Assembly (NCBI GenBank): GCA_028688375.1 | Contig: JAQTYG010000001.1 | Span: forward strand, 7,793 to 71,792 | Direction: 5' to 3' | Source: Patescibacteria group bacterium | Lineage (GTDB): Bacteria; Patescibacteriota; Patescibacteriia; Magasanikbacterales; GWA2-37-8 | Length of the DNA stretch: 64,000 bases | In this document: in pieces, positions 1 to 64,000 of the stretch | Layout of the letters: every line of letters begins with the position of its first letter | Numbering within the stretch: position 1 is the first letter of the stretch | The notes under the pieces: generated by a model | Database searches by the model: none | What the model saw: the letters and a program-made list of their open reading frames with translations, nothing else | What the model was told of the DNA's origin: nothing | Program-made: the position numbers and the translations under genes

Positions 1-549
1 GGCACGCGCGGAGTGGAGGGCGTAATTTTGGCGATAAAATACGCGCGCGAAAAAAAGATTCCGTATCTGGGCTTGTGCTACGGTATGCAACTGGCGGCGA
101 TCGAATTCGCGAGAAATGTTTTGGGTTATAAAGACGCGCACACGGTAGAGTGTAATCCGGAGAGCTCAAATATCATTATTCACGTCAATCCCAATCAGGC
201 GAAAAATATTCAGGAAGCCAAGTACGGCGGGACGATGCGCCTCGGCGCCTATGACTGCACGCTGAAGCGGGGGAGCCTGGTGCGCAAATTATACGGCGCG
301 GATAAAATTTCCGAGCGCCATCGCCATCGTTTTGAGTTTAATAATAAATACCGCGCGGCTTTGGATAAGGCCGGTTTGAAAATTGTCGGCGTTAACGAGG
401 AATCCAATCTGGTGGAAATCGTGGAACTGAAAAATCATCCGTTTTTTGTCGGCTCGCAATTTCATCCGGAATTCAAATCTCGCCCGCTTGTTCCGCATCC
501 GTTATTTATGGGGTTGATTAAGGCGGCGGTGGGGAGGAAAAAACGGTAA
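1..549 (+). CDS. pyrG: CTP synthase, C-terminal glutamine amidotransferase domain (5' partial)
   Basis: The frame continues from the window edge. The GATase motif GLCYGMQL and the C-terminal region HPEF match PyrG. Confidence 0.85.
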   Translation, partial: GTRGVEGVILAIKYAREKKIPYLGLCYGMQLAAIEFARNVLGYKDAHTVECNPESSNIIIHVNPNQAKNIQEAKYGGTMRLGAYDCTLKRGSLVRKLYGADKISERHRHRFEFNNKYRAALDKAGLKIVGVNEESNLVEIVELKNHPFFVGSQFHPEFKSRPLVPHPLFMGLIKAAVGRKKR

Positions 550-638
550 TTAGTTAATTAGTTTATAAGTTTATCGGAACGCCAGTTAACGGCCGACTAA
601 TAAACAAATAAACTATTTAACTATTAAACTAAAGGGGA

Positions 639-668
639 TTGACATTCCTGTTTTTATGTGTTTAAATT
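639..668 (+). promoter_or_regulatory. orphan promoter-like element in the pyrG / sugar-transferase intergenic region
   Basis: TTGACA, 17-nt spacer, TTAAAT. Confidence 0.3.
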
Positions 669-1011
669 TACGAGGTTCCTTTTTTAGCAACATTGCGCAA
701 ACCGGCTAAATGCCCGTTTGACAGAAAGGCTGGTGAACGATGGGACGAGTCACCCAGGGTTGTGATAACGAACGCGCCAACGCGCGGCGTCAGCAAGCGC
801 TTATCGGTTCCCTTCCGTTGTTGGATGATGACCATCTAATGGAACATTTACGTAATCTCCGATACGTGCTGGTGAGGCCGACCTACACGTATATTTCTCC
901 CGAGCCTCTTGCTGATGCCTTGTTCGACGAGGTCGAAAAACGGCTTCGGTTGCGACGATGAACAAACCGCTCCTTCCTTGCGCGTTCCGCGCAAATCCAC
1001 AAAAGAAAAGA

Positions 1012-1060
1012 CCCCGTGTTGCGCTTGATTCAATCAAGTCGCAATGCGGGGCCGTTTTTT
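1012..1060. terminator. bidirectional rho-independent terminator (nested long hairpin)
   Basis: CCCCGTGTTGCGCTTGATTCAATCAAGTCGCAATGCGGGG followed by TTTTTT. The A/T-rich reverse side serves the minus-strand gene. Confidence 0.7.
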
Positions 1061-1094
1061 ATTTATTTATTTATTCTTTATTCCTTACTCCTTT

Positions 1095-2489
1095 TTATCT
1101 TCCCGCCATCCGCCCCAAAATATTAAACGTCCGAAGAATGATCGCGGTATCCACCAGTATCCCGCGATTTTTTAGATAATATAAATCGTATTCCAGCTTG
1201 CGCAGGTTTTCTTCAATCGTGCCGTAATATGATTTGTGAATTTGCGCCCAGCCGGTCAGACCCGGTTTAATCAAGTGGCGCAAGGCGTAATAAGGCATCT
1301 GGGCCGTCAGTTGCGCCACAAACTCCGGTCGTTCCGGACGCGGGCCAACCAGCGACATTTCGTTTTTAAAAATGTTGATAAATTGCGGCAGCTCATCCAA
1401 TCGGGTTTTACGCATAAATTTGCCCAGCGCGGTTATCCGATTGTCTTCAATCGAGGCGTATTGCGGGCCGTTGGTCTCTGCGCTGCCATCGGCTGTCATC
1501 GCCTTCATCGAACGGTATTTATAGATTTTAAAAATTTGTCCGTTCCGGCCGACGCGTTCCTGCGCGAAAAATATCGGACCGGGGGAAGAAATTTTAATCA
1601 GCAAAGCAACCAACGGATAAGTGACGGCAAAGACTATCGCCATCAGCGAGGCAAAAATGAAATCAATCAAAATCCGAAAGCGGTCATAAATTTTCTTTTC
1701 TTGTTCCTGCAAATTGGCGATAAACCACGATTCGGAAAAAGTGAACGGCGGAATTCGTTGCATTATTTCTTCGTAAAATTTGGCCAAATTAATCACGCCG
1801 GTTTGCCGGAAAAGCTGGGTGTATAACTCCTTCATCAATCCCTGATCCTGCGCCATAGACGGCGCCACCACCACCAACTGCACCGATAAATCCGGTTTAG
1901 CCGTGAGCAAATCCGAATATTTTTCCACCAGCGGATACTCAGCCAGTCCGGGCAAAAATTCCTGCGCTGTCTCGCCGGGGCGAACAATCACACCGACTGT
2001 TTCAAAACCGAGCTCCGGTTCTTTTTGCAGTTTTTTTATAATATCCATTGTCTCCGCGGTTAAGCCGGCGAAGACAATATTGGTTTTTAAAATTGTTTTA
2101 GATAAAAAGATGTTGTGCAGATAACGCCAGCCGGCCACCAGGCCGAAGCCGACGACGGTACAAAGCAACAGCACGGTTTTCGGTTGAGCCGTGCTACCTT
2201 GATTGATGTAAAAGTAAACCACGCCGATGGCCAGCCAGATCGGCGCGGCCACGAAAAATTTTTGGAAAAATCGCCAAGAATTTTTGGCTTGGCCAAGATC
2301 GTAAAGACCGACAATGAAAAAGATCACTGTCGCCAGCGCGAACAAACCGGTCATCGGATAAAATAGGTTGCTCCATTGAGCGGCAGTCGGCGGGTGCCAA
2401 GAACGCAGCCAGACGCCCAAATATAAGCCGGCGTAAAGCATCAGCCAATCGCCAACCAAGAGAGTGAGTTGTTTTATTCGGTAGTACAT
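1095..2489 (-). CDS. undecaprenyl-phosphate sugar phosphotransferase (WbaP/exopolysaccharide priming transferase family)
   Basis: N-terminal TM helices. C-terminal bacterial sugar-transferase domain with PGPIFFAQERVGRNG, SLVGPRPERPEF and GLTGWAQI. Confidence 0.8.
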   Translation of the reverse strand: MYYRIKQLTLLVGDWLMLYAGLYLGVWLRSWHPPTAAQWSNLFYPMTGLFALATVIFFIVGLYDLGQAKNSWRFFQKFFVAAPIWLAIGVVYFYINQGSTAQPKTVLLLCTVVGFGLVAGWRYLHNIFLSKTILKTNIVFAGLTAETMDIIKKLQKEPELGFETVGVIVRPGETAQEFLPGLAEYPLVEKYSDLLTAKPDLSVQLVVVAPSMAQDQGLMKELYTQLFRQTGVINLAKFYEEIMQRIPPFTFSESWFIANLQEQEKKIYDRFRILIDFIFASLMAIVFAVTYPLVALLIKISSPGPIFFAQERVGRNGQIFKIYKYRSMKAMTADGSAETNGPQYASIEDNRITALGKFMRKTRLDELPQFINIFKNEMSLVGPRPERPEFVAQLTAQMPYYALRHLIKPGLTGWAQIHKSYYGTIEENLRKLEYDLYYLKNRGILVDTAIILRTFNILGRMAGR

Positions 2490-2546
2490 AGCCGTTTAGC
2501 CTATTCCAAAATCGGGTTTTTGAGCGTATAATATAACAAAATTTGT

Positions 2547-4481
2547 ATGCCTGGATTCTACTACAAAATCGTAAAAAAATCAATGCCTGCCGTCGTCTTC
2601 GGCCTTTTTTTATGTTTTGGGCAAACCGCCTCCGCTTTCCAGCCCAATGACCCGGAATATTACCGTCAATCAACGATGTGGAAGCAAATCAACGCCGAAT
2701 CGGCCTGGAACACGGCCACGGGCACGGCGGACGTGGTCGTAGCCATTATTGACACCGGCATGGATACCGCCCACCCCGACCTGAAAGATAATATTTGGAT
2801 TAATCGCGATGAAATCGCCGGCAATGGAGTGGATGACGATGCCAACGGATTTATTGACGACATCAACGGCTGGAATTTTGTGGAAGGCAACAATGACGTT
2901 GTTTCACCGGTCGCGCAATGGGCTGACGACACCGGCGCGATTTCGCACGGCACGGTGATCGGCGGTTTAATCGGAGCCAGGGGCAACAACGGCGTGGCTG
3001 GCGCCGGTTTAAATTGGCAGGTAAAAATAATGCCGTTGCGCGCCATTAACAGCTCCGGTTCCGGTTCGTATGCCAACATCGTCACGGCGATAGAGTACGC
3101 GACCGCCAACGGCGCTGATATCATTACCATGAGTGTGGTCGGTTCTATCGCCGATGAAGGTTTCAAACAGGCGCTTTATCGCGCTTACAAGCGCGGTATA
3201 TTGGTGGTGGCGGTGGCCGGTAACAATCAGCGCGACCATCGGGGGGATTTGAACGTCGACCCGATTTATCCGATTTGTTTTGATAAAGACAGCGGTGAGA
3301 ATTGGCTGCTGGGAGTGACTTCGGTGGATGGCGCCGATCGTTTAAGCGATTTTGCCGATTTTGGTCAGTGCGTGGACATCACCGCGCCCGGCGACAATAT
3401 TTACAGCACGGAAAAATATATGCCGGATAAAAGAGAACTGGAAACTTTCGGCGGACCATGGCAGGGGACTTCTTTTTCCGGGCCGTTGGTGGCCGGCGCG
3501 GCGGCGCTGGCGAAATCCGCTTATCCGGATTTAACCAATAAAGATTTGATAAAAATAATTTTGTCTTCGGCTGATGAGATCGATGCGCTTAATCCTAATT
3601 TTATCGGGCAAATCGGCTATGGCCGGCTAAATGTCGGCCAAGCGCTTATCGCCGCGGCTGGCACGGCGGCGATCCCGGCTCGACTGGGTTCAATTTATTA
3701 TTTTAAAAATTCCCGATTAAGCCGTTACGATATCACCGAACAGGCCGATGTTTTTTTGGATGATGTGGGCGGAAAAATTATCGGCGTTGATTCCGCCGAT
3801 ATAAACAGCGATGGAAAAAAAGAAACGGCTGTTTTGTTGTCGGCCGGTTTTGGCTTTAAACTACGTTTGTTGTCCGCCCGGGGCGACGCATTGAGTGAAT
3901 TTAATTTGCCCGGCGTGGAACGATATGGCGCCGTGAAATTTTCCTCAGCGGATAATAATTGGCAAGTGGCGGTGTCGGCCGGCGGAAAGAATTCCACCAG
4001 TTTCAAGTGGTTTGATTTAACGGGGGCGAACATCAGCAAAATGATTTTACCGTTCTCCGTGTCGGCTTGGGCAACGGATGAAACAGGTGGCGTAGTGGTT
4101 GGTAGAAAAACAATAAGCGGTGTCACCGTCGCGCAATACAACGCGCGGGGCGTAAAAAAAGCCGAGTGGCTGGGTCGGAAAATCACCGGTCTCGACGATG
4201 TGGCTCTGGCCAGAATTACCGACAGTCGGAATGAGCAGGTGGCGCTGGTGGCCCGGCAGGGGAATGCCGCCTTTTTATACGTTTTGGATTTAGCCACGAT
4301 GAGTTTTACGCGCGCTCCGCTTTACACCGGCACGGAGAAAAGAAAAATATTTTTTACCGACCAAAACCGCGACGGCTTGGCGGATATGCTGGTTTATGGT
4401 TCTCGAGCGGGCCAACGCGATATTTTATCCGGCCGAGGCGAGGTTTTGCAGACGGTTGGCTTACCAGACCTGCCTGTTTAA
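2547..4481 (+). CDS. secreted subtilisin-like S8 serine peptidase with FG-GAP/VCBS-like C-terminal repeats
   Basis: Signal peptide. Catalytic triad context AIIDTGMD / HGTVIGG / GTSFSGPLVAG. C-terminal repeats DINSDGKKE and NRDGLADM. Confidence 0.75.
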   Translation: MPGFYYKIVKKSMPAVVFGLFLCFGQTASAFQPNDPEYYRQSTMWKQINAESAWNTATGTADVVVAIIDTGMDTAHPDLKDNIWINRDEIAGNGVDDDANGFIDDINGWNFVEGNNDVVSPVAQWADDTGAISHGTVIGGLIGARGNNGVAGAGLNWQVKIMPLRAINSSGSGSYANIVTAIEYATANGADIITMSVVGSIADEGFKQALYRAYKRGILVVAVAGNNQRDHRGDLNVDPIYPICFDKDSGENWLLGVTSVDGADRLSDFADFGQCVDITAPGDNIYSTEKYMPDKRELETFGGPWQGTSFSGPLVAGAAALAKSAYPDLTNKDLIKIILSSADEIDALNPNFIGQIGYGRLNVGQALIAAAGTAAIPARLGSIYYFKNSRLSRYDITEQADVFLDDVGGKIIGVDSADINSDGKKETAVLLSAGFGFKLRLLSARGDALSEFNLPGVERYGAVKFSSADNNWQVAVSAGGKNSTSFKWFDLTGANISKMILPFSVSAWATDETGGVVVGRKTISGVTVAQYNARGVKKAEWLGRKITGLDDVALARITDSRNEQVALVARQGNAAFLYVLDLATMSFTRAPLYTGTEKRKIFFTDQNRDGLADMLVYGSRAGQRDILSGRGEVLQTVGLPDLPV

Positions 4482-4599
4482 TCAGGCTTGCCTTTGAAGA
4501 CATATTTTGGTATTATTAAATTAGGATACAAAAATAAGATGTATCGCGTTATTAATCATTAGAAATTGAAAATTGATTGAAAATTAAAAATTTTTTATC

Positions 4600-5622
4600 A
4601 TGGATACGCCAATTTTTGAAAAAAAGAACGTGCTCGTAACCGGCGGGGCCGGTTTTATCGGCTCGCATCTTTGCGAGCGCTTGTTAAAAGAAGCGAAAGT
4701 GATTTGCGTGGATGATTTTTCCAATTCCGACCCGCAAAACATTAATCATTTGTTGCAATATCCGGATTTTGAATTTATCAATCACGACATAACTAAGCCG
4801 TTGGATTTGGATAAACTCGAAGAGCTGAATAAATTCAAAGTAAAATTTCAAGGCATCCAGGAGATATATCACCTGGCTTGTCCAACCAGCCCGAAAGATT
4901 TTGAAAGTTTAAAAATGCAAACTTTGTCCGCCAATTCCACGGCCATGTTTAACACTTTGGACCTGGCGGCTAAATATCACGCCAAATATTTATTCGGTTC
5001 CAGCTCGGTGGTGTATGGCGATGCCAGCGAGGCCAAACAATTTTTTAAAGAGGCCGACGAAGGGTTGGTGAACCATTTGTCGCCCCGCGCCTGTTATGAC
5101 GAAGGCAAAAAATTCGCCGAAACCTGCGTGGAAACCTATCGCCAGGTGCACGGGATTGACGGCAAGATCGCCAGAATTTTTACCACCTATGGCCCGCGTA
5201 TGCGTCTGTTCCAAGGGTTGCTGATTCCGGATTTTATTATCAGCGCCATTGATGGGTCGGATTTGGTGATTTATGGCGACGAAAGTATTTCTACCTCGCT
5301 GTGTTATGTTGATGACGTGGTCACCGGTTTGATAAAATTGATGGCCGCTGAGCCGGAAGTAAAAGTGGCTAATTTGGGCGACGACAGAATCGTGCGTTTT
5401 GTGGACGTGGCCAAGATGATTATCGCCATGACAAATTCCGCTTCCAAAGTTTCTTTTGAACCGAGTTTGTTATTTTTAACCAAAAAAGGCGCGGCTGATT
5501 TGGCTTACGCCAAGGAAGCTCTTGGGTGGATGCCGTTGGTGCGTTTGGAGGATGGCTTGGAGAAGACGGTGGAATATGTGGTGGCAAATAAAGAGGCGCT
5601 GGTGTTTAATCACAAAAAGTAG
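4600..5622 (+). CDS. NAD-dependent epimerase/dehydratase (UDP-glucuronate decarboxylase-like SDR)
   Basis: Rossmann motif TGGAGFIGSHL; catalytic YDEGK (YxxxK). Confidence 0.65.
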   Translation: MDTPIFEKKNVLVTGGAGFIGSHLCERLLKEAKVICVDDFSNSDPQNINHLLQYPDFEFINHDITKPLDLDKLEELNKFKVKFQGIQEIYHLACPTSPKDFESLKMQTLSANSTAMFNTLDLAAKYHAKYLFGSSSVVYGDASEAKQFFKEADEGLVNHLSPRACYDEGKKFAETCVETYRQVHGIDGKIARIFTTYGPRMRLFQGLLIPDFIISAIDGSDLVIYGDESISTSLCYVDDVVTGLIKLMAAEPEVKVANLGDDRIVRFVDVAKMIIAMTNSASKVSFEPSLLFLTKKGAADLAYAKEALGWMPLVRLEDGLEKTVEYVVANKEALVFNHKK

Positions 5623-5632
5623 TAAAGTAGTT

Positions 5633-6295
5633 ATGTTTTTCGCGGTAGTGCCGGCATTTAATGAAGAAAGAAATATCGGTCGCGTTGTACGCGACCTTTT
5701 TCAACATGGGTGTGAACGCGTGATAGTGGTGGATGACGGTTCAACCGACCAAACCGCGGCCACGGCTGGCGACGCGGGGGCGGTTGTTTTGCGCCACTTA
5801 ATCAATCGTGGCCAGGGCGCGGCTTTGGAAACAGGGGACAGATTTGCTTTGGCTTCTGGCGCCGAGGCAGTGGTTCATTTTGATGCCGACGGCCAATTCA
5901 ATCCGGCCGATATCGCGTTGGCCCGGGAACTGATGCGCGAAAAAGATTTGGATGTGGTGCTGGGCTCGCGTTTTTTGGATCGCCGCTCCCAAATTCCATT
6001 TTTAAAGAGACGGTTAATTTTACCGGTCGGACGGCTGGTCAATTATTTTTTTACCGGCCTGCTTTTATCCGACGCGCACAACGGCTTTCGTCTGCTGACC
6101 AAAAACGCGCTGGCCAAAATAAAAATCACGCAAGATGGCATGGCGCACAATTCGGAAATCGTGGCGCAAATTAAAAAATACGGATTAAAATACGCTGAAT
6201 GTCCGGTGGAAGTAACCTATGTTGAGTACGGCCAAGGATTGACGGGCGGTTTAAAAATTATTAGGGATTTATTTTTAGCTAAATTTTTAAAGTAA
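5633..6295 (+). CDS. family-2 glycosyltransferase (polyprenyl-phosphate glycosyltransferase, DPM1/GtrB-like)
   Basis: AVVPAFNEE...VVDDGSTD GT-A motifs. Start chosen at the ATG at 5633 after the upstream stop at 5620-5622; the track ORF start 5522 overlaps the previous gene. Confidence 0.7.
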   Translation: MFFAVVPAFNEERNIGRVVRDLFQHGCERVIVVDDGSTDQTAATAGDAGAVVLRHLINRGQGAALETGDRFALASGAEAVVHFDADGQFNPADIALARELMREKDLDVVLGSRFLDRRSQIPFLKRRLILPVGRLVNYFFTGLLLSDAHNGFRLLTKNALAKIKITQDGMAHNSEIVAQIKKYGLKYAECPVEVTYVEYGQGLTGGLKIIRDLFLAKFLK

Positions 6296-6299
6296 AAAT

Positions 6300-6641
6300 A
6301 TGTTGCTGATACAAATTTTTCTCGTCGCGCTCTTTGTTTTGGCGATGGTTAAGGCCGGTTTACGTTGGCGCGCCGGTGATTTGTCGGTCCAGGGACTGTT
6401 ATACTGGATCGTGTTTTGGCTGGCGGCGGCTGTTGTGGTGATTAAACCGGACGCCACTTTTTATTTCGCCCACTTGCTCGGCATCGGCCGTGGCGCTGAT
6501 CTGGTGGTTTATTTGGCGCTGGTTTTGCTTTTCTTTTTAGTTTTTCGTTTGATGACTACGGTGGAACGGCAAAAGAAAGAAATTACCGAATTAACCCGTA
6601 CAATGGCGCTAAAAGATAAACATACTGGTTTTGACATTTGA
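6300..6641 (+). CDS. small membrane protein (DUF2304-like, GT2-associated)
   Basis: Three predicted TM helices, about 113 aa, immediately downstream of GT2 as usual for this family. Confidence 0.45.
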   Translation: MLLIQIFLVALFVLAMVKAGLRWRAGDLSVQGLLYWIVFWLAAAVVVIKPDATFYFAHLLGIGRGADLVVYLALVLLFFLVFRLMTTVERQKKEITELTRTMALKDKHTGFDI

Positions 6642-6667
6642 CATTTGAGTTTTGAGATTTTTCATAT

Positions 6668-7537
6668 ATGCCTCCCGATAAATATACTGCCGTCTGGGTA
6701 TCGCACACCTCCATTGGGGATTTTTTGCGTTGCCCGCGCGCTTATTTTTTAAAAAATGTTTATCGTGATCCGAAAAATAATCATAAGATAAAATTAATGA
6801 GCCCGTCGTTGGCTTTGGGCCAGTGCGTGCACGAAGTTTTAGAATCGCTCTCGATCCTGCCTAAGAATCGCCGGCTGGAAGAATCGTTGGTGAAAAAATT
6901 GGATACGGCTTGGGGCAAGGTGAGCGGGGAGAAAGGCGGTTTTCCCAACGAGGAAATTGAATATAAATATAAAATGCGCGGGCAGGAAATGATGCGCCGG
7001 GTGATGAATCATCCGGGGCCGATCACCGGTCTGTCGGTTAAGATCAACATGGATTTGCCGTTTTTTTGGCTGTCCGAGGAAGAAAATATTATTTTATGCG
7101 GAAAAATTGACTGGCTGGAATTTTTGCCGGAAACGGATAGCGTGCATATCATTGATTTTAAAACCGGTCGATCCGAAGAAGACCCGGATTCACTGCAATT
7201 GCCGATCTATCATTTGCTGGTGCATCATTGTCAAAAAAGAGCCGCCAGCAAAGCCAGTTATTGGTATTTGGATTACAGTGATACTTTAACCGAGAAAACA
7301 TTGCCGGATTTGGACGCGTCGCGCCAAAAGGTTTTGGCCATCGCTCAGGAGATAAAATTAGCGCGTCAATTGGCGCGGTTTAAATGTCCGTCTGGCGCTG
7401 ATGGTTGTCCCGATTGCCGGCCGTTTGAAACGATTTTGCGCGGCGAGGCCAAGTTTGTCGGTGAGGACGGTTTCCGCAATGATGTTTATATTTTAAATAA
7501 AAGCGACGGAGAGGATAGAGAGGGCACGGTATTATGA
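6668..7537 (+). CDS. PD-(D/E)XK nuclease, Cas4/AddB-like with a 4-Cys cluster (standalone, no cas genes nearby)
   Basis: N-terminal Cys (FLRCPRAYF), GKIDWLE...IIDFKTG (D..DxK), QLPIYHLL (QxxxY), and C-terminal CPSGADGCPDCRP. Confidence 0.6.
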   Translation: MPPDKYTAVWVSHTSIGDFLRCPRAYFLKNVYRDPKNNHKIKLMSPSLALGQCVHEVLESLSILPKNRRLEESLVKKLDTAWGKVSGEKGGFPNEEIEYKYKMRGQEMMRRVMNHPGPITGLSVKINMDLPFFWLSEEENIILCGKIDWLEFLPETDSVHIIDFKTGRSEEDPDSLQLPIYHLLVHHCQKRAASKASYWYLDYSDTLTEKTLPDLDASRQKVLAIAQEIKLARQLARFKCPSGADGCPDCRPFETILRGEAKFVGEDGFRNDVYILNKSDGEDREGTVL

Positions 7538-8649
7538 AAAAAATCGCCCATATAGTTTCCACTTTTTGGCCCCGTCCGGGAGGGATGGGCCAGGTTTGTT
7601 TTGAGGAAGTAAAACGGCTCGCCGCCAATCACGACGTGTCGGTTTTTACCTTGCGTTACCACGGTTTGAATGAAGAAGAACCCGTGGCTGGTTTTACGGT
7701 TAAGCGAATCAAACCGTTGTTTCGTTTGGGCGACGCCGGCATGGTACGCGGTCTGGAAAAACAATTGGCTGATTTTGATGTTGTCCACGTACATTATCCA
7801 TTTTACGGCGCCATTCAGGCTATCACCGCGGCCGAGAAAAAATACGGATTCAAGTTGGTGGTAACCTATCACATGGACGCGCAGGTGAGCGGTGTCAAAA
7901 AAATACTGCAAAGTATCCACGACGCGTTGTGGGACGGCTGGTTATTCTCGCTGGCTGACAAGGTGTTGACGCCAGATAAAGAATATTTTGCCCTGGCGAA
8001 ATTTGGTCCGCGCGTGACTGCCGGCAAAATCGAAGTTTTGCCGAATGGGGTGGATACGGATTTTTTCCGTCCGGGCGCGGTTGATTGGGCCAAAATCGGG
8101 TTGGGCGACTTATCCGATAAAAAAATTATTCTATTTGTCGGAAATTTATTGGCGATTAAAAATTTAAATTTGCTGATCAAGGCGATGATCGATTTACCGC
8201 CGGAAGCATTGTTGGTTGTGGTCGGTGGCGGTTACGAAGAAAAAAAATATCGCGCGCTGGTTCGTCGGCTGGGCTTATCGGAGCGTATTATTTTTACCGG
8301 TGGCGACATTGATCGTGACAGATTGGCGCAGTTATATCGGTCCGCCACCGCGGTGGCTATTCCGTCGTTATCCGAATCTTTTTCCTTGGTGGCGGTGGAA
8401 GCCATGGCTTCGGGCGCGATTGTCGCCGGTAGCGACATCCCGGGTATTCGCGGGCGCGTGGCCAATAATGTGGACGGCTTCCTTTTTCCGGCGAATGATT
8501 TACCGGCTTGGGTGGCCGGTTTGAAACATATATTAAATTTATCGGCGGATGAGCGGCGGATTATTTCGGAAAGAGCTCGCGCGTCATCTTTGAAATATTC
8601 TCTGTCAGAACACGTAAAAAATTTAGAAAGAATTTATTCTTCGATCTAG
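7534..8649 (+). CDS. family-4 glycosyltransferase (GT-B fold)
   Basis: C-terminal Glycos_transf_1 signature SESFSLVAVEAMASG. ATGA overlap with the upstream gene. Confidence 0.75.
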   Translation: MKKIAHIVSTFWPRPGGMGQVCFEEVKRLAANHDVSVFTLRYHGLNEEEPVAGFTVKRIKPLFRLGDAGMVRGLEKQLADFDVVHVHYPFYGAIQAITAAEKKYGFKLVVTYHMDAQVSGVKKILQSIHDALWDGWLFSLADKVLTPDKEYFALAKFGPRVTAGKIEVLPNGVDTDFFRPGAVDWAKIGLGDLSDKKIILFVGNLLAIKNLNLLIKAMIDLPPEALLVVVGGGYEEKKYRALVRRLGLSERIIFTGGDIDRDRLAQLYRSATAVAIPSLSESFSLVAVEAMASGAIVAGSDIPGIRGRVANNVDGFLFPANDLPAWVAGLKHILNLSADERRIISERARASSLKYSLSEHVKNLERIYSSI

Positions 8650-8687
8650 TTTCTGTTTCTGTTTTCTATTTACTGTTTTCGCGCATC

Positions 8688-9497
8688 ATGTCATTCAACT
8701 ACGAACAATCCATCTGGGGGCAGGGGACGGCTACGCTAAAATGGAGCGACCCGGCCAGTTTTCGTTTGCGTCAATGCCTAGAATCATTTAAAAAAATCCC
8801 AGCCGGCGCAAAGGTGCTGGAGCTCGGTTGTGGCGCCGGACAGTTTATCCGCGCGCTTAAAAAAATCCGTTCGGCCTGGAATTGCTACGGCTGTGATATC
8901 AGTCAAACGGCGATTGAGACGGCCAAGACCGCCCACGATGGAGTAAATTATGATTTGAGCACCGCCGACAAATTGCTGTATCCGAACGCGTATTTTGACG
9001 CCGTGGCTTTTTTTGATGTGCTGGAGCATGTGGCCGATCCGACCGGTTTAATCGCGGAAATTTATCGTGTGCTTAAACCAGGCGGAATTTTGTATGCTTT
9101 TGTGCCCTGCGAAGGCGATGTTTTGTCTCTCTGGCGCTGGCTGGATAAGTTTGGCCTGAAAAAAGATTTAACTAAAAAATTCGCCGGCCATGTCAATTAT
9201 TTTTCCCGCGCCGAAGTCGGCGATTTGTTGGCCGCGAACGGCTTTAATATCATCCGCCGGCGTTACAGCGAGCATTGTTTGGGGCAGAAAGTCGGTATTT
9301 GGTCATTTTTTATGATGAATCGCGCCGCCAAAAAATTAGGCGGTGGGCAGATTAATAACGAACAATATTTCGCGCGTTTTAACGGCCGGGGCGCGTCCGG
9401 GCTGAAAAAAATCGGCAACGCGTTGATTAATTTAGAATCGTTTCTTTGGCAGCGTTTGCCTTCGCCGAATTTACATATCACCGCCGTTAAGAAATAA
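8688..9497 (+). CDS. class I SAM-dependent methyltransferase
   Basis: Motif I VLELGCGAGQF; post-I FDVLEHV. Confidence 0.7.
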   Translation: MSFNYEQSIWGQGTATLKWSDPASFRLRQCLESFKKIPAGAKVLELGCGAGQFIRALKKIRSAWNCYGCDISQTAIETAKTAHDGVNYDLSTADKLLYPNAYFDAVAFFDVLEHVADPTGLIAEIYRVLKPGGILYAFVPCEGDVLSLWRWLDKFGLKKDLTKKFAGHVNYFSRAEVGDLLAANGFNIIRRRYSEHCLGQKVGIWSFFMMNRAAKKLGGGQINNEQYFARFNGRGASGLKKIGNALINLESFLWQRLPSPNLHITAVKK

Positions 9498-9507
9498 AAA
9501 TCCCTTC

Positions 9508-10143
9508 ATGCGCGTAATACACATCATCCCTTCCGCTTTTGATTATTTTGACGATATTCGCCGTCATGCTTTTTCCATTTTGGAAAAACAAATTGAGTCC
9601 GGAGTTGAAGCCGAAGCATTTACCTTACAATATGGTTCGGTGACGCGCGGGCAAAAAAGCGCCGCCAAACTTGACGCGCCGGCCAGCCGTTTTATCGGAC
9701 TGTTCGGCTTAAATGAATTGGTCGATTCATTGTCGAATTTCGATGTTGTCCACCTGCACTGTCCTTTCTTGGGCGCGGCTAAAAAAATAATTGATTGGCG
9801 GAAAAAAAATCCAGACCGGCCGCTGGTCATTACCTATCACCGCGATTTGGATTTTTCCGATTTGTTCTCCCTTTTTATTATCGGCTATAATTATTTTTAT
9901 TTACCCCGTTTGTTTGCCGTGGCTACGGCTGTGGCCGGTTCTTCCGCCGAAGAATTTGCCCAGACTAAGGGCCGCCGGTATCTTAAGCAACCGGAAAAAT
10001 TTACGGATATCTCGGCATCAGCGGTTGACATAGAAAAAGAAGCCGGTATCCACTTGACTGATACGCCGGATAAGCTAAAATTACTGTCGACTGACGCCGA
10101 AGCGTTGGCATACATTAAGTTATATAAAAATTTAGTAATCTAA
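9508..10143 (+). CDS. hypothetical protein resembling only the N-terminal domain of a GT4 glycosyltransferase (possibly truncated or degenerate)
   Basis: DVVHLHCPFLG...LVITYH resembles the Glyco_trans_4 N-domain. No C-terminal catalytic domain. Confidence 0.35.
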   Translation: MRVIHIIPSAFDYFDDIRRHAFSILEKQIESGVEAEAFTLQYGSVTRGQKSAAKLDAPASRFIGLFGLNELVDSLSNFDVVHLHCPFLGAAKKIIDWRKKNPDRPLVITYHRDLDFSDLFSLFIIGYNYFYLPRLFAVATAVAGSSAEEFAQTKGRRYLKQPEKFTDISASAVDIEKEAGIHLTDTPDKLKLLSTDAEALAYIKLYKNLVI

Positions 10144-10154
10144 TTAATTAGAAT

Positions 10155-10985
10155 ATGGAGAAAAAGTCATTTTTTGAGGCGTTAGAACCAAAAAGCGCGA
10201 TGATCGTGGGGATCGTGGCGGGGTTTTTGACGGTTTGTACCGTGGGTTTTATTGTGTTGGGAATTTTGGCCCTTACTCGCGGGGTAAATTGCACGGCCGA
10301 AGGCGCTACTGCCGATGGTCTGGCCACCGCGGATAACGCGGCCGCTACCGATCAGCCGGCGACACCGGCGCCGAAAACCGATAAACCGAAAGTGGAATTG
10401 TTTGTGATGTCCTATTGCCCCTACGGCTTGCAAATGGAAAAAGCCTATCTGCCGGTGATGGAATTGTTAAAGAGCCGGGCCGATATGAGTATCAAATTTG
10501 TCAGTTATGCCATGCATGAGAAAAAAGAAATTGACGAGAACACCCGTCAGTATTGTATCCAAAAAGAACAGCCGACCAAGTTCGTCGCTTATCTGAAATG
10601 TTTTACCGGCAAGGATGATTATATCGCGTGTTTGACCACTGCCGGAGTGAACGAAGCCAAGATGAACGCCTGCGTGGCTAAGGCCGACAAAACTTACGGT
10701 ATTACCGCCAAGTTTGAAGACCAATCCACCTGGTTGAGCGGCCAATATCCGGTTTATCCGATTGATGCCGCCTTGAATGAGCAGTACGGCGTGCAGGGTT
10801 CGCCGACTTTGATTATCAATGGTGTGGAAGTGTCGGCCGGACGCACTCCGGAAGCGGTGAAGGCGGCCGTTTGCGCCGCGTTTAAAACCGCGCCGAAAGA
10901 GTGTGACACTGCGTTGAGCACGCAGAGTATGCAAGCCGGGTTCGGCACCAGCGCCGGAGCGGCCACCGACGCCAGCTGCGGATAA
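10155..10985 (+). CDS. membrane-anchored thioredoxin-fold (DsbA-like) protein, monothiol CPYG
   Basis: N-terminal TM segment, Ala/Thr/Pro-rich linker, SYCPYG and a C-terminal GSPTLIINGVEV DsbA-like motif. Confidence 0.45.
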   Translation: MEKKSFFEALEPKSAMIVGIVAGFLTVCTVGFIVLGILALTRGVNCTAEGATADGLATADNAAATDQPATPAPKTDKPKVELFVMSYCPYGLQMEKAYLPVMELLKSRADMSIKFVSYAMHEKKEIDENTRQYCIQKEQPTKFVAYLKCFTGKDDYIACLTTAGVNEAKMNACVAKADKTYGITAKFEDQSTWLSGQYPVYPIDAALNEQYGVQGSPTLIINGVEVSAGRTPEAVKAAVCAAFKTAPKECDTALSTQSMQAGFGTSAGAATDASCG

Positions 10986-11018
10986 TTTTCTCGCTTTAAA
11001 TTATTTTAACTCATATAT

Positions 11019-11330
11019 ATGGGAAGATTTAAAAAAGGCTTGGTGTTAGGCGGAATTCTTGGCGCCGGTTTGATGTGGCTTAACGCTACGGTTAAAGGCA
11101 AAGAGTACCGCGCTAAAATTTTGGCCCATCTGGATCCGCTCTACAACGAATTAAAGGAAAGTATAAAAAAACTGGAAGGCCCGACCCGCGAAATGTGGGA
11201 CGCGCTGGTGGAACGAGCGGTGGAGGAATACGCGGCCAAAAAAGAAATGGCCATGGATATGAAAAATAACCTGATTAAGGAATTGCAGAAGAAATGGGAT
11301 AATCTGGAAAAAGAGATAAGAAATGGGTAA
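11019..11330 (+). CDS. YtxH-like small stress protein
   Basis: N-terminal GLVLGGILGAGLMWL glycine-zipper helix followed by a charged coiled-coil tail. Confidence 0.45.
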   Translation: MGRFKKGLVLGGILGAGLMWLNATVKGKEYRAKILAHLDPLYNELKESIKKLEGPTREMWDALVERAVEEYAAKKEMAMDMKNNLIKELQKKWDNLEKEIRNG

Positions 11331-11340
11331 AATAAAAAAT

Positions 11341-11370
11341 CCCCTCCGATGACGGAGGGGATTTTTTATT
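11341..11370. terminator. bidirectional rho-independent terminator between convergent genes
   Basis: CCCCTCCGATGACGGAGGGG stem-loop flanked by A-run and T-run. Confidence 0.75.
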
Positions 11371-13141
11371 TGCTTTTTTTCATATCCTTCACCGCCAGTT
11401 CCAGTTCGCGGTTGCCGTTCCATTCGTTGACGCTGACCTTGAAAACCAAATCAATTTTGTCGCCCGGCTTTAAAGTATTTTTCCAGTCCGCCGGATGCTT
11501 ATTCAAATCGCCAAAGCCAAAGGCGATGGTTTTTTTCACCACGTGAGAATTATGTTTGACCATCAGTTTCAAATGCCGGCCGTCCTGTCCGACCGGGCTG
11601 ACTTCCATCACCGTCAAACCGCGCGCCAAATACAGCGGCTCCTCGTTGGCCTGGCCGAACGGTTCAAATTTTTGCAGTAGGTCGTAAAGTTTCCAATCAA
11701 CGTCGGCCAAATCCACTTCGGCGTCAATGGCGAGTTGCGGTTTTAATTCCAAACCGGCCGTGGCCGTGGCCGCTTTGGCGGATAATTTTTTTTTAAATTT
11801 TTCCAGCATTTTCGGTGATTTCAAAGTAAAACCGCAGGCTTGCGGGTGCCCGCCGAATTTGGAGAAAAGTTCCGGCATGGATTGCAGGGCAGCGATGATA
11901 TTAAATTCCGTGATACTGCGCCCGGAGCCGTTGATCTCTCCATCGATTTTGCCCATTACAATCGCCGGTTTATAATAGAGGTCTTTTAGTTTGCCGGCAA
12001 TCAAGCCGATGACACCGGGCGCCCAGCCATCGGCGATGGCGAACAGCACCGGATTATTTTCTTGTTTGGTTTCTCCGATTTGTTTCACTGCCTGGTTCAC
12101 CATTTGTTCGGTTAATTTTTGTCGGTCGGTATTGTTTTTGTTCAACTGGTTGGCTAAATCAACGGCGGTGGTTTCATCTTCGGCGGACAGCAAAGCGAAA
12201 GCGCTGTTGGCATGGTCCATTCGGCCGGCGGCATTGAGGCGAGGCGACAATTGAAAGCCAACCGTCTCGCTGTTATACGGTCCTTTCTTCGGTCGGCCCG
12301 ATTCATCGGCAATACCGGCGGCAATTAGTAATTTTTTTAATCCGATGTTTCTGGTTTTATTAAGCACGGTCAGGCCGTAGCGAGTAAGGGTGCGTGATTC
12401 GCCGAGCAGAGGCACCATGTCGGCGACCGTGGCGATGGCCACCAGGTCTAACAGCCATTTTTCAAATGATTCGTGGGCCTGCCCATCCGGCATCAGCGCG
12501 TTTGTTTTCGCGTGAGTGATTAAAAGCGCTTGAGTTAATTTAAAAGCCACGCCGGCGCCGGCCAATGTTTTACACGGATAATTTTGGCCGGGTAATTGAG
12601 GGTGGATAATGGCGCTGGCTGGCGGCAATGTTTCCGGTACGCTGTGATGGTCGGTGACAATTACTTCCATGCCTAATTTATTCGCCAAAATTATTTCTTC
12701 ATTGTTGCTTAAACCGCAATCACAAGTGACAATTAAGTCGGTTTTTTGTTTAGCCAAAGATTCTATCGTATTTTTATTCAAACCATAGCCGTCTTCTTCG
12801 CGATGGGGGAGAAAGACATTTAAATTTTTCGCGCCGAGTTTTTTAAGAGTAGTAACCAAAATCACCGACGCGCAGACACCGTCGGCGTCATAGTCGCCGT
12901 GCACTACGATATTTTTATCGGCGGCAATGGCGTCAAAAATTATTTTTACCGCTTCGGCCATGTCGCGGAATAAGAACGGATCGTAAATATCGGTGGAATA
13001 ATCCGGGTTTAAAAATTCGTCAATTTGTTCTTGCGCGCGCAAATTGCGGTTCCAAAGAAGCCGCGCGATAATCGGCGGCAATTCCGGGTGCGATTCCATA
13101 AATTCCCCGGGCGGAGCCTCCAGAATAGCCCACTTCTTCAT
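11366..13141 (-). CDS. recJ: single-stranded-DNA-specific exonuclease RecJ
   Basis: DHH motifs VVHGDYDADGV and VTDHH; DHHA1 domain. Confidence 0.85.
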   Translation of the reverse strand: MKKWAILEAPPGEFMESHPELPPIIARLLWNRNLRAQEQIDEFLNPDYSTDIYDPFLFRDMAEAVKIIFDAIAADKNIVVHGDYDADGVCASVILVTTLKKLGAKNLNVFLPHREEDGYGLNKNTIESLAKQKTDLIVTCDCGLSNNEEIILANKLGMEVIVTDHHSVPETLPPASAIIHPQLPGQNYPCKTLAGAGVAFKLTQALLITHAKTNALMPDGQAHESFEKWLLDLVAIATVADMVPLLGESRTLTRYGLTVLNKTRNIGLKKLLIAAGIADESGRPKKGPYNSETVGFQLSPRLNAAGRMDHANSAFALLSAEDETTAVDLANQLNKNNTDRQKLTEQMVNQAVKQIGETKQENNPVLFAIADGWAPGVIGLIAGKLKDLYYKPAIVMGKIDGEINGSGRSITEFNIIAALQSMPELFSKFGGHPQACGFTLKSPKMLEKFKKKLSAKAATATAGLELKPQLAIDAEVDLADVDWKLYDLLQKFEPFGQANEEPLYLARGLTVMEVSPVGQDGRHLKLMVKHNSHVVKKTIAFGFGDLNKHPADWKNTLKPGDKIDLVFKVSVNEWNGNRELELAVKDMKKSK

Positions 13142-13188
13142 AGCAAAATATAATTTCTTTGGTTTAGACCTCGCTGTTTATGGTCGGC

Positions 13189-13220
13189 GGTTCACAGTTC
13201 GCAGTGCCCAGTTCACAGCC
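13189..13220. repeat. short GTTCACAGTTCG / CAGTTCACAGCC repeat
   Basis: GGTTCACAGTTCGCAGTGCCCAGTTCACAGCC resembles 20891-20921. Confidence 0.5.
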
Positions 13221-13228
13221 ACAACCCA

Positions 13229-13327
13229 TTAATATTGCAAGGCCGGCATGATGGTGAACAACACCATCGCCAAGACGCCGATCAAGGCCACCACAATCCA
13301 GAGCTGTTTTAGAGTTTTGTGTTTCAT
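13229..13327 (-). CDS. possible 32-aa hydrophobic micropeptide (MKHKTLKQLWIVVALIGVLAMVLFTIMPALQY)
   Basis: ATG-initiated ORF below the track cutoff. Single TM helix. Lies between lepA and recJ on the same strand. Confidence 0.2.
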   Translation of the reverse strand: MKHKTLKQLWIVVALIGVLAMVLFTIMPALQY

Positions 13328-13351
13328 AGCAATGAACAATTAACGAAGAAA

Positions 13352-15148
13352 TTAACGTTTTAAAACTTTCAAGTACGTTTCGGTGGGTATTTCCACCTTT
13401 CCCCGCGCGGCCATTTTTCTCTTGCCTTTTTTCTGTTTTTCCAACAGTTTCATCTTGCGGGTGACGTCACCGCCGTATAATTTAGCCAAGACATCTTTGC
13501 GGTAAGCCGAGAGACGCTCGGCGGCGATAATCTTTCCGCCGACGGCGGCCTGGATTTTTATTTCAAATTGTTGGCGCGGTAAAGATTCTTTTAATGTTTC
13601 GGTAATTTTTTTCCCGGATTTATAGGCATCTTCTTCCCAGACCAGAGTCGCCAGCTCTTCCACCGGTTCTTCGGAAATTAAGATGTCCAATTTAACCACT
13701 TTAGTCGGTTCATAATCTTTGTATTCGTAGTTCATGGAAGCATAGCCGGAAGTGACGGTTTTAAGTTTATCATAAAAATCCGTAATCAGCGAAGCCAGCG
13801 GGATTTCGTAATGAATTACCGCCCGCTGATCGGAGCCGGCGCTTAAATATTCGGTGTTGACGTAACGGCCGCGTTTTTCGGAAATTAACCCCATGACACT
13901 GCCAACGTAATCTTTGGGAGTGATAATATCCAAAGTCATCCACGGCTCCATAGTGGAAATGACTTGAGACGGTTCGGGCATTTCTTGCGGGCCGTGGACG
14001 ATAATTTCTTGTTTGTTGCTTTTCGTTACTTTGTAGGCGACACTGGGTACGGTAATGACGATGTCCAAATTGTGTTCCCGGTGGAGGCGTTCCTGAAAAA
14101 TATCCAAATGCAACATGCCCAAGAATCCGCAGCGGAAACCAAAGCCGAGCGCTTGCGAATGTTCCGGCTCAAAATAGAGCGATGAGTCGCTTAATTTTAA
14201 TTTATCAATCGCGTCGCGCAATTCTTGGTATTCATTTCCTTCTTTGGGAAAAACGCCGGCAAAGACCATCGGCTTTACCTCTTTATAGCCGGGCAGGGGA
14301 GTAAGACCCTTTTGTTCTTCCTTCGCTTCGCGGGTGGTGATGGTGTCGCCGACTCGGCACTCGCGCACTTCTTTCAGACCGGTCACCACGTAACCGATTT
14401 CTCCATTGGCCAGTTTTTCCGCCGACTTAAATTTCGGTTTGTAATAGCCGATTTCCAAAATTTCCGCCGGCGTGTGCGTGGTCATCAACATTATTTTGTC
14501 GCCTTTTTTTAATTCCCCGTCCATTATTCTAACCGAGGCGACCACCCCTTTAAACTCATTGTACGAAGAATCAAAAATCAGGGCGCGTGGCGGTTTTTTT
14601 GAATTGTCCGCCGGTGGCGGCACCTGTTTAATTATCGCTGCCAATATTTCCGCCACCCCGGCGCCGGTTTTGCCGGAGGCAAGCAGAATGTCTTCTTCTT
14701 GACAGCCGATCAAGTGGATAATTTCTTCTTTGGTTTTGGCGACATTGGCGATCGGCATGTCGATCTTATTTATCACCGGAATGATGGTTAGATTTTGCTC
14801 CAAGGCCAGATAAAGATTACCGATAGTTTGCGCCTGCACGCCTTGGGTGGCGTCCACGAGCAGGATGGCGCCCTCCACCGCGGCCAGCGATCGGGAGACT
14901 TCGTAATTAAAATCCACGTGGCCGGGAGTGTCGATCAGATTCAAAATATATTTTTGATAATCCATCCGCACCGGTGTCAGCTTAATGGTGATGCCTCGTT
15001 CACGTTCCAAGTCCATGGAGTCTAACAACTGTTCTTTCATGTCGCGGTGGGAAACTGTGCCGGTCAATTCTAAAAACCGATCGGCCAGGGTGCTCTTCCC
15101 GTGATCGATGTGAGCGATGATGCAAAAGTTCCTAATTTGATTATTCAT
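13352..15148 (-). CDS. lepA: elongation factor 4 (LepA)
   Basis: IRNFCIIAHIDHGKST G-domain, with the LepA C-terminal domain. The ATG at 15148 aligns to the canonical MxxIRNF N-terminus; the track ORF uses an upstream TTG at 15178. Confidence 0.85.
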   Translation of the reverse strand: MNNQIRNFCIIAHIDHGKSTLADRFLELTGTVSHRDMKEQLLDSMDLERERGITIKLTPVRMDYQKYILNLIDTPGHVDFNYEVSRSLAAVEGAILLVDATQGVQAQTIGNLYLALEQNLTIIPVINKIDMPIANVAKTKEEIIHLIGCQEEDILLASGKTGAGVAEILAAIIKQVPPPADNSKKPPRALIFDSSYNEFKGVVASVRIMDGELKKGDKIMLMTTHTPAEILEIGYYKPKFKSAEKLANGEIGYVVTGLKEVRECRVGDTITTREAKEEQKGLTPLPGYKEVKPMVFAGVFPKEGNEYQELRDAIDKLKLSDSSLYFEPEHSQALGFGFRCGFLGMLHLDIFQERLHREHNLDIVITVPSVAYKVTKSNKQEIIVHGPQEMPEPSQVISTMEPWMTLDIITPKDYVGSVMGLISEKRGRYVNTEYLSAGSDQRAVIHYEIPLASLITDFYDKLKTVTSGYASMNYEYKDYEPTKVVKLDILISEEPVEELATLVWEEDAYKSGKKITETLKESLPRQQFEIKIQAAVGGKIIAAERLSAYRKDVLAKLYGGDVTRKMKLLEKQKKGKRKMAARGKVEIPTETYLKVLKR

Positions 15149-15161
15149 AATTTTTACGCGA

Positions 15162-16781
15162 CTATTCTTTTCCCTCAATCATTTCCGTGGTTTGGACATT
15201 GCCGGTTTTTAACCACCGTCGGGCCAAGCTGTCTTTTAAATGCATAAATTCCGGTACTTTCAACAGCCAACAAATAAAACCATAAACCGTCAGGCCGACC
15301 GCGCCGGCCACCAAACCTTGTCCGAACACGCCCCAAAAATAGTTCAGGTCAAAGATTTTTGCCAGAGGATATTTTAAAGCTTGGATCACGATACCCATAA
15401 TCATGGCGGCGACAGTGAAGCGGTAAAGCGATGAAATAATTGGTCCGCCGTCTAAGCCGGTTAGATTTTTGCGTAAATAAACCACCAACAATGAAGCGTT
15501 TAAAATTCCCCCGATTGAGGCGGCTAAGGCTAGGCCGGCTACGCCCAGCGAGCGCATTAGGATTAAAGCGGCGATAATGGCGATTAATTCGCTGACCACG
15601 CCGATAACGAACGGGGTCTTGGTGTCAGACAAAGAATAAAACGCGCGGGCCAAAAGGGGAATCAGCGCTTGAGCGAAAAGACCGAAGGCGAAAAAGGCCA
15701 AAGCGTCGGCCGTGTTTATGGTGGCGGTCCAATCAAAGGCGCCGGTGCCGAGCACCACGCGAACGATCTGCGCGCGCAACAGCATGATAGCCATCGACAG
15801 CGGAATAATCAAAAATAAAATTTGTCTGGCGGTGGCGGAAAGATTTTTGATAAATTCTTCATGATTTTTAGTGGCGGCCGCGGCTGAGAGCACGGGGAAC
15901 ACGGCCAAGGCGAAGGGGATACCGATAATGCCGATCGGCACGGCTTGGAGATTACTGGCGAAATTATAAACGGCCACACTACCGACCGGCAAAAACGAAG
16001 CCAAGATCGTCACCACGAAAATATTCAATTCGGAAATAGCCAGCCCGAGCGTCCGCGGGACCATCAGTTTGCCGATTAGTCGCGTCTCCGCGTCTTTTAA
16101 GTTGAAAGTCCAATGCCAGCGCCAGCCGGCCAAGAGCGCTCCGACCACTTGCAACAATAGATGTAATAGGGCGCCGAGTACGACACCAAGCGCCAAGCCC
16201 GGCAAACCGAACATCGGCACCAATACTACCGCGCCGATGATAATCCCCAGATTATAAAAAATCGGGGCAATGGAATAAAAAACAAATCGGCGCAATGATT
16301 GTAAAATTCCGCCCAGCGTCATGGACAACCCCAAAATCAACGGCGACAAAAACATTATCCGAGTGTAAGTAACGGCCAGCGCTCGGCTGGCTTCGGAAAA
16401 GCCCGGGGCGATTAACGGTACTAAGTAAGGGGCAAAAAGAATGCCCAGTCCGCACAAGATAATTAAAATAAAGGCGCTGATGTTGATAATGTTGTTGGCC
16501 AGTTTCCAGGCCGGACTTTTATTTTCCCCCTGATTAAAAAGCGCGGTAAAAGTCGGGATAAAACCGGCAGTGAGCGCGCCGACAATCAGCAGATTATAAA
16601 TTACATCCGGAATTTTGAAAGCGGCGTAGTAGGCGTCCAGCACCGGTCCGGCGCCAAAATAGTGCGCCAAAATTCGGTCGCGAAATAAGCCGACCAAGCG
16701 GGACATTAAAGTGGCGGCCGCGATAATCAGGGCGGCGCCGGTAATGGTTTTGGATTGGCCGTTGATGGTTCTGAGAAACAT
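15162..16781 (-). CDS. murJ: lipid II flippase MurJ
   Basis: 539 aa with 14 TM helices. N-terminus LMSRLVGLFRDRILAHYFGAG matches the MurJ/MviN family. Confidence 0.8.
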   Translation of the reverse strand: MFLRTINGQSKTITGAALIIAAATLMSRLVGLFRDRILAHYFGAGPVLDAYYAAFKIPDVIYNLLIVGALTAGFIPTFTALFNQGENKSPAWKLANNIINISAFILIILCGLGILFAPYLVPLIAPGFSEASRALAVTYTRIMFLSPLILGLSMTLGGILQSLRRFVFYSIAPIFYNLGIIIGAVVLVPMFGLPGLALGVVLGALLHLLLQVVGALLAGWRWHWTFNLKDAETRLIGKLMVPRTLGLAISELNIFVVTILASFLPVGSVAVYNFASNLQAVPIGIIGIPFALAVFPVLSAAAATKNHEEFIKNLSATARQILFLIIPLSMAIMLLRAQIVRVVLGTGAFDWTATINTADALAFFAFGLFAQALIPLLARAFYSLSDTKTPFVIGVVSELIAIIAALILMRSLGVAGLALAASIGGILNASLLVVYLRKNLTGLDGGPIISSLYRFTVAAMIMGIVIQALKYPLAKIFDLNYFWGVFGQGLVAGAVGLTVYGFICWLLKVPEFMHLKDSLARRWLKTGNVQTTEMIEGKE

Positions 16782-16782
16782 G

Positions 16783-17502
16783 CTATCGCGCGGTAGTGGT
16801 AGTGGAGCTTGTGACGATTAAGCTCGGGTAATTAACAATTAAAAATGCGTAATCAATAATTTTTTCCTTGTTGGGCGATGTCTGCTGAGCGGAAACCGTT
16901 CCGCCGATGCCGTCGGCTCGGCTGAAAGTGAATTGTTTATAATTATCGCCCTCTTCTTCCGTGTCCAGTGTAAAACCGGCCTCGTTTAATTTATTTTGGT
17001 AGTAAAGAATCAAGGATTTGGTATCACTCGGCACACGGCGCCACTCTATCTGAACTGTATCGCGATCATCGCCCACCGGTTTGGTAATAATGCGCCACAA
17101 CTCGCGTCCGATGTTGACTCGCTGGCTGGTCGGCGTAGACGGCGCTTGCGGGTTGGTTTCAGCCGTGTTGATAAAAATCGGTGAGAGAATAATTTTGGGA
17201 AAAAAAGCGGCGATGGCCATGGCCCGCGCTTTGTAATGGCCGGAAGTGTAAGTAATGCGGTCAATATTATATTCATTGTAAACGGGGATCTCTTTAGGAA
17301 AATTTTCCGGCAAGACCCGTATTTCTTTCGGTCCCTGTCCGACGAATAACCGCACCCCGACAATTATCAGCGCGATAAAAAGAAAAAGACAGCCGCAGCC
17401 GCTCATGCACGCTTTGCCGACCCACCGATTTTTCCGAGTCAATTCTTGGATCGGCGGTTCGACAATTTCCACATCTTTTATGGCGTCTTCTCTGATGCGC
17501 AT
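16783..17502 (-). CDS. hypothetical membrane-anchored protein
   Basis: Single N-terminal TM segment. No recognisable domain. Confidence 0.4.
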   Translation of the reverse strand: MRIREDAIKDVEIVEPPIQELTRKNRWVGKACMSGCGCLFLFIALIIVGVRLFVGQGPKEIRVLPENFPKEIPVYNEYNIDRITYTSGHYKARAMAIAAFFPKIILSPIFINTAETNPQAPSTPTSQRVNIGRELWRIITKPVGDDRDTVQIEWRRVPSDTKSLILYYQNKLNEAGFTLDTEEEGDNYKQFTFSRADGIGGTVSAQQTSPNKEKIIDYAFLIVNYPSLIVTSSTTTTAR

Positions 17503-17571
17503 AACAAGGAGTATTCTAACAGGTTTTTTCTGGTTTGTGTAGGGGGTATAATATGGTATAATTTACCCATT

Positions 17572-18951
17572 ATGAAGCTTTCATTTTACGGCGCGGCCGG
17601 TGAAGTTACCGGTTCGTGCAGCCTGCTGGAAACAAGCAGTAAAAAAATATTGGTTGATTGCGGCGCCTTTCAGGGCGGGGAATACGTGGAGGAGCGGAAT
17701 GCCGACCCTTTTGTTTTTGATTCCAAAGAATTAACCGCGGTGATTTTAACCCATGCTCACTTGGACCACGTCGGCCGGTTGCCGGAATTAGTCAAGTCGG
17801 GTTTTTCCGGGTTTATTTACGCCACTCCGCCGACGGCTGATTTAGCGCGCCTAATCTTAGAAGACGCTTTTGAGATAATGAGCTATAACAATAGAAAATT
17901 TCACACGCCCTTGCTTTACAGTCAGGAAGACATCGCCCGCGTGGTCGGCCGGTTCAGAACGGTGGGATATTACGAAGATTTTACGTTATCAGCGCCGGCT
18001 GATGATAAAAAAAATCCGGTAACGGTAAAATTTTATGATGCCGGGCATATTTTCGGTTCGGCTTTCGTGGAAGTTCGCGTCGACGGCAAGAAAATAATTT
18101 TTTCCGGGGATGTCGGCAATGTCAACACGCCGATCCTGCGCGACACTGACGCGTTGCCGGAGGACGTTGACGTTTTAATTTGCGAATCCACTTATGGCGA
18201 TCGCCTGCATGACACGAAGCAGAACCGGGAAGAGGCAATTAAACAAATTATTCTTTCGGCCGTTCGTCGTGGCGGTGCCTTGCTTATCCCGTCTTTCTCC
18301 GTGGAGCGGACTCAGGAATTACTTTACACCCTCAATAATCTGATTGATCGAAAAAAAGAATTGCCCGGCGACCTGCAAATATATTTGGATAGTCCTTTGG
18401 CCATTAATGCCACCGAAGTTTACGAACGTTATTCCGAATATTTTGATCAAGAAGCTAAGCAATATATTTTTTCCGGCGACGATTTATTTAAGTTTACCGG
18501 CCTGCATGTTTGTCGCACTCGCGAAGAGTCGAAAAAAATTAATAATACGCCCGGGCAAAAAATAATCATCGCCGGCGCCGGCATGATGAATGGCGGCCGG
18601 ATTCTTCACCACGCGCTCCGTCATCTTTCGGATGAGCGCGCTACGCTTTTTATCACCGGTTACCAAGCGCCGGGCACTTTGGGCAGAAGAATTTTGGAGG
18701 GCGCGTCAATGGTGAATATTTTCGGCGAAGAAATAAGGGTCCATTGTCATCTTGATTTTACCGGCGTGCTTTCGGCGCATGCCGATAAAGCCAAGTTGAT
18801 GCAGTGGATTAAAAACAATGGTCACCCACCCAAACAAATTTATCTTAATCATGGCGAACCGGCCGCGTTGTCGGCGTTGCAAAAAAGTGTCAGCGAAGTG
18901 CTGAATGTGCCGGCGGTCATTGCCGATCCGGAGAAGGTGACTGAGCTATAA
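17572..18951 (+). CDS. MBL-fold beta-CASP ribonuclease (RNase J/CPSF-like)
   Basis: HAHLDHVGRLP metallo-beta-lactamase motif, beta-CASP and RNA-specificity domain. ATG at 17572 follows tandem TATAAT boxes. Confidence 0.7.
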   Translation: MKLSFYGAAGEVTGSCSLLETSSKKILVDCGAFQGGEYVEERNADPFVFDSKELTAVILTHAHLDHVGRLPELVKSGFSGFIYATPPTADLARLILEDAFEIMSYNNRKFHTPLLYSQEDIARVVGRFRTVGYYEDFTLSAPADDKKNPVTVKFYDAGHIFGSAFVEVRVDGKKIIFSGDVGNVNTPILRDTDALPEDVDVLICESTYGDRLHDTKQNREEAIKQIILSAVRRGGALLIPSFSVERTQELLYTLNNLIDRKKELPGDLQIYLDSPLAINATEVYERYSEYFDQEAKQYIFSGDDLFKFTGLHVCRTREESKKINNTPGQKIIIAGAGMMNGGRILHHALRHLSDERATLFITGYQAPGTLGRRILEGASMVNIFGEEIRVHCHLDFTGVLSAHADKAKLMQWIKNNGHPPKQIYLNHGEPAALSALQKSVSEVLNVPAVIADPEKVTEL

Positions 18952-18983
18952 AATACAAAAACACACCAGACTTATCCACACCC

Positions 18984-19008
18984 CCCGCCTCTTTGGCGGG
19001 TTTTTTGT
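18984..19008 (+). terminator. rho-independent terminator
   Basis: CCGCCTCTTTGGCGG hairpin followed by a T-run. Confidence 0.6.
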
Positions 19009-19043
19009 TTTATATTAGCCAAAAAATAAAATGGTGTTTTTTG

Positions 19044-19072
19044 TTGACGGGTGTTTGTCAGTGGTGTAAAAT
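19044..19072 (+). promoter_or_regulatory. sigma-70-like promoter for the mraZ-rsmH-ftsL operon
   Basis: TTGACG, 17-nt spacer, TAAAAT. Confidence 0.5.
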
Positions 19073-19112
19073 GGTACGTAGTGGAAAGAAGTGGAGAACT
19101 TTTTAGCTACTG

Positions 19113-19137
19113 GATTCCCGCTTTCGCGGGAATGACA
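19113..19137 (-). repeat. GTCATTCCCG...GGGAATC palindromic repeat (family copy) in the mraZ 5' UTR
   Basis: The reverse complement reads TGTCATTCCCGCGAAAGCGGGAATC, matching repeats at 10 or more other loci. Confidence 0.7.
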
Positions 19138-19146
19138 AAAACGACC

Positions 19147-19578
19147 ATGTTCATAGGCGAATATTCCCACAATCTAGATGATAAAGGGCGTTTGGCTGTT
19201 CCGGTCAAATTTCGGCCTGATTTGGAGGATGGAGCGGTTGTAACCAGAGGTTTGGACAGCTGTCTTTTTCTTTATACAAAAAAAGAGTGGGCCAAGTTGG
19301 CGGAAAAATTAGCGGCTCTGCCCATTAGCCAATCCAACAGCCGGGCCTTCGCCCGTTTGATGCTGGCCGGCGCCATGGACGTGGATATGGACAAGCAGGG
19401 TCGGGTGGTGGTGCCGGAATACTTGCGTCAATTCGCCGGCATGAAAAAGAATGTGGTGGTGGCGGGCTTGTATAATCGTTTAGAACTTTGGGACGAAGAG
19501 AGCTGGGAAAAATATAAAAATCAAACTGAGGCTGAAAGTGGCGAAATCGCCGAACGCATGGCGGAACTGGGAGTTTAA
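19147..19578 (+). CDS. mraZ: transcriptional regulator MraZ
   Basis: MFIGEYSHNLDDKGRLAVP, and a second SpoVT-AbrB repeat. Confidence 0.8.
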   Translation: MFIGEYSHNLDDKGRLAVPVKFRPDLEDGAVVTRGLDSCLFLYTKKEWAKLAEKLAALPISQSNSRAFARLMLAGAMDVDMDKQGRVVVPEYLRQFAGMKKNVVVAGLYNRLELWDEESWEKYKNQTEAESGEIAERMAELGV

Positions 19579-19582
19579 AATT

Positions 19583-20503
19583 ATGAAACACATTCCGGTA
19601 TTAATGGCTGAAGTGATTGAGGGGCTAAATTTGGAATCAAACACCAACGTGATTGATTGTACCCTGGGCGATGCTGGACACGCGGAGATAATTTTGGAGA
19701 AAATTGGTCCGAAAGGTCAATTGCTCGGGATCGATGCCGATCCGGAATCACTTTTACGGGCTAAAAGAAATTTGTATAAATTCGGCGAGCGAGTGATTTA
19801 CGCCAGAGATAATTTTGTCAATTTAACCAAGATTGTTTCGGCCAACAAATTCACACCGGTCAGCGCCGTTCTGATGGATCTGGGCTGGTCCACTCCGCAG
19901 TTTGCCGAGCGGGGCCGGGGATTCAGCTTTGAACCGCCGGCTGGCGGAGACGAGCCGTTGGACATGAGGTACGACCCGAATGACCGACAAAACGATTTGC
20001 CGACGGCCGCTGATATATTAAATAAATCCAGCGAAGCGGAATTGGCCAAGATTTTTAAAAATTACGGCGAGGAAAAATTCAGCCGAGACATCGCCGAAGA
20101 GATCTGCCGGGTCAGAAAAACGCGACCGCTAGAGCAAACGAAAGAATTGGTGGAGATAATTTTGTCAGTTTATCGAACTAAATTAAATAGCAAAAAAGAT
20201 GTGCCCTGGATCGGCGGGATTCATCCGGCGACCAAGGTGTTCCAGGCCCTGCGCCTGGCTGTCAATCGAGAGCTCGAGGTATTAAAACAAGCATTGCCTC
20301 AAGCTCTGGACGCGCTGACGGCTGGCGGACGGCTGGCGGTGATCACCTTCCATTCGTTGGAAGATAGAATCGTCAAGCAATATTTTCAATCGTCGGGCAA
20401 TGTAAAAATTATCAACAAAAAACCGCTGGTCGCTTCCGCGGAAGAAATCGCGGCCAATCCGCGCTCTCGCAGCGCTAAATTGCGGGTCGTAGAAAAAATA
20501 TAG
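19583..20503 (+). CDS. rsmH: 16S rRNA (cytosine1402-N4)-methyltransferase RsmH
   Basis: HIPVLMAEV...DCTLG...MDLGWS motifs typical of MraW/RsmH. Confidence 0.85.
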   Translation: MKHIPVLMAEVIEGLNLESNTNVIDCTLGDAGHAEIILEKIGPKGQLLGIDADPESLLRAKRNLYKFGERVIYARDNFVNLTKIVSANKFTPVSAVLMDLGWSTPQFAERGRGFSFEPPAGGDEPLDMRYDPNDRQNDLPTAADILNKSSEAELAKIFKNYGEEKFSRDIAEEICRVRKTRPLEQTKELVEIILSVYRTKLNSKKDVPWIGGIHPATKVFQALRLAVNRELEVLKQALPQALDALTAGGRLAVITFHSLEDRIVKQYFQSSGNVKIINKKPLVASAEEIAANPRSRSAKLRVVEKI

Positions 20504-20510
20504 CGCCAAT

Positions 20511-20882
20511 ATGTCTTGGAAAAGGAGAGTAAAATATCAGTTTGATTATTACCGCCGCCGGGCGCTGGGTGTTTTTGGCTATGCCGCTTTGCCGGATTAT
20601 TTTACCGGTCGAACGGCCAGAATTGTTTATATTACGATATTAGTGGCAACCAGTTTAATCTATATTTGCCAGACCAGTTTAGCCGCCGGTTCCGGCTACG
20701 AGATGCGTGATTTGCAAAATAAGGTCAATACTTTGCAAGAAGACATTCAAAAAATTGAAGTGGAAATCGCGGAAAATACTTCCATGGCCAAATTGGAAAC
20801 CCGGTTGGCCGAACTGAATATGGTGGCGATCTCGGACATTAAATACATTAGTGCCGTGGAAACCGCCGTAGCGAAGAAATAG
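20511..20882 (+). CDS. ftsL: FtsL-like cell division protein
   Basis: Single TM helix plus coiled coil, at the canonical position after rsmH. Confidence 0.55.
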   Translation: MSWKRRVKYQFDYYRRRALGVFGYAALPDYFTGRTARIVYITILVATSLIYICQTSLAAGSGYEMRDLQNKVNTLQEDIQKIEVEIAENTSMAKLETRLAELNMVAISDIKYISAVETAVAKK

Positions 20883-20890
20883 CGCGGTCA

Positions 20891-20951
20891 GTTCTCAGTT
20901 CACAGTTCGTAGTTCACAGCCTGCCTGTCGGTAGGCAGGGTAGGCAGGTCC
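20891..20951. repeat. short GTTCACAGTTCG repeat followed by a CCTGCCTGTCGGTAGGCAGG hairpin-family copy
   Basis: GTTCACAGTTCGTAGTTCACAGCC resembles 13189-13220. The GC hairpin resembles 26828-26847, 50412-50431 and 59529-59545. Confidence 0.6.
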
Positions 20952-20965
20952 ACAGTATTAAGAGT

Positions 20966-20988
20966 CCCGCTCGTGCGGGTTTTTTTAT
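20966..20988 (+). terminator. rho-independent terminator
   Basis: CCCGCTCGTGCGGG followed by TTTTTTT. Confidence 0.65.
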
Positions 20989-21076
20989 TTTATGATATAA
21001 TAAAAACAAAGAAACAATAACCAAGAAACAATAACCAAAACCAAAAACGGCCGGCAATCACCCTGTTTCTTGTATC

Positions 21077-21466
21077 TTGGTTATTGGAATTTGTCACCCT
21101 ATGTTTATCCTGGTTTTACAACGCGTGTTAGTCGGAGCAGTGCTGGATATTTTTTATTTTCCTCTTTGGTGGTATACCGTCGGCGCAAAACACGCCCTGC
21201 TTTGGTGCGTGGGACTTTTAGCCTACGGCAACGACAATTTCGCCCCCGGCCTGTGGCTGAAAAATATTTTTGTGCCCATGTACGGGCAGTATGATTTTCA
21301 AGGCAGGATCATCAGTTTTTTGATGCGTTTGGCGCAAATTATCGGCCGTTCGGTTGCTTTGGCGGTTTGGCTGGTTCTCTGTTTGATTTTATTTTTTATT
21401 TGGCTTTTAATCCCGGTAGTGATTGTTTGGGGATTGACGCGCGCTTTAAGCGTACCTAAAATATGA
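21077..21466 (+). CDS. hypothetical integral membrane protein
   Basis: Four hydrophobic helices. ATGA overlap with the downstream gene. Confidence 0.4.
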   Translation: MVIGICHPMFILVLQRVLVGAVLDIFYFPLWWYTVGAKHALLWCVGLLAYGNDNFAPGLWLKNIFVPMYGQYDFQGRIISFLMRLAQIIGRSVALAVWLVLCLILFFIWLLIPVVIVWGLTRALSVPKI

Positions 21467-24240
21467 TGTTTGAGAAAAAACCGCCGTTAGATATTTTGGC
21501 CTGCCCGTCATGTAAAGCGACCGGTTTGATTGGCTTTAAAAAATGCGCGCACTGCCACGGCATGTCTATGGGGCTGTCTCGGCGCGGGCAATGGCAATTC
21601 TGGTCTTATCCGTTGACGCGTTATAATCTGGCTTTACTGAACGGCCGGAGAATTTTTAATAAAATTCGACGCATCACCGCGGTGGTGCTTTGGCTTAATT
21701 GCTGGGTCTGGGCCGGATTGTTTATTTACCAAACCGGTGCTTACAAAGAATTTTTATTTGGTCCGAGCGCCTGGTTGCCGGCGCTGGCCAATTTGAGCGC
21801 CACCATTCAAATTTTATTTTGGCTGGGCGTAATTACCCTGTGTTATTTTTGGTACCGAACGATTACGGAGAAAAAAGCCCAAGGCGCGGTGGAAAAATAT
21901 GATTACGATAAAAAATCCGCCGACGAATCCACAGCCGGTAAAACTTACAGTTGGGGTGAGGCGCTAAAATTGCCGCGTCATAAAAAACGCGCCATTGATT
22001 CCACTTTTACCGACGAGGCGATGGCGGCGCTGGCCGAAGCCTATGGTTTCGCCGATAAAAATAATTACCCCACGCTTGACGCTTACCATTTATTTTACGC
22101 CCTGCTGGCTTTCAATCGCATCAGCAATGTTTTTATCCGGCTCGGTTTGCCGGCCAAATCGATTCGCGACAATATTTTTCAAATGATGGCCAAGCCGGCG
22201 AAATCGACGGCGCAGAATCGGGCGAGCATGCCCTTGTTGTCTCCGGATTTACAGCAGATACTTTTTCAGGCCTATGAAGAGGCCTATCAAGCGCACCAAG
22301 ATTATGTCAGCGTCACCGAATTATTGGTGGCGGTGGTGGCGCAGTCGCCGGAGATTCAGGAATTTTTATATGACCTGGAAGTGGACAAGCGCAAACTGGC
22401 GAACGCCGTGGAATGGGCGCGCATCCGCGAACGCCTTTATCGGCAATATATAAAATACAGCCGGGCCTCATCGCACCGTTCCAAAAAAGGCATGGATAAA
22501 GCCATGACCGCGCTGGCGACGCCGTATCTGAATGCTTTCAGTGAAGATTTGACGCTCTACGCTCAACTCGGGCGATTGGATTTCGCCGTGGCTCGCGATC
22601 GGGAAATGGAAGAACTTTTTAGAATCGTGGAAGGCGGCGGGCAAAACGTTATTTTAGTCGGCGTTCGCGGCGTGGGCAAGCGTAGTATCGTGGAAGGCCT
22701 GGCCGAGAGAATGGCGGCCGATGATGTCCCCAAACGTTTGCAGGATAAACGCTTGGTGCGTTTGAGCGTTTCCGCTTTGTTGTCCGGCACCACTCCGACC
22801 GGCGCCATTGAAAGATTGCGCAATATTTTGTCCGAAGTCAGGCGAGCGCGCAACGTTATTTTATTTATCCACAACATCCATGAATTAATCGGCGTCTCGG
22901 CCGGCGCCGGCAGTAGTTTGGACGTGGCCGACACTTTGGCCGAACAATTGAGCGGTGGAGAGGCTCTGACCATCGCCACCACGGCGACGGATGAATACGC
23001 CCGCCACATCGCCGGGTCTTCTTTGTCCGGCGTGTTTACCAAACTTGACGTTAAAGAAATGGAAGAGGACCAGGCCATTCAAGCGGTGGAATCAAGGATC
23101 GGCGCGTTGGAATACAAACACCAGGTTTTCTTTTCTTATGACGCGGTGGAAAAAGCGGTGCAGATGGCTGCGCGTTTTACTCACGAAAATTGTTTGCCGG
23201 GCAGCGCTTTGGCCATTGTCAGCGAAGCCGCCGCTTACGCGCGAAATAAAAAAGGCGCCGACTCGCTGGTCAGCGCCGAAGAAATTGCCCAGGTGGTGTC
23301 CGACAAAACCGGCATCCCGACCACGGCGATTGGCGCCGACGAATCCGGCAAACTGCTTAAGCTGGAAGAAGCCATGCACCAACGGGTGATCGGCCAGGAT
23401 GAAGCCGTGGATTTAGTGGCCAACGCTTTGCGCCGCGCGCGAGTGGAAATTCGCTCTAAAGCCAAACCGATCGCCAACTTTTTATTCCTTGGCCCGACCG
23501 GCGTCGGCAAAACCGAACTAGCCAAAACCATCGCCGCGGTGTATTTTGGCGGAGAAGAAAAAATGGTGCGCCTGGACATGAGCGAATATCAGGACAAATC
23601 CGGCATTTACCGCCTAATCGGCGCGCCCGGAGAAAAAGGCACCGGCATTTTAACCGAAGCCATCCGCCAGCACCCGTTCACTCTGTTACTGTTGGATGAA
23701 ATAGAAAAAGCCGACCCGGATATTTTAAATATTTTCTTGCAAGTAATGGACGACGGTCGTTTAACCGACAGCGCCGGCCGAGTAGTTGATTTTACTAATG
23801 CCATTATTATCGCCACTTCCAATGCGGGCACTTCTTACGTGCAGGAACAATTGCACGCCGGCCTTTCCACCGAAGCGATCAAAGAACGATTGTTACATGG
23901 TGAATTAAAACAATATTTCCGGCCGGAATTTTTAAATCGTTTTGACGGCATTGTTTTGTTCAAGCCGCTCGCTTTGGCAGACATTAAAAAAATCGCCAAG
24001 CTAATGCTGAAGCGCGTGGCCGCCGACTTGGATGCCAAAGGCATCGAGCTGGTAATTGGCGAAGCCGCTCTGGACTTTTTGGCCCAAGCCGGATATGATC
24101 CGGACTTTGGCGCCCGCCCGATGCGGCGCGTTTTGCAGGAGAGAGTGGAAAACCAGTTGGCGGAAATGTTATTGTCCGGCACGCTCAAACGCCGCGATAA
24201 AGTAATGGTCGGCGGCAATGGGGAATTAAGCGTAATTTAA
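21463..24240 (+). CDS. membrane-anchored Clp-family AAA+ ATPase (ClpB/ClpC-like) with N-terminal zinc ribbon, TM helices, Clp_N repeats and a degenerate NBD1
   Basis: CPSCKATG...CAHCHG zinc ribbon, then hydrophobic helices and Clp_N-like repeats. NBD1 has GVRGVGKRS, a Walker A lacking T/S. NBD2 is intact with GPTGVGKTELAK and a ClpB_D2-small domain. Confidence 0.65.
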   Translation: MMFEKKPPLDILACPSCKATGLIGFKKCAHCHGMSMGLSRRGQWQFWSYPLTRYNLALLNGRRIFNKIRRITAVVLWLNCWVWAGLFIYQTGAYKEFLFGPSAWLPALANLSATIQILFWLGVITLCYFWYRTITEKKAQGAVEKYDYDKKSADESTAGKTYSWGEALKLPRHKKRAIDSTFTDEAMAALAEAYGFADKNNYPTLDAYHLFYALLAFNRISNVFIRLGLPAKSIRDNIFQMMAKPAKSTAQNRASMPLLSPDLQQILFQAYEEAYQAHQDYVSVTELLVAVVAQSPEIQEFLYDLEVDKRKLANAVEWARIRERLYRQYIKYSRASSHRSKKGMDKAMTALATPYLNAFSEDLTLYAQLGRLDFAVARDREMEELFRIVEGGGQNVILVGVRGVGKRSIVEGLAERMAADDVPKRLQDKRLVRLSVSALLSGTTPTGAIERLRNILSEVRRARNVILFIHNIHELIGVSAGAGSSLDVADTLAEQLSGGEALTIATTATDEYARHIAGSSLSGVFTKLDVKEMEEDQAIQAVESRIGALEYKHQVFFSYDAVEKAVQMAARFTHENCLPGSALAIVSEAAAYARNKKGADSLVSAEEIAQVVSDKTGIPTTAIGADESGKLLKLEEAMHQRVIGQDEAVDLVANALRRARVEIRSKAKPIANFLFLGPTGVGKTELAKTIAAVYFGGEEKMVRLDMSEYQDKSGIYRLIGAPGEKGTGILTEAIRQHPFTLLLLDEIEKADPDILNIFLQVMDDGRLTDSAGRVVDFTNAIIIATSNAGTSYVQEQLHAGLSTEAIKERLLHGELKQYFRPEFLNRFDGIVLFKPLALADIKKIAKLMLKRVAADLDAKGIELVIGEAALDFLAQAGYDPDFGARPMRRVLQERVENQLAEMLLSGTLKRRDKVMVGGNGELSVI

Positions 24241-24247
24241 TGAGAAT

Positions 24248-24601
24248 ATGTTTTACCTGCTCAAAGTTTTTTTTAAGGACCTCTGGATGATGGTGCCGCT
24301 AGCGGTGGCCGCCCTAGCTGAGGTTTTTATGTGGGCCTATGTTTTTATCAGTATTCGTCCAAGCGGCGAACAATTTTTTTTGCACTACAATATTATTTTC
24401 GGCGTAGATTTAGTGGGGGAGTGGTGGAAGATTTTATATTTACCTCTGGGCGGTCTGCTGATTATTTTGGTCAATTTTACGCTGGCCGTTTTGTTATATA
24501 ATACCGACCGCGTTTTGGCTCGTCTGCTGGCCGCCTTTGCCGGAGTATTTGAACTATTCCTCGTTTGGGCGGTGTATCTTATCGTCAATATTAATCTTTG
24601 A
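24248..24601 (+). CDS. hypothetical membrane protein
   Basis: Three TM helices, 117 aa. Confidence 0.4.
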   Translation: MFYLLKVFFKDLWMMVPLAVAALAEVFMWAYVFISIRPSGEQFFLHYNIIFGVDLVGEWWKILYLPLGGLLIILVNFTLAVLLYNTDRVLARLLAAFAGVFELFLVWAVYLIVNINL

Positions 24602-24602
24602 T

Positions 24603-25718
24603 ATGGTAGAGAGAACCGCCTCGCGAAAGGCCGATCGACAGTTTCTGATTTATGTGGCGATTCTGGTGGCGCTCGGTTTGATTGCTTTGATTTCCGCTAG
24701 CGCCCCTTCCGGTTACAGTAAATTCGGCGACACTTATTATTTCGTTAAGCGCCAGATTATTTACGGCCTGCTCCCGGGCCTGTTTTTATTTTTAATTTTC
24801 GCCCGGATAAAAAGCCAGACCTGGTTTAAATTGAGCTGGCCTTTTTATATTTTTTGTTTGGCGCTTTTGATTTTGGTTTTCATTCCCGGCGTGGGCGCCG
24901 CCTTCAACAAAGGCGCGCATAGCTGGCTGGATTTTGGTTTTTTGCATTTTCAGCCGGCCGAACTGGCCAAGCTGGCCATTATTCTAATTTTAGCCAACCT
25001 GTTAAGCGACCCGGGCCGTGATTTGCGCGATTGGAAAAACGGCTTGTTGCCGGTGCTGGCCATGGTCGCCCCCTCGCTGGTTTTAATTTTATTGCAACCG
25101 GACATCGGCACTTTGGCGATTATGGTGGTGGTGGTTTACGCCATGCTGTATTTAGCAAAAATTCCCAAACAGTGGCTGATCGGCCTAGGCGTTTTGGGGC
25201 TAACCGCTTTTTTAATTTTAGTCGTGGCCGCGCCGTATCGGATGCAGCGCTTAAGTATTTTTTTACATCCGGAGCTGGACCCGCAGGGCATCGGCTATCA
25301 TGTTAACCAGGCGTTTTTAGCCGTGGGTTCGGGTGGAGCTTGGGGTTTGGGCTATGGCCATTCGCGACAAAAATTTCAGTACCTGCCGGAAGTCCAGGCT
25401 GATTCCATTTTTGCCATTGTCGCCGAAGAAATGGGGTTTATTATTTCTTCCGGCGTGGTGATTTTGATTCTTTTGATTGGCTGGCGCGGTTTGCGTATCG
25501 CCAAAGAATCTTCCGACCGGTTCGGTTATTTACTTGTCTCCGGTATTGTGGTATGGTTTTTTTGGCAATCGTTTGTAAATATCGGCGCCATGGTCGGGCT
25601 ACTGCCTTTGACCGGTGTCACTTTGCCTTTCGTCAGTCATGGTGGAACCTCGTTGATGATCTCACTCGCCGCCGTTGGCATTATCGCCAGCGTTAGCCGC
25701 GGACGAGTTAACACATAA
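24603..25718 (+). CDS. ftsW: SEDS-family peptidoglycan glycosyltransferase FtsW/RodA
   Basis: Ten TM helices and the conserved loop HPELDPQGIGYHVNQAFLAVGSGG. Confidence 0.8.
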   Translation: MVERTASRKADRQFLIYVAILVALGLIALISASAPSGYSKFGDTYYFVKRQIIYGLLPGLFLFLIFARIKSQTWFKLSWPFYIFCLALLILVFIPGVGAAFNKGAHSWLDFGFLHFQPAELAKLAIILILANLLSDPGRDLRDWKNGLLPVLAMVAPSLVLILLQPDIGTLAIMVVVVYAMLYLAKIPKQWLIGLGVLGLTAFLILVVAAPYRMQRLSIFLHPELDPQGIGYHVNQAFLAVGSGGAWGLGYGHSRQKFQYLPEVQADSIFAIVAEEMGFIISSGVVILILLIGWRGLRIAKESSDRFGYLLVSGIVVWFFWQSFVNIGAMVGLLPLTGVTLPFVSHGGTSLMISLAAVGIIASVSRGRVNT

Positions 25719-25721
25719 ATT

Positions 25722-26726
25722 ATGCGTTTATTGGTTTGCGGCGGGGCAGGTTTTATCGGCTCCAATTTTATCCGCCTGATGCTAGCTAGATATCCGGATT
25801 ATAAAATTATCAATCTGGACCTTTTAACTTACGCCGGAAATCTGGCTAATTTAAAAGATGTTGAACAACGCGCTAATTATAAGTTTCTTAGAGGAGATAT
25901 CAATGACTCCAAGCTGGTAGAGTCTTTGGTAAAAGACGTGGATATTATTATCAATTTTGCCGCTGAAACGCATGTGGATCGTTCCATTATGGACAGTAGC
26001 GCTTTCTTGCGCACCAATGTAATTGGCACGCAAACCCTGCTTGAAGCCGCCAAAAAATATAATCGCCGTTATCACCAAGTTTCCACCGACGAGGTCTTCG
26101 GCAGTTTGGGCCCGAATGATCCGCCGTTCAACGAGACCACGCCTTATGATCCGCGCAGTCCTTACAGTGCCTCCAAGGCCGCTTCCGACCACCTGGTTCG
26201 CGCCTACTTCCATACCTATAACCTGCCGATCACCATTACTAATTGTTCCAATAATTACGGCCCCTACCAATTTCCGGAAAAATTGCACGGACTTTTTATT
26301 ACTAATTTATTGGAAGGCAAACAAGTACCAGTTTACGGCGACGGTTTGCAACGGCGCGATTGGCTCTACGTGGAAGATCATTGTGAAGCAATTGATTTGG
26401 TGATCCATCAAGGCAAAGTGGGGGAAACTTATTGCGTCGGTGGCGAAGGCGACCGCACTAATATGGAAATTACGAATAAATTTTTAGAATTGCTCGGGTT
26501 GGGCGAAGCCATGGTTGCTCATGTTAAAGACCGTCCGGGACATGATCGGCGTTATGCGATAAATAGTGATAAAATTCGCCGTGAGTTGGGTTGGGCGCCG
26601 CGGACCAGTTTTGAAGAAGGGATGAAAAAGACGGTGGAATGGTACAAAGCGAATGTTGATTGGTGGAAAAAAATAAAAAGCGGAGAATATCTGAAATATT
26701 ACGAAGAGCAATATATTATGCGATAA
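25722..26726 (+). CDS. rfbB: dTDP-glucose 4,6-dehydratase
   Basis: GGAGFIGSN, catalytic YSASKAASD, and length typical for RmlB. Confidence 0.85.
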   Translation: MRLLVCGGAGFIGSNFIRLMLARYPDYKIINLDLLTYAGNLANLKDVEQRANYKFLRGDINDSKLVESLVKDVDIIINFAAETHVDRSIMDSSAFLRTNVIGTQTLLEAAKKYNRRYHQVSTDEVFGSLGPNDPPFNETTPYDPRSPYSASKAASDHLVRAYFHTYNLPITITNCSNNYGPYQFPEKLHGLFITNLLEGKQVPVYGDGLQRRDWLYVEDHCEAIDLVIHQGKVGETYCVGGEGDRTNMEITNKFLELLGLGEAMVAHVKDRPGHDRRYAINSDKIRRELGWAPRTSFEEGMKKTVEWYKANVDWWKKIKSGEYLKYYEEQYIMR

Positions 26727-26735
26727 ATTTCGTTT

Positions 26736-26913
26736 TGAAAATTCCAAATCCCAATGACCAATGACCAAATAAATCGCGTGAAAATCCCAAATTATAATTT
26801 AACGATTTTGTCCGCCCGAAGCGGATCCCTGCCTGCCGGCAGGCAGGCGCCTTTGGTGGAAAAATTAGAGTCTAGAATTTATTTGGGTTTTGGGGTTTGG
26901 AAATTGGGATTTA
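26736..26913. repeat. inverted-repeat MITE-like element copy 1, carrying a nested GC-hairpin insert
   Basis: Arms TTCCAAATCCCAATGACCAATGACCAAATAAAT and ATTTATTTGGGTTTTGGGGTTTGGAAATTGGGATTT. About 85% identical to 54509-54633. Nested TGTCCGCCCGAAGCGGATCCC plus CCTGCCTGCCGGCAGGCAGG at 26809-26847. Confidence 0.65.
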
Positions 26914-26980
26914 AAAACTCGGCCAAAGATCGACAAAATTAAAATTATTAAAATTCGTTTTTTGATCAGTTTATTTACTT

Positions 26981-27820
26981 ATGAAGATACTCATTATCGG
27001 CGCCGGTTGGCTGGGGCGAAGATGCGCCGAGTCCTGGCCGGATGCGATTTTATCGGACAAACAAGTTGCCACTGTCGGCGATGTTTTGGCGCTTTTGGAC
27101 GAGCACAAACCCGATGCGGTTTTAAATGCCGCTGGCGTTGTCGGCAAACCCAATGTGGATTGGTGCGAGGCTAACCAAATGGAAACGATTAAGGGTAACA
27201 CAATTTTACCTCTGATCATCGCCGAGGCTTGCCAACAGCGCGGGGTATATTTATTGCACATGGGCACCGGCTGTATTTTTTACGGCGCCGCGCCCGATGG
27301 CAGCGCCTGGAAAGAAACTGATTACGCCAACCCGGTGGCGGTTTACACCCGAACAAAATACGCGGCCGATTTGTGTTTGACCACCTTGCCTAATGTCGGC
27401 ATCGCCCGGATTCGTATGCCGATTGATGAAATATCGTTTGAAGGAAATTTAATAAATAAATTGATCAGGTTCCCGCATGTAGTTGATGTAGAGAATAGCG
27501 TAACTATCGTGCCGGACATGATAAATGTTTTTCGCGCCCTGCTTGAGAAAAAAGCCGCCGGAATTTTTCATGTCACTAATCCCGGAACCATTAAACATCG
27601 GGAAATTATCGCCATGTATGAAGAATTGGTTGATCCAAAACATAAAAATGAGTGGATTACCGAACAGGGCCTGATTGACGAGGGGCTGGCGAAGAAAAAG
27701 CGCTCCAACAATTTTATGAGTTCTACCAATCTGGAAAAATTGGGTATTCACATGAGGCCGATTAAAGAAGCCCTCCGCGATACGCTGATAAAGTACGCGG
27801 AGAACAAGAAAAAAATGTAA
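26981..27820 (+). CDS. rfbD: dTDP-4-dehydrorhamnose reductase (RmlD-like)
   Basis: MKILIIGAGWLG, PDAVLNAAG and YTRTK (YxxxK), matching the RmlD substrate-binding family. Confidence 0.6.
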   Translation: MKILIIGAGWLGRRCAESWPDAILSDKQVATVGDVLALLDEHKPDAVLNAAGVVGKPNVDWCEANQMETIKGNTILPLIIAEACQQRGVYLLHMGTGCIFYGAAPDGSAWKETDYANPVAVYTRTKYAADLCLTTLPNVGIARIRMPIDEISFEGNLINKLIRFPHVVDVENSVTIVPDMINVFRALLEKKAAGIFHVTNPGTIKHREIIAMYEELVDPKHKNEWITEQGLIDEGLAKKKRSNNFMSSTNLEKLGIHMRPIKEALRDTLIKYAENKKKM

Positions 27821-27828
27821 TAACAAAA

Positions 27829-27863
27829 AGGCCCGTCCGCCAGCTGGCGGACGGGCCTTTTTA
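27829..27863 (+). terminator. rho-independent terminator
   Basis: AGGCCCGTCCGCCAGCTGGCGGACGGGCCT followed by TTTTT. Confidence 0.8.
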
Positions 27864-27873
27864 GTTTGGACTC

Positions 27874-27902
27874 TTGACATTTTTTAAGATTCGTGTTATA
27901 TT
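27874..27902 (+). promoter_or_regulatory. sigma-70-like promoter of HD paralog 1
   Basis: TTGACA, 17-nt spacer, TATATT. Followed by a ~120-nt leader containing GGAATACAAACAAA. Confidence 0.55.
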
Positions 27903-28022
27903 TATTTGTCCTTTAACAACTTAAAGGTAAATTTACAGAATACTTAGGGCGCGAGGAATACAAACAAAATCGCCCATGACGGGCCAAAATATCCGCCGAG
28001 AGCGGAATAGGAGAGTGACGCG

Positions 28023-29264
28023 ATGAACATCGAAACCACGAGAATGCGTTTGCTCCGCAGGCAGTCCGACTGCTGGGAGCGGATTGAGAAGAATCTCCAT
28101 TCCCTGAACCACGGTTCTCTTATCGCCCTGGACAACGATTTTCCTTGCGGTTTTTCCCGCCAGGAAGCGATAGAAACCGGCACCTGCGCCGTTGCCGCTA
28201 TCATGGACCGCCTTTCTCGTGCCGGCATGTTTTTCAACGAAGGCGACCCGGGGCACGGCCGTGGACATCTCATTCGGGATTACGTCGAGGCCGTTTGGCT
28301 CTTCAGCGCCTTGGACGCCCGTCCGGCCGACATTCTGATCGGTCTGGTCGCCGGCGCCTTGCACGACATCGGCTGTTTCCTGATACCGCGCTATGCCGAG
28401 GAAAAGCGATCGGTCAGGCACGCCGAAGCCTCGGCCCTGATCCTGGAAGAAGTCTTTTCCGAGTGCAACTGCGGTCTCACCCGGTCTGAACAGATGATGA
28501 TCGAGTACGCCATCTGCGCTCACACCCACTATCTGAAGCCGGCCGAGATCAAATTTGGCAACGGTCGGAAACGATTTATCGCGCCGTACCTGGACACAAG
28601 GCTCAACGGCGAACCGTACTGGTGGGTCTGGTACACGCGCTGGGTGGACCGCTTGGACACCAATGGCCCCAGCTTTGCCGCTCGTCATTACCTGACGATC
28701 GGCAAGCCGCACCTGGACTTCGATGGTGAGGATCACTTCGCCGTTGGCTACGCCCAGCACATGCGGCCGCTCCTGCGTTCCCGAGAGGAGCGGGGCAATG
28801 ATCCGCAGACGATGCTCGAGCATCTCGCCATGTTCGCCGCGACCGACGAGAATTCGCCATATGGCAAACACGACCGCAGAGAATTCATTACTCTGCGCGA
28901 CGGGCAGAGAAATCGCTCGAAACGAATCGTCGAGGCAGTCGAGAACGCGGGCATGACCAGGATCCCCGAGGCCGATGTCCTCTGCGCCTGGAACGATTTT
29001 CTCTCATTTCAGATAGAACATCCCGAGATCGCCGTCCCGGTTGTAAAGCAACTCTTTGAACAGTTTTCCAACCTGCCGCCCGATGTTCGGCACGCCTGGA
29101 CAGCCGGATTCCTGGCGATCATGGATGAATACCTCGACTGGTATCGGGTAGGGCAGAAGGATTTCGGCCATTTGCCCCATGCGTGGTTCAACCTTCCACA
29201 CTTTGGAGACGCTCTCGCCTTTATCCAACCCCACGGTCTCTGGCTGGACATCGTCCGGCCATAG
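28023..29264 (+). CDS. HD-domain phosphohydrolase with ~200-aa uncharacterised C-terminal domain (paralog 1, GC-shifted)
   Basis: HGRGH...GALHDIGC HD motifs. AGGAGAG RBS. Composition and codon use depart from neighbours. Confidence 0.6.
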   Translation: MNIETTRMRLLRRQSDCWERIEKNLHSLNHGSLIALDNDFPCGFSRQEAIETGTCAVAAIMDRLSRAGMFFNEGDPGHGRGHLIRDYVEAVWLFSALDARPADILIGLVAGALHDIGCFLIPRYAEEKRSVRHAEASALILEEVFSECNCGLTRSEQMMIEYAICAHTHYLKPAEIKFGNGRKRFIAPYLDTRLNGEPYWWVWYTRWVDRLDTNGPSFAARHYLTIGKPHLDFDGEDHFAVGYAQHMRPLLRSREERGNDPQTMLEHLAMFAATDENSPYGKHDRREFITLRDGQRNRSKRIVEAVENAGMTRIPEADVLCAWNDFLSFQIEHPEIAVPVVKQLFEQFSNLPPDVRHAWTAGFLAIMDEYLDWYRVGQKDFGHLPHAWFNLPHFGDALAFIQPHGLWLDIVRP

Positions 29265-29277
29265 CCGCCGCTCTTTC

Positions 29278-29342
29278 TCTCGCCCGAAGTTTTCTCTTCG
29301 GGCCAATCCAAAAGCACCTCACGAAATGGGGTGTTTTTGCTT
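29278..29342 (+). repeat. 65-bp cassette flank (unit 1) with terminator hairpin
   Basis: Identical to 30647-30711. Contains GCCCGAAG...CTTCGGGC and a CACCTCACGAAATGGGGTG hairpin followed by TTTTTG. Confidence 0.8.
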
Positions 29343-29352
29343 GTTAGCGGTC

Positions 29353-29381
29353 TTGACAAAAGGTCAAATTTGTGCTACTCT
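29353..29381 (+). promoter_or_regulatory. promoter of HD paralog 2
   Basis: TTGACA, 17-nt spacer, extended-10 TGcTACTCT. Followed by GGGATACAAACAAAGGAGG. Confidence 0.45.
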
Positions 29382-29426
29382 ATCCTGTTCTCGCTAAGGG
29401 GCGGGATACAAACAAAGGAGGAGCAA

Positions 29427-30632
29427 ATGCTCTTTGACATAGTAAAAGAACGTCTGAAAAACGAAGAAGGTTGTTTAAATTACATCGAAAAGTTGCGCGT
29501 CACGAACGTCGGAGACTGTTTGAAAAAAATTAGTTTCTCTAATTCCGACACCGCTTTAGCCAAAGCGGCCGAAATCACGCGCTATATCCTCCGCGTCCTA
29601 ACCGATAACGGCTTCAACTTTCTGGATACCATGGACCCCTGTCACGGCGTCGGACATTTTGTCCGTAGCTATATCAACACTCGCCTGCTTCTGTCTCTTG
29701 ATCCCTTGGTTGAACCGGCCGATGTGTTTCTCACCTATATCAGTGCGGTGTTGCACGACGTTGGCCGCTGCTTTGTTCCGCCCGTTGGCGAAAACCGCCT
29801 GGCCGTACCACACTCTTGGGCTGGAGCTATCGTTATTGATGAGTTGTTCAAACTCGATGCATGCCACTTGTCGGCAGAGGCGCGGCAATTGGTGTCGTTC
29901 GCCATCGGCGGACACCAGTGGAGCGTAAAGCCGCGAGTTGTCTTAAGCGAAGGCGGCGCCACCCGTGTCATTGAATCTTTCCCGGTGGAAGATCCGCACG
30001 GCAAATTGTATAAGTTTTTTTGGCTAGTGCGGTGTGTCGACCGCTTGGACGGAAACGGTTCCACAATAATCGGGCGCGATTTCCTTCATGCCTACAACGA
30101 AATTGGCCGAGCGGATTTCGCCGAGTATCTCAGTGTATTTTTGGAACCGCATCCGCGCGAAAAAAATTTGCGAGTACCCGGGTCAGAGACTCTGATCGAG
30201 GGACTGTACAGGCTGGCGACGACTCAAAACAATAGCTCGCCGTATAGTCGGCATGACTTTGGGAACATGATTCATATCTGCCAAGTCCAAACTTGGCGGC
30301 TCCTGCTCGTCCTCAATGCCGTCCAGCATCCGGAGATAGCGACCCCTTCGTCAGTGAAGCGGACAATGTCTCGCCAGACCCGTGATTGGCTTACCCGCTC
30401 AATTGATCCGTCGAAAAACGGTCAAGTGGCGGCAAGGGTTATGCTCGACCACCTCGATGCGATGCCTGACCGGGTGCGTCTTGCCTGGTTGTCCGGTTTC
30501 AATCAAGCTCGTTGGCTGTATTCCGAGTGGAGCATCGAAGCGCGCCACTGCTTAGACCAGATTCCTCTTGACGATCTCTACCTCAGATTACGTCGAGGAA
30601 CCGAATACTGCGTTCTCGATATTCTTGCCTGA
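29427..30632 (+). CDS. HD-domain phosphohydrolase (paralog 2 of 28023-29264)
   Basis: CHGVGH...AVLHDVGRC. Shares WVDRLD, NSSPY.RHD and HPEIA blocks with paralog 1. Strong RBS AAAGGAGGAGCAAATG. Confidence 0.6.
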   Translation: MLFDIVKERLKNEEGCLNYIEKLRVTNVGDCLKKISFSNSDTALAKAAEITRYILRVLTDNGFNFLDTMDPCHGVGHFVRSYINTRLLLSLDPLVEPADVFLTYISAVLHDVGRCFVPPVGENRLAVPHSWAGAIVIDELFKLDACHLSAEARQLVSFAIGGHQWSVKPRVVLSEGGATRVIESFPVEDPHGKLYKFFWLVRCVDRLDGNGSTIIGRDFLHAYNEIGRADFAEYLSVFLEPHPREKNLRVPGSETLIEGLYRLATTQNNSSPYSRHDFGNMIHICQVQTWRLLLVLNAVQHPEIATPSSVKRTMSRQTRDWLTRSIDPSKNGQVAARVMLDHLDAMPDRVRLAWLSGFNQARWLYSEWSIEARHCLDQIPLDDLYLRLRRGTEYCVLDILA

Positions 30633-30646
30633 TCTTTCCTACCTAG

Positions 30647-30711
30647 TCTCGCCCGAAGTTTTCTCTTCGGGCCAATCCAAAAGCACCTCACGAAATGGGG
30701 TGTTTTTGCTT
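30647..30711 (+). repeat. 65-bp cassette flank (unit 2) with terminator hairpin
   Basis: 100% identical to 29278-29342. Confidence 0.8.
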
Positions 30712-30714
30712 TAT

Positions 30715-30764
30715 CCTGTTAAATCCTCGCGCGGCGAGGTCCGCCTTCGGCGGAATTTAACAGG
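30715..30764 (+). ncRNA. compound structured element (10-bp closing stem around two GC hairpins)
   Basis: CCTGTTAAAT...ATTTAACAGG enclosing CCTCGCGCGGCGAGG and TCCGCCTTCGGCGGA. Function unknown. Confidence 0.25.
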
Positions 30765-30765
30765 G

Positions 30766-30794
30766 TTTACAAAACAAGGCAAAAATAGTATGAT
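30766..30794 (+). promoter_or_regulatory. sigma-70-like promoter for pgi/pmi
   Basis: TTTACA, 17-nt spacer, TATGAT. Confidence 0.45.
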
Positions 30795-30828
30795 AATATC
30801 TGCATAAATTAGCAAAATTTATTCTATT

Positions 30829-31905
30829 ATGAACACAAAAATTTTGGACAGTTTAGACGACATCCGCAAGCTAGACGGTTCCGGCATGCTGGACAGTTTG
30901 GAACTTTTGCCCGCTCAAGTGGAAGAAATCGTTCAATCCGCGAGTAAATTGCGATTTCCCGTCGGCTACAAACGAGCGAAAAATATCGTGGTCGCCGGCA
31001 TGGGCGGTTCAGCTCTGGGCGCGCACATCATTAAATCGCTGTTCTTCAAAGAATTAACCGTGCCGATGGAAATAGTCAACGGCTATCATCTGCCCGCTTA
31101 CGTGGGCAAAGATACATTTGTTTTGCTTTCCAGTTATTCTGGCGCCACCGAGGAAACTATCTCCGCGCTAGAAGCGGCTAAAGCGAAAAAAGCCAAAATC
31201 GCGGTGATTACTTCGGGCGGACGTTTGGCCAAGTGGGCCCGGGCGACCAAGGCGCCGGCGCTGATTTTCACCACTGCTAACAATCCTTGCGGTTCGCCGC
31301 GCATGGGCTTGGGTTATTCCATCGTGGGCCAGCTGATTCTTTTTGCCAAAACCGGTTTTATTCGTTTGCCCGCCGGAGAAATTAACGCCATCATCCATTT
31401 ATTTAAAAAATTCAACGCCGAATTCGGCGTGGTCGCCAGACAACAGGAAAATATCGCCAAGCGTTTAGCCATAAAAACCGTGGACAAAACCGTTTGGTTT
31501 ATCGGCGCGGAACATCTGGCCGGCAACATGCACACCGCCGCCAACCAGATGAATGAAAACGCCAAGCGTTTCGCCGGATATTTTTTGCTGCCGGAGTTAA
31601 ATCACCATTTGATGGAAGGCCTGCTTCATCCCAAAACAAACAAAGAAAATCTGCTTTTTGTTTTAGTGGAGTCCGACCTTTACGATCACAAAATTCAAAA
31701 AAGAATGGCCATCACCAAAAAAGTATTGGAAAAAAATCGGATTGATTTCGTGTCTTACAAATGCCAAGAAGACGGCGCCGTCGCCCAGGCCATGGAAATA
31801 TTGTCCTGGTTAAGTTATACCTCTTTTTATTCCGCCCTGTTGGAAAAAATTGACCCGACGCCGATCCCGTTCGTTGATTATTTCAAAAAAGAAATAGGCA
31901 AATAA
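30829..31905 (+). CDS. bifunctional phosphoglucose/phosphomannose isomerase (SIS domain)
   Basis: Two SIS-like halves, VVAGMGGSALGA, and length typical of the archaeal-type PGI/PMI family. Confidence 0.55.
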   Translation: MNTKILDSLDDIRKLDGSGMLDSLELLPAQVEEIVQSASKLRFPVGYKRAKNIVVAGMGGSALGAHIIKSLFFKELTVPMEIVNGYHLPAYVGKDTFVLLSSYSGATEETISALEAAKAKKAKIAVITSGGRLAKWARATKAPALIFTTANNPCGSPRMGLGYSIVGQLILFAKTGFIRLPAGEINAIIHLFKKFNAEFGVVARQQENIAKRLAIKTVDKTVWFIGAEHLAGNMHTAANQMNENAKRFAGYFLLPELNHHLMEGLLHPKTNKENLLFVLVESDLYDHKIQKRMAITKKVLEKNRIDFVSYKCQEDGAVAQAMEILSWLSYTSFYSALLEKIDPTPIPFVDYFKKEIGK

Positions 31906-31920
31906 TTTTTCTGTTCACGT

Positions 31921-32030
31921 GTCATTGCGAGGAGCCCCGCATTTACGGGGTGACGAAGCAATCCCAAGGAAAGCGAATGGATCTGTTAAAAAGGGGATTG
32001 CTTCACCGCCAGTTGGCGGTTCGCAAAGAC
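31921..32030. repeat. pair of GTCATTGCG...GCAATCC family repeats in opposite orientation
   Basis: GTCATTGCGAGGAGCCCCGCATTTACGGGGTGACGAAGCAATCCC and GGGATTGCTTCACCGCCAGTTGGCGGTTCGCAAAGAC. The second is near-identical to 51315-51351. Confidence 0.7.
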
Positions 32031-32053
32031 AAGGTGGGCGCTTAATACCGAGT

Positions 32054-32917
32054 ATGGACCTCTCAATCATTTCTGTTACCTGGAATTCCCAGGAGCATAT
32101 TGCCGAGCAAATCAAATCGGTTCGTTCCGGTTGCCAAAATATTTCTTTTGAACAATTCATAGTTGATAATGGCTCCACCGACGGCACCGCCGATTTAATC
32201 GCCCGAGATTTTCCGGAGATAAAATTAATTCGTAATATTGATAACGCCGGTTTTAGCGCCGCCAACAACCAGGCGGTAAAAAAAGCGACAGGGGAGTTCC
32301 TGTTGTTTTTAAATCCCGATATGCGCGTGGCGCCGGGCAGTTTGGATAAAATGGTCGCCTGGATGCGCCAGCGCCCCAACGTGGGCATTGTGAGTTGTAA
32401 ATTAATCGACGAGCGCGGCCAAGTTAACCTTTCCGCCTTACCCAGACGCTTACCCGGAGTTTGGGATCAGCTGGCGATTATTTTAAAACTCCCGCATCTT
32501 TTTCCGGGGTTATTGGATAAATATTTATATCAAGGTTTTGACGCGGACAAAGAACAAGAAGTGGACTCAGTGCGCGGTTCGTTTATGCTGATGCGCCGCG
32601 AGGTCAGCGACCGGCTCGGCTGGGCTTTTGACCCGCGGTATTTTATTTGGTTTGAAGACGTGGATATTTGTCGGGAAACGCGGAAATTCGGTCTAAAAAT
32701 TATGTACACTCCGCTAATCAGCTGTGTGGATTATGTTGGCCAAAGTTTTAAAAAGCGCGATACTTTTTGGAAGCAAAAACAATTTACCAAAAGCATGCTG
32801 GCTTATTTCCAAAAATGGGAATCATGGCAGCGCTGGATTTGGATCGCCGTGATTCGGCCGGTTGGCTTGGGTCTGGCTTGGTTAAGCGATTTTGTGTCGC
32901 AGAAAAATAAAATATGA
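32054..32917 (+). CDS. family-2 glycosyltransferase
   Basis: ISVTWN...VDNGSTDGT, NIDNAGFSAANN and a DxD-like FLNPD. ATG at 32054 lies after the repeat pair. Confidence 0.7.
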   Translation: MDLSIISVTWNSQEHIAEQIKSVRSGCQNISFEQFIVDNGSTDGTADLIARDFPEIKLIRNIDNAGFSAANNQAVKKATGEFLLFLNPDMRVAPGSLDKMVAWMRQRPNVGIVSCKLIDERGQVNLSALPRRLPGVWDQLAIILKLPHLFPGLLDKYLYQGFDADKEQEVDSVRGSFMLMRREVSDRLGWAFDPRYFIWFEDVDICRETRKFGLKIMYTPLISCVDYVGQSFKKRDTFWKQKQFTKSMLAYFQKWESWQRWIWIAVIRPVGLGLAWLSDFVSQKNKI

Positions 32918-33951
32918 AGCTTTCGGTGCATTTAGTCGTCTGGAACGGCGCCAAATATATTCCATATTTGTTCGACTCGTTAAAAAAACAATCTGGTAAA
33001 GATTGGTTTTTGTTTATTTGGGATAATAAATCCACCGACGGCACCGTGACGGCGATACAAAAAGAATTGAGTGATTTTAGTCAGCCGTATCGTTTGGAAC
33101 AAAGCGACGTTAATCTCGGTTTTGCGCCGGCGCATAATAAATTAATTCGCGCCACCGATTCGGAATATTTTTTACTGTTGAATCAGGACATGTATTTGGC
33201 GCCGGATTGTTTGGAAAAAATGGTTAAATTTTTGGACGAACATCCGGAGACGGCGGCGGTATCCCCGCGCTTGATGAAATGGAATTTTTCTGATATTCAA
33301 AACGGCCTGGCCGGAACTTTTAGCCCAGAAGTGGACGCCATCGGTCTGAAAATTTTTCGCCATCGACGGGTGGTGGAATGGTTGACCCAAGCCACTTGGC
33401 CGGTTAAAAATTTGGCCGAGAAAAACGAGGTGGAGGTGTTCGGCGTGTCCGGCGCTTTCCCCCTATTTCGTCGCAGCCAAGTCAAAGAAGTTTTTTTCGC
33501 CGATGGCGCCATGTTTGACGAATCGTATCATTCATATAAAGAAGACGTTGATTTGGCCTATCGTTTAACCGCGCGCGGATTCAAATCTTTTGTTTTGTTG
33601 GACTCGGTCGCTTATCACGATCGCGCCGGCGCCGGGACGAAAGAAGCGCATGACCCGGCCGCGGCGCGCAATAAGAAAAATCAATCAAGTTGGGTAAAAT
33701 ACCACAGCTATAAAAACCATTTAGCCACGCTTTATAAAAATGAATACGGACAGAATCTAGCCCTTGATTTTCTTTGGATTTTATGGTATGAATTGAAGAA
33801 GTTTGTTTATTTTCTGCTGTTTGACCGCGCCGTGTTGGCCGGTTTAAAAGAAATTTGGCGGGCGAGAATCGACCTTAAAAACAAGCGCGCTCAAATTAAA
33901 AAATTGCGCCAAATTAATTGGCGCGCTATGCGCCGCTGGTGGAGCTTATGA
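32914..33951 (+). CDS. family-2 glycosyltransferase
   Basis: VVWNGAKY...WDNKSTDGT GT-A motifs. Start overlaps the upstream stop. Confidence 0.7.
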   Translation: MKLSVHLVVWNGAKYIPYLFDSLKKQSGKDWFLFIWDNKSTDGTVTAIQKELSDFSQPYRLEQSDVNLGFAPAHNKLIRATDSEYFLLLNQDMYLAPDCLEKMVKFLDEHPETAAVSPRLMKWNFSDIQNGLAGTFSPEVDAIGLKIFRHRRVVEWLTQATWPVKNLAEKNEVEVFGVSGAFPLFRRSQVKEVFFADGAMFDESYHSYKEDVDLAYRLTARGFKSFVLLDSVAYHDRAGAGTKEAHDPAAARNKKNQSSWVKYHSYKNHLATLYKNEYGQNLALDFLWILWYELKKFVYFLLFDRAVLAGLKEIWRARIDLKNKRAQIKKLRQINWRAMRRWWSL

Positions 33952-34793
33952 AAGACATAAATATCGTCCTGGTTAATTTTTTGATTAAAGATGACACGCT
34001 CAACGCCATTGCTTCGCTGGTCCAAGATACGGCGAGTTGTCCTTTTTCCGTACAGATAACCGTAGCCGATAACTCCCGTAATCAGGACGGGATAAAAGAC
34101 GCGCTAGCGGAAAATTTTCCGCTGGTAAAATATGTTGATTGTGGTGGTAACGTCGGTTTCGGCCGGGGTAACAATATCGGTTTTCAAACCACGGAAGCCA
34201 GATATTACTTCGCTTTAAATTCCGACGTGGTTATCCCGGATAACTCGCGCACTGTGGAAAGACTCATTCGTTTCATGGACGAGCATCCGAAGATCGGCTG
34301 CGCCGGCCCGAAACTGGTTAATCCGGACGGCACTTTGCAATATACTTGTTTTCGTTTTGATTTGCCGTCGATTTTGATTAAGCCGTTTAAACAAATTAAT
34401 TGGGATAAAAAATATTCCTGGATCAAGAAGCACGCCGATAAACTAATCATGAAAGATTTTAATCACCATGCCACCATGCCGGTGGATTGGGTGCTGGGCG
34501 CGGCTTTGATTGTTCGCGCTGAAGCAGTAAAACAGGTGGGCTGGTTTGACGAGCGATATTTTATGTATATGGAAGATTGCGATTGGTGCCACGAATTTTG
34601 GGCGCGCGGCTGGCCGGTTTATTATGTTCATGATATTGTAATCAGGCACGGCCTGACTCGTAATTCGGCGAAAGTGCCGGGAGTTTTTCGCCCCTTATTT
34701 AAAAATCGTTTGGCGCGCGTTCACCTGATCAGCTGGCTGAAATATTTATGGAAGTGGCGCGGACAACACAAATATTATGCGGAATTATCCTAA
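33948..34793 (+). CDS. family-2 glycosyltransferase
   Basis: VADNSRNQDG...GGNVGFGRGNN. ATGA overlap with the upstream gene. Confidence 0.65.
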   Translation: MKDINIVLVNFLIKDDTLNAIASLVQDTASCPFSVQITVADNSRNQDGIKDALAENFPLVKYVDCGGNVGFGRGNNIGFQTTEARYYFALNSDVVIPDNSRTVERLIRFMDEHPKIGCAGPKLVNPDGTLQYTCFRFDLPSILIKPFKQINWDKKYSWIKKHADKLIMKDFNHHATMPVDWVLGAALIVRAEAVKQVGWFDERYFMYMEDCDWCHEFWARGWPVYYVHDIVIRHGLTRNSAKVPGVFRPLFKNRLARVHLISWLKYLWKWRGQHKYYAELS

Positions 34794-35874
34794 AGTAGCC
34801 ATTATCTATTTGTCGTTTCATTGCGAGCCGTATTTGAACGACGTTATTTCTGGTTTGCGCAAAATGACTTACCCGAAGGATCGGGTGGAGTTTATCGTGG
34901 TAGACAATCCGCACCCGGAGCATGGTTCTTCCACGCGTTTTTTACAGGAAAATTTAATGCCGTTGGCCGGGCATGATTTGCCGTCCGTTACCATTTTACC
35001 GCAAGCCACTAATCTTGGTTTTTCCGGCGGTAATAATGTCGGCATTAAGTGGGCGCTGGAGCGCGGCTTTGATTACATCTATCTACATAATTATGACGGC
35101 TTTGTCACAGCTAATTTTTTGGAGCCGTTGGTGGCAGCGATGGAAACGGATAAAAATATCGGCGTGGTCCAATCGCTGATGATGCTTTATCCGGATACGG
35201 ATTTGATAAACAGCACCGGCAACTCGTTTCATTATTTGGGTTTGGGTTTTTGTAATAATCTGCGCCGGCCGATCAAAGATTTGATTTTGCCGGCTATCGC
35301 CGAGACCGCTTACGCCAGCGGGGCGGCCGTGCTTTTGCGCGCCGATTTATTGCAAAAATTCGGCGTCTGGGACGAAGATTACGTGCTTTATCACGAGGAT
35401 ATTGAATATTCTTTTCGTTTAAGAATTGCCGGCTATAAAATCGTGGTGGCGCGTGATTCCATTTTTTATCATAAATATTCTTTCAGCCGGAACAAAGGAA
35501 AATTTTATTTAATTGAACGCAATCGCTACGGGTTGATGCTGATGTATTTTAAGTGGCCGACACTGGTATTATTTTTGCCGGCGGCGATATTTCTGGATTT
35601 GGGCTTGTTGCTTTTCGCCGCTCTCTCCGGCTGGTTTAAAGAAAAATTGCGCGCTTACGGCTATTGGCTGCAAATTAAAAATTGGCGGCTGTGGCTGGCC
35701 AAACGTCGGCATGTTCAGACGCTTCGCGTCGTGCCGGATAAAGAATTGACGAAATTATTCACCGGTCAAATCGTGTTTGGCGAAAAAGGCATCAACAACC
35801 CGTTGTTAAAATATGTCGGCAACCCGATTCTGTCCGCCTATTGGTGGATTGCCAGAAAAATTATTTTTTGGTAA
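34777..35874 (+). CDS. family-2 glycosyltransferase with C-terminal TM helices
   Basis: VVDNPHP...GFSGGNNVG and two C-terminal hydrophobic segments. Confidence 0.65.
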   Translation: MRNYPKVAIIYLSFHCEPYLNDVISGLRKMTYPKDRVEFIVVDNPHPEHGSSTRFLQENLMPLAGHDLPSVTILPQATNLGFSGGNNVGIKWALERGFDYIYLHNYDGFVTANFLEPLVAAMETDKNIGVVQSLMMLYPDTDLINSTGNSFHYLGLGFCNNLRRPIKDLILPAIAETAYASGAAVLLRADLLQKFGVWDEDYVLYHEDIEYSFRLRIAGYKIVVARDSIFYHKYSFSRNKGKFYLIERNRYGLMLMYFKWPTLVLFLPAAIFLDLGLLLFAALSGWFKEKLRAYGYWLQIKNWRLWLAKRRHVQTLRVVPDKELTKLFTGQIVFGEKGINNPLLKYVGNPILSAYWWIARKIIFW

Positions 35875-35889
35875 AACATTTGTCATCTT

Positions 35890-36978
35890 ATGTGGAAAAT
35901 TAGGAAAGCCGTATTGACCGGCGGGGGACGAGCCACTCGTCTGCGGCCGGTGACGGCGACAATCAATAAACACCTGATACCCTTGGCCAACAAGCCGATG
36001 ATTTTTCATGCTATTGAAAAAGCGGTGGAGGCGGGGATTGAGGAAATTTTTATCAATACCAATCCGGGTGAAACCGAACTGCAAAAATATGTCGGCGACG
36101 GCGGGCACTGGGGGATTAAGATTAAATTTTTTGAGCAGGAAGGCGGTCCGCAAGGCGTGGCGCACGTGGTTAAACAAGCGGAGAAATTTATCGGCGACGA
36201 GCCGTTTCTGTTCTATTTATCCGACAATATTATTTTAGGCAGTATCAAAGGTTTTGTGGACGATTTTTCCCGTGGCGAGCACGACTGCATGCTGGCCTTG
36301 TCCCAAGTGCACAATCCGGAAAGTTTCGGCGTGCCGATTTTTAACGAGCAAAATCAGTTGGTTGATGTTTGGGAAAAACCGGCGCAACCGCCGAATAATT
36401 TTGCCGTGACCGGCATTTATCTTTACGGCCCGAAAGTATTTTTTGAGGCGTTTTCTAAAATAGACAAAAGCGCGAGAGGAGAGTATGAAATTACCGGCAT
36501 TCATTCGCACTTTTTGAAAAATAATTATCGCGTCGGCCATCGGGAAATTACCGGTTGGTGGAAAGACACCGGCCAGCCGTTGGATTTAACCGCCGCGAAT
36601 AAATTATTGTTGGACGAATTATCGGCTGATAAATTTGTCGTCCGCGGTCAGGTTGAAACCGGCGCGCAAATTACCGGTCATGTGCATATCGGCGCCGGCA
36701 CCACCGTGCGCAACGACGTGAAAATTACCGGACCGGTGATTATCGGCGAAAACTGCACCCTAGAGAACTGCGTGATTAATCCTTATACCACCATTGGCGC
36801 CGGCACCACCATAAAAAATGCCGAAATCAGCAGTTCCATTATTTTTGGCAATTGCACTGTGGATTGCCCGCTGAAAATTACGGACAGTATCATCGGAGAA
36901 AAGGCGGCGATTATAAAACGTCGGACGGACGAATGCCGGCGATTGATTTTGGGCGAGCAGACGGTGATTGAAATTTAA
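35890..36978 (+). CDS. sugar-1-phosphate nucleotidyltransferase (RmlA/G1P thymidylyltransferase-like) with C-terminal left-handed beta-helix
   Basis: LTGGGRATRLRP (GxGTRL) and C-terminal hexapeptide repeats. Confidence 0.6.
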   Translation: MWKIRKAVLTGGGRATRLRPVTATINKHLIPLANKPMIFHAIEKAVEAGIEEIFINTNPGETELQKYVGDGGHWGIKIKFFEQEGGPQGVAHVVKQAEKFIGDEPFLFYLSDNIILGSIKGFVDDFSRGEHDCMLALSQVHNPESFGVPIFNEQNQLVDVWEKPAQPPNNFAVTGIYLYGPKVFFEAFSKIDKSARGEYEITGIHSHFLKNNYRVGHREITGWWKDTGQPLDLTAANKLLLDELSADKFVVRGQVETGAQITGHVHIGAGTTVRNDVKITGPVIIGENCTLENCVINPYTTIGAGTTIKNAEISSSIIFGNCTVDCPLKITDSIIGEKAAIIKRRTDECRRLILGEQTVIEI

Positions 36979-37025
36979 AAAATAAATTAAAAAAACAGCC
37001 CGTTGGGTTGTTTTTTTAATTTCCT

Positions 37026-37071
37026 GGCTCTCTAGAAAGGTGAATGATTCACCGCTCTAGAGACGCGAGCC
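37026..37071. promoter_or_regulatory. nested palindrome (possible operator or bidirectional terminator)
   Basis: GGCTC-TCTAGA-aag-GTGAATGATTCAC-cgc-TCTAGA-gacgc-GAGCC. Confidence 0.25.
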
Positions 37072-37125
37072 GAGAAAAAACCTCGACCAGCGCCCCCTCT
37101 GTTGGCTGGTGGGTTGTGGGGTGGC

Positions 37126-46145: not shown

Positions 46146-47963
46146 ATGGCCGATACCCAATCAATCAAAGACCGGGTGGACGTGGTTCAGCTGATCCAGG
46201 AATATTTGCCGCTGAAAAAATCCGGCGCCAACTGGAAAGCGCCCTGCCCGTTCCATCACGAAAAAACCCCTTCCTTCATGGTGCATCCGGAAAAACAAAT
46301 CTGGCATTGTTTTGGTTGTCAAAAAGGCGGAGATATTTTTACTTTCGTTCAGGAGATGGAAGGCCTGGATTTTCCCGAAGCGCTGAAACTGCTGGCCGAC
46401 CGCGCCGGTATTAAATTAGAGAATAATTTTCAAAACGAAATAAATAAAAGTCAGAAAAATCGCATCGTGGAAATCAACGCCAAAGCGGCGTATTTCTTTC
46501 ATCGATTTTTAATGGACATGCCGACCGCCGCGCCGGCGCGCGATTATCTTTTTAATCGTCGCGGGTTGACCACCGCCACCGCCGAACAGTGGCAAATCGG
46601 CTATATTCCCGATCAATGGGAATTGCTGACCCAATATCTTTTGAAAAAAGGTTGCGGTATCGACGATTTGGTCGCTTCCGGGCTAACCATAAAAAATGAA
46701 GAACGCCGCAGTCACTACGATCGTTTTCGCGGGCGAATTATGTTTCCCATCGCTGACGCTCATGGCAATATTGTCGGTTTTACCGGCCGGATCCTGGTCG
46801 AGAAAGAAAATTCCGGCGGCAAATACGTGAACACTCCGCAAACTTTAGTTTATGATAAGTCGCGCGTCTTATACGGTTTGGATAAAGCGAAAAAAGAAAT
46901 AAAGTCCAAAGATTTAGCGGTGATTGTGGAAGGACAAATGGACGTGATCGCTTGCCATGAAACCGGCATGTCTAACGTCGTGGCCGCTTCGGGTACGGCG
47001 TTGACCGAAGAACAAGTCCGCTTGCTCAAGCGTTATTCCAACAACATCGCCATCGCTTTTGACGCCGACAGCGCCGGGGAAAATGCCGCCAAGCGGGGGA
47101 TTGACGTGGCCATGGCCGGCGGGATGAATATCCGGGTAATCCAAATTCCGGCCGGCGCCGGCAAAGACGCCGACGAATGCGTTAGAAAAAATTCTCAGGT
47201 CTGGTTTGACACGGTAGAGCGGGCGACCGGCGTGATGGAATGGTATTTTAAAAATGTTTTCGCCGTCACTGATTTGAATAATCCCAAATCAAAACAAACT
47301 GCCGCCAATACTTTGCTGGCGGAAATCGCCAAAATACCGTTTGCCGTGGAGCGCGAGTCTTGGCTGAAAAAATTGGCCGAAGCGCTGGGGGTGGATGTCA
47401 GTGTTTTGCACGATGCCCTGAAAAAAGCTTTGAAAGCGCCGGCGCAATCCTCCCGAGGCGGATCCGCCTTTAGCGGAAAGGCTCGTCCCGGCGAAGCGCC
47501 GACGGCGCCGGTAGAAGTCAATCTGTCCGGCAGTCAGCGCTCCCGCCTGCTGGTCAACGAGTTCTGGTCTTTGGCTGTGAAGTATCCCGGCATTTTTACT
47601 TCGCTGTTTTCTTATCTCAAACCGGAATATTTTGCCGATCCGCCGTGGTCCGCGCTTTACGAATTCTATCAAAAACAGTATAATAATAACGCGCCGATCG
47701 AACCAAACGATTTGTCGAAAAAGATTTTGAACGACCAGGGTGAAGATCTGATTGATTTGTTGTACATGCAGGCGGAAAAAGACCATGCCGATTTTAATGA
47801 AGAAGCGGCGAAAAAAGAAGCGCAAATAATTTTGGCGGACATTGCCCAGCTCTGGCGAAAAAATAGTCGCGAGGAGCTGGCCCGTCAGTTGACGACGGCG
47901 CAGGCCGCCGGCGACAAAACTAAAGAAAATGAAATTTTAAAATTAATCATGGATTTAACTTAG
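46146..47963 (+). CDS. dnaG: DNA primase DnaG
   Basis: Zinc ribbon [11 protein letters not shown]...HCFGC and [17 protein letters not shown]. Confidence 0.85.
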
Positions 47964-47973
47964 GAGCGCGCCT

Positions 47974-49302
47974 ATGTCCAGCAAAAAGCGGACAATTAAA
48001 AAAACCGCCAAGAAAAAAACGACCCAGAAGGCCGTTTTGAAAAAAAAGGCGGCGAAGAAGAAAAAATTAAAAGCCAAACCCGTTCGAAGCGGGAAAGCCC
48101 GCGCTTTAAAGGCGCGCCAGAAGCCTTTGAAAAAAAACAAAGTCCGCTTATCCAAAAAAGCGTTTTTGAAGAAAAAGAAAAAGGAGCCGGTGGTCATCGA
48201 AGAAGTGGTGGAGCCGACCGACGCGCAAATTTGGCATTTGATCGATAAGGGGCGTTTGCGCGGTTTTCTCACGGAAACGGAAATGCTCGGCATCTTGAGC
48301 CGGCCGGAGCGCTACCTGGATTTATACGAGGGCTTTTTGGATTTAATGGAAAAAAACGGCGTGGCTATGGTAGAGGGGCAAACCGGCTTACTGGGCGGGC
48401 ACGATGAACGCAAAGCCATGCTTAAAGAATTTCAGGGCGAACAGCCGGATATGGATATCCCGTTTGATTTGGGTTCCATTTCTTCCGATTCCATTCAGAT
48501 GTATTTGCGTGAAATCGGCAAGATTCCTCTGCTTAAAGGTGAAGAAGAAATCGCGCTGGCTAAACGCAAAGAACGCAACGACCGCGCCGCTGAACGCAAA
48601 CTGATTGAAGCCAACCTCCGCTTAGTGGTTTCCATCGCCAAAAAATTCGTCGGCAAGACGCTATCGCTTTTGGATTTGATTCAAGAAGGCAACATCGGCT
48701 TGTTTCGCGCCGTTAAAAAATTTGATTATCGCCGGGGTTATAAATTTTCCACTTACGCCACTTGGTGGATCCGTCAGGCCATCACTCGCGCGCTGGCCGA
48801 CCAATCGCGCACCATCCGCATCCCGGTGCATATGGTGGAAACCATCAACCGTTTTCAACAGGTTCAGCGCCGATTGTTGCAGGATCTGGGCCGTGACCCC
48901 ACACCGGAAGAATTGGCTTCGGAAATGGGCGAGGAAGTGGATAAAATTAATCATATTATTAAAATTTCCCAGGATACGGTTTCCTTGGAAGTTTCCGTCG
49001 GCGATGATGACGACGATTCTTCTTTGCAGGATTTCATTGAGGACGTGAAAAATGTTTCGCCCGACCGCGCCGCCGGTTTGCAGGTTTTGCGCGATTACGT
49101 GAAAGAGGCGATTAAAGATTTATCCGCCCGCGAACAAAAGATTTTGGAAATGCGTTTTGGTTTGGGCGATGGCGTCACCCACACGCTGGAAGAAGTCGGT
49201 CAGGAATTCGGTGTCACGCGTGAACGCATCCGGCAAATTGAAGCCAAAGCGCTGGAGAGAATCAAGGACATGAATATCGTTCAGAAATTACGGGATTACT
49301 AG
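47974..49302 (+). CDS. rpoD: RNA polymerase sigma factor RpoD (primary sigma-70) with Lys-rich N-terminal extension
   Basis: Region 2 [12 protein letters not shown]...[14 protein letters not shown], regions 3 and 4. Follows dnaG. Confidence 0.85.
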
Positions 49303-49304
49303 GT

Positions 49305-50426
49305 ATGAAAATAATGTTATCCGGCGGAGGCACGCTCGGCTCGGTGACTCCGCTCTTGGCGCTGGCCGCGGCCTATCGTAAAAATAATCCCACGGCGGAA
49401 TTTGTTTGGGTCGGCACCAAGTCCGGCCCGGAAAAAGCCATTGTGGAACAAGCGGGTATCCGTTTTATCTCCATCACTTCCGGCAAACTGCGCCGGTATT
49501 TTTCGTTTAGAAACTTTACCGACCCGTTCAAAATTCTGTTCGCTTTTTTCCAGTCCCGGGCGTTATTAAAAAAAATCAAACCAGACCTGTTGGTTTCGGT
49601 CGGCGGATTTGTCAGCGTGCCCCTCCATCGCGCCGCTTATTTTTTGAAAATTCCCACCTGGGTGCACCAGCAGGACATTATTCCCGGGCTGGCCAATATT
49701 TTGATGGCCAAAGCGGCGGATAAAGTTACCACAGCGTCCGCCCTGAGCGTTCCATATTTCAAAAGCCCAGTGGAAATCATCGGAAATTTTTGCCGTGATT
49801 TGCAGTTTGACGATAGAGGATTGGCCAAATCCAAGTTTGGCATCACCGATAACGCGCCGGTCATTTTGGCCATGGGCGGCGGCACCGGAGCGGTGAGAGT
49901 CAATGAATTGGCGCTGGCGGCCCTGGCTTCACTGCCGGCCGATTGGCACGTGATTCATTTGGTCGGGCTGGAACGCGCCAAAGAAAAATACGAACAGACG
50001 GCCAAAACCAGAAAAAATTATTTGGTTTATCAATTTCTCGATAAAGAAATGGCCGCCGCTTACGCCGCGTCCGATTTAATTATCAGTCGGGCCGGCTTTG
50101 GCGCCATCACTGAATTGGCCGCGCTGGCCAAACCCTCAATTATTTTACCGATTCCCGAATCGCCACAAGAGGCCAATGCGAAATTTTTGGCTGACGCCCA
50201 AGCCGCCCTGGTGCTGGATGAAAGAAAAATTACCGGCCAAGAATTAGCTAAAATAGCGGTTGAGTTGGTGAATAATAATCAAAAAAAGCAGGAGTTGTCC
50301 GGCAATATCCACCGGGTCCTGCCCATTGTTTCCGGAGAAAAAAATTCCGAGATTATTTCTTTTCTTTGTCATTCCCGCCCCCGCTTTCGCGAGGATAAAC
50401 TCCGGCGGGAACCTGCCTGCCGGTAG
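49305..50426 (+). CDS. murG: MurG lipid II synthase (UDP-GlcNAc transferase); C-terminus reads into a repeat element
   Basis: GGGTLGSVTPLLALA N-terminal motif and GT28 C-domain. The last ~20 codons overlay the GTCATTCCCGCC repeat. Confidence 0.75.
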   Translation: MKIMLSGGGTLGSVTPLLALAAAYRKNNPTAEFVWVGTKSGPEKAIVEQAGIRFISITSGKLRRYFSFRNFTDPFKILFAFFQSRALLKKIKPDLLVSVGGFVSVPLHRAAYFLKIPTWVHQQDIIPGLANILMAKAADKVTTASALSVPYFKSPVEIIGNFCRDLQFDDRGLAKSKFGITDNAPVILAMGGGTGAVRVNELALAALASLPADWHVIHLVGLERAKEKYEQTAKTRKNYLVYQFLDKEMAAAYAASDLIISRAGFGAITELAALAKPSIILPIPESPQEANAKFLADAQAALVLDERKITGQELAKIAVELVNNNQKKQELSGNIHRVLPIVSGEKNSEIISFLCHSRPRFREDKLRREPACR

Positions 50427-51648
50427 GCAGGTCCATTATCCGTTTCGTAATTTTCACCCCCACAATCTTGTTTTTTAAGTTTTTAGCCGAACGGAAATAA
50501 ATCGGAATATATTCCGGCGTATAGCCGAACCACGGACCGCCACGGCGCGATTCAAATAACACCGATCGCGTTTGCCCGATAAATTTTTTCGCGAATTTTT
50601 CCGCCGTTGCGTCAGCTGTTTTAATCAGCCGGGCCACTCGCTCGGTTTTTGTTTTGTCGTGGACTGATGTCATCGCCGCCGCCGGCGTATTCGGCCGTCG
50701 GGAGTAGGGGAACACGTGAACTTTGGCAAAGCCGGCTTTTTTTACGAACGTCAGCGTCTCGCCGAATTCTTTTTCCGTTTCTCCGGGGAAGCCGGCGATA
50801 ATGTCGGTGGTGAAAGAAAAAAGCGGGTCGGCTTGGCGCAGTTTTTTAATGATCGACAAATATTTTTTTGTATCATAACCGCGGTTCATTCTTTTTAAAA
50901 CCGAATCCGAGCCGGATTGCAAAGACAAGTGCCAATGGGGCATCAGACGGTGATTGGTAAATTGGCCAATTAGTTTATTGGTAATGAGGCGCGGGTCCAG
51001 CGAGCCCAAACGCACGCGCTCGATTTTTGTCTCGGTTAGTATCGTCTTCAATAATTCGGCTAAATCGATTTTGCCATTCCGGTATTGGCAAATATTTACT
51101 CCGGTTAAAATAATTTCTTTAAAACCTTTTTTGGCCGCTTGTTTTATTTTCGCGATAATATTTTTTATCGGCACGCTGGTCGCGCGTCCGCGAAAAGAGG
51201 GGATAACGCAATAGGCGCAATTAAAATTACAGCCATCTTGAATTTTTATCATCGCGCGGGTTCTAGTCATGTCATCGCGAGGAGCCCGCGAAGCGGACGA
51301 CGTGGCGATCCCATGGGATTGCTTCACCGCCAGCTGGCGGTTCGCAATGACAGTTACTCGTTTCAAAATATCACCCGCCGTCAGCGCCACATAATCAATC
51401 TCCGGCAAATCCCGATTCTCCAAACATCCGCCGGCAATCACATACGCGCCGAGTTTTTTTGCCCGTCGGATCGCTTCGCGCGCGGCCTTGCTCGCGTTCA
51501 TTGTTACCGCGCAGGCGCGAATAAGGGCGACGTCAGTCTTCCCGCCAAACGGTACGCAAACATGCCCCAGCCGGCGGAGCTCCTCAACAATTTCATTTGT
51601 TTCCGCTTGGTTGAGTTTGCAACCGAGCGTAATAAACGATATGCGCAT
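50353..51648 (-). CDS. radical-SAM methylthiotransferase (MiaB/MtaB-like) with an in-frame repeat insertion in the interdomain linker
   Basis: MTTase N-domain ISFITLGCKLNQ, CxxxCxxC in IQDGCNFNCAYC, and a TRAM-like C-terminus. Codons translating TVIANRQLAVKQSHGIATSSASRAPRDD derive from the repeat pair 51271-51351. Confidence 0.7.
   Translation of the reverse strand: MRISFITLGCKLNQAETNEIVEELRRLGHVCVPFGGKTDVALIRACAVTMNASKAAREAIRRAKKLGAYVIAGGCLENRDLPEIDYVALTAGDILKRVTVIANRQLAVKQSHGIATSSASRAPRDDMTRTRAMIKIQDGCNFNCAYCVIPSFRGRATSVPIKNIIAKIKQAAKKGFKEIILTGVNICQYRNGKIDLAELLKTILTETKIERVRLGSLDPRLITNKLIGQFTNHRLMPHWHLSLQSGSDSVLKRMNRGYDTKKYLSIIKKLRQADPLFSFTTDIIAGFPGETEKEFGETLTFVKKAGFAKVHVFPYSRRPNTPAAAMTSVHDKTKTERVARLIKTADATAEKFAKKFIGQTRSVLFESRRGGPWFGYTPEYIPIYFRSAKNLKNKIVGVKITKRIMDLPTGRQVPAGVYPRESGGGNDKEKK
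50367..50431. repeat. composite repeat of GTCATTCCCGCC...GGCGGGAA plus CCTGCCTGCCGGTAGGCAGG hairpin
   Basis: Forms the overlapping 3' ends of convergent murG and the radical-SAM gene. Confidence 0.7.
51271..51351. repeat. head-to-head pair of GTCATCGCG...GCGATCCC and GGGATTGCTTC...GCAATGAC repeats inside a CDS
   Basis: Same family as 31921-32030. Lies within the ORF 50353-51648 without interrupting the frame. Confidence 0.75.
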
Positions 51649-51690
51649 AACAGGCCGATATTATCATGTCCAAAATAAAATTTCAAGAAC

Positions 51691-51725
51691 TGTCATTCCG
51701 ACCGGAGCGGAGGAATCCCTTCGGC
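51691..51725. repeat. GTCATTCCGACC...GGAATCCCTTCGG family repeat
   Basis: TGTCATTCCGACCGGAGCGGAGGAATCCCTTCGGC; compare 56441 and 58057. Confidence 0.7.
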
Positions 51726-51759
51726 AAAAAAACGCGCTCCCGGGTAAACCGAAAGCGCG

Positions 51760-52566
51760 TTATCCACGTTGTTGCTCCTTTCTCCAATTGTTTCTCTTGA
51801 TAAATTCTCTGAGCTTGTATAAAGCCTTCTTTAATTTCAGATTGACGTTGTCGTGAGTACAGCCGTACTCCTTGCCCAGTTGTTCTTCGGTCAAGCCTCT
51901 ATATCCGGGTAGTTTGAATCGTTCGATAACCACCGCGCGTTCCAGGTCGTCCAGGATGAGCAGGATGCGGAAGCCCCACAATACCTTGAGGGCGATAGCA
52001 CGGTCAACGCGCCGTTCGAGCGTCTCCGTGTCTGCCAGCAGGTATTCGTGTTTGTATTTTCCCGGACCGTCCAATGGCACGCGTCCGAATGGACTGGTCG
52101 TCACCATAACGCTCAACGTGGCCAGCACTTCGTCCATCGTCTGGCCGGTGGCTTGGGCGATTTCTTCGTTGGTCGGTTCACGGTTAAATTTCTGTTGAAA
52201 TTCGTCCATGAAGCGCCGGGTCGCGTTGGCGATGGTGCGGTTGTCTTGCGGTACGCTGATGGCGTGTCCGGCCCTTTTGCCTTTGAGAATCTGGTTGCGG
52301 ATCCACCAGCCGGCGAAAGTCGCGAATTGGTTCTTGCGCCTCGGGTTATATTTGTCCACCGCTCGGCAAAGCCCGATGCAGGCGTTCTGTAGGACTTCGT
52401 CGTAATCATCGCCGTTGCTGTACCGATTGGCGGTGTGTTTGGCCAAAGGCAAATGCAGTTCAATCAGTTCTTTTCTGGCGTCTTGGTCTCCTTTCTTGGC
52501 GCGTCTGGCCAATTGTTTTGTTTTCTTTTCCAGTTCGTCAATCGCTTCTTGTTTTTTGAGCAACAT
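51760..52566 (-). CDS. sigma-70-family alternative RNA polymerase sigma factor (regions 2-4), GC-rich
   Basis: Region 2 FATFAGWWIRNQI and region 4 HTH LTEEQLGKEYGCTHDNVNLKLKKAL. No region 1.1 or 1.2. Confidence 0.7.
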   Translation of the reverse strand: MLLKKQEAIDELEKKTKQLARRAKKGDQDARKELIELHLPLAKHTANRYSNGDDYDEVLQNACIGLCRAVDKYNPRRKNQFATFAGWWIRNQILKGKRAGHAISVPQDNRTIANATRRFMDEFQQKFNREPTNEEIAQATGQTMDEVLATLSVMVTTSPFGRVPLDGPGKYKHEYLLADTETLERRVDRAIALKVLWGFRILLILDDLERAVVIERFKLPGYRGLTEEQLGKEYGCTHDNVNLKLKKALYKLREFIKRNNWRKEQQRG

Positions 52567-52603
52567 TTTTCACCCCCCTCTTGTTGTGGAAAGAACTGGC
52601 CAT

Positions 52604-52631
52604 ATATTAACAAAAATAGGGGATAATGCAA
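52604..52631 (-). promoter_or_regulatory. promoter of the alternative sigma factor gene
   Basis: On the minus strand: TTGCAT, 16-nt spacer, TAATAT. Confidence 0.45.
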
Positions 52632-52639
52632 GCGCCGGA

Positions 52640-52668
52640 TTGACAAAACTCCAAAAATGTGATATATA
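52640..52668 (+). promoter_or_regulatory. divergent promoter for the small GC-rich ORF
   Basis: TTGACA, 17-nt spacer, TATATA. Confidence 0.45.
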
Positions 52669-52721
52669 TAACGCAATTCATGGCGCGGGAATCGTGTTCA
52701 ACAAAAAAGAGGAGGGAGCAA

Positions 52722-53027
52722 ATGTCAGAGATAGGACGGTGCCTGGAAATAGTGCTGAAAGACGAGGCCGCGAGCTTCGCGGCCCGGGCATTGCGTGGCG
52801 ACGAGGTCGCGCAGGGGATCATCAAGAATCTCCATCGGCAGAAGGATGTCATCATCTTCGTTTGCGCCATCGGCCACACGGTGCGCGCCACCATCCTCTC
52901 CGCCGACGCGATCCTCGACGAATCCGCTTTCACCTGGTTCCCCAAAACCGTCATCGACAACACCGCCGCCGCTCTCATCGTCGAGAACAAAGGGCGTGGC
53001 GAGATCATGCCCGGACTCTGGGCGTAG
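52722..53027 (+). CDS. hypothetical small protein (GC-rich, 101 aa)
   Basis: RBS AAGAGGAGGG. About 60% GC generates overlapping phantom ORFs in other frames. No confident family. Confidence 0.4.
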   Translation: MSEIGRCLEIVLKDEAASFAARALRGDEVAQGIIKNLHRQKDVIIFVCAIGHTVRATILSADAILDESAFTWFPKTVIDNTAAALIVENKGRGEIMPGLWA

Positions 53028-53099
53028 CTCGCCCCCCGCCAGCGCGCGTCTCGGGAGGTTGGACACATGTCCGGCCTCCCTATTTTTTTAAATTAAAAA

Positions 53100-53125
53100 A
53101 ATAAAACCGCCGATGAGGCGGTATT
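53100..53125. terminator. bidirectional terminator hairpin
   Basis: CCGCCGATGAGGCGG flanked by A-run and T-run. Confidence 0.55.
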
Positions 53126-53147
53126 ATTTTGTGACCCGGCTGGGATT
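53124..53147. repeat. 24-bp direct repeat copy A of the tRNA-Lys 3' end
   Basis: TATTTTGTGACCCGGCTGGGATTC, identical to 53331-53354. Confidence 0.75.
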
Positions 53148-53337
53148 CTGCTTCGGCTCAAATTTTCTTCCGAAAATTTGGCCTAGCCACCGCCTTCCGC
53201 CCAAGGCGGACAGGCGCGGTAACGTCAGCGGAGTTTATCCGCCTCTGGCGGAGCGTCCGAATCCCAACGCGAGCAAAACTATTTGCTCGCTGCCAGGTCA
53301 AAAATAAAAACAGCCCCAAAGGGCAGTTTTTATTTTG

Positions 53338-53410
<73 letters not shown>

Positions 53411-53448
53411 CCTCACTCAGAAATTTTATACAAAATTTCTGAGTGAGG
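53411..53448. other. perfect 17-bp hairpin abutting the tRNA-Lys 5' end
   Basis: CCTCACTCAGAAATTTT-ATACA-AAATTTCTGAGTGAGG. Confidence 0.6.
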
Positions 53449-53483
53449 GGCCGGGCCCACACGCTTGCGTGTGAGGGGTTTGG

Positions 53484-53741
53484 TCATTTTTTTATACAAT
53501 TTTTTATTCGTTCTTTTAATTTCACTAACGCTTGCGCGTGTTTCTTTAATTGCCACTCTCTTTCTTTGGCATCATATTCCGACGCGTATGCTTCATAATA
53601 TATCAGATCAAAAGGTTTTTTGTGTTTAGTATATTCACTTTCTCCAGCGTTGTGTTCGGCAAATCGTTTGCGTAAATCTCCGGTATAACCAACGTAAGTG
53701 CTTTTGTCTACTTTGCTCTGTAGCACATAAACATAATACAT
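53484..53741 (-). CDS. GIY-YIG nuclease-domain small protein (UPF0213-like)
   Basis: YYVYVLQS...YVGYTGDLRKRFAEHN GIY-YIG motif. 85 aa. Confidence 0.65.
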   Translation of the reverse strand: MYYVYVLQSKVDKSTYVGYTGDLRKRFAEHNAGESEYTKHKKPFDLIYYEAYASEYDAKEREWQLKKHAQALVKLKERIKNCIKK

Positions 53742-53841
53742 AAGGATTTCAAGTGAGGGGCGGGCCTGTTCACAATAGACATTTCACTCCGCAAATGATA
53801 CACTATATTTGTAAAAAAATCAAGAGGAGGAACCAAAACAG

Positions 53842-54468
53842 GTGGATAAAACCGTAATTTTTAATGTATTCGCCCCTATGTTAGACAAAAAACATTTTTC
53901 CGCCATCCGCGCCATTTTGCTCAATTACGCCGAGAAAAGACGCGAGATTATCAAGTTAGCGGGGGACGCCCAACAACGCGCTAAAAAGGCCATTTTTGCC
54001 CTTCAGCGCGATGATAAACAGGGCGCCGAGGAGCAATTCCGGGAATCTCTGGCCCGACTGAAAGAGACCGGGGCAGTAGCCAGTTCCGACGAGCGTTTGA
54101 CCGGCGAGGGTTCTTATCGCGCCGCGCTGGAAGAGTACGTGGAAGCCATACTTTTCAACCAGTGTTTGTCCGGTGAAAAAATCGGCGCCATCGCCGACCT
54201 GAACATCGACCCCGACATTTACATCGGCGGTTTATGCGACGTACCCGGCGAGCTCTATCGCTACGCCATCAAATCAGCCACCGAGAAAAAATTTGACCGG
54301 GTCAAAGAATGTTACCAAATCGCCGAAGAAATCATCACCGAATTGGTGGATATGGATTTAACCGGCTACAACCGCCAAAAATTTGATCAAGCCAAACAGG
54401 CCCTGCAAAAATTAGAGCAGGTCGTGTACGAAGTGAGCATGAAAAGACAGAATTCAATAGATCAATAA
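53842..54468 (+). CDS. translin-family protein (GTG start)
   Basis: All-helical, with DIYIGGLCDVPGELYRYAI resembling the translin YLxGxADLTGELMRLAI motif. GTG start 11 nt after GAGGAGG. Confidence 0.45.
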   Translation: MDKTVIFNVFAPMLDKKHFSAIRAILLNYAEKRREIIKLAGDAQQRAKKAIFALQRDDKQGAEEQFRESLARLKETGAVASSDERLTGEGSYRAALEEYVEAILFNQCLSGEKIGAIADLNIDPDIYIGGLCDVPGELYRYAIKSATEKKFDRVKECYQIAEEIITELVDMDLTGYNRQKFDQAKQALQKLEQVVYEVSMKRQNSIDQ

Positions 54469-54508
54469 AATGGGAAAGCGAAAGATATTGTTTTTTAATA
54501 AATTTTTT

Positions 54509-54633
54509 AAAAATCCCAAATCCCAATATCCAATGACCAAATAAATCGCGTGAAAATTCTAAGCCACAATTTAATGATTTTGAAAATTAGAGTTTAGGAT
54601 TTATTTGGGTTTTGGGATTTGGAAATTGGAGTT
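54509..54633. repeat. inverted-repeat MITE-like element copy 2
   Basis: AAATCCCAAATCCCAATATCCAATGACCAAATAAATCGCGTGAAAAT...ATTTATTTGGGTTTTGGGATTTGGAAATTGG. Lacks the nested insert seen in copy 1. Confidence 0.65.
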
Positions 54634-54661
54634 TGACGAAATTGATTGTAAATTGCGAACT

Positions 54662-55957
54662 ATGCGAAAAGTGTACCATTATCTTATCTCGATTTTATCC
54701 TACTGGCGTTACGGCCGCCCGGCTCGCCAACTCATTGTCGTCGGCGTCACCGGCACCAAAGGCAAATCTACCACCGCCCGCCTCATCGCCTCGGTATTGG
54801 AATCCGCCGGACACAAAGTCGGCCTGCTCTCCACGGTGGAATTTCAAATCGGCGATCAGCGTTGGCCCAATGACAAAAAAATGACCATGCTCGGCCGGGG
54901 GCAAATTCAAAAAATGTTGCGCGAGATGGTGCGCGCCGGTTGTCGTTACGCCGTCGTGGAAACTTCGTCCGAAGGCATTTTACAATATCGCCATTTCGGT
55001 TTGCATTATGACGTCGCCGTTTTCACTAATCTCGGCGCCGAACACAGCGAACGCCACGGCGGATTTGAGAACCTCAAAAACGACAAAGGCAAAATGTTCG
55101 CCGGCCTGGGAAAAGAAAAAAGAAAAACCATCAACGGCCAAGCCATTAAAAAAATAATCATCGCCAACACCGACGACGCGCACGCGCCGTTTTATCTCAA
55201 TTTCCCGGCGGATGAAAAATGGAGTTATGGCATTAAAAATAGCGAATTAAGAACGGCCAATTATATCAAGCCCGTCAGCATTGAAGAGGTGGCCGATGGC
55301 GGTTATAAATTTCAAATTCAAAATTCCCCATTTCAAATTCACTTAGACGGCGCCTTTAATGTGTATAACGCCCTGGCCGCGGTCGCGGTCGGCCGAGCGC
55401 AAGGCATTCCCGATGACACCATCGCCCGCGGATTATCCGCCGTGGCCGGCGTGCCCGGACGAATGGAATTCATCAAAGAGGGCCAGCCGTTCAAAGTGGT
55501 GGTGGATTACGCCCACGAGCCGATGAGCCTGACCGAATTATTTTCCAACTTGCGCCGGTTTGCCGGCAACAAAGGAAAAATAATTTCCGTGGTCGGTTCC
55601 GACGGCGGGGGACGCGATAAAAATAAAAGAAAAGAGATGGGCCGGATCGCCGGCGAACTGACCGATATGGTAATCATCACTGATGTTAATTGTTACGATG
55701 AAGACCCCGCGGTCATCGCGGAAATGGTCGCCGCAGGCGTCAGAAGCGCCGGCAAACGCGACGGTGCGGACATGCTGATACAAACAGACAGAAAATCCGC
55801 CATCGCCAAAGCCATCGCCATGGCCGAACCGGATGACGTGGTCGCCATCACCGCCAAAGGCACCGAACCGTTTATCGCCGTCGCTCACGGTAAAAAAATC
55901 CCCTGGGACGACCGCGCCGTTGTTCGTGAAGTTTTAAAATCCCATGTCACTCGCTAA
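54662..55957 (+). CDS. murE: Mur ligase family protein, MurE-like
   Basis: VTGTKGKSTT P-loop. GRMEF and VVDYAHEP match the MurE GRME/DYAHTP motifs. Confidence 0.6.
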   Translation: MRKVYHYLISILSYWRYGRPARQLIVVGVTGTKGKSTTARLIASVLESAGHKVGLLSTVEFQIGDQRWPNDKKMTMLGRGQIQKMLREMVRAGCRYAVVETSSEGILQYRHFGLHYDVAVFTNLGAEHSERHGGFENLKNDKGKMFAGLGKEKRKTINGQAIKKIIIANTDDAHAPFYLNFPADEKWSYGIKNSELRTANYIKPVSIEEVADGGYKFQIQNSPFQIHLDGAFNVYNALAAVAVGRAQGIPDDTIARGLSAVAGVPGRMEFIKEGQPFKVVVDYAHEPMSLTELFSNLRRFAGNKGKIISVVGSDGGGRDKNKRKEMGRIAGELTDMVIITDVNCYDEDPAVIAEMVAAGVRSAGKRDGADMLIQTDRKSAIAKAIAMAEPDDVVAITAKGTEPFIAVAHGKKIPWDDRAVVREVLKSHVTR

Positions 55958-56438
55958 AAAAATCCAACTCCGCGACGGTGAAGAAATCACCGACATCATC
56001 CGCCAAGCCGGCCTGGCCTATTTCTGGCAATATTTTTCCGGCCTCGCCGTTTTAATCATTGTTTCTTTTTTCGCGTTTTGGCTAATCGCCCAAGGCTGGC
56101 TCGGCTACGCCATCTTCGGCCTTGGCCTTCTGCTCGGTCTTTACATTATCATTCACACCCGTCAACGCCAGCGCTCCAACTACTGGGTCATCACCACTGA
56201 ACGGCTGGTGGACATCGACCGACAGGGCTGGTTTAACGAAACCATTTCCTCCGCGTTTTTTGACGATATCAAAGATATTTTTCACAGCAAAAAAGGCATA
56301 GGCGCGCGTTTTTTTGACTATGGCGCGGTGGTAATAGAAACTGAAAGCGATAAATACATGCTCACCGCGCAGAACGTGGCCCGTCCGCAGGAATTAGCCA
56401 ATATTTTAATCGAAGCCCGCCGGCAAATTTTAGAATAA
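55944..56438 (+). CDS. membrane protein with bacterial PH-like (YdbS/DUF304-type) domain
   Basis: Two TM helices followed by a ~90-aa PH-like region. Confidence 0.4.
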   Translation: MSLAKKIQLRDGEEITDIIRQAGLAYFWQYFSGLAVLIIVSFFAFWLIAQGWLGYAIFGLGLLLGLYIIIHTRQRQRSNYWVITTERLVDIDRQGWFNETISSAFFDDIKDIFHSKKGIGARFFDYGAVVIETESDKYMLTAQNVARPQELANILIEARRQILE

Positions 56439-56440
56439 TT

Positions 56441-56494
56441 GTCATCCCGACCGAAGTGGAGGGATCCCTTCGGCGATAAATTATCGGGGATCCA
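56441..56494. repeat. GTCATCCCGACCGAAGTGGAGGGATCCCTTCGG family repeat
   Basis: Near-identical to 58057-58094. Confidence 0.7.
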
Positions 56495-56500
56495 TAAAAT

Positions 56501-56893
56501 ATGTCCGAAGATCACGGTTGGAAAAATTTTTTCTACTCTCGCTGGTTTTTAATCGGCGTGGTTGTCGCCACTGTTTTAGTCGGCTTTGCTTTTGTTAAAG
56601 CGTATTATCAGGATTATCAAGTCCGGCAGGAAATAGAGCGGTTGCAATACGACGCCTCGCAATTGGAAGCGAAAAAAATAGAATCAATGGAAATTCTTAA
56701 ATATGTGCAGTCCCGCGACTATGTGGAAGCCAAAGCGCGCACTGATTTCAACCTCGCCAAACCGGGCGAACAAGTGGCAGTGATCACCGGCGCCACCGGC
56801 GCGGCCACGGGTGGACAGGTAAAAAAGAAGGTGATAGAATTAGAACACATTTCCAATCCTGTAAAATGGTGGAGATTATTTACTAACAACTAA
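56501..56893 (+). CDS. FtsB/DivIC-like septum formation initiator
   Basis: Single TM segment followed by a coiled coil (EIERLQYDASQLEAKKIE). Confidence 0.5.
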   Translation: MSEDHGWKNFFYSRWFLIGVVVATVLVGFAFVKAYYQDYQVRQEIERLQYDASQLEAKKIESMEILKYVQSRDYVEAKARTDFNLAKPGEQVAVITGATGAATGGQVKKKVIELEHISNPVKWWRLFTNN

Positions 56894-56902
56894 TTTCAAA
56901 AT

Positions 56903-57922
56903 ATGGAGAACATCCCGGGACAAAACACGGCTCCGGTCGAGCCGCGACCAATCGCGCCGTCAGCCAAGACCAACCAGACCATGTTTCTTTGGGGCCTGCT
57001 CGGTTTCATCGTAGTCGTGGTGGTGGTGCTCGGCGGTATCGGCGCTTATCGCGTTTATGCCAAAGGCGCGACCGATAGTTTTACTTCTATCGTGGCCAAA
57101 GTGCTGCGCTTGCCGGCGCTTAAAGTTAACGGCGTGACGGTTTTGTATTCCACCTATGTTGACGACCTCAAAGCCATTACCACTTTGAGCGACTATGACA
57201 AGCAATCCGGCGGACCGACCGCGGCTTTGACCGATGAACAAAAATCCGACCAGGTGCTTTGGCGATTAGCCAACAATATTTTCTTGGATGATTTGGCGAA
57301 AAAAATGAATGTGACCGTGGCCGATGAAGACGTGGCCGCGCTCAAAACACAAATGCTCGCCCAGTTTAAGGGCGGTGAGGCCGAGGCCAATACCGAAGTA
57401 CTCAAGCGTTACGGCTGGACCTTGAAAGAATATGAAAACAAAGTGATGCGCCCGTTTGTTCTGCAAAGCAAGCTGGATGAAAAATTTACCACCGACAACA
57501 GTTTGCGCGAAGACATCCGCGCTAAAGCTCAAGACGTATTGAATCAAATTAAAGCCGGCGCCAATTTTGAAGACATGGCCAAGAAGTACGGCGAGGACGG
57601 CACGGCCGCCAAAGGCGGGGATTTGGGCACGTTCGGCAAGGGCGAAATGGTACCGCAGTTTGAAACCGCCGCTTTCGCTTTGAAAAAAGGGGAGACCAGC
57701 CAGGAATTGGTGGAGACCTCTTACGGTTACCACATTATTCGCGTGGATGATGTGCAAGGCGAGAAAGTGAGCGCGCACCACATTATTTTCCTCTTCCCGA
57801 GTTTGGAAAAGAGTTTGGACGCGGCGCTGAAATCCGCGCTTCAAGCGGATACAATCCGTTTGTATCCCAAGATTCACAACCCTTTTACCGAAGCGCTGAA
57901 TCCGACGACCGCCACGCAGTAG
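56903..57922 (+). CDS. PpiC-type (parvulin) peptidyl-prolyl isomerase, PrsA/SurA-like, membrane-anchored
   Basis: Rotamase domain FEDMAKKYGEDGTAAKGGDLGTFGKGEMVPQFE...YGYHII. Confidence 0.75.
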   Translation: MENIPGQNTAPVEPRPIAPSAKTNQTMFLWGLLGFIVVVVVVLGGIGAYRVYAKGATDSFTSIVAKVLRLPALKVNGVTVLYSTYVDDLKAITTLSDYDKQSGGPTAALTDEQKSDQVLWRLANNIFLDDLAKKMNVTVADEDVAALKTQMLAQFKGGEAEANTEVLKRYGWTLKEYENKVMRPFVLQSKLDEKFTTDNSLREDIRAKAQDVLNQIKAGANFEDMAKKYGEDGTAAKGGDLGTFGKGEMVPQFETAAFALKKGETSQELVETSYGYHIIRVDDVQGEKVSAHHIIFLFPSLEKSLDAALKSALQADTIRLYPKIHNPFTEALNPTTATQ

Positions 57923-57937
57923 AAAATAATTAAGCTT

Positions 57938-57968
57938 CAGAGACAGGCTTCGCCGCCTGTCTCTGTTA
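57938..57968 (+). terminator. terminator-like hairpin
   Basis: CAGAGACAGGC-TTCGCC-GCCTGTCTCTG. Confidence 0.45.
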
Positions 57969-57972
57969 AAAA

Positions 57973-58043
57973 GCGGGATTAGTACAGTGGTAGTATGCTT
58001 GCTTCCCAAGCAAGAGATGCGAGTTCGATTCTCGTATCCCGCT
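57973..58043 (+). tRNA. tRNA-Gly (anticodon CCC)
   Basis: GCGGGATTAGTACAGTGGTAGTATGCTTGCTTCCCAAGCAAG...GAGTTCGATTCTCGTATCCCGCT. Confidence 0.8.
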
Positions 58044-58056
58044 CACATCATTTTTG

Positions 58057-58094
58057 TCATCCCGACCGAAGTGGAGGGATCCCTCCGGCACCCA
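58057..58094. repeat. GTCATCCCGACCGAAGTGGAGGGATCCCTCCGGCACCC family repeat right after tRNA-Gly
   Basis: Shares the GGATCCCTCCGGCACCC tail with 60092-60110. Confidence 0.7.
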
Positions 58095-58107
58095 TCTTTT
58101 ACCAATT

Positions 58108-59493
58108 ATGTACAAATTTGCCAAGAAGAAAAAAACCAAAAAATACGCCGGCCGGCCGGTCAAAGAAGACGCCGGCCGTTTTAATAACCTCGTTATCAAC
58201 GACGAGTGGCGCGCCGTGTTAGACGCGCTGGAAAACAGCCCGGAAAATATTTTCGTCACCGGACGGGCCGGCACCGGCAAGTCCACTCTGCTGGATTATT
58301 GGCGCGCGCAAACCAAACAAAGCATCGTCGTCCTCGCGCCGACCGGCGTGGCCGCCCTCAACGTCCGCGGTCAAACCATTCATTCGTTTTTCAGTTTTCA
58401 CCCGGGCATTACGCCGAATGATATCCATCGCCGAGGCACCAAAGCCGGCGCGGAAAATATGTATAAAAAAATCGACGCCATTGTGATTGACGAGGTCTCC
58501 ATGGTCCGCGCCGACTTGCTTGATTGCGTGGACAAATTTATGCGCCTCAACGGACGGGAACGCGGACGGGCGTTCGGCGGCGCGCGCCTGGTCGTGTTCG
58601 GCGACATGTGCCAGCTCCCGCCGGTCATCACCAACACGGAGCACGAAGCATTTTTTTCTTTGTATCAAACACCGTATTTTTTCTCGGCCAATGTTTTTCG
58701 CACCCGCCAGCTGGTCGGTCCGTCCAATGATTTCGTTAAATTTGAACTGAACGAAGTCCACCGGCAGAAAGACGCCAATTTTATCCGCTTGCTCAACCGC
58801 GTGCGCGACAATGAAGTTACGGCCGAAGATTTGGCCGAGCTCAACCAACGCCACGACCAAAATTTTCAAATCAGCGACGACGACTTCCGCATTTATCTCA
58901 CGGCGACCAATCAGGCGGCGGCGGAAATAAACAGCGCGCGTCTCAGTCGTTTGCCCGGTCAAGCGCAAGCGTTCAAAGCCGAGGCCTACGGTCATTTTGA
59001 CGAACGCGTTCATCCGACCGACGAAATATTACAACTCAAAGTCGGCGCCCAGGTGATGCTGATAAACAATGACGCGGACAAGCGCTGGGTTAACGGCAGT
59101 ATCGGACGCGTGGTGGAATGTAAAAAAAATAATTACGGCCTGCCCAACGTAAAAGTGAAATTAGCCGATGGGGCAGTGGTGGAGGTGGAACAGCACACCT
59201 GGAAAGCGCACCGCTACCATTTTAACGTCTCGCAACAAAAAATTGAAGCCGAAGAAATCGGCGCCTTCACGCAACTGCCTCTCAAACTCGCTTGGGCGGT
59301 GACGATTCACAAAGCGCAAGGTAAAACTTTTGACCGCGTCGTGCTGGATGTCGGCCGAGGTATGTTCGCCTCCGGCCAATTGTACGTCGCCCTGTCGCGC
59401 TGTACTTCGCTCGAGGGCATTGTCCTCATCCAACCGCTTCTGCCCCGCGACGTCATCACCGACCCGGTCATCTCCGAATTCCTGCGAGGATAA
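58108..59493 (+). CDS. Pif1/RecD-family 5'-3' DNA helicase
   Basis: Walker A GRAGTGKSTLL, IVIDEVSM, and C-terminal TIHKAQGKTFDRV and LYVALSRC. Confidence 0.75.
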   Translation: MYKFAKKKKTKKYAGRPVKEDAGRFNNLVINDEWRAVLDALENSPENIFVTGRAGTGKSTLLDYWRAQTKQSIVVLAPTGVAALNVRGQTIHSFFSFHPGITPNDIHRRGTKAGAENMYKKIDAIVIDEVSMVRADLLDCVDKFMRLNGRERGRAFGGARLVVFGDMCQLPPVITNTEHEAFFSLYQTPYFFSANVFRTRQLVGPSNDFVKFELNEVHRQKDANFIRLLNRVRDNEVTAEDLAELNQRHDQNFQISDDDFRIYLTATNQAAAEINSARLSRLPGQAQAFKAEAYGHFDERVHPTDEILQLKVGAQVMLINNDADKRWVNGSIGRVVECKKNNYGLPNVKVKLADGAVVEVEQHTWKAHRYHFNVSQQKIEAEEIGAFTQLPLKLAWAVTIHKAQGKTFDRVVLDVGRGMFASGQLYVALSRCTSLEGIVLIQPLLPRDVITDPVISEFLRG

Positions 59494-59570
59494 TCTTAGC
59501 CCTCCCTCTCCTTACCAAGGAGAGCCCGCCTGCCGGCGAGGCAGGGGCTGGGATGAGGTCCGCCTTAAAA

Positions 59571-59606
59571 CAAAAACCCCCCGGCTTTCGCCGAAGGGTT
59601 TTTTGA
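59571..59606. terminator. bidirectional rho-independent terminator (Pif1 gene / csp)
   Basis: CCGGCTTTCGCCGG-type stem with a GAAA loop, flanked by A-runs and T-runs on both strands. Confidence 0.65.
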
Positions 59607-59616
59607 TGTCTAGATA

Positions 59617-59820
59617 TTAGACGCGCTTCACGTGGATAGCGCGCGGGCCTTTGTCCGATTGCTCGGTCTCAAAGGTCACGGCATCGCCTTCGCGTAATTC
59701 GTCGAAGGTAACGCCTTCAAGGGCGGTGGAGTGGAAGAAAAGATCCTTCCCGTCAGTAGCGCCTTCAGGGGCGATAAAGCCAAAACCCTTATCTGTCAAT
59801 CTTTGAATTTTTCCGTTCAT
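59617..59820 (-). CDS. cold-shock protein (CspA family)
   Basis: MNGKIQRLTDKGFGFI...FFH RNP1/RNP2 motifs. 68 aa starting from the internal ATG. Confidence 0.85.
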   Translation of the reverse strand: MNGKIQRLTDKGFGFIAPEGATDGKDLFFHSTALEGVTFDELREGDAVTFETEQSDKGPRAIHVKRV

Positions 59821-59906
59821 AGATGTGATAAGTGAATAAATCTGCAAAGTGGCCTCTGCAGAAATTCGACTAGTTTCTACGTGAGAAGCGTACTTTATAG
59901 ATGAAT

Positions 59907-59935
59907 AGTATAGCATAAAATGGGGATTTTGTCAA
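59907..59935 (-). promoter_or_regulatory. consensus sigma-70 promoter of csp with ~85-nt structured 5' UTR
   Basis: On the minus strand: TTGACA, 17-nt spacer, TATACT. The leader contains a TCTGCA...TGCAGA hairpin. Confidence 0.6.
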
Positions 59936-60010
59936 TAGGGTGCCCGAATCAAGAGCAAAAACAAGCTTTTTGACTATACACAGCTAAAAGCGGTATAATC
60001 TCTTTAGTTT

Positions 60011-60144
60011 CTCCCCCTCTTATAAAGAGGGGGACTAAGGGGGAGTCCTGTCATCCTCGTCACCTGTCATTCTGAACGGAGCGTAGCGCAGTGAAGAATC
60101 CCTCCGGCACCCGTCACCTGTCATTCCCGACCCGATCGGGAATC
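60011..60144. repeat. cluster of repeats: CCCCCTCTT-ATAA-AGAGGGGG hairpin plus two GTCATT family copies
   Basis: GTCATTCTGAACGGAGCGTAGCGCAGTGAAGAATCCC and GTCATTCCCGACCCGATCGGGAATCC. Confidence 0.65.
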
Positions 60145-60164
60145 CATCCCCATAATATTATTAT

Positions 60165-61151
60165 ATGCCCGAAACAAATAGAGATGTTGACCCGGAAATT
60201 CTCGCCCGAGTCCTGAGAGACCAGGCGGTGCGTAAAATAAGAGTAAAACCGCCCGCGCATTGGATCGGCCAAGAACCAAATTTCGGTCCGGAAACCAGAA
60301 AGCCCCCGGAATTTTATGGCGACCATCTGGCCGAAATGATGCGCCAAATAGCCGAGCAGATAAACAAAGACGTGCTGGCGGAATACGGCCTGGCGGATTT
60401 TTTGAATTCCGACAACTCGCTCAACATGAACGGCTATGCCGACGGTCCGCATACGGCGGAAAAAGTGCGGGCGGATGAAGCCAGCGTTTTTGCCTCGGAT
60501 TTGAATTTTTCCGGCGCGCGCAGTAAAGACACGCAGGAAGAATACGGCGTGAACACGCCGGAGGCAGTCGTCCCGCTTTATCGCGAACGAAAAAAATTAC
60601 AAAAAAATTACCAAATGGAAATGGCCGTCACCGCCTTGCTCCACAAAATTTTAGGCGGAGATTATTTGGTGGTGCGCGCCTCGGCGCTCGATGACTACAA
60701 TAACGGCGTGGATAACATTATTATCAACAAACAAACCGGCGAAGTGATCTGCGCTTTTGACGAAGTGCACGAGAGTGGGACTGGCGAACGCACTGAGAAG
60801 AAAAATCAAAAAATAAAAACGCTGGCTGTCCGAGGCGGGGCCAAAGTCCGTTACGGCATCAAAATGGAAAAAGGCAAGCTCCAACGCGCGTCAATGTCCA
60901 ACGTGCCGGTGTTTTATCTGGGCTTGAGCAGTAAAGAGCTGGAAAATTTACTTGATAACATGAATTTTGATTTGGACGGGGAAATCCAACCCAAGGAATA
61001 CGAAACCTTCGCCCAATTGGTCGCCTCGCTCAAAGAACAACTCGCTGTTTTGAATGGAATGAAAAACGTTCATTTCGCCGTGTTCAACAAATTAAAAACC
61101 TTCGGCGCTTTGCTGGATGACTTTGAGGCGAAGGGAAAGAATCCGGCGTAA
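60165..61151 (+). CDS. hypothetical protein (328 aa, no recognisable domain)
   Basis: Intact ORF flanked by repeats. Acidic and helical. Confidence 0.4.
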   Translation: MPETNRDVDPEILARVLRDQAVRKIRVKPPAHWIGQEPNFGPETRKPPEFYGDHLAEMMRQIAEQINKDVLAEYGLADFLNSDNSLNMNGYADGPHTAEKVRADEASVFASDLNFSGARSKDTQEEYGVNTPEAVVPLYRERKKLQKNYQMEMAVTALLHKILGGDYLVVRASALDDYNNGVDNIIINKQTGEVICAFDEVHESGTGERTEKKNQKIKTLAVRGGAKVRYGIKMEKGKLQRASMSNVPVFYLGLSSKELENLLDNMNFDLDGEIQPKEYETFAQLVASLKEQLAVLNGMKNVHFAVFNKLKTFGALLDDFEAKGKNPA

Positions 61152-61154
61152 ATT

Positions 61155-61199
61155 TGTCATTCCCACACCTCCTTGTCATTCCCGCGTAGGCGGGAATCC
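61155..61199. repeat. tandem TGTCATTCCC / TGTCATTCCCGCGTAGGCGGGAATCC family repeat
   Basis: Perfect CCCGC-GTAG-GCGGG hairpin core. Confidence 0.7.
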
Positions 61200-61258
61200 A
61201 ACGGCACCGTGAGGCAAAGACAAATCCACAAAAAACATTTTTTCATTAACCCAATTCT

Positions 61259-61753
61259 ATGTCAAAAAAACGCCTGGCCATCATCTTCGTTTGCGTCGTA
61301 GTCGCGGTGGTAGTGTTCCTGTATTTCTGGCCGAGACCAATAGCCAAAGATTATCTGGCCAATTCTGTCACCGTACACGGAGTCTTTGATTTTGATTGCG
61401 CGCAAGACGATGATTGCTATATTGTTCGCAACGATATCGGACTGGATTGTCGCGATTATGACTGCGGGGTGGGGGAGGGCTGTTTTGACTCCAATGATCC
61501 CGACTACTTAAGCATCAACTTCAAAAAATACTCCCAAAAATTAAAAGAATTGTGCGACACCCCGGAACGCTTGGCCGATATGCAAGCCCGCCCGGAGGAA
61601 TATGGCTGTACTCTCGGCTTGGCTTATTGCCCTGATAGCGACACCAGCTATCGCCCGGCCTGCCGTGAAGGCAAATGCGTCAAAGTTAAAAGCCCTGCCC
61701 CATCCGACGCCTATTTCGCTGACCAGTTTTATCGCGCGGTGATTAAGGAGTAG
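61259..61753 (+). CDS. membrane-anchored cysteine-rich protein (13 Cys), hypothetical
   Basis: N-terminal TM segment followed by a Cys-rich ectodomain (DCAQDDDCY...CRDYDCGVGEGC). Confidence 0.4.
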   Translation: MSKKRLAIIFVCVVVAVVVFLYFWPRPIAKDYLANSVTVHGVFDFDCAQDDDCYIVRNDIGLDCRDYDCGVGEGCFDSNDPDYLSINFKKYSQKLKELCDTPERLADMQARPEEYGCTLGLAYCPDSDTSYRPACREGKCVKVKSPAPSDAYFADQFYRAVIKE

Positions 61754-61787
61754 GGTGGCGTAAATTTTATTATAACAACTATAATTT

Positions 61788-62438
61788 ATGAAACTTAAGG
61801 AGGTTCCCATGGTCGATAGACCGCGGGAAAAGTTAACTAAATACGGCGTAAACAAATTGAGCGACACCGAACTCATGGCGATTTTAATCCGCACCGGCAT
61901 AAAAGGCAAAAACGTCGTGGAGCTTTCAAAACAAATTCTGAAGATTATCGAAAAGAACGGCGTGGATAAAATTACGATGGATGATTTGACGAACGTCAAA
62001 GGTCTGGGTAAAACAAAAGCTGGCCAGATTCTCGCCAGTGTTGAACTGGGTCGGCGGTTGTTAAAAGGCAAAAAATCCGAGCTTATCCTGTCCGCGCAAG
62101 ACGTTTGGAATAAAATGGAGGACTTACGCGATAGCAAAAAAGAACATTTTGTCATTTTTTATCTGGATACGCAAAATCAGATAATTGAAAGAGAAATAAT
62201 TTCCGTCGGTACGTTGAACGAAAGCCTGATTCATCCGCGAGAAGTTTTTGAACCGGCCATTGCTCATTCGGCGGCCCAAGTCATCGTTGCACACAATCAT
62301 CCGTCCGGAAATCTGAAGTCTTCGCCTGAAGATATCGCTGTGACCAAGCGTCTAACCGAAGCAGGAACCCTGCTCGGAATAGAGATCCTGGACCATGTAA
62401 TCGTTTCCAGGAGTGGGTTTAAAAGTTTGAATAAATGA
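61788..62438 (+). CDS. radC: RadC-like JAB/MPN domain protein
   Basis: HNHPSG JAMM motif, upstream E, and HhH N-terminus. Confidence 0.8.
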   Translation: MKLKEVPMVDRPREKLTKYGVNKLSDTELMAILIRTGIKGKNVVELSKQILKIIEKNGVDKITMDDLTNVKGLGKTKAGQILASVELGRRLLKGKKSELILSAQDVWNKMEDLRDSKKEHFVIFYLDTQNQIIEREIISVGTLNESLIHPREVFEPAIAHSAAQVIVAHNHPSGNLKSSPEDIAVTKRLTEAGTLLGIEILDHVIVSRSGFKSLNK

Positions 62439-62451
62439 GTACCCGTTAATT

Positions 62452-63072
62452 ATGCCCAACCATTATACTGAAAAATTAAAAATAGCCTTAAAAAAACGCG
62501 TTTTCATATATATTGACGCGGCTAACTTGGAACGCTCGGTGCAAGACATGTGGGTCAGTCCAAAGGACGTTCCGGATGATCTAAAAAAGTTTACAGCCGA
62601 TCAATTACGATATCGTATTGATTATCAAAAATTCAAGGAATATTTTAAGAGCTTGGCCGATGTGCGAGAAGTTAAGTTTTATTCCGCTGATTTTTGTAAC
62701 GAACAGCATGGTAAATTTTTATGGTTTCTCAAAAAGGTACTTAATTTTAAGTTAGAAACTAAGCCGCTTAAAGAATATCTTGACCATACTCCGGAGGCAC
62801 CTCACCGCAAAGCGAATTTTGATGTTGAATTGTCAGTTGACGCTACTTACAAATTAAACGAATATGATACTTTAATTTTGTTTTCAGGCGATTGCGATTT
62901 TGAATACCTCATCAAATTTTTAAAAGGCCATGGCAAGGTAGTTATTGTTTTTTCTCGTGTTGGCCATGTTGCGAAAGAGCTGCCGCCAGCCAGCAGTTAC
63001 TATTTCGATTTAATCGACTTCAGGAACGAATTATTAAAAATCGAAGAAAAAAAGCAAAAAATCCCGCTTTAG
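62452..63072 (+). CDS. NYN-domain (LabA-like PIN-fold) putative RNase
   Basis: VFIYIDAANL...LILFSGDCDFEYLIKFL acidic-residue pattern of NYN/LabA. Confidence 0.6.
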   Translation: MPNHYTEKLKIALKKRVFIYIDAANLERSVQDMWVSPKDVPDDLKKFTADQLRYRIDYQKFKEYFKSLADVREVKFYSADFCNEQHGKFLWFLKKVLNFKLETKPLKEYLDHTPEAPHRKANFDVELSVDATYKLNEYDTLILFSGDCDFEYLIKFLKGHGKVVIVFSRVGHVAKELPPASSYYFDLIDFRNELLKIEEKKQKIPL

Positions 63073-63080
63073 GCGGGATT
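63057..63080 (+). terminator. hairpin at the NYN gene end (weak terminator)
   Basis: AATCCCGC-TTTA-GGCGGGATT; no clear T-tract. Confidence 0.3.
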
Positions 63081-63200
63081 CTGCAGTTGATTTCAAGTGA
63101 TACTGCTATCACCTGTATTTCCATTATACACATTACATACAATTTTGTCAAGGTTATCCACAGGTGGGACGTAATTAAAAAATGGCGATTTTATCTCAAT

Positions 63201-63229
63201 TTGCATTAATTTTTTGGCTAAGATATAAT
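63201..63229 (+). promoter_or_regulatory. consensus sigma-70 promoter of hsdM
   Basis: TTGCAT, 17-nt spacer, TATAAT. Confidence 0.55.
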
Positions 63230-63255
63230 AAAAATACGATAAATCTTATTTAATT

Positions 63256-64000
63256 ATGCCTATTCAAACCGAGACAAACAACAGCGCGGATTTCGAAAAG
63301 ATGCTCTTCCGCGCCGCTGACAAACTTCGCAAAAATATTGATGCCGCCGAATACAAACACGTGGTGCTCGGCCTTATTTTTTTGAAATTTATCTCTGATT
63401 CTTTTGAAGAATTGCACGCTAAATTAGTGAGCGGCGATGGTGATTACACCGGCGCCAATCCTGAAGACAAGGATGAATATTTAGCCGAGAGCGTGTTTTT
63501 CGTTCCGCCAAATGCCCGTTGGTCTTACATCCAAACCAGAGCCAAATTGCCAAGCATTGGCGAGGATTTGGACATGGCCATGGATTTAATAGAAAAAGAC
63601 AATCCGAGCTTGCGCGGAATCTTGCCAAAAGTTTACGCTCGGCCAAATTTGGATAAAATGTCTTTGGGCGGTTTGATAGACATGATCAACAACACGGCCC
63701 TTAAACAAGAAAACGAAAAAAGCAAAGATTTGTTTGGTCGTGTATATGAATATTTTCTTGGTGAGTTTGCCAATGCCGAAGGCAAAAAAGGCGGACAATT
63801 TTATACGCCAAAATCCATCGTTAGATTGATGGTGGAAATGATTGAGCCGTACAAAGGCCGGGTTTATGATCCGTGTTGCGGTTCAGGCGGCATGTTTGTC
63901 ATGAGTGAAAAATTCGTGGAAGAACACCGCGGCCGTCGTGATGACATCTCTGTTTACGGACAAGAATCAAATCAAACAACTTGGCGTTTGTGCAGAATGA
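63256..64000 (+). CDS. hsdM: type I restriction-modification methyltransferase subunit HsdM (3' truncated by window end)
   Basis: HsdM N-domain, then N6_Mtase motif [11 protein letters not shown]. Confidence 0.8.

Follow-up and report, generated by a model that had tools for sequence, protein, structure and literature searches.

Hairpin repeats in an uncultured Patescibacteria genome as probable NTS/SRM-type motifs of Ssn nucleases

A short hairpin repeat recurs throughout the stretch of DNA analysed here (64 kb, hereafter the window), which raises the question of what kind of element it is and which protein might act on it. The repeats are real, and we assign a probability of roughly 0.7 to the reading that they are Ssn-related hairpin motifs of the NTS/SRM type, an identification that was beyond the reach of the first-pass annotation, which had the sequence alone. 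This family was already described in 2025 (Chenal et al., Nat Commun 2025, PMC11893778), and an uncultured Patescibacteria genome is thus added here to the hosts of a known system.

Number and anatomy of the repeats

Both strands were scanned for GTCAT plus three nucleotides, followed within 60 nt by the exact complement of the five stem bases and CC. This strict search revealed 11 oriented hairpins of the form GTC-AT-NNN...N'N'N'-AT-CC, compared to 0.34 expected (maximum 3; 200 dinucleotide-preserving shuffles), in agreement with the first-pass annotation, which had considered chance matches unlikely. The eleventh is an outer head at 61156 that shares its tail with the copy at 61175. Three imperfect copies and several orphan heads were found in addition, and the head motif TGTCATYSC alone occurs 13 times in the window (1.6 expected). 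Every locus listed at the outset contains what had been described there.

What the copies share is a closing stem beginning with AT that is preceded by an unpaired GTC and followed by an unpaired CC. The three inner stem bases co-vary, giving closing stems ATTCC, ATTGC, ATCGC, ATCCC and ATTCT, each with its exact complement. The tail is therefore not the fixed GGAATCC that had been proposed together with the head and internal hairpin; this string is the complement of the head stem followed by CC. The proposed near-identical subfamilies are borne out by the pairs 56441-67 and 58056-82 (27/27 identical) and 31994-32030 and 51315-51351 (35/37). Folding as DNA differs among the copies: NTS-like ones have z-scores from −3.3 to −5.0 relative to shuffled sequences, whereas several with a GACCGRAGYGGA interior do not surpass their shuffles (z −0.4 to +0.4; standard DNA parameters). 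Some loops harbour nested palindromes, e.g. CCTGCC...GGCAGG within GTCAT hairpins. Cyanobacterial small dispersed repeats include very small mobile palindromic modules of 20-27 nt that are nested inside other repeats or hairpins, and the nested palindrome resembles them by description.

The non-coding share of the window amounts to 10.7% and holds 12 of the 14 copies (binomial p = 1.7 × 10^-10), the remaining two lying within mtaB. The region from 50 to 61 kb is the densest cluster, with 10/14 copies.

Gene context of the individual copies

The NTS-like copy TGTCATTCCCGCGAAAGCGGGAATCCAG (19110-19137, minus strand; strict match 19112-19136) is located in the mraZ 5' UTR, as had been suggested, with 10 nt between its end and the start codon at 19147. 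Pfam identified the gene starting there as MraZ, and the DNA fold of the copy has −9.0 kcal/mol (z = −5.0). A convergent pair occupies the interval between a pgi-like gene and a GT2 glycosyltransferase gene. Its left partner is a strict ATTGC-stem copy (31921-31964, plus strand) and its right partner an imperfect (T)TTGC-stem copy with the head GTCTT (31994-32030, minus strand; z = −2.8); the whole pair (31918-32034) folds with −29.2 kcal/mol (z = −5.7). Between the convergent genes murG and mtaB lies an imperfect plus-strand copy with a ATTCCCGCC stem and a nested interior (50367-50412; z = −4.4), the tail of which, GGGAA/TCC, is interrupted by a 20-nt palindrome at 50412-50431. Both flanking ORFs extend into this copy. 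Two strict copies, an ATCGC-stem one on the plus strand (51271-51311) and an ATTGC-stem one on the minus strand (51316-51351), form an in-frame pair inside mtaB. Copy GTCATTCCGACCGGAGCGGAGGAATCC with the extended tail CTTCGGC is found on the plus strand (51691-51725; strict 51692-51718), where it separates the start of mtaB from a sigma-factor gene's 3' end.

All further copies are on the plus strand. Copy GTCATCCCGACCGAAGTGGAGGGATCC has a second tail, GGGGATCC, after it and is situated between a bPH-domain gene and ftsB/DivIC (56440-56494; strict 56441-56467; z = −2.8). Its 27-nt core recurs in the copy at 58055-58094 (strict 58056-82), which lies 12 nt after tRNA-Gly(ccc), confirming the neighbourhood that had been noted, and upstream of a Pif1-like helicase gene. 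The 5' UTR of ORF 60165-61151 contains a cluster (60048-60145) of an orphan head CTGTCATCCTC and two strict copies that are each preceded by GTCACCT, one with an ATTCT stem (60066-60101) and one with a ATTCCCGA stem (60120-60145); a promoter-like site is located upstream at 59970-59999. Downstream of the same ORF, an orphan head TGTCATTCCCACACCTCC precedes the NTS-like copy GTCATTCCCGCGTAGGCGGGAATCC (61155-61199; strict 61175-61199; z = −4.5).

Relation to NTS/SRM hairpins and Ssn-type genes

The copy at 19110-19137 agrees with the Neisseria NTS consensus CGTCATTCCCGCGMAVGCGGGAATCYRG at 27 of 28 positions. It is also the only exact match in the window to the published SRM regular expression (0.23 expected), which thus fits only one of about 14 copies. 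At the gonococcal ssnA locus, CCGTCATTCCCGCGCAGGCGGGAATCTAG flanks the gene on both sides. In the described systems, Ssn is a single-domain GIY-YIG nuclease of about 95 residues that binds the hairpin solely on single-stranded DNA, not on duplex DNA or RNA of the same sequence, and cleaves a few nucleotides upstream of it (PMC11893778). [quoted passage not shown] The constant GTC and CC of our repeats correspond to these positions, which argues for an NTS/SRM identity.

As in NTS (Neisseria transformation sequence)/dRS3 repeats and the wider SRM (Ssn-related motif) family with SsnA, the window repeats are oriented hairpins whose head is GTC and whose tail is C (PMC11893778), and they are likewise multicopy, intergenic and clustered. 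They differ in their host, an uncultured Patescibacteria MAG, and in the coexistence of at least five stem classes within 64 kb, most of which have longer interiors and do not fit the degenerate pattern that was published. The window stands out by its convergent pairs and by a pair lying in frame inside a gene, whereas 2% of the N. meningitidis NTS are reported to be intragenic (PMC11893778). As N. meningitidis SsnA loses activity when the palindrome sequence is altered and its structure kept (PMC11893778), the five stem classes would need several enzymes or one that is more tolerant. For the longer-interior classes, the putative tie to Ssn comes solely from the locus association described below.

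Alternatively, the repeats might act mainly at the RNA level, as hairpins in the 5' UTRs and at the 3' ends of mRNAs that serve stabilisation or processing, with an incidental link to a DNA nuclease. This would be in line with the copies that lie at 3' ends of genes and in the 5' UTRs of mraZ and, after a good promoter-like site, of ORF 60165, and with the fact that 7/8 single copies share the strand of the neighbouring genes. The plus strand is G-rich throughout the window, however, and the strand bias therefore fits exposure of the lagging-strand template equally well. Moreover, both orientations occur within pairs, copies are found inside a coding region, and an Rfam search of the whole window matched only tRNAs. 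The conserved unpaired GTC and C matter to SsnA on DNA, and RNA of the same sequence is not bound (PMC11893778). No T run follows any copy between 50 and 62 kb, which counts against this reading as well. We thus consider an RNA-level role improbable. On account of the missing T runs, the copies in this interval are not regarded as terminators.

The NTS/SRM reading is also supported by Ssn-type genes elsewhere. In a sample of 80 metagenomic loci of such genes we found 230 GTCAT hairpins, i.e. 0.88 per kb; the window, with 0.19 per kb, reaches about one fifth of this density. At least one hairpin was present at 68/80 loci, Patescibacteria included, and 46/80 had hairpins within 200 nt of the gene both upstream and downstream. 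Upstream hairpins were mostly co-oriented with the gene (52:28) and downstream ones opposed (55:27), so that the heads mostly point outward. The stems belonged to the classes ATTGC (62), ATTCT (55), ATCCT (42), ATTCC (25), ATCCC (18) and ATCGC (5), and every stem class of the window is represented at these loci. The best matches between window copies and these hairpins reached 33/37, 24/28 and 24/26 positions; the copy at 60066 is identical at 33/37 positions to a hairpin 68 nt upstream of the Ssn-type gene at locus L088.

Two loci place Ssn-type genes in Patescibacteria. The Ssn-type protein of L162 shows 100% identity to a protein of Candidatus Magasanikbacteria, with many relatives listed from Patescibacteria. 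Locus L165 is on a 222-kb contig carrying a protein (P0243) named Candidatus Magasanikbacteria. Its Ssn-type gene is bracketed by inverted GTCATTCCGAGCGAAGCCGAGGAATCC, 9 nt upstream and 3 nt downstream, and its neighbourhood contains GTCATTCCCGCGAAAGCGGGAATCT, the core of 19112-19136, including a convergent pair. Like the window, the surroundings of Ssn-type genes (L082, L089, L145, L165) contain orphan heads in tandem as well as convergent pairs. The window itself differs from these loci, as tblastn with five real Ssn-type proteins detected no Ssn-type gene in the 64 kb.

It does encode a single-domain GIY-YIG protein of 85 aa (53484-53741, minus strand; Pfam GIY-YIG E = 3.5e-19) next to tRNA-Lys, and the hairpins could be substrates or footprints of this protein, which represents a subfamily specific to Patescibacteria, and not of an Ssn-type enzyme with its gene elsewhere. 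No other nuclease encoded in the window has the right superfamily and size, and this one sits in the densest part of the cluster with six copies within 5 kb and has 33% identity to gonococcal SsnA, its catalytic core being 36-44% identical to real Ssn-type proteins. However, it lacks the conserved Ssn C-terminal block W.R.WK..LIE..NP.W.DL, and its best solved relatives are UPF0213 proteins. At 80 loci of its homologues we counted 0.08 GTCAT hairpins per kb versus 0.88 at Ssn-type loci, and with a stricter CC tail only four of them have at least two plausible copies. Genes of this type are instead bracketed by another inverted repeat, CCCC(C/T)CAC.../...GTG(A/G)GGGG, and adjoin tRNA, RNase P RNA or 16S rRNA sequences. 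This ORF, a member of a different GIY-YIG subfamily with different flanks, is therefore probably not the partner nuclease, and the reading that makes it so appears doubtful.

It is very improbable that a RAYT (IS200/IS605-like) has spread these repeats as REP elements, or that they belong as MITEs to an ordinary DDE transposon: they share with REP/BIME systems the short intergenic palindromes, BIME-like inverted pairs and high copy number, and RAYTs likewise recognise single-strand hairpins and are flanked by their own repeats, but RAYTs are Y1 HUH enzymes instead of GIY-YIG, no Y1 (hence no RAYT) or DDE transposase domain was detected in 57 ORFs of the window scanned with Pfam, REPs typically have GTAG/CTAC where these repeats have the head GTC(AT), a GIY-YIG gene is what recurs beside the hairpins in other genomes, and no target-site duplication was seen at the one filled/empty pair described below. 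Of the initial REP/RPE/MITE-like label, the part that stands is a small dispersed hairpin family that reshapes intergenic regions and gene ends.

Possible spread and effects on genes

Under the NTS/SRM reading, each copy is an oriented imperfect palindrome; its single DNA strand would form a hairpin with a closing stem of 5-8 bp, framed by an unpaired GTC and C(C). At least one Ssn-type gene would then be encoded in this genome outside the window and its product would act on single-stranded DNA, with either a single tolerant enzyme or several paralogues using the five stem classes as substrates. The ancestral unit may have been an Ssn gene between two hairpins with outward-facing heads. The convergent pairs look like gene-less miniatures of it, and single copies, orphan heads and nested copies like products of further decay or propagation.

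The repeats may be mobile, and a 130-nt palindromic element provides indirect evidence of insertion. According to an alignment, the element is uninterrupted at 54505-54634, and its other copy carries a 50-nt insert (~26811-26860) at its centre that contains the degenerate, imperfect plus-strand repeat GTCCGCCCGAAGCGGATCCC (26809-26829). This filled/empty comparison, like the nested palindromes, suggests insertion.

The hairpins punctuate intergenic regions and 5' UTRs, lengthen ORF ends and supply a linker in MtaB, and hence affect coding sequence. The in-frame pair in mtaB comprises 81 nt, i.e. 27 codons, which encode the linker that joins the UPF0004 domain to the radical-SAM domain. Rickettsia palindromic elements (RPE) similarly occur in frame in protein genes at tolerant surface or linker positions, although, compared by description, they are with 100-150 bp unlike the window hairpins. 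As Rickettsia is among the SRM-rich genomes (PMC11893778), a link between RPE and SRM is possible. The shaping of gene ends that had been suggested is evident at the C-terminus of MtaB, where the repeat at 50367-50412 encodes a 25-residue extension that is absent from 9/9 close homologues; most close homologues lack both this extension and the repeat-encoded linker. The closest named relatives of this MtaB belong to Magasanikbacteria and Patescibacteria.

Oriented DNA hairpins and their probable assignment to the Ssn system

Read by coordinates, every locus listed for the repeat family in the first-pass annotation has the same oriented layout: an unpaired GTC leads into a stem that starts with AT and continues with three bases that differ between copies; after an interior that also differs, the stem is closed by its exact complement, and CC follows. 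A strict scan of both strands (GTCAT plus three nucleotides, with the complement and then CC within 60 nt) detected 11 hairpins in the window, whereas 200 dinucleotide-preserving shuffles averaged 0.34 hits and never exceeded 3. The head TGTCATYSC alone occurred 13 times compared to 1.6 expected occurrences. A chance origin is excluded, and the family is real and was well described in the annotation. The near-identity of individual copies noted there also holds, with 27 of 27 positions for the copies at 56441 and 58056 and 35 of 37 for those at 31994 and 51315. The closing stems are exact and 5-8 bp long in 11 copies. Five stems occur in the window (ATTCC(CGC), ATTGC, ATCGC, ATCCC and ATTCT), and every one of them is matched by its exact complement, while the GTC and CC flanks are constant across all strict copies, which indicates that pairing is kept by compensating changes. 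Imperfect copies are located at 31994-32030, 50367-50412 and 26809-26829, and fragments consisting of the head only at 60049 and 61156. The non-coding part of the window, which makes up 10.7% of its length, harbours 12 of the 14 copies (p = 1.7e-10). Predicted DNA folding was strong for copies similar to the Neisseria element NTS (see below) and weak for the GACCGRAGYGGA class. Many interiors carry GA...GA beside the stem and GNA or GNNA loops, for instance GCGAAGC, motifs that are unusually stable in DNA. This stability may be the reason why some copies score poorly under standard fold parameters. The interiors differ in length by more than one covariance model could accommodate.

A literature search on the Neisseria repeat dRS3, which is resembled by the ATTCCC-N8-GGGAAT copies, led to the family in question. 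About half of the dRS3 copies are part of a longer oriented element, NTS (CGTCATTCCCGCGMAVGCGGGAATCYRG), and 'Ssn-related motifs' (SRM) adjoin the small GIY-YIG gene ssnA in several phyla (Chenal et al. 2025, PMC11893778). SsnA binds the hairpin solely when it is in single-stranded DNA, and the cut falls a few nucleotides upstream of it, as demonstrated for four SsnA homologues. The three bases preceding the palindrome are most important for cutting and the C directly after it for binding, and in meningococci the Ssn system lowers transformation by NTS-bearing DNA (PMC11893778). In the window, the copy at 19110-19137 (TGTCATTCCCGCGAAAGCGGGAATCCAG) shares 27 of 28 positions with the NTS consensus and the copy at 61174-61201 shares 25 of 28 (hand count from the sequence); the remaining hairpin classes did not match this consensus. 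The published SRM pattern, HGTCWYN(0-2)YYVSBRHN(0-5)WNVSBRGN(0-2)RNCYNB, was built on NTS-like stems and had one match in the window (19110-19137) compared to 0.23 expected matches. It misses the ATTGC, ATTCT and ATYCC classes, all of which were found flanking Ssn-type genes, and the non-NTS classes in the window keep GTC and C and have longer interiors than it covers. Since the pattern catches one copy, it is unusable as a membership test for the other classes. When the hairpin strings themselves were searched for in the literature, PMC11893778 alone matched. The repeats also conform to the format of this family, with imperfect palindromes of 20-50 nt that can fold into a hairpin on one strand and are oriented by the GTC and C flanks. 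Together, the repeats probably belong to the NTS/SRM-Ssn hairpin family, a known system that is found here in a new host, Patescibacteria, with several stem classes, convergent pairs (two copies in opposite orientation) and one in-frame intragenic pair.

A function of the repeats at the RNA level is less likely. No T runs follow the copies in 50-62 kb, the conserved bases are unpaired, copies occur in both orientations and RNA is ignored by SsnA. A search of the whole window against Rfam at gathering thresholds returned four tRNAs as the only matches.

Ssn-type genes and their hairpins in other genomes

Ssn-type genes were searched for in a plasmid collection that includes gonococcal chromosomes, using a consensus solely as tblastn query. 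This revealed a gonococcal locus that encodes a 94-aa SsnA orthologue and carries NTS copies on each side, a Planktothrix plasmid on which GTCATTCTGAGTGAAACGAAGAATCTC, GTCATCCTGAATG...GAAGGATCTC and tandem orphan heads flank an Ssn-type gene, a Photobacterium locus with NTS-like copies and a Novosphingobium locus with GTCGCCCCGTGCTTGACACGGGGC. A scan of metagenome contigs with an alignment of these four proteins (A4) yielded 80 Ssn-type loci with a total of 262 kb. These contained 230 GTCAT hairpins, corresponding to 0.88 per kb, whereas control loci of another GIY-YIG subfamily contained 0.08 per kb. At least one hairpin was present at 68 of the 80 loci, and at 46 the gene had a hairpin on either side at a distance of at most 200 nt. 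Upstream of the gene, 52 hairpins were co-oriented with it and 28 opposed; downstream, 55 were opposed and 27 co-oriented. Thus, the heads mostly face away from the gene, as they do in an insertion sequence. The stem classes at these loci (ATTGC, ATTCT, ATCCT, ATTCC, ATCCC, ATGCT and ATCGC) cover all classes of the window. Compared with window copies, the closest hairpins agreed at 33 of 37 positions (60066 compared to a hairpin 68 nt upstream of the gene at locus L088), 24 of 28 and 24 of 26.

At locus L162, the Ssn-type gene is flanked by GTCATCCCGACCG...GGAGGGATCC and GTCATTCCGACCG...GGAGGAATCC, which represent window classes together with the ATCC tail of the window. The encoded protein matches a Candidatus Magasanikbacteria protein with 100% identity and has many relatives that bear the name Patescibacteria, Parcubacteria or Roizmanbacteria. 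Locus L165 is part of a 222-kb contig encoding a protein named Candidatus Magasanikbacteria (P0243). Its Ssn-type gene is situated between inverted GTCATTCCGAGCGAAGCCGAGGAATCC copies, 9 nt upstream and 3 nt downstream, and the next few kb contain GTCATTCCCGCGAAAGCGGGAATCT, the core of the window copy 19112-19136, in part as a convergent pair. The recently described Ssn/hairpin system is hereby extended to the Candidate Phyla Radiation, which comprises symbionts with tiny genomes. At least one lineage of this radiation, Saccharibacteria, has been described as naturally competent (PMC10187176). In Neisseria, single-stranded DNA that enters the cell is restricted by the Ssn system. The coexistence of several hairpin specificity classes bears on the number of enzyme-hairpin pairs and on how such pairs might be employed as programmable single-strand DNA cutters.

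The gene content of the window (Pfam, 57 ORFs) is that of an ordinary chromosome, with mraZ/rsmH, ftsW, murJ, murG, Mur ligases, dnaG, rpoD, lepA, recJ, a clpB-like gene, mtaB, glycosyltransferases and a Pif1-like helicase. Two proteins of the window share 100% identity with NCBI proteins from a 'Patescibacteria group bacterium' MAG; the closest named relatives of its MtaB are from Magasanikbacteria and other Patescibacteria. Using five real Ssn-type proteins as tblastn queries, we detected no Ssn-type gene in the 64-kb window, and nothing beyond its own GIY-YIG ORF. This 85-aa ORF (53484-53741, minus strand; Pfam GIY-YIG E = 3.5e-19) is located in the densest part of the hairpin cluster and is probably not the partner nuclease. 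Ssn proteins are marked by a length of about 95 aa, a single GIY-YIG domain, the C-terminal block KKW.R.WK..LIE..NP.W.DL and SRM flanks, and the ORF does not conform to them: the catalytic core is present and the conserved C-terminal block is absent. It shares 33% identity with gonococcal SsnA, and its closest solved relatives are UPF0213 proteins. Moreover, its 80 homologue loci, mostly from Patescibacteria, are those with 0.08 hairpins per kb, and the homologous genes are bracketed by an inverted repeat of their own, beside tRNA, RNase P RNA or 16S rRNA sequence. As the window contains no other candidate and this ORF is an unlikely one, the partner nuclease would be encoded elsewhere in the genome.

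The ORF and its 80 homologues look like a mini-element, which in the window spans 53411-53790 and adjoins tRNA-Lys (53337-53410). A gene for a Translin-family protein, a type of single-strand nucleic-acid binder that is uncommon in bacteria, lies beside this locus (53842-54468; Pfam E = 6e-19). The inverted repeat of the mini-element reads CCCC(C/T)CAC(A)CC upstream of the ORF and GGTGTGGGGG or GTGAGGGG downstream. The element is found directly 5' of tRNAs, and a second copy of the first ~11 nt of the tRNA lies upstream; at other loci, it is placed at the 5' terminus of RNase P RNA (L004, L044, L053) or inside 16S rRNA (L052, L067). For these bacteria, rRNA insertions with GIY-YIG ORFs have been reported in a paper that nowhere mentions tRNA (PMC11270868).

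Insertion footprints, affected genes and possible mobility

A 130-nt palindromic element is present twice in the window, uninterrupted at 54505-54634 and with a 50-nt insert at 26733-26912. Its 37-nt inverted arms are composed of heptamer-like units (CCAAATC, CCAATGA). The insert combines a degenerate GTC hairpin with a CCTGCC palindrome and another 13 nucleotides. The same 20-21-nt palindrome, CCTGCC...GGCAGG, lies within the loop of an NTS-like hairpin that is otherwise perfect at L017, one of the homologue loci of the GIY-YIG ORF (8473-8518 compared to 2775-2799), and splits the tail GGGAA|TCC of the window copy 50367-50412. In the window, the palindrome family CCTGCCTG(N)CGG(N)AGGCAGG has three copies (20920-20939, 26828-26847 and 50412-50431) compared to 0.05 expected. 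Its position nested in or abutting GTCAT hairpins, both in the window and at L017, suggests an independently inserting 20-nt module. The nested cases and the filled and empty sites are insertion footprints, although the mechanism is not readable from them.

The first-pass annotation had compared the family to REP, RPE and MITE-like elements. An origin as REP/RAYT or ordinary MITE is unlikely. MITEs derive from an autonomous element and carry terminal inverted repeats and a target-site duplication; the termini of the convergent pairs are indeed inverted, and their layout parallels that of the hairpin-ssn-hairpin unit, but no target-site duplication is visible at the filled site (26733-26912) in comparison to the empty one (54505-54634). 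The REP-like reading did not hold up, as the head is GTCAT instead of GTAG/CTAC and no transposase, including the Y1 (HUH) domain, was detected among the 57 ORFs of the window with Pfam. With the Rickettsia palindromic elements (RPE-1 to RPE-8, 100-150 bp, inserted in frame), the repeats share the in-frame property. Intrinsic terminators, defined by a G+C-rich stem-loop and a T run, can be dismissed, as none of the terminator-like sites in 50-62 kb is a copy.

The in-frame property concerns mtaB (50353-51648, minus strand), a 431-aa ORF, whereas relatives with 65% identity have 393-402 aa. Read in frame, the convergent pair 51271-51351 makes up the entire linker (VIANRQLAVKQSH-GIATSSASRAPRDDM) that joins the UPF0004 domain to the radical-SAM domain. 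As solved MiaB/RimO structures were too distant to serve as reference, close homologues were used: in 6 of 9 the linker is short and free of repeats, and in the other three this site is occupied by different peptides derived from hairpins. The C-terminal 25 residues of MtaB, which stem from 50367-50436, are missing in all 9 close homologues. The repeats create spurious ORF extensions (VIARS.., ..PRNDK and ..GIAS.. peptides), which should be masked in annotation. An ORF of 328 aa without Pfam match (60165-61151) has hairpin clusters on either side (60048-60145 and 61155-61199); in Neisseria, such a hairpin-gene-hairpin layout marks genes with Ssn-modulated exchange.

By analogy with the described systems, the window copies would act as Ssn substrates, that is, as hairpins in single-stranded DNA that are bound by Ssn and cut upstream. 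The convergent pairs could be gene-less derivatives of the hairpin-ssn-hairpin unit. Spread might proceed via single-stranded intermediates, as hinted at by insertion at loop apices and by a weak strand bias: seven of eight single copies are on the G-rich strand, the would-be lagging-strand template (p = 0.07). It may be speculated, though we consider it doubtful, that the hairpin-ssn-hairpin unit is a true mobile element with the GIY-YIG single-strand nuclease as 'transposase'. Window pairs and singles would then be non-autonomous derivatives that target DNA while it is single-stranded, for instance in hairpin loops or on the lagging-strand template, and that are open to domestication as protein linkers. 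In Chenal et al. (PMC11893778), mobility of the Ssn unit is no more than a hypothesis. Outward hairpins at Ssn genes, gene-less convergent pairs, nested insertions and the MtaB linker offer concrete cases on this question; if true, Ssn-driven mobility would constitute a new mechanistic class of prokaryotic transposon.

Other repeats in the window

A 171-nt direct repeat with 72% identity (44485-44655 and 45731-45901) was rejected as a repeat element, as it stems from two adjacent paralogous MacB/FtsX-type permease genes. The genes for tRNA-Pro(cgg) and tRNA-Lys are each followed by a conserved sequence of ~140-150 nt (37750-37886 and 53149-53300, minus-strand sense). Both copies share the blocks GCGAGCAAATAGTTTTGCTCGC and AGGCGGTGGCTAG.CC.AA..CGGAAG and are surrounded by duplicated tRNA 3' ends (37677-37749/37887-37959 and 53095-53148/53301-53354), so that each closes with a second tRNA 3' end, together with a terminator-like hairpin. 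Rfam gave no credible match for this sequence, nor did E-value scans near the two tRNA loci. It could have been left behind by an element that uses tRNA genes as integration sites, or it could encode a small RNA. Finally, a 65-nt repeat with 100% identity and two small hairpins (29278-29342 and 30647-30711) is situated once after each of two adjacent genes for proteins of ~420 aa, 28023-29264 with an HD-domain match and 29331-30632 without Pfam match. This repeat is probably a terminator region that was duplicated in a tandem gene duplication.

Follow-up and report, generated by a model that had tools for sequence, protein, structure and literature searches.

In a 64-kb stretch of Patescibacteria DNA (64,000 nucleotides, hereafter the window), the gene mtaB carries an in-frame dimer of tagged hairpin repeats in the linker between its first two domains. 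We favour, at a probability of about 0.8, a history in which an inverted repeat dimer of the CGTC/TGTC class entered the mtaB linker in an ancestor, was translated, and was later turned over. The insertion did not arise recently in this genome. The phenomenon itself is already known, and Patescibacteria constitute a new host group for in-frame insertion of tagged hairpins.

The host gene (50353–51648, minus strand) encodes the tRNA ms2t6A methylthiotransferase MtaB as a single uninterrupted ORF of 431 amino acids. The MiaB/MtaB-like product of the initial annotation is resolved as MtaB by the equivalog model TIGR01579 (388.8 bits versus a cutoff of 357.05); it contains the Pfam domains UPF0004 and Radical_SAM and is 100% identical to the MtaB of an NCBI Patescibacteria MAG. 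The enzyme signatures are intact in this repeat-carrying gene. The CxxxCxxC motif, the three N-terminal cluster cysteines, and the three-domain methylthiotransferase fold are all present, and the six cluster cysteines (C10, C46, C75, C140, C144, and C147) fall without exception in invariant columns of the orthologue alignment. With a continuous reading frame and all motifs in place, the concern raised initially that the ORF might be split at the repeat does not hold. The AF2 model (pLDDT 86.4) superposes on MtaB 9a6d_A with a TM of 0.82 and on MiaB 7mjz with a TM of 0.80, and indicates that the fold is kept despite the insert. The insert itself is predicted to be partly disordered: helix 91–111 extends into it, residues 112–127 are modelled with low confidence, and residues 122–127 fall below 50. 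MtaB bearing the insert is presumably still active.

The dimer occupies 51271–51351 (minus strand), an 81-nt segment that corresponds to codons 100–126, encodes the peptide VIANRQLAVKQSHGIATSSASRAPRDD, and reads GTCATCGCGAGGAGCCCGCGAAGCGGACGACGTGGCGATCCC-ATG-GGATTGCTTCACCGCCAGCTGGCGGTTCGCAATGAC on the plus strand. What had been described as a head-to-head repeat pair inside the ORF is confirmed as an inverted dimer of two TGTC-tagged hairpin units with their tags facing outward. Unit B, the first in gene orientation (51316–51352, minus strand), has the form TGTC-ATTGC-GAACCGCCAGCTGGCGGTGAA-GCAAT-CC with a nested hairpin. Unit A, the second in gene orientation (51270–51311, plus strand), has the form TGTC-ATCGC-GAGGAGCCCGCGAAGCGGACGACGTG-GCGAT-CC, in which the compensated stem variant ATCGC/GCGAT takes the place of ATTGC/GCAAT. 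The mtaB units share a 5-bp outer stem and a 21–26-nt interior with a nested hairpin. The site lies between the UPF0004 N-domain (residues 2–83) and the radical-SAM domain (residues 134–302), as the initial annotation had placed it, and the frame is intact; three of the six frames of the 81-mer are open and the gene reads one of these. As DNA, unit B folds at −9.5 kcal/mol (z −3.3) and the whole dimer barely beats shuffled sequence (z −1.1 to −1.5). Unit A alone folds no better than shuffled sequence (z +0.3), and the mtaB copy is therefore partly degenerate.

The mtaB units are members of a real repeat family in the window. The pattern TGTCATYSCS-N(4-34)-SRATCC returns 10 matches, equivalent to 9 distinct units, in 64 kb where 0.04 are expected, and all 9 carry the TGTC tag. 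Both mtaB units end in a CCC(A) tail, and CCA tails occur at 19112, 60119, and 61174. The stems begin with AT, as ATTGC/GCAAT and ATCGC/GCGAT in mtaB and as ATTCCCGC/GCGGGAAT at 19112 and 61174. The window holds two A+B dimers. The paralogous one, reported initially as the same pair type at 31921–32030, is recovered at 31920–32030 in the gap between two genes, with a plus-strand unit at 31920–31964, a 29-nt spacer, and a minus-strand unit at 31994–32030, and it folds as DNA at −28.3 kcal/mol (z −4.6). Unit B of mtaB matches the 31994–32030 copy at 35 of 37 bases (95%), a level of identity reached in none of 100 shuffles, and unit A is ~76% identical to 31920–31964 in a gapped alignment, as counted by hand from the printed alignment. 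The paralogous dimer sits between the stop of ORF 30829–31905 and the probable ATG of the next gene at 32055. A GTG at 31919 opens an ORF that reads in frame through it, and its probable intergenic placement depends on where the downstream domain starts.

Further units surround mtaB. A degenerate TGTC-tagged unit with a second hairpin (CCTGCCTGCCGGTAGGCAGG) lies at 50367–50432 (plus strand; fold z −4.1) where mtaB and murG converge. Both reading frames continue into it, and relative to their orthologues the two genes are extended at the 3′ end by ~24 aa in mtaB (tail pLDDT ~30) and ~16 aa in murG. Another TGTC-tagged unit (51691–51718, plus strand) is positioned 43 nt upstream of the mtaB start codon. 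Elsewhere in the window, the family includes two canonical short units, TGTCATTCCCGCGAAAGCGGGAATCC (19112–19137, minus strand) and the intergenic TGTCATTCCCGCGTAGGCGGGAATCC (61174–61199, plus strand), as well as the intergenic units TGTCATCCCGACCGAAGTGGAGGGATCC (56440–56467, plus strand) and TGTCATTCCCGACCCGATCGGGAATCC (60119–60145, plus strand); a unit identical to that at 56440 directly follows tRNA-Gly (58055–58082, plus strand). A scan of the whole window at Rfam gathering thresholds returned 4 tRNAs only, with no match at the repeats. Loci with the same dimer core number at least 120 and come from many phyla; the base preceding GTCAT in 120 loci of other phyla is T in 96 cases, C in 61, A in 9, and G in 6. 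Of 79 complete dimers in those phyla, only 6 fall within a long frame free of stops, and the length of most of these 6 is not divisible by three; in-frame insertion is therefore the exception.

The MtaB linker is variable by nature, both in length and in sequence. It measures 37 aa here versus a median of 27 aa in the 120 nearest MtaB orthologues, 32 of which have a long linker (33 aa or more). Tripeptide signatures of the GTCAT head or tail are present in 22 of the 32 long linkers versus 5 of the 88 short ones (Fisher p = 5e-12), and linker sequence derived from repeats is found in ~18% of the set. The insertion of ~27 aa relative to orthologues that was anticipated in the initial annotation is borne out for the repeat, which spans 27 aa, but not for the linker, whose net gain is ~10 aa (37 versus 27). 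The repeat fills most of the mtaB linker instead of having been added onto a full native one. Among orthologues free of the repeat, the closest ones (P0005, P0008, P0009, and others) show a linker of 25–27 aa with no relation to it; in P0005 and P0008 this linker (SASTSKNFEQP) is suggestive by eye of a decayed repeat tail (SPSAPRNDKTAP), a likeness on which we do not rely. The linkers of other orthologues hold several element types, among them GTCATTGCG-type, GTCATTCTG-type (‘ILRSAQNDK’), ‘LPAGR’ hairpins, and ‘FTGMT’-type, and palindromic inserts also occur at two other loops of MtaB orthologues. A metagenome scan for close relatives, whether carrying the insert or lacking it, found none closer than 57% identity, and a concatenated peptide query for other proteins with the mtaB insert gave 4 weak matches that contained no domains.

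While the element is absent from many orthologues, its boundaries and a rare stem variant are common to others. The element boundaries coincide in five lineages: the left (..|GTCATTGCGA) and right (CTCGCRATGAC|A) boundaries are identical in the window and in loci L128, L001, and L127, and L004 has the right boundary only in common with the mtaB element of the window. Five orthologues (P0004, P0007, P0020, P0029, and P0086) share linker residues with the window protein because this element is present in them with identical boundaries; the initial annotation had allowed that shared linker residues would signal a coincidental likeness to the repeats, which is not the case here. The ATCGC/GCGAT variant of the window recurs in the mtaB of L128/P0086 but is otherwise rare, with 3 occurrences against 237 in 1.45 Mb; the L128 MtaB is only ~60% identical in protein to that of the window. 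The coincidence of boundaries in five lineages, taken together with a rare stem variant shared with so distant an orthologue, suggests that the mtaB insertion is old and has since been turned over, although these sequences, viewed with a rough NJ tree of MtaB and a single 64-kb window of the host genome, do not cleanly separate ancient inheritance from repeated insertion. Turnover is directly visible in places. P0003 and P0005 are 91% identical and have unrelated linkers, a recent replacement of the linker between close relatives, and in L127 the two units are separated by additional, nested hairpins.

In the history that we favour, the dimer would have arrived in the mtaB linker before several Magasanikbacteria-like lineages of Patescibacteria split from their common ancestor, and would have survived there by virtue of a whole number of codons, an open reading in the frame used, and a structurally permissive linker. 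Translated as 27 residues of MtaB, its first dozen would lengthen a helix and the remainder would form a disordered loop. The linker site would then have been turned over lineage by lineage through decay, nested insertions, and the replacement of units, the last probably through exchange with other genomic copies. By analogy with known systems, the repeats may move as single-stranded hairpins via a trans-acting nuclease, for example one of the GIY-YIG Ssn type.

Alternatively, the linker would be an integration hot spot whose inserts are mostly independent recent arrivals, for instance where a resident copy or hairpin-prone sequence attracts further copies. Different element types share the same linker across orthologues, P0003 and P0005 differ only at the linker, unit B of the window has its 95% match elsewhere in the same genome, and L127 has nested inserts between the dimer partners. 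We nevertheless hold this to be somewhat unlikely: the window and L128 share both the ATCGC/GCGAT variant and identical boundaries at ~60% protein identity, and L001 has the mtaB dimer with no other unit within 21 kb. The inserts at two other MtaB loops do not favour targeting either, as they fit selection for permissive sites equally well. The likeness between the window and L128 can also be taken as conservation of a cis-acting element, in DNA or RNA, that selection would have maintained in divergent Patescibacteria with the peptide as a by-product. At aligned positions the insert is 89% identical in nucleotides while the flanking coding sequence is 63–69% identical, and where the amino acid is the same the codon is also the same at 10 of 11 positions inside the insert versus 110 of 228 outside (p = 0.005). 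The variant stem is, moreover, compensated on both strands and shared with a distant orthologue, and the units upstream of, inside, and at the 3′ end of mtaB recall an NTS-gene-NTS arrangement. However, this signal of conservation comes from one pairwise comparison and is missing against L001, where the excess of identical codons is absent (8 of 14 versus 119 of 252); the element is missing from many orthologues, unit A does not fold better than shuffled sequence, and gene conversion by other copies, if recent, would produce an identical pattern. We therefore regard selection for a cis-acting element as improbable, and we place the same low expectation on particular forms of it, whether an mRNA hairpin or a site recognised or cut by an Ssn-type single-strand nuclease, which would modulate recombination or natural transformation in the vicinity of mtaB.

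It is scarcely credible that the segment is a native linker which resembles the repeats by coincidence, that mtaB has been split or has become a pseudogene, or that the assembly has produced a chimera with its junction in a repeat. The natural variability of the MtaB linker, and the tendency of MAG assemblies to collapse or join at repeats, would lend such readings some initial appeal. Against them stand the agreement with a second locus at 35 of 37 bases where chance predicts zero, the continuous ORF with mtaB sequence in the right order on both flanks and all catalytic motifs present, and the recurrence of the same arrangement in orthologues from independent NCBI, JGI, and Logan assemblies.

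The ‘selfish DNA inside proteins’ of Rickettsia and a few other bacteria also operates in the Candidate Phyla Radiation (CPR), where its tagged hairpin repeats are broadly of the class to which Neisseria NTS/dRS3 belong. Peptides derived from such repeats (VIARS..KQS, ..RND, LRFAQDD, FTGMT) are common in predicted CPR proteins and can inflate linkers or extend N- and C-termini, as at the 3′ ends of mtaB and murG here. No new mechanism is revealed and knowledge of MtaB is unchanged. The MtaB linker does provide a natural test series, in which the element is intact, decayed, replaced, or absent among orthologues, and which can be used to study repeat movement, homogenisation, and any selection.

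Among the closest known systems are the NTS/Ssn-related motifs (SRM) with the GIY-YIG single-strand nuclease SsnA (Chenal et al. 2025, PMC11893778). Ssn (cd10448) is a single-domain GIY-YIG protein whose gene is flanked by the motif, and the motif is bound and cleaved strand-specifically as single-stranded DNA (PMC11893778). The window repeats resemble NTS as oriented hairpin repeats with a GTCAT head. Two window units, including that at 19112–19137, fit the Neisseria NTS consensus CGTCATTCCCGCGMAVGCGGGAATCYRG (PMC11893778) save for the first base, which is T for C, and the layout of units upstream of, inside, and at the 3′ end of mtaB resembles NTS-gene-NTS (PMC11893778). NTS inside genes are rare in N. 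meningitidis (2%; PMC11893778). When the degenerate SRM search sequence HGTCWYN(0-2)YYVSBRHN(0-5)WNVSBRGN(0-2)RNCYNB (PMC11893778) is run over the window, only 19110–19137 matches (0.2 expected); because the pattern misses the mtaB units, we do not claim strict SRM membership for them. A single-domain GIY-YIG nuclease gene of 85 aa (53484–53741, minus strand; PF01541, 68.8 bits), whose product has UPF0213 BH0048 as its best solved relative, lies 1.8 kb from mtaB. TGTC units begin ~1.8 kb away from it, and the stretch from ~3 kb below it to 8 kb above it holds 8 of the 9 pattern-matching units as well as the degenerate one at 50367. In contrast to the NTS system, this gene is not flanked by TGTC units, its immediate flanks carrying GGCCCG(G)CCCCTCAC and not GTCAT units, and it is no more than a candidate partner nuclease of the repeats. 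L006 has a GIY-YIG gene with no units within 21 kb, and L001 has, besides the dimer in mtaB, neither another unit nor a GIY-YIG gene within 21 kb. At dimer loci of other genomes, a GIY-YIG ORF occurs within ~8 kb in 1 of 120, a count that says nothing for or against a link to Ssn, since the published association takes the gene as its starting point.

The closest class of repeats is the CGTC/TGTC-tagged REP superfamily, whose families CGTC-1 to -4 take in Neisseria dRS3 and R. conorii RPE-4/-6, the latter being CGTC-4/-1 (Di Nocera et al. 2013, PMC3733652). In these REPs the tag is often TGTC, the stem starts with A-T pairs, the short unpaired 3′ tail has the consensus CCA, and a stem of 8–9 bp closes a loop of 4–5 nt; inverted dimers predominate, and most units are intergenic, with an intragenic minority that consists mostly of dimers encoding 20–30 aa (PMC3733652). 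The mtaB units share the TGTC tag, the A-T stem start, the CCC/CCA tail, the dispersed occurrence in many copies, and the arrangement as an inverted dimer, and the 27 aa encoded in mtaB fall within the size described for intragenic dimers. They differ in having a 5-bp stem and a 21–26-nt interior with a nested hairpin, whereas the units at 19112–19137 and 61174–61199 conform to the published class in every respect, stem and loop included, and the Patescibacteria host belongs to a phylum outside the five listed (PMC3733652). The mtaB units are a long-loop variant of the CGTC/TGTC-tagged REP class.

As in REPINs and BIMEs, two inverted hairpins make a larger palindrome that presumably is not autonomous but is mobilised in trans as single-stranded DNA. 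The REPIN/RAYT system has GTAG-tagged REPs and an associated RAYT gene of the IS200/IS605 type, and differs in that the tag here is TGTC in place of GTAG. Rickettsia palindromic elements (RPEs) were reportedly described in frame within protein-coding genes by Ogata et al. in 2000. Such in-frame insertion is summarised in PMC10969869 and PMC1779305, and RPEs are 100–150 bp in length (PMC1779305). The mtaB dimer is shorter, at 81 nt, it occurs in a CPR lineage, free-living or episymbiotic, and not in the Rickettsiales, and its link to RPEs runs indirectly through the classes of PMC3733652. The RPE-like behaviour proposed in the initial annotation is supported by the in-frame position, the permissive linker, and membership in the TGTC/CGTC class that includes RPE-4/-6, a membership that takes the comparison beyond analogy. 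In both cases a palindromic repeat lies in frame in a conserved housekeeping enzyme, at a position that the fold tolerates, and the mtaB insert appears old and common to related lineages, as with PheT, whose RPE-7-like insert occurs in all Rickettsia.

The mtaB open reading frame (50353-51648, minus strand) runs without interruption for 431 amino acids, and its product scores 388.8 bits against TIGR01579 (cutoff 357.05), identifying it as MtaB; an NCBI protein from a Patescibacteria MAG, also annotated as MtaB, has the identical sequence. The gene is therefore not split at the repeat pair that the initial annotation placed inside it. On the plus strand, 51271-51351 reads GTCATCGCGAGGAGCCCGCGAAGCGGACGACGTGGCGATCCC-ATG-GGATTGCTTCACCGCCAGCTGGCGGTTCGCAATGAC and consists of two inverted hairpin units with their GTCAT heads pointing outward. 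These 81 nt are exactly mtaB codons 100-126 (peptide VIANRQLAVKQSHGIATSSASRAPRDD), and the reading frame is kept, as had been proposed; likewise, the Pfam UPF0004 N-domain (residues 2-83) and Radical_SAM domain (residues 134-302) flank these codons and place the insertion in the linker between them. Three of the six reading frames of the 81-mer are open, so that about half of random dimer insertions would leave a gene open, and an in-frame dimer therefore needs no special adaptation.

All six cluster cysteines lie in invariant columns of the orthologue alignment (n = 34). An AlphaFold2 model computed from a 34-sequence alignment has a mean pLDDT of 86.4 and matches MtaB 9a6d_A, MiaB 7mjz and RimO 4jc0 with TM-scores of 0.82, 0.80 and 0.77. 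Helix 91-111 of the model extends into the first unit of the insert, and residues 112-127 are of low confidence (pLDDT <50 at 122-127). We infer that the lengthened MtaB is active. Further palindromic repeat-like in-frame inserts occur in two other MtaB loops, after residues ~190-193 and ~231 (window numbering), in orthologues P0012, P0029 (encoded at locus L127), P0047, P0042, P0088 and others; an example from L127 is TCTCCCCCTT-GGT-AAGGGGGAGA, coding for 'PLGKGE'. Three metagenome contigs (L178, L203 and L205) hold distant mtaB matches in which ~400 matched residues are spread over 1.6-1.9 kb of DNA, which points to large insertions or interruptions.

The linker, measured from the N-domain helix (GDI..K) to the RTRA motif in alignments of 34 and then 120 orthologues, is 37 aa long in the window against an orthologue median of 27 aa; the alignment thus bears out the longer linker anticipated by the initial annotation, but not an addition of ~27 aa. 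Linkers of at least 33 aa occur in 32 of the 120 orthologues, and tripeptides scored as translations of the GTCAT head or tail (VIA, HCE, SLR, RND, QND, GMT and others) are found in 22/32 long versus 5/88 short linkers (Fisher p = 5e-12). At the DNA level, several orthologues carry genuine repeat units at this site: a well-formed dimer spaced by 24 nt in L001 (protein P0007; fold z -5.4), a dimer in L128 (P0086), a dimer whose two units enclose further hairpins in L127 (P0029), and a single unit in L004 (P0003). When the DNA is aligned, the window, L128, L001 and L127 share the left junction (immediately before GTCATTGCGA), and these four and L004 share the right junction (between CTCGCRATGAC and A).

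Both unit types recur in the window, one at 31920-31964 and one at 31994-32030, with 29 nt between them. This second pair lies between a gene stop (31905) and the probable ATG of the next gene (32055); its intergenic status, as first annotated, is only provisional because a GTG-started ORF (GTG at 31919) runs in frame through the dimer into a downstream glycosyltransferase-like ORF. Since the dimer is open and in frame with that ORF, a gene caller could annotate a repeat-derived N-terminal extension at 31919-32054. The mtaB unit at 51316-51352 is identical to 31994-32030 at 35/37 bases (95%; 0 such matches in 100 shuffles), and the one at 51270-51311 matches 31920-31964 at ~76% in a gapped alignment counted by eye. 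In the 51270-51311 unit both strands of the stem are altered together, with ATCGC/GCGAT in place of ATTGC/GCAAT. Across the window, the pattern TGTCATYSCS-N(4-34)-SRATCC has 10 matches (9 distinct units) against 0.04 expected. One family unit (51691-51718) precedes the mtaB start by 43 nt. The convergent genes mtaB and murG are separated by a degenerate unit with a second hairpin (50367-50432), into which both ORFs run; the resulting C-terminal gains (~24 aa in mtaB, pLDDT ~30; ~16 aa in murG) probably represent annotation artefacts or else tails that are tolerated.

Signals of an old insertion and of recent turnover are both present. The mtaB genes of the window and of L128 share, with matching position and orientation, the rare GTCATCGCGAGGAGC...GTGGCGATC stem variant (3 occurrences, compared with 237 of GTCATTGCGAG, over 1.45 Mb of examined DNA), although the two MtaB proteins are only ~60% identical outside the insert. 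The insert itself is 89% identical over aligned positions, compared with 63-69% for flanking coding DNA, and identical amino acids are encoded by identical codons at 10/11 sites inside versus 110/228 outside (p = 0.005). L001 has the dimer in mtaB, yet no other units within 21 kb. Together, these observations argue for an old insertion. Recent turnover is indicated by P0003 and P0005, which are 91% identical but have unrelated linkers, one with a unit and an 'LPAGR' hairpin and the other with neither, and by the 95% identity of the mtaB unit at 51316-51352 to 31994-32030. The favoured reading is one old insertion of the dimer into the linker, then decay in separate lineages, unit replacement, probably through exchange with other copies, and lineage-specific nested insertion; the NJ tree on which the character states were mapped is rough. 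Selection of the dimer inside mtaB as a DNA or RNA signal appears unlikely.

Other structured elements occur in the window. A strongly folding segment of ~180 nt (53124-53330, minus strand; -110 kcal/mol, z -8.8; no Rfam family match) immediately follows tRNA-Lys and its terminator and closes with 24 nt that duplicate the 3' end of the tRNA exactly (53330-53353 and 53124-53147). A related segment after tRNA-Pro(cgg) (37745-37915, minus strand) has GCGAGCAAATAGTTTTGCTCGC and AGGCGGTGGCTAGSCC in common with it; a 73-nt direct repeat, made up of tRNA 3' end and terminator sequence, flanks this related segment. Another follows tRNA-Lys in a further contig, L006 (9655-9800). They resemble a small structured element residing at the 3' ends of tRNAs, with a target duplication. 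An AT-rich inverted-repeat element of ~130-180 nt (repeat families D8/D19 and I3-I7) has two copies, 26733-26917 and 54505-54634, 86-90% identical, and a perfect 65-nt direct repeat containing a terminator-like hairpin lies at 29278-29342 and 30647-30711, 1369 nt apart.

The Neisseria NTS was defined as CGTCATTCCCGCGMAVGCGGGAATCYRG by Chenal et al. 2025 (PMC11893778), together with a degenerate 'Ssn-related motif' (SRM); as single-stranded DNA, NTS/SRM are bound and cut by small GIY-YIG nucleases, Ssn (PMC11893778). Two units of the window, at 19112-19137 and 61174-61199, conform to the NTS consensus except at the first base (T for C), and the published SRM pattern matches only 19110-19137 in the window; the mtaB units fail it. 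A single-domain GIY-YIG gene of 85 aa (53484-53741, minus strand; PF01541, 68.8 bits), whose closest solved relative is UPF0213 BH0048, is a candidate partner nuclease of the repeats. Its position is syntenic in L006, where the gene is present and repeat units are absent nearby. Both of its flanks (53404-53783 region) carry a GGCCCG(G)CCCCTCAC-type motif different from the repeat units. A 24-nt perfect hairpin (53404-53427/53432-53455) overlaps the tRNA-Lys 5' end, and L006 has the same arrangement of flanking motif and hairpin.

A scan for the dimer core GAAGCAATCCC-N3-33-GGGATTGCTTC, with one genome per species, gave at least 120 loci; those listed come from Alphaproteobacteria, Bacteroidota, Chloroflexota, Nitrospirota-like, Bacillota, Planctomycetota and Patescibacteria genomes. 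Among the matches listed, the base 5' of GTCAT is T in 96, C in 61, A in 9 and G in 6, and only 6/79 complete dimers lie inside long open frames, so the family is mainly intergenic, as described for REPs. The CGTC-tagged REP superfamily of Di Nocera et al. 2013 (PMC3733652), whose tag is often TGTC, has A-T at the stem start, a tail of ~CCA, inverted dimers in the majority and no known dedicated transposase; its intragenic inserts are in more than half of cases dimers or groups coding for 20-30 aa, and its members include Neisseria dRS3 and R. conorii RPE-6 and RPE-4. The in-frame repeat pair in mtaB is confirmed, and its RPE-like interpretation is supported. A search of a library of papers found no description of in-frame tagged-repeat dimers for CPR genomes, which does not prove their absence. 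Because the mtaB units share the tag, stem start and tail but differ in their 5-bp outer stem and 21-26-nt interior with a nested hairpin, and fail the SRM pattern, we file them as a long-loop variant within the CGTC/TGTC-tagged class rather than as strict SRMs. Housekeeping genes with tagged hairpin-repeat dimers inserted in frame have already been described; new here are Patescibacteria as the host group, the long-loop form of the unit, and the finding that the MtaB linker has been occupied recurrently and in part by inheritance.

Follow-up and report, generated by a model that had tools for sequence, protein, structure and literature searches.

The window, that is, the whole 64-kb stretch of DNA analysed here, carries a tRNA-Lys(UUU) gene on its minus strand, followed on the tRNA strand by a folded insert, which we call element X, and by a second copy of the tRNA 3′ end. 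The features of this locus are given in the order in which they occur on the tRNA strand.

53338–53410, minus strand: tRNA-Lys(UUU) (ARAGORN; Rfam tRNA, 65.5 bits)
53330–53354, minus strand: repeat copy 1, comprising tRNA-Lys nt 57–73 and 8 nt of trailer (GAAUCCCAGCCGGGUCACAAAAUAA)
53301–53336, minus strand: spacer filling the gap between tRNA and X, terminator-like, with an A-tract, a GC hairpin and a U-tract (inverted repeat)
53293–53299, minus strand: 5′ strand of helix P1, GACCUGG (predicted fold; family statistics)
53269–53290, minus strand: family hairpin, GCGAGCAAA-UAGU-UUUGCUCGC (fold; the stem covaries family-wide)
53255–53267, minus strand: arm, UUGGGAUUCGGAC, the reverse complement of tRNA-Lys nt 53–65 (inverted repeat)
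53149–53254, minus strand: core, ~105 nt (fold and covariance model, 120 bits)
53124–53148, minus strand: repeat copy 2, the 3′ module of the Lys X, comprising nt 57–73 (53132–53148) and 7–8 nt of trailer
53095–53122, minus strand: intrinsic-terminator-like hairpin, ACCGCCUCAUCGGCGGU, with a U-run, 3′ of X

As the first-pass annotation had proposed, the 183-bp insert is bracketed by a 24-bp direct repeat: positions 53125–53148 and 53331–53354 are identical over 24–25 nt (GAATCCCAGCCGGGTCACAAAATAA on the tRNA strand), with 17 nt of the repeat representing positions 57–73 of tRNA-Lys(UUU), and at 78% identity the repeat reaches 54 nt. Downstream of the tRNA, the locus reads spacer, GACCUGG, hairpin, arm, core, GAAUCCCAGCCGGGUCA (nt 57–73) and second terminator. 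The P1 strand GACCUGG complements the acceptor 3′ strand CCGGGUC over 7 bp, with one A-U replacement and one G·U pair. The T loop of this tRNA is UCCGAAU, with C at position 55, and the arm presents a GGAC that faces the unusual G53-U54-C55-C56. Within the core, helices equivalent to P3 and P4 of the family (a divergent variant with CCGCC..GGCGG hairpins) are followed by GGUGGCUAG and by P5, which has the form AAAUUUUC-GGAA-GAAAAUUU, and the core terminates in ..GCCGAAGCA. A covariance model derived from other genomes scores 53129–53302 (minus strand) at 120 bits, and the single-sequence fold of the Lys copy reaches −92.8 kcal/mol (z −8.3 relative to shuffled sequence).

A second copy of X follows tRNA-Pro(CGG), one of two adjacent tRNA-Pro genes.

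38042–38115, minus strand: tRNA-Pro(GGG), upstream of tRNA-Pro(CGG) and without X
37949–38022, minus strand: tRNA-Pro(CGG), preceding the second X copy
37739–37912, minus strand: second X copy (covariance model, 138.7 bits)
37904–37912, minus strand: 5′ strand of P1 of the Pro X
37880–37901, minus strand: hairpin of the Pro X
37866–37877, minus strand: arm of the Pro X, AAGAACUUGAAC
37776–37865, minus strand: core of the Pro X
37677–37749, minus strand: downstream copy of a 73-nt repeat, comprising the tRNA 3′ end, terminator, P1 5′ strand and first half of the hairpin

At the Pro locus the parts follow one another as they do at the Lys locus, with AGGGGUG as acceptor complement and ACUUGAAC as T-loop complement. 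Its 3′ module is interrupted by a 19-nt GC palindrome (37750–37768), which separates CAAGUCC (37769–37775) from UGUCACCCCGA (37739–37749). The 73-nt repeat is 99% identical between 37677–37749 and 37887–37959, and its downstream copy amounts to a partial second unit. The covariance model from other genomes scores 37755–37913 (minus strand) at 139 bits, and the single-sequence fold has an energy of −96.7 kcal/mol (z −5.8 relative to shuffled sequence); for both the Lys and the Pro copy, the opposite strand folds slightly weaker than the tRNA strand. The proposed homology between the Lys and Pro inserts is borne out by pairwise alignment and by two shared motifs that are unique to these loci within the 64 kb: GGCYTAGCCACCGCCT is found only at 37806 and 53180 (chance expectation 0.03), and the 22-mer GCGAGCAAAACTATTTGCTCGC only at 37880 and 53269 (chance expectation 0.00). 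In a covariance-model scan, X was absent at the tRNA-Gly(CCC) and tRNA-Pro(GGG) genes of the window, and some syntenic tRNA-Lys genes in other genomes also lack it, so the shared motifs are not generic to all tRNA genes. Rfam models, applied to the whole window at gathering thresholds and to both loci at E-values up to 10, returned only real tRNAs and noise.

Family size and tRNA linkage

Beyond the window, X represents an apparently undescribed family of ~160-nt structured elements that directly follow tRNA genes in Patescibacteria/CPR; one Verrucomicrobiae genome holds a larger variant. The GTDB species representatives contain the exact 20-mer of the hairpin 20 times, mostly in Patescibacteria (Magasanikbacteria, Saccharibacteria and others) and in one Verrucomicrobiae genome; one contig is labelled Gammaproteobacteria, yet has CPR-type MurG-tRNA synteny. 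A search with the core pattern retrieved 101 metagenome contigs, and a covariance model built from 15 copies recovered further copies that lack the exact hairpin. Genomes and metagenomes together yielded 106 distinct copies, and the tRNAs followed by X belong to 16 isotypes. A same-strand tRNA lies at most 150 nt upstream in 87 of the 106 copies, 13 have no such tRNA, and 6 are limited by contig ends. The median length of the repeat common to tRNA and X is 19 nt; its start falls on nt 56 in 46 of 87 copies and anywhere within nt 55–59 in 58 of 87. It takes in CCA where this is gene-encoded and otherwise a few nucleotides of trailer, which indicates that its source is DNA or precursor, not mature tRNA.

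Neither the exact hairpin nor the core pattern matched any IMG/VR viral contig, and blastn of a typical X copy against GenBank phages and PLSDB plasmids gave no match. We found no description of X in the literature on CPR/Patescibacteria tRNA-like and structured RNAs, minihelices and RNA motifs. Among the 150 nearest ORFs (Pfam, 25 most frequent families), no integrase, transposase, Rep or reverse transcriptase recurs, and all-against-all clustering of ORFs within 3 kb of X recovered housekeeping synteny only. Two copies were considered as possible cargo-bearing versions: in L095, the 2.4 kb that separate tRNA-Lys from X contain only short ORFs without a Pfam match, and L008 proved to be truncated. 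Small GIY-YIG genes accompanied by duplications of the tRNA 5′ part flank the same tRNAs as X.

The cores of X are not grouped by isotype, and near-identical cores stand behind different tRNAs; cores behind Leu-UAG (L029) and Ser-GGA (L043), for example, are ~95% identical. The CAWJAS01 genome contains two P4 types and two P5 types in all four combinations, which indicates recombination among copies. At the conserved MurG-MiaB-...-tRNA-Lys-translin locus, compared in four genomes, X is found in L122 and L123, the syntenic tRNA-Lys of L124 is without X and has another duplication, joined at AGCCGG, and that of L125 has a 75-nt repeat from nt 56 around an unrelated or degenerate 100-nt insert. 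Other copies are truncated (L008, L001), are nested or carry partial second units (the Pro copy of the window, L017, L002), or are orphans (L013, L041, L054 and others). In the Verrucomicrobiae genome, X-like units are arranged in tandem, and their tRNA 3′ fragment also borders RhuM, HNH and AbiE cassettes. In their presence and absence, truncation, nesting and module shuffling, the copies behave like a recombining selfish repeat.

Fold of X and ends matched to each tRNA

On the tRNA strand, the family is ordered as spacer (often an intrinsic terminator), acceptor complement, hairpin, arm, core and a copy of nt 56–73. The scaffold combines a 9–11-bp hairpin with a three-way-junction core of ~95 nt and three helices (P3, the variable P4 and, after GGUGGCUAG, the GNRA-capped P5), whose 3′ end is ..GAAGC. 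RNAalifold predicts 46 pairs, distributed over P1, the hairpin, a T-stem-like P2, P3 (CGCC/GGCG), P4 (GCG/CGC plus a variable stem) and P5 (GCU../..AGC, with an inner stem capped by GGAA or GAAA). In 74 distinct sequences, pairing holds in 91.4% of cells, and changes on both sides are seen in 37 of the 46 pairs; the hairpin stem (helix 2) is 99.7% paired, with double changes in 9/9 pairs. The covariation score is 0.481, compared with 0.149 for shuffles (0 of 500 reach 0.481) and ~0.07 for slid controls; part of the core is fixed by the search pattern, and the same helices covary in a set selected by the hairpin alone. Such heavy compensatory change argues against protein-binding att arms, which would show none. 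In the internal helices of the tRNA strand, G·U outnumbers A·C by about 45 to 13 in our own tally. This excess and the GNRA loop point to the tRNA strand as the functional one, acting as RNA, although the covariation taken alone would also fit folded single-stranded DNA.

Both ends of X are tailored to the neighbouring tRNA, whose last 18–20 bases they match. The arm reverse-complements tRNA nt 53–64, the 5′ side of X also complements acceptor nt 66–72, and the 3′ end copies nt 56–73, together with CCA or trailer where gene-encoded. Perfect-match arms (ATTCGAAC, ACTTGAAC, AGTCGAAC, AATCGAAC and ATTTGAAC) track the T loop of each tRNA, and a second arm form places GA opposite G57-A58 (..GAGAAC). 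A GGAC arm occurs in 4 of 4 tRNA-Lys genes with a GUCC T loop, and a GAAC arm accompanies 79 GUUC genes. These final four arm nucleotides match G53–C56 of the genuine tRNA; the 3′ copy within X is without nt 53–55, since its C56 is preceded by GAAGC. In 49 of 50 copies, the arm forms a better duplex with the tRNA than with the copy in X (mean −16.2 versus −11.9 kcal/mol). Since only the genuine tRNA is matched by these 3–4 additional arm nucleotides (GAAC or GGAC), X should be able to swap partners with the tRNA 3′ third. The predicted minimum-energy fold of the whole tRNA-Lys and X transcript is in fact the swapped state: tRNA nt 53–73 reach over the terminator to form helices with the X arms, and the second copy base-pairs with the 5′ acceptor strand of the tRNA. 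In this full-transcript fold, the Lys spacer makes up the tip of the long helix that the X arms form with repeat copy 1. We infer from these models that partner swap with the tRNA 3′ third would be a built-in capacity of X.

P1 is present in most copies with a 21–60-nt spacer (mean helix 5.9 bp) and absent where the hairpin directly adjoins the tRNA, which means that some copies have no acceptor mimic. The spacers fall into two classes, one with a terminator-like hairpin, found in 30 of 38 copies with a 20–70-nt spacer, and the other with the purine motif GAAGUGAAUGAGGA. Of 89 copies, 41 also have a terminator-like site 3′ of X; shuffled sequence gave 3. The 3′ module of X stays identical to the tRNA while the cores diverge. 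Ends that are re-tailored around a constant core imply either that retargeting is templated or that pairing with the T loop, T stem and acceptor strand is under strong selection, and to our knowledge neither has a described precedent. The joint re-tailoring of arm, P1 and 3′ module is explained by none of the models considered below.

Possible nature of X

The reading we put forward, tentatively and as somewhat short of probable, is that X is a tRNA-mimicking structured RNA carried on tRNA transcription units. The ends of X would pair and close on a mimic of the acceptor/T-stem helix of their own tRNA, with the scaffold replacing the T loop. The RNA would be produced from the tRNA promoter, by co-transcription or terminator read-through, and tRNA-processing enzymes might recognise the mimic and trim X, thereby setting its ends. 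As a selfish passenger, X would be maintained along with the essential tRNA transcription units that carry it, and its copies would exchange modules through recombination. What had been described as a target-site-like duplication is a built-in module of the element: the repeat is real, but it pairs with a tailored internal arm and usually starts at nt 56. What the RNA model mainly leaves unexplained are the terminators upstream of X and the fact that the identity of the repeats extends into the trailer. The terminator-like hairpin between tRNA and X in the 30 copies mentioned above should limit co-transcription, and a search for promoters around X found none that is convincing. Identity of the 3′ module to the tRNA, often extending into the trailer, would suit duplication at the DNA level at least as well as RNA selection.

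The main rival reading, in our judgement rather unlikely, makes X a DNA mobile element of the non-autonomous kind, either MITE/PATE-like or a miniature integrative cassette. It would land at the tRNA T loop or 3′ end and be moved in trans, with three candidate enzymes: one of HUH/IS200-IS605 type that uses folded single-stranded DNA as substrate, a small GIY-YIG nuclease, and a Xer-like recombinase. Hairpin and arms would then serve as the recognition or guide structure of the enzyme, and the replacement 3′ end carried by the element would let the tRNA survive. A direct repeat surrounds every intact copy, with the left border fixed at nt 56 and the right one variable (18–73 nt), and the geometry resembles 1.1–1.4 ‘units’; GTTC directly precedes the repeat universally, with its complement GAAC at the arm end. 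The same reading accommodates the polymorphic presence, the orphans and truncations, the near-identical cores behind different tRNAs, the exact 22-mer hairpin common to CPR and Verrucomicrobiae, the tandem units of the latter with their RhuM, HNH and AbiE cassettes edged by the same tRNA 3′ fragment, and the small GIY-YIG genes with tRNA 5′-part duplications at the same tRNAs. However, no transposase, integrase or Rep recurs in the 150 nearest proteins or the clustered neighbours, no autonomous or cargo-bearing relative was found, and the phage, plasmid and viral collections gave no match. Several genomes with conserved synteny carry X at the same loci, the paralogues of a single genome have diverged and are mosaics instead of near-identical copies, a GNRA-capped three-way junction with covarying variable helices exceeds the needs of known single-stranded DNA transposases, and retargeting would demand concerted change of arm, P1 and 3′ module. 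Of the tRNA-targeting insertion family first proposed, the part that stands is one large family linked to tRNA 3′ ends, with DNA mobility kept as this rival reading. Repeats of a tRNA 3′ end from the T loop onwards are the classical signature of integrases, and the repeat at X begins in the same way; moreover, X-free duplications exist at the same tRNA-Lys locus (joined at AGCCGG in L124, and as the 75-nt repeat of L125). Nevertheless, we consider it very improbable that X is the remnant of integrase integration or excision at a tRNA attB (CIME-type), or a plain tandem duplication of the tRNA 3′ end and terminator. One covarying 160-nt sequence lies behind 16 isotypes with unrelated att cores, its internal arms complement each tRNA, no integrase was found nearby, and chance and generic terminator features are excluded. 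The suggestion of recurrent scars left by one integrase specificity is likewise not supported, given one core behind unrelated 3′ ends, no recurring recombinase among the 150 nearest proteins and the covarying fold.

Two further readings take the pairing with the tRNA as the function. X could be a new class of programmable tRNA-addressed RNA, a conserved scaffold with two guides (nt 53–64 and 66–72) closed by an internal copy of the target, in which a toehold GAAC:GUUC of 3–4 nt would let the tRNA 3′ third, or the tRNA gene, displace the copy; the swap might then lead to T-loop insertion or homing with an enzyme in trans, or to sensing, sequestering or replacing damaged tRNA 3′ ends. We judge this unlikely, and we find it more doubtful still that X serves its host as a non-coding RNA directed at the cognate tRNA, pairing with the 3′ third and supplying a spare copy, with possible roles in folding or quality control, in sensing or sequestering 3′ fragments, in repair or protection after damage to the T loop or acceptor, or as a decoy for tRNA-binding factors. 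A benefit to the host would agree with an arm that complements nt 53–64 including nt 53–55, which in 49 of 50 copies gives the real tRNA a ‘toehold’ of ~4 kcal/mol, and which covaries with C55, with a 3′ module that remains identical to the tRNA despite core divergence, and with the retention of X in very small genomes across CPR classes. It agrees less well with the many tRNAs and some orthologous loci without X, with decayed and truncated copies, and with terminators upstream of many copies; a mature, modified and folded tRNA would also be a poor partner for pairing.

Relation to known systems

Integrative elements at tRNAs (prophages, islands and CIMEs) share with X a direct repeat that starts in the T loop, flanks the insert and leaves the tRNA intact. 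X differs in its length of ~160 nt, in having no integrase in cis or nearby, and in its target-complementary arms; one att core per lineage would be expected for such elements, whereas the X core serves 16 isotypes. In tRNA-ncRNA dicistrons and tRNA-like RNAs (plant tRNA-snoRNA, mascRNA, and the tmRNA and YrlA domains), a non-coding RNA likewise lies behind, or is fused to, a tRNA-type structure, and tRNA-processing enzymes can set the ends, as RNase Z does for plant tRNA-snoRNA. An acceptor-like helix of about 7 bp with a discriminator, as in tRNA-like RNAs, is seen in the window copies and in most copies with a 21–60-nt spacer, and is missing where hairpin and tRNA adjoin; unlike tRNA-like RNAs, X copies this helix from the neighbouring tRNA, replaces the T loop with a ~95-nt three-way junction, and has no D arm, anticodon arm, consensus T loop or Rfam match.

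The PATEs of IS200/IS605 and the omega (re)RNAs of TnpB/IscB are, like X, small, ORF-less and strongly folded, with hairpin-adjacent segments that pair with the cleavage or target site and a scaffold followed by a 3′ segment identical to the flanking target DNA. In contrast, tnpA, tnpB and iscB were not seen in the flanks of X, no HEARO or IS605-orfB Rfam model matches, the 3′ segment of X is paired instead of free, and its ends are tRNA-specific instead of constant. IS200/IS605 inserts 3′ of a fixed tetra- or pentanucleotide, keeps constant ends and makes no direct repeat; at X, GTTC (nt 53–56) always lies directly 5′ of a repeat of 18 nt or more. Free-standing homing endonucleases, such as GIY-YIG ORFs in the atp6 gene of fungal mitochondria and T4 SegB in a tRNA cluster, can likewise insert beside or inside an essential gene as selfish DNA and bring along a replacement gene end, a partial duplication that keeps the gene whole; X, in contrast, encodes no protein. 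The arm of X recalls a group I intron guide in that one arm complements both sides of the junction (nt 53–56 and 57–64) in the 5′–3′ order of P10/P1; X nonetheless lacks the P3–P9 core, the G-binding site and omega-G, does not match Intron_gpI, has a core of only ~95 nt, and would have a terminator inside the putative intron. X thus lacks at least one defining feature of each family against which it was tested.

Several other candidates were rejected. No hammerhead, twister, HDV, SRP, 6S or RNase P model matches, and the junction motifs do not fit. Integron attC is unfit in R′/R″ order and consensus, and TIGR arrays are unrelated in size and repeat structure. Priming of reverse transcription by tRNA, with a PBS-like arm, does not agree with repeats that hold gene trailer and not CCA. 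GTTC targeting of the IS91 type is suggestive only, with no motif at the right junction and no Rep gene. A generic terminator or trailer feature would be present at tRNA genes in general, whereas X is missing at tRNA-Gly(CCC), tRNA-Pro(GGG) and the tRNA-Lys of L124, and within the window its motifs occur at the Lys and Pro loci only.

If the family is real as described, a large conserved class of structured elements has been missed by standard annotation, and X sits 3′ of a considerable fraction of the tRNA genes in a bacterial radiation of tiny genomes. Depending on which reading is true, X might represent a new route for selfish elements to exploit tRNA genes, one that needs no integrase, a tRNA-directed RNA of a new kind, or a natural modular, programmable RNA scaffold. 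X bears on the annotation of tRNA genes and on the reading of ‘att-like’ repeats in CPR genomes, and its copies can produce chimeric contigs, which makes it relevant to metagenome assembly. Gene callers place spurious ORFs over X.

GIY-YIG genes and other neighbours of the window tRNA-Lys

The window tRNA-Lys(UUU) gene, which carries a copy of X (the ~160-nt structured element just 3' of tRNA genes), is surrounded by the following features:

53404-53455, hairpin directly 5' of tRNA-Lys, 24 bp, 96% complementary
53442-53454 and 53752-53764, 13-nt repeat AGTGAGGGGCnGG on both sides of the GIY-YIG ORF
53484-53741, minus strand, GIY-YIG gene (PF01541)
53842-54468, plus strand, translin-family gene for an RNA/ssDNA-binding protein (PF01997)

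Small stand-alone GIY-YIG genes (~85 aa, PF01541, E 3.5e-19) lie directly 5' of tRNA genes, with tRNA and ORF co-oriented, in the window and at six loci from other genomes or metagenomes (L039, L064, L100 with 2 copies, L111, L002, and L057). The tRNAs they precede are Lys, Met, Ser (x2), Pro, and Phe. The ORFs of L064 and L111 are flanked on both sides by directly repeated copies of the 5' part of the tRNA, and in L064 the breakpoint falls within the anticodon loop. The GIY-YIG gene and its partial tRNA duplication look like a second type of selfish insertion, a 5'-side mirror of the 3'-side X.

Since tRNA-Lys nt 1-8 are part of the 3' arm of the window hairpin, upstream sequence can sequester the 5' acceptor strand. 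The translin-family gene, whose product has 708 homologues at E<=1e-20, adjoins the GIY-YIG-tRNA-Lys-X unit, and translin-tRNA-Lys synteny is kept across many Magasanikbacteria-like genomes.

tRNA-Lys loci without X or far from it

Two syntenic tRNA-Lys(UUU) loci, L124 and L125, lack X and nonetheless carry duplications of the tRNA 3' end; in L095, tRNA-Lys and X are far apart:

L124, 2480-2640, minus strand, duplication locus with a ~52-nt repeat
L125, 2540-2800, minus strand, duplication locus with a 75-nt repeat beginning at tRNA nt 56
L095, 1223-3696, gap of ~2.4 kb between tRNA-Lys and a complete X

The L124 repeat has its junction at the microhomology AGCCGG, common to the repeat and a small ORF. 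The L125 repeat surrounds an unrelated AT-rich insert of 100 nt, which retains the arm-like UUUGGUGAGAACC without the hairpin. The L095 gap contains only short ORFs and no Pfam matches. The 3' module of the L095 X (its copy of tRNA nt 56-73) agrees with the distant tRNA-Lys, an isolated piece of arm, GCGAUUGGGAUUCGGAC, is found 115 nt past that tRNA, and the native tRNA flank AUGGAAUCUCGAAUC... reappears ~65 nt beyond X.

GC palindromes and a cassette array

X copies contain short GC palindromes, specific to each genome, that are inserted at differing positions; in one case the palindrome lies within a tRNA 5' fragment instead. They occur in the window (37750-37768 and 53197-53209), in L002 (P5), in L123 (3' module), and in L034, L064, and L100. 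Examples include CCCGCCywrGGCGGG from the window, TCCCAAAGGGATCCCTTTGGGA from CAWJAS01 (a genome with several X copies), and CCTGCCTGCCGGCAGGCAGG from other loci. The palindromes could represent very small hairpin insertions, or else expansion segments.

Two neighbouring 8-kb stretches (L010 and L015) of the Verrucomicrobiae contig CAWIWQ010000001.1, at 192-208 kb, hold an array of small cassettes encoding RhuM, HNH, DUF6088-AbiEii, CN-hydrolase, peptide deformylase, and an IS3 transposase. The fragment TCTCTCCACCTCCA from a tRNA 3' end borders each cassette, and in most cases AAGTTCTGAACGCA stands before it. Within the array are tandem X-like units without an ORF, with the hairpin GCAAGGCAA-UAGU-UUGCCUUGC, one of which contains a nested insert of ~100 nt with the exact hairpin of the Patescibacteria radiation (CPR) in inverted orientation.

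Annotation and assembly problems around X

Spurious ORFs of the 'conserved hypothetical' kind turn up across tRNA+X, on both strands and at many loci, in the output of gene callers and ORF scans. They include a called gene of 124 aa in L122 (2571-2945), and clusters of X-overlapping ORFs reach up to 20 loci. Because X is conserved, these calls are an annotation artefact. In L049, the 5' half of X and its upstream flank are those of the L092 copy, the 3' half and its adjoining flank are those of the L005 Leu copy, and the change-over lies within the conserved CGCGAGGCGGTGGCTAGCCCGAG. This locus is either a natural recombinant or a chimera created when the metagenome was assembled across the repeat. 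Contig CAZUFD010000001.1 (L008) is labelled Gammaproteobacteria. It carries a truncated X, its MurG-tRNA-Lys-tRNA-Val synteny is of the CPR type, and it is probably mis-binned or chimeric.

Follow-up and report, generated by a model that had tools for sequence, protein, structure and literature searches.

The far end of the window (the whole 64,000-nt stretch of DNA analysed; here positions 57973-64000) is probably a chromosomal mosaic, composed of an inherited gene cluster, a rearrangement at tRNA-Gly, a small insert, a module of an NYN gene and a small RNA gene, and an exchange slot for restriction-modification (R-M) genes. The supposed mobile island beside the tRNA would thus be mostly an inherited Patescibacteria block that ends in a swappable R-M slot. 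The features on which this reading draws are as follows.

57973-58044, plus strand: tRNA-Gly(CCC) (ARAGORN; Rfam tRNA, 68.8 bits)
58056-58096, plus strand: repeat copy GTCATCCCGACCGAAGTGGAGGGATCCCTCCGGCACCC, filling the junction of the tRNA and helicase blocks
58108-59493, plus strand: Pif1-family SF1B helicase, 461 aa (PF05970, 2e-29, 103 bits against a cutoff of 25.9)
59617-59817, minus strand: csp, cold-shock protein, 66 aa (CSD, 4e-17)
59935-59907, minus strand: csp promoter TTGACA-17-TATACT with extended -10 (11/12 consensus matches)
59970-59999, plus strand: promoter ahead of the repeat cluster on the next line (promoter search)
60007-60145, plus strand: repeat cluster of one second-type palindrome and three GTCATYCY units, in the predicted 5′ leader of the 328-aa gene
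60165-61151, plus strand: gene for a 328-aa protein (open reading frame; homologue family)
61156-61199, plus strand: two more GTCATYCY-family units, the last in the window
61259-61753, plus strand: gene for a 164-aa Cys-rich protein (open reading frame; Cys count)
61788-62438, plus strand: full-length RadC, UPF0758 N-terminal and JAB domains (PRK00024 equivalog, 230 bits against a cutoff of 180)
62452-63072, plus strand: NYN (LabA-like) predicted RNase, 206 aa (PF01936, 2.6e-19, 70.6 bits)
63044-63120, minus strand: candidate small structured RNA, ~75 nt (fold, covariation, covariance model)
63151-63123, minus strand: small RNA promoter TTGACA-17-TATAAT (12/12 consensus; 63123-63162 with the adjoining 9-mer)
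63154-63162, plus strand: DnaA-box-like consensus 9-mer TTATCCACA, abutting the -35 of the small RNA promoter
63200-63229, plus strand: hsdM promoter TTTGCA-18-TATAAT (10/12 consensus)
63256-64000, plus strand, running off the window: hsdM, N-terminal 248 aa of a type I R-M methyltransferase (PADLOC MTase_I, 1e-95)

All genes listed in the first-pass annotation are present at the positions it gave. Domain searches recovered the housekeeping genes that it had placed upstream of the tRNA (Mur ligase, DivIC/FtsB-like, PpiC rotamase), and the scores above bear out its Pif1-like helicase, RadC-like JAB protein, NYN nuclease and strongly promoted opposite-strand csp gene. Its hsdM behind a consensus promoter was right as to the gene; the promoter has 10 of 12 matches, and the 12/12 promoter lies on the minus strand. 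On its equivalog match RadC is of the full-length housekeeping type and not a mobile-element fragment. The helicase most likely starts at the ATG at 58108, giving the 461-aa length of its orthologues. From an alternative TTG start at 58054 the reading frame would cross a repeat copy.

To follow the synteny we searched the contigs of relatives with the window proteins by tblastn. Six relatives carry the cluster (L027, L028/29, L030/31, L034, L035 and L036/37), the closest one compared having 88% helicase identity. Helicase orthologues are 72-88% identical in all six, csp keeps its position and strand at 79-94% identity, and 328-aa orthologues (54-60%) occur in every relative except L035, which has only the helicase and csp. 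In the other five, all three genes keep their order and strands, csp lying on the strand opposite to its two neighbours. The cluster genes are as similar to their counterparts in a relative as the housekeeping genes beside them are (38-88% for the L023/L027 organism). RadC (79%) immediately follows the 328-aa orthologue in L036, where the small RNA and then an HsdM of unrelated sequence come next, and RadC orthologues (76-79%) directly precede NYN in L004 and L005. Judged by its orthologues, the helicase is a conserved chromosomal gene of its lineage, and these comparisons show the predicted helicase, csp and 328-aa genes to be a vertically inherited cluster of a Magasanikbacteria-like lineage, to which RadC very likely belongs as well.

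The left flank of the cluster in the relatives holds an S24/LexA gene and an IMS (Y-family, dinB-like polymerase) gene, and the helicase and lexA are transcribed divergently from either side of a GAAC-N4-GTTC palindrome. This palindrome, GTGAACAnnTGTTCAC, was found in the lexA-helicase gap of L030, L034, L035 and L036/37, and we read it as a LexA operator; it does not occur anywhere in the 64-kb window, and the lexA/polymerase half is missing here both from the locus and from the window. Since lexA and the Y-family polymerase adjoin the cluster and a LexA operator precedes the helicase, the cluster may serve DNA-damage or replication-stress functions, and in the relatives LexA would regulate the helicase.

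The 328-aa and 164-aa proteins had both been called orphans, the former without a recognisable domain, and indeed neither matched anything in Pfam, NCBIfam, PADLOC or PHROG. A search of cluster representatives at 50% identity nevertheless gave 838 relatives of the 328-aa protein. A homologue search found 50 homologues, an alignment revealed invariant residues (E152, R171, D176, D177, D183, F198, D199 and K213), and the AlphaFold2 model (pLDDT 90.4) had no significant structural match in PDB or BFVD. By homology, it is a member of a large uncharacterised Patescibacteria family, whose gene is syntenic with the helicase and csp in five other genomes. The orphan label suits the 164-aa protein better: it has a single known homologue (63% identity), in an unrelated context. 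It carries a hydrophobic, membrane-anchor-like N-terminal segment and 11 Cys, not the 13 first counted. In L036 its gene is absent between the 328-aa gene and RadC. This rare gene for a Cys-rich membrane protein looks like a lineage-specific insert at that position, and would be the small insert of the mosaic.

The NYN gene is highly conserved across Patescibacteria, with 55-81% identity in 18 species representatives and its acidic motifs intact and kept (IDAANLE, NFDVE..VD and SGDCDF); no phage homologue was found, and matches on plasmids are only ~27% identical. Convergent with it lies the candidate small RNA, whose modelled 3′ part (63044-63072) falls within the NYN coding sequence. It comprises a 9-bp hairpin with a GNAG loop, a conserved linker AUCAACUGCRG and a terminator hairpin with a U-run, with a minimum free energy of -26.8 kcal/mol (z -5.5). 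The two hairpins covary, 16 of 21 pairs show compensatory changes, and 96.7% of alignment cells are paired, as compared to 82.5% in shuffles, 36-46% in slid controls and 83.4% in the strand test. The covariance model matches the window's copy at 83.9 bits, and no Rfam family matched. A promoter of the form TTGAC[AT]-N16-18-TAnnnT lies at a fixed distance from the small RNA at 15 of 20 loci, and the DnaA-box-like 9-mer, with at most one mismatch, at 11 of 20. The 3′ overlap was seen in 19/19 genomes: NYN was never seen without the small RNA, which was seen once without NYN. This shows NYN and the convergent, 3′-overlapping candidate small RNA to be a two-gene module, and the small RNA gene is both undescribed and unexpected. 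The module is found mostly among housekeeping genes.

The nuclease, R-M or defence genes that come after the 328-aa gene, RadC or NYN differ from relative to relative: NERD in one; an N4/N6 methyltransferase, a PLD-SNF2 protein and an Eco57I-type enzyme in another; DUF3800, NERD and MmeI in a third; and, in the remaining ones, an unrelated HsdM with an AAA_15/21 ATPase, an HD protein with a PDDEXK nuclease and HsdM, or EcoRI methylase, PIN_8, GmrSD and Schlafen. HsdM itself (HsdM_N and N6_Mtase domains, found on the 446-aa version from L001) shares only 25-45% identity with the methyltransferases that relatives carry in its place. L036 has the small RNA, its promoter and the -10 region of the hsdM promoter in common with the window, although the two HsdM proteins are ~25% identical. 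The comparison shows R-M and defence genes to be swapped between lineages in a slot beyond the predicted small RNA promoter, probably through homologous recombination within the conserved flanking DNA, and by the same comparison hsdM is the exchangeable, truly accessory part of the stretch. The slot here would hold a type I system acting as usual, HsdM/HsdS methylating its own DNA and HsdR cleaving unmodified DNA; hsdM is the sole subunit gene visible. The idea of a defence island is thus supported in part, for the far end and not for the conserved cluster, and in the PADLOC search hsdM was recognised and the 328-aa and 164-aa reading frames were not.

GC and GC3 are genome-typical from the helicase through the Cys-rich gene, up to 61.75 kb (GC3 z-scores +1.5 to +0.1), and GC3 falls from RadC on (RadC -1.5, NYN -3.7, hsdM -1.8). 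RadC and NYN could have come with hsdM, and an unlikely alternative is that RadC, NYN, the small RNA and hsdM arrived in one recent low-GC transfer beside a resident helicase, csp and 328-aa gene. The lack of resident repeats after 61199 fits such a transfer, as does the finding that in L004 and L005, at loci of 33-42% GC, RadC, NYN and the small RNA stand side by side (76-81% identity). However, low GC has no diagnostic value here, since a clearly syntenic GIY-YIG gene (53484-53741) has a GC3 z-score of -5.2. Moreover, L036 has the same 328-aa/RadC junction minus the Cys-rich insert, followed by the small RNA and a different HsdM, which puts the swap point beyond RadC and the small RNA and leaves both with the resident DNA.

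The content of the cluster in some relatives does have a mobile-element flavour: S24 repressor and Y-family polymerase cassettes, Dda-like helicases (our helicase matches one in PHROG at 9e-83), Bro-N and RhuM (both within the L028 locus) and variable R-M cargo are common in mobile elements. The whole cluster, from lexA-like repressor to variable cargo, might then be an old integrated element or prophage remnant, inherited in the clade and able to relocate, which would account for the different left neighbour here. We consider this quite improbable: the six loci, of 10-20 kb, contain no integrase, relaxase, capsid or terminase genes, identities follow those of housekeeping genes, and ordinary chromosomal DNA lies left of the polymerase gene, where an ABC-FtsX pair recurs in L027 and L034.

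The tRNA-Gly(CCC) gene closes a housekeeping block collinear with relatives; PpiC followed by this tRNA is kept in L023, L025 and L026, which differ in what comes next, and synteny ends exactly at the tRNA. No tRNA adjoins the cluster and no integrase was found at it in any of the six relatives. In relatives, a LexA operator occupies the place equivalent to the repeat copy at 58056-58096. The most plausible reading of the tRNA-Gly/helicase junction is a rearrangement breakpoint: in this genome the cluster would have been joined to the tRNA-ending block at a point no more than ~60 nt from where the helicase gene starts, and a copy of the short palindromic repeat spread through the intergenic DNA of the genome would now fill the breakpoint. 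We infer both the timing and the direction of this event.

The 27-nt core of that copy is identical to one at 56441-56467. A pattern search found eight GTCATYCY...GRATCC units, against 0.07 expected. Family repeats had been ascribed to every gap; they occupy the tRNA-helicase, csp-328 and 328-164 gaps, whereas the helicase-csp gap carries different palindromes and the three gaps after 61199 have none of the family. In a sibling contig, one copy lies within hsdM, near codon 437.

The first-pass annotation had instead proposed an island at the tRNA. A classical island integrated by a recombinase into tRNA-Gly(CCC), running from the helicase through the R-M genes with integrase and attR beyond the window, could explain why synteny stops at the tRNA in a stretch with R-M and nuclease genes whose end, within hsdM, precedes any far border, but we reject it as highly improbable because the cluster order is conserved in relatives, away from tRNA genes and without attR or integrase (through RadC in L036), and the visible 6 kb has no integrase domain in 57973-64000, no second copy of the tRNA-Gly 3′ end (GAGTTCGATTCTCGTATCCCGCT) in the window, typical composition over 58.1-61.75 kb and resident repeats in its gaps.

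The rearranged mosaic resembles several known systems in part. Like tRNA-targeted integrative islands it has a tRNA gene at a synteny break, but those carry an integrase and attL/attR, and here the supposed cargo is syntenic elsewhere. The relatives' loci correspond to SOS cassettes (lexA with a dinB/umuC-type polymerase, LexA-box helicase genes), with lexA and helicase divergent and the polymerase beside lexA; the locus in this genome differs in having neither that half nor the operator. The repeats are, like REP/BIME, Correia and RS3-type repeats, imperfect intergenic palindromes of 25-45 nt, clustered and present in several related genomes, but they form a different sequence family with no associated transposase. 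The txpA/RatA and bsrG/SR4 pairs of Bacillus subtilis are type I toxin-antitoxin systems with convergent, 3′-overlapping antisense RNAs. The NYN module likewise has an independently promoted, structured, convergent RNA complementary to the mRNA 3′ end; however, its protein is a 206-aa NYN RNase-like enzyme rather than a small membrane peptide, and it sits mainly amid housekeeping genes. Finally, defence hot spots ("defence islands") are R-M and defence genes flanked by conserved core genes. Here, too, genome-specific R-M, nuclease and defence genes come after a fixed flank (RadC, NYN, the small RNA or the 328-aa gene), and one recognised defence gene is present before the visible part ends inside hsdM; unlike in those islands, a small RNA gene forms part of the flank, and the swap apparently takes place at the promoter or start of hsdM.

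Judged by the names of the nearest database proteins and contigs, the window belongs to a Patescibacteria (candidate phyla radiation) genome of the Magasanikbacteria type. The first-pass annotation had read 57973–64000 as an accessory or defence island next to a tRNA gene, and every gene that it listed there proved real:

57973–58044, plus strand: tRNA-Gly(CCC), one border of the supposed island
58108 (likely ATG start): Pif1-family helicase (PF05970, 2e-29, 103.2 bits against a Pfam gathering score of 25.9)
Minus strand: cold-shock gene csp, with an extended −10 promoter (11/12 consensus matches)
328-aa protein
164-aa Cys-rich protein
RadC: full-length PRK00024 equivalog (230 bits against a cutoff of 180), with both Pfam domains (UPF0758 N-terminal and JAB) found
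NYN-domain protein: 206 aa, Pfam domain match
Type I hsdM: first 248 codons in the window (PADLOC MTase_I, 1e-95), with HsdM_N and N6_Mtase domains assigned on the 446-aa version of a sibling contig whose overlap with the window has 100% identity; genes for the HsdS and HsdR subunits would fall past the end of the window

Genes for a Mur ligase, a DivIC/FtsB-like protein and a PpiC-type rotamase lie 5′ of the tRNA. The helicase frame from a TTG at 58054 crosses a repeat, and the ATG at 58108 is the likelier start; the protein does not qualify as a RecD2 equivalog, scoring 75.9 bits where the cutoff is 500. Neither the 328-aa nor the 164-aa ORF had a match in Pfam, NCBIfam, PADLOC or PHROGs. 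The 164-aa protein has 11 cysteines, not the 13 first counted, and its gene, with a single known homologue located in an unrelated context, makes up a small insert, specific to the lineage, that separates the 328-aa gene from radC. The defence-system HMM search that had been proposed recognised hsdM and otherwise gave domain-level matches alone (for the helicase, PDC-S68 and RecD-like models; for csp, CSD_V; for NYN, a LabA-like model at 5e-9), so that we did not accept named defence systems for these three genes.

Searched with Pfam, NCBIfam, PADLOC and PHROG, the ORFs of 57973–64000 gave no integrase or recombinase domain, and the tRNA-Gly 3′ end (GAGTTCGATTCTCGTATCCCGCT), sought with up to three mismatches in the 64-kb window, which stops short of the far border, matched the tRNA itself and no second copy. 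The GC and GC3 of the helicase, csp, 328-aa and Cys-rich genes are typical of the window (z about +1.6 to 0; GC3 alone, +1.5 to +0.1), and GC3 is lower in radC (z −1.5), NYN (z −3.7) and hsdM (z −1.8). We rejected low GC as proof of transfer because a GIY-YIG gene at 53484–53741 (minus strand, 85 aa, GC 0.345), which keeps its position in a relative at 76% identity, lies lower still, with a GC3 z of −5.2; it serves as a warning that composition is no marker of foreign DNA in this genome.

A scan with PpiC recovered three metagenome contigs of distant relatives (PpiC identity 47–54%) that keep, in whole or in part, the series tRNA-Lys, GIY-YIG, translin-like protein, Mur ligase, small protein, FtsB-like protein, PpiC and tRNA-Gly(CCC). 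Since each of the three goes on differently 3′ of the tRNA, tRNA-Gly marks a synteny break. Similarity between the window and its relatives starts only a few bases 5′ of the helicase ATG, and the 63 nt between tRNA and ATG are almost wholly one palindromic repeat copy, with a 27-nt core identical to the copy at 56441. From these comparisons we conclude that the tRNA-Gly/helicase junction probably marks the breakpoint of a rearrangement, not an attachment site. In the same neighbourhood, a 208-aa protein encoded at 53842–54468 (plus strand) matches the Translin family (PF01997, 6e-19), which is mostly eukaryotic and archaeal; its gene stands beside the Mur ligase gene in relatives, with 62–73% identity.

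Repeats with the consensus GTCATYCY...GRATCC, a genome-wide short palindromic family, matched the search pattern eight times over the window (0.07 expected), and nine units are counted with a looser core. Six of the nine fall within 58056–61199, all intergenic, and none past 61199; some gaps of the region have no such unit, contrary to the claim that every intergenic gap carries repeats. The family is common to contigs L004, L005, L007, L027 and L028 of relatives, with two copies in the lexA–helicase gap of L028. A second, G+C-rich palindrome type, distinct from this one, occupies the helicase–csp gap (CCCTCTCCTTACCAAGGAGAG, 59498–59560) and the csp–328 gap (CTCCCCCTCTTATAAAGAGGGGGA, 60007–60045).

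Homologues of the 328-aa protein and the helicase led us to contigs of six other genomes, which we compared with the window proteins by tblastn. The helicase (72–88% identity), csp on the opposite strand (79–94%) and the 328-aa protein (54–60%) keep their order and orientation in L027, L028/29, L030/31, L034 and L036/37, and L035 has the helicase and csp alone. These values agree with those of housekeeping genes when the window is compared with the L023/L027 organism (38–88%); this fits vertical descent. In every relative locus the helicase has on its left a divergent S24/LexA gene and then a Y-family polymerase gene, and none has a tRNA or integrase on that side. With the block syntenic beside lexA in six other genomes, and with neither an integrase in the region nor a second tRNA 3′ end in the window, an island integrated at the tRNA is not supported; the region is an ordinary mosaic of inherited genes together with a known kind of hot spot. 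A tRNA beside helicase, nuclease and restriction-modification (R-M) genes resembles a mobile island, yet by comparison with relatives these are mostly inherited genes that a rearrangement probably joined to the tRNA, which counsels caution in calling islands in the small, repeat-rich genomes of uncultured bacteria.

An HlyD-like adaptor, an ABC ATPase and an FtsX permease are encoded 6–7 kb left of the helicase in two relatives (L027, 1–1850; L034, 1–2359), and such a set lies about 13 kb left of it in the window (41137–46087, 36–59% identity). If these sets were orthologous, a 13-kb housekeeping block ending in tRNA-Gly would have replaced the lexA/polymerase segment; their orthology is uncertain and paralogous ABC-FtsX sets exist, and we did not rely on the trio as a second conserved flank.

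In four of the relatives' loci the lexA–helicase gap contains a palindrome of LexA-box type, GAAC-N4-GTTC (GTGAACAnnTGTTCAC):

L030, 5219–5234: LexA-box-like palindrome
L034, 8941–8956: LexA-box-like palindrome
L035, 6278–6293: LexA-box-like palindrome
L036 (L036/37 locus), 2603–2618: LexA-box-like palindrome

Its position between lexA and the helicase suggests that the helicase may belong to an SOS-type regulon in these relatives. The palindrome, lexA and the Y-family polymerase gene are absent from the whole 64-kb window. Another short motif, the consensus DnaA-box 9-mer TTATCCACA, has four exact copies in the window against about 0.5 expected from length alone, and 32 matches against 11.6 in shuffles when one mismatch is allowed:

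63154–63162: DnaA-box 9-mer
40826–40834: DnaA-box 9-mer
18972–18980: DnaA-box 9-mer
22865–22873: DnaA-box 9-mer

It also occurs in the lexA promoters of L028, L030, L034, L035 and L036. In several cases, and in either orientation, it adjoins the −35 element of a strong promoter (those of the small RNA described below, of the gene at 41137 and of lexA in relatives), and it may act as a regulatory site tied to promoters in these bacteria.

The 328-aa protein had been described as an orphan with no recognisable domain. It has indeed no domain-database match, but it is no orphan: a word-indexed search gave 50 relatives, all source names given being Patescibacteria, and a profile search of 1.84 billion cluster representatives gave 838 matches, 524 of them with E ≤1e-30. 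Among the matches listed, nearly all family members are about 300 aa long. Residues E152, R171, D176, D177, D183, F198, D199 and K213 are invariant in the family. An AlphaFold2 model built from 48 sequences (pLDDT 90.4, pTM 0.82) predicts a helical N-terminal half and an alpha/beta core, with the element order helix(E)-strand-strand(D)-strand(DE)-helix(K). Comparison of the sequence profile with PDB sequences gave nothing meaningful, and Foldseek searches of PDB and BFVD with the model gave no match with E ≤0.001; the best non-significant PDB matches are restriction-endonuclease folds (Nt.BspD6I, E 0.12; BstEII, E 0.2; 3ijm). Because these fold matches are non-significant, we offer only as a tentative hypothesis that the protein could be a divergent PD-(D/E)xK-type nuclease acting on damaged DNA. 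The idea is made reasonable by the element order of the model, by the linkage to the Pif1 helicase and lexA/dinB-type genes in close relatives, and by a Y-family polymerase gene that is again nearby in L032, a distant relative with 40% identity to the 328-aa protein. The region puts this large, uncharacterised protein family, with its confidently modelled fold, into a conserved neighbourhood that it shares with a Pif1 helicase and SOS-type genes.

The idea of a defence island holds for the last ~800 bases of the window onward, where each relative has differing R-M, nuclease or defence genes, and fails for the rest of the region. RadC (79% identity) comes straight after the 328-aa orthologue in L036, which makes RadC part of the conserved arrangement; next come an HsdM about 25% identical to that of the window and an AAA_15/21 ATPase. 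L004 and L005 have an adjacent RadC–NYN pair (76–81% identity), preceded in L005 by the ribosomal protein–rpoA cluster and followed by differing genes:

L004, after RadC–NYN: HD protein, NucS/YhcG-type nuclease, HsdM, SMC-like ATPase
L005, after RadC–NYN: EcoRI methylase, PIN_8, GmrSD, Schlafen/AlbA_2 protein
L027 and L028, after the 328-aa gene: NERD proteins
L030, after the 328-aa gene: N4/N6 methyltransferase with PLD-SNF2 protein, Eco57I-type enzyme
L034, after the 328-aa gene: DUF3800, NERD, MmeI-type enzyme

Aligned with L036, the window stays similar past the end of RadC or NYN, across the small RNA with its promoter and as far as the −10 region of the promoter of hsdM, and similarity is lost in the methyltransferase genes. 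As judged from these alignments, the pattern is apparently the signature of cassette exchange at a fixed chromosomal site, and a variable R-M slot exists at the far end of the region, giving a concrete R-M exchange site with a conserved promoter in Patescibacteria. The sibling contig, L001, which has 100% identity where it overlaps the window, terminates in a repeat unit, GTCATTCCCGCGAAGGCGGGAATCC, at 2340–2364 (about 64570–64594 in window numbering, just past the window), near codon 437 of hsdM. A 45%-identical HsdM homologue runs 80 residues further past this codon, and hsdM may be interrupted or altered by repeat insertion.

The NYN protein is unusually conserved, with 55–81% identity across classes and its acidic motifs kept; it had no match in phages, and plasmid matches are only about 27% identical. 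Among the 18 species representatives recovered by the NYN scan, which do not include the source genome, the neighbours of NYN are mostly housekeeping genes and R-M genes are a minority, which rules out NYN as a consistent defence-island gene. A consensus promoter had been placed ahead of hsdM; the perfect 12/12 promoter, 63151–63123, is actually on the opposite strand, facing the end of NYN and away from hsdM. The predicted transcript of about 75 nt (minus strand, 63044–63120) forms two hairpins followed by a U-run, with an MFE of −26.8 kcal/mol (z −5.5), and defines a candidate small RNA family marked by the linker AUCAACUGCRG and the terminator:

63044–63162, minus strand, promoter included: small RNA of the window
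L004–L021: copies beside NYN
L036, 7186–7263: further copy

Convergent with NYN, the small RNA recurs in each of the 18 species representatives. Their labels are Magasanikbacteria, Uhrbacteria, Saccharibacteria, Peribacteria and Paceibacterota, and the protein genes near the module differ among them. The promoter pattern TTGAC[AT]-N16-18-TAnnnT stands at a fixed distance in 15/20 copies, and the 79-nt aligned stretch extends 27–59 nt into the NYN coding sequence at 19/19 loci. An alignment of 19 sequences has compensatory changes in 16 of the 21 predicted pairs. Standard pairs occupy 96.7% of cells, against 82.5% in column shuffles (0/500 reach it) and 36–46% with slid partners; these controls are biased towards the structure, since it was derived from the very alignment under test and the aligned sequences share ancestry, yet the result is clear from the slid partners and from how many double changes there are. 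That the hairpins are instead a plus-strand 3′ structure of the NYN mRNA is ruled out by the strand asymmetry: canonical pairs make up 96.7% on the minus strand, which has 59 G-U pairs, and 83.4% on the plus strand, which has 59 A-C mismatches.

A covariance model built on the family found one small RNA copy per NYN locus, at 60–84 bits, and the L036 copy, outside its training set (76.5 bits), directly after RadC and without NYN. At these loci NYN always comes with the small RNA (19/19), and the small RNA occurs once without NYN; as the loci were picked through NYN, these counts say nothing on how often the small RNA lacks it. The small RNA matched no Rfam family (best match RsmY, E 0.16, whose 19.7 bits fall short of the gathering score of 57), its core pattern had no match in viral contigs, and we found no description in the literature of an NYN-associated small RNA in these bacteria.

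This pattern would be in keeping with an RNA that holds a potentially harmful NYN RNase in check. Equally possible is that the small RNA is a housekeeping RNA processed by NYN. Taking the first of these, restraint of the RNase, together with the exchange site, we regard the following joint reading as possible, though on balance doubtful: NYN and the small RNA would make up a two-component module, new to description and kept in several classes of Patescibacteria, in which the RNA controls or neutralises the RNase and which would serve as the fixed border of the R-M exchange site; separately, the 328-aa family may represent a new restriction-endonuclease-like DNA-damage protein partnered with the Pif1 helicase. 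Both the NYN-associated RNA and the large uncharacterised 328-aa family add interest to the region, and a strongly covarying small RNA outside Rfam, tied to a conserved nuclease, makes a directly testable pair. If the reading were true, the small RNA would act as antitoxin to, or regulator of, a toxin of a new kind.

The arrangement shares with type I toxin-antitoxin systems a small RNA that is convergent with and antisense to the 3′ end of the NYN mRNA and has its own predicted promoter and terminator. It differs in that the protein is a 206-aa soluble NYN-domain enzyme and not a small hydrophobic toxin peptide.
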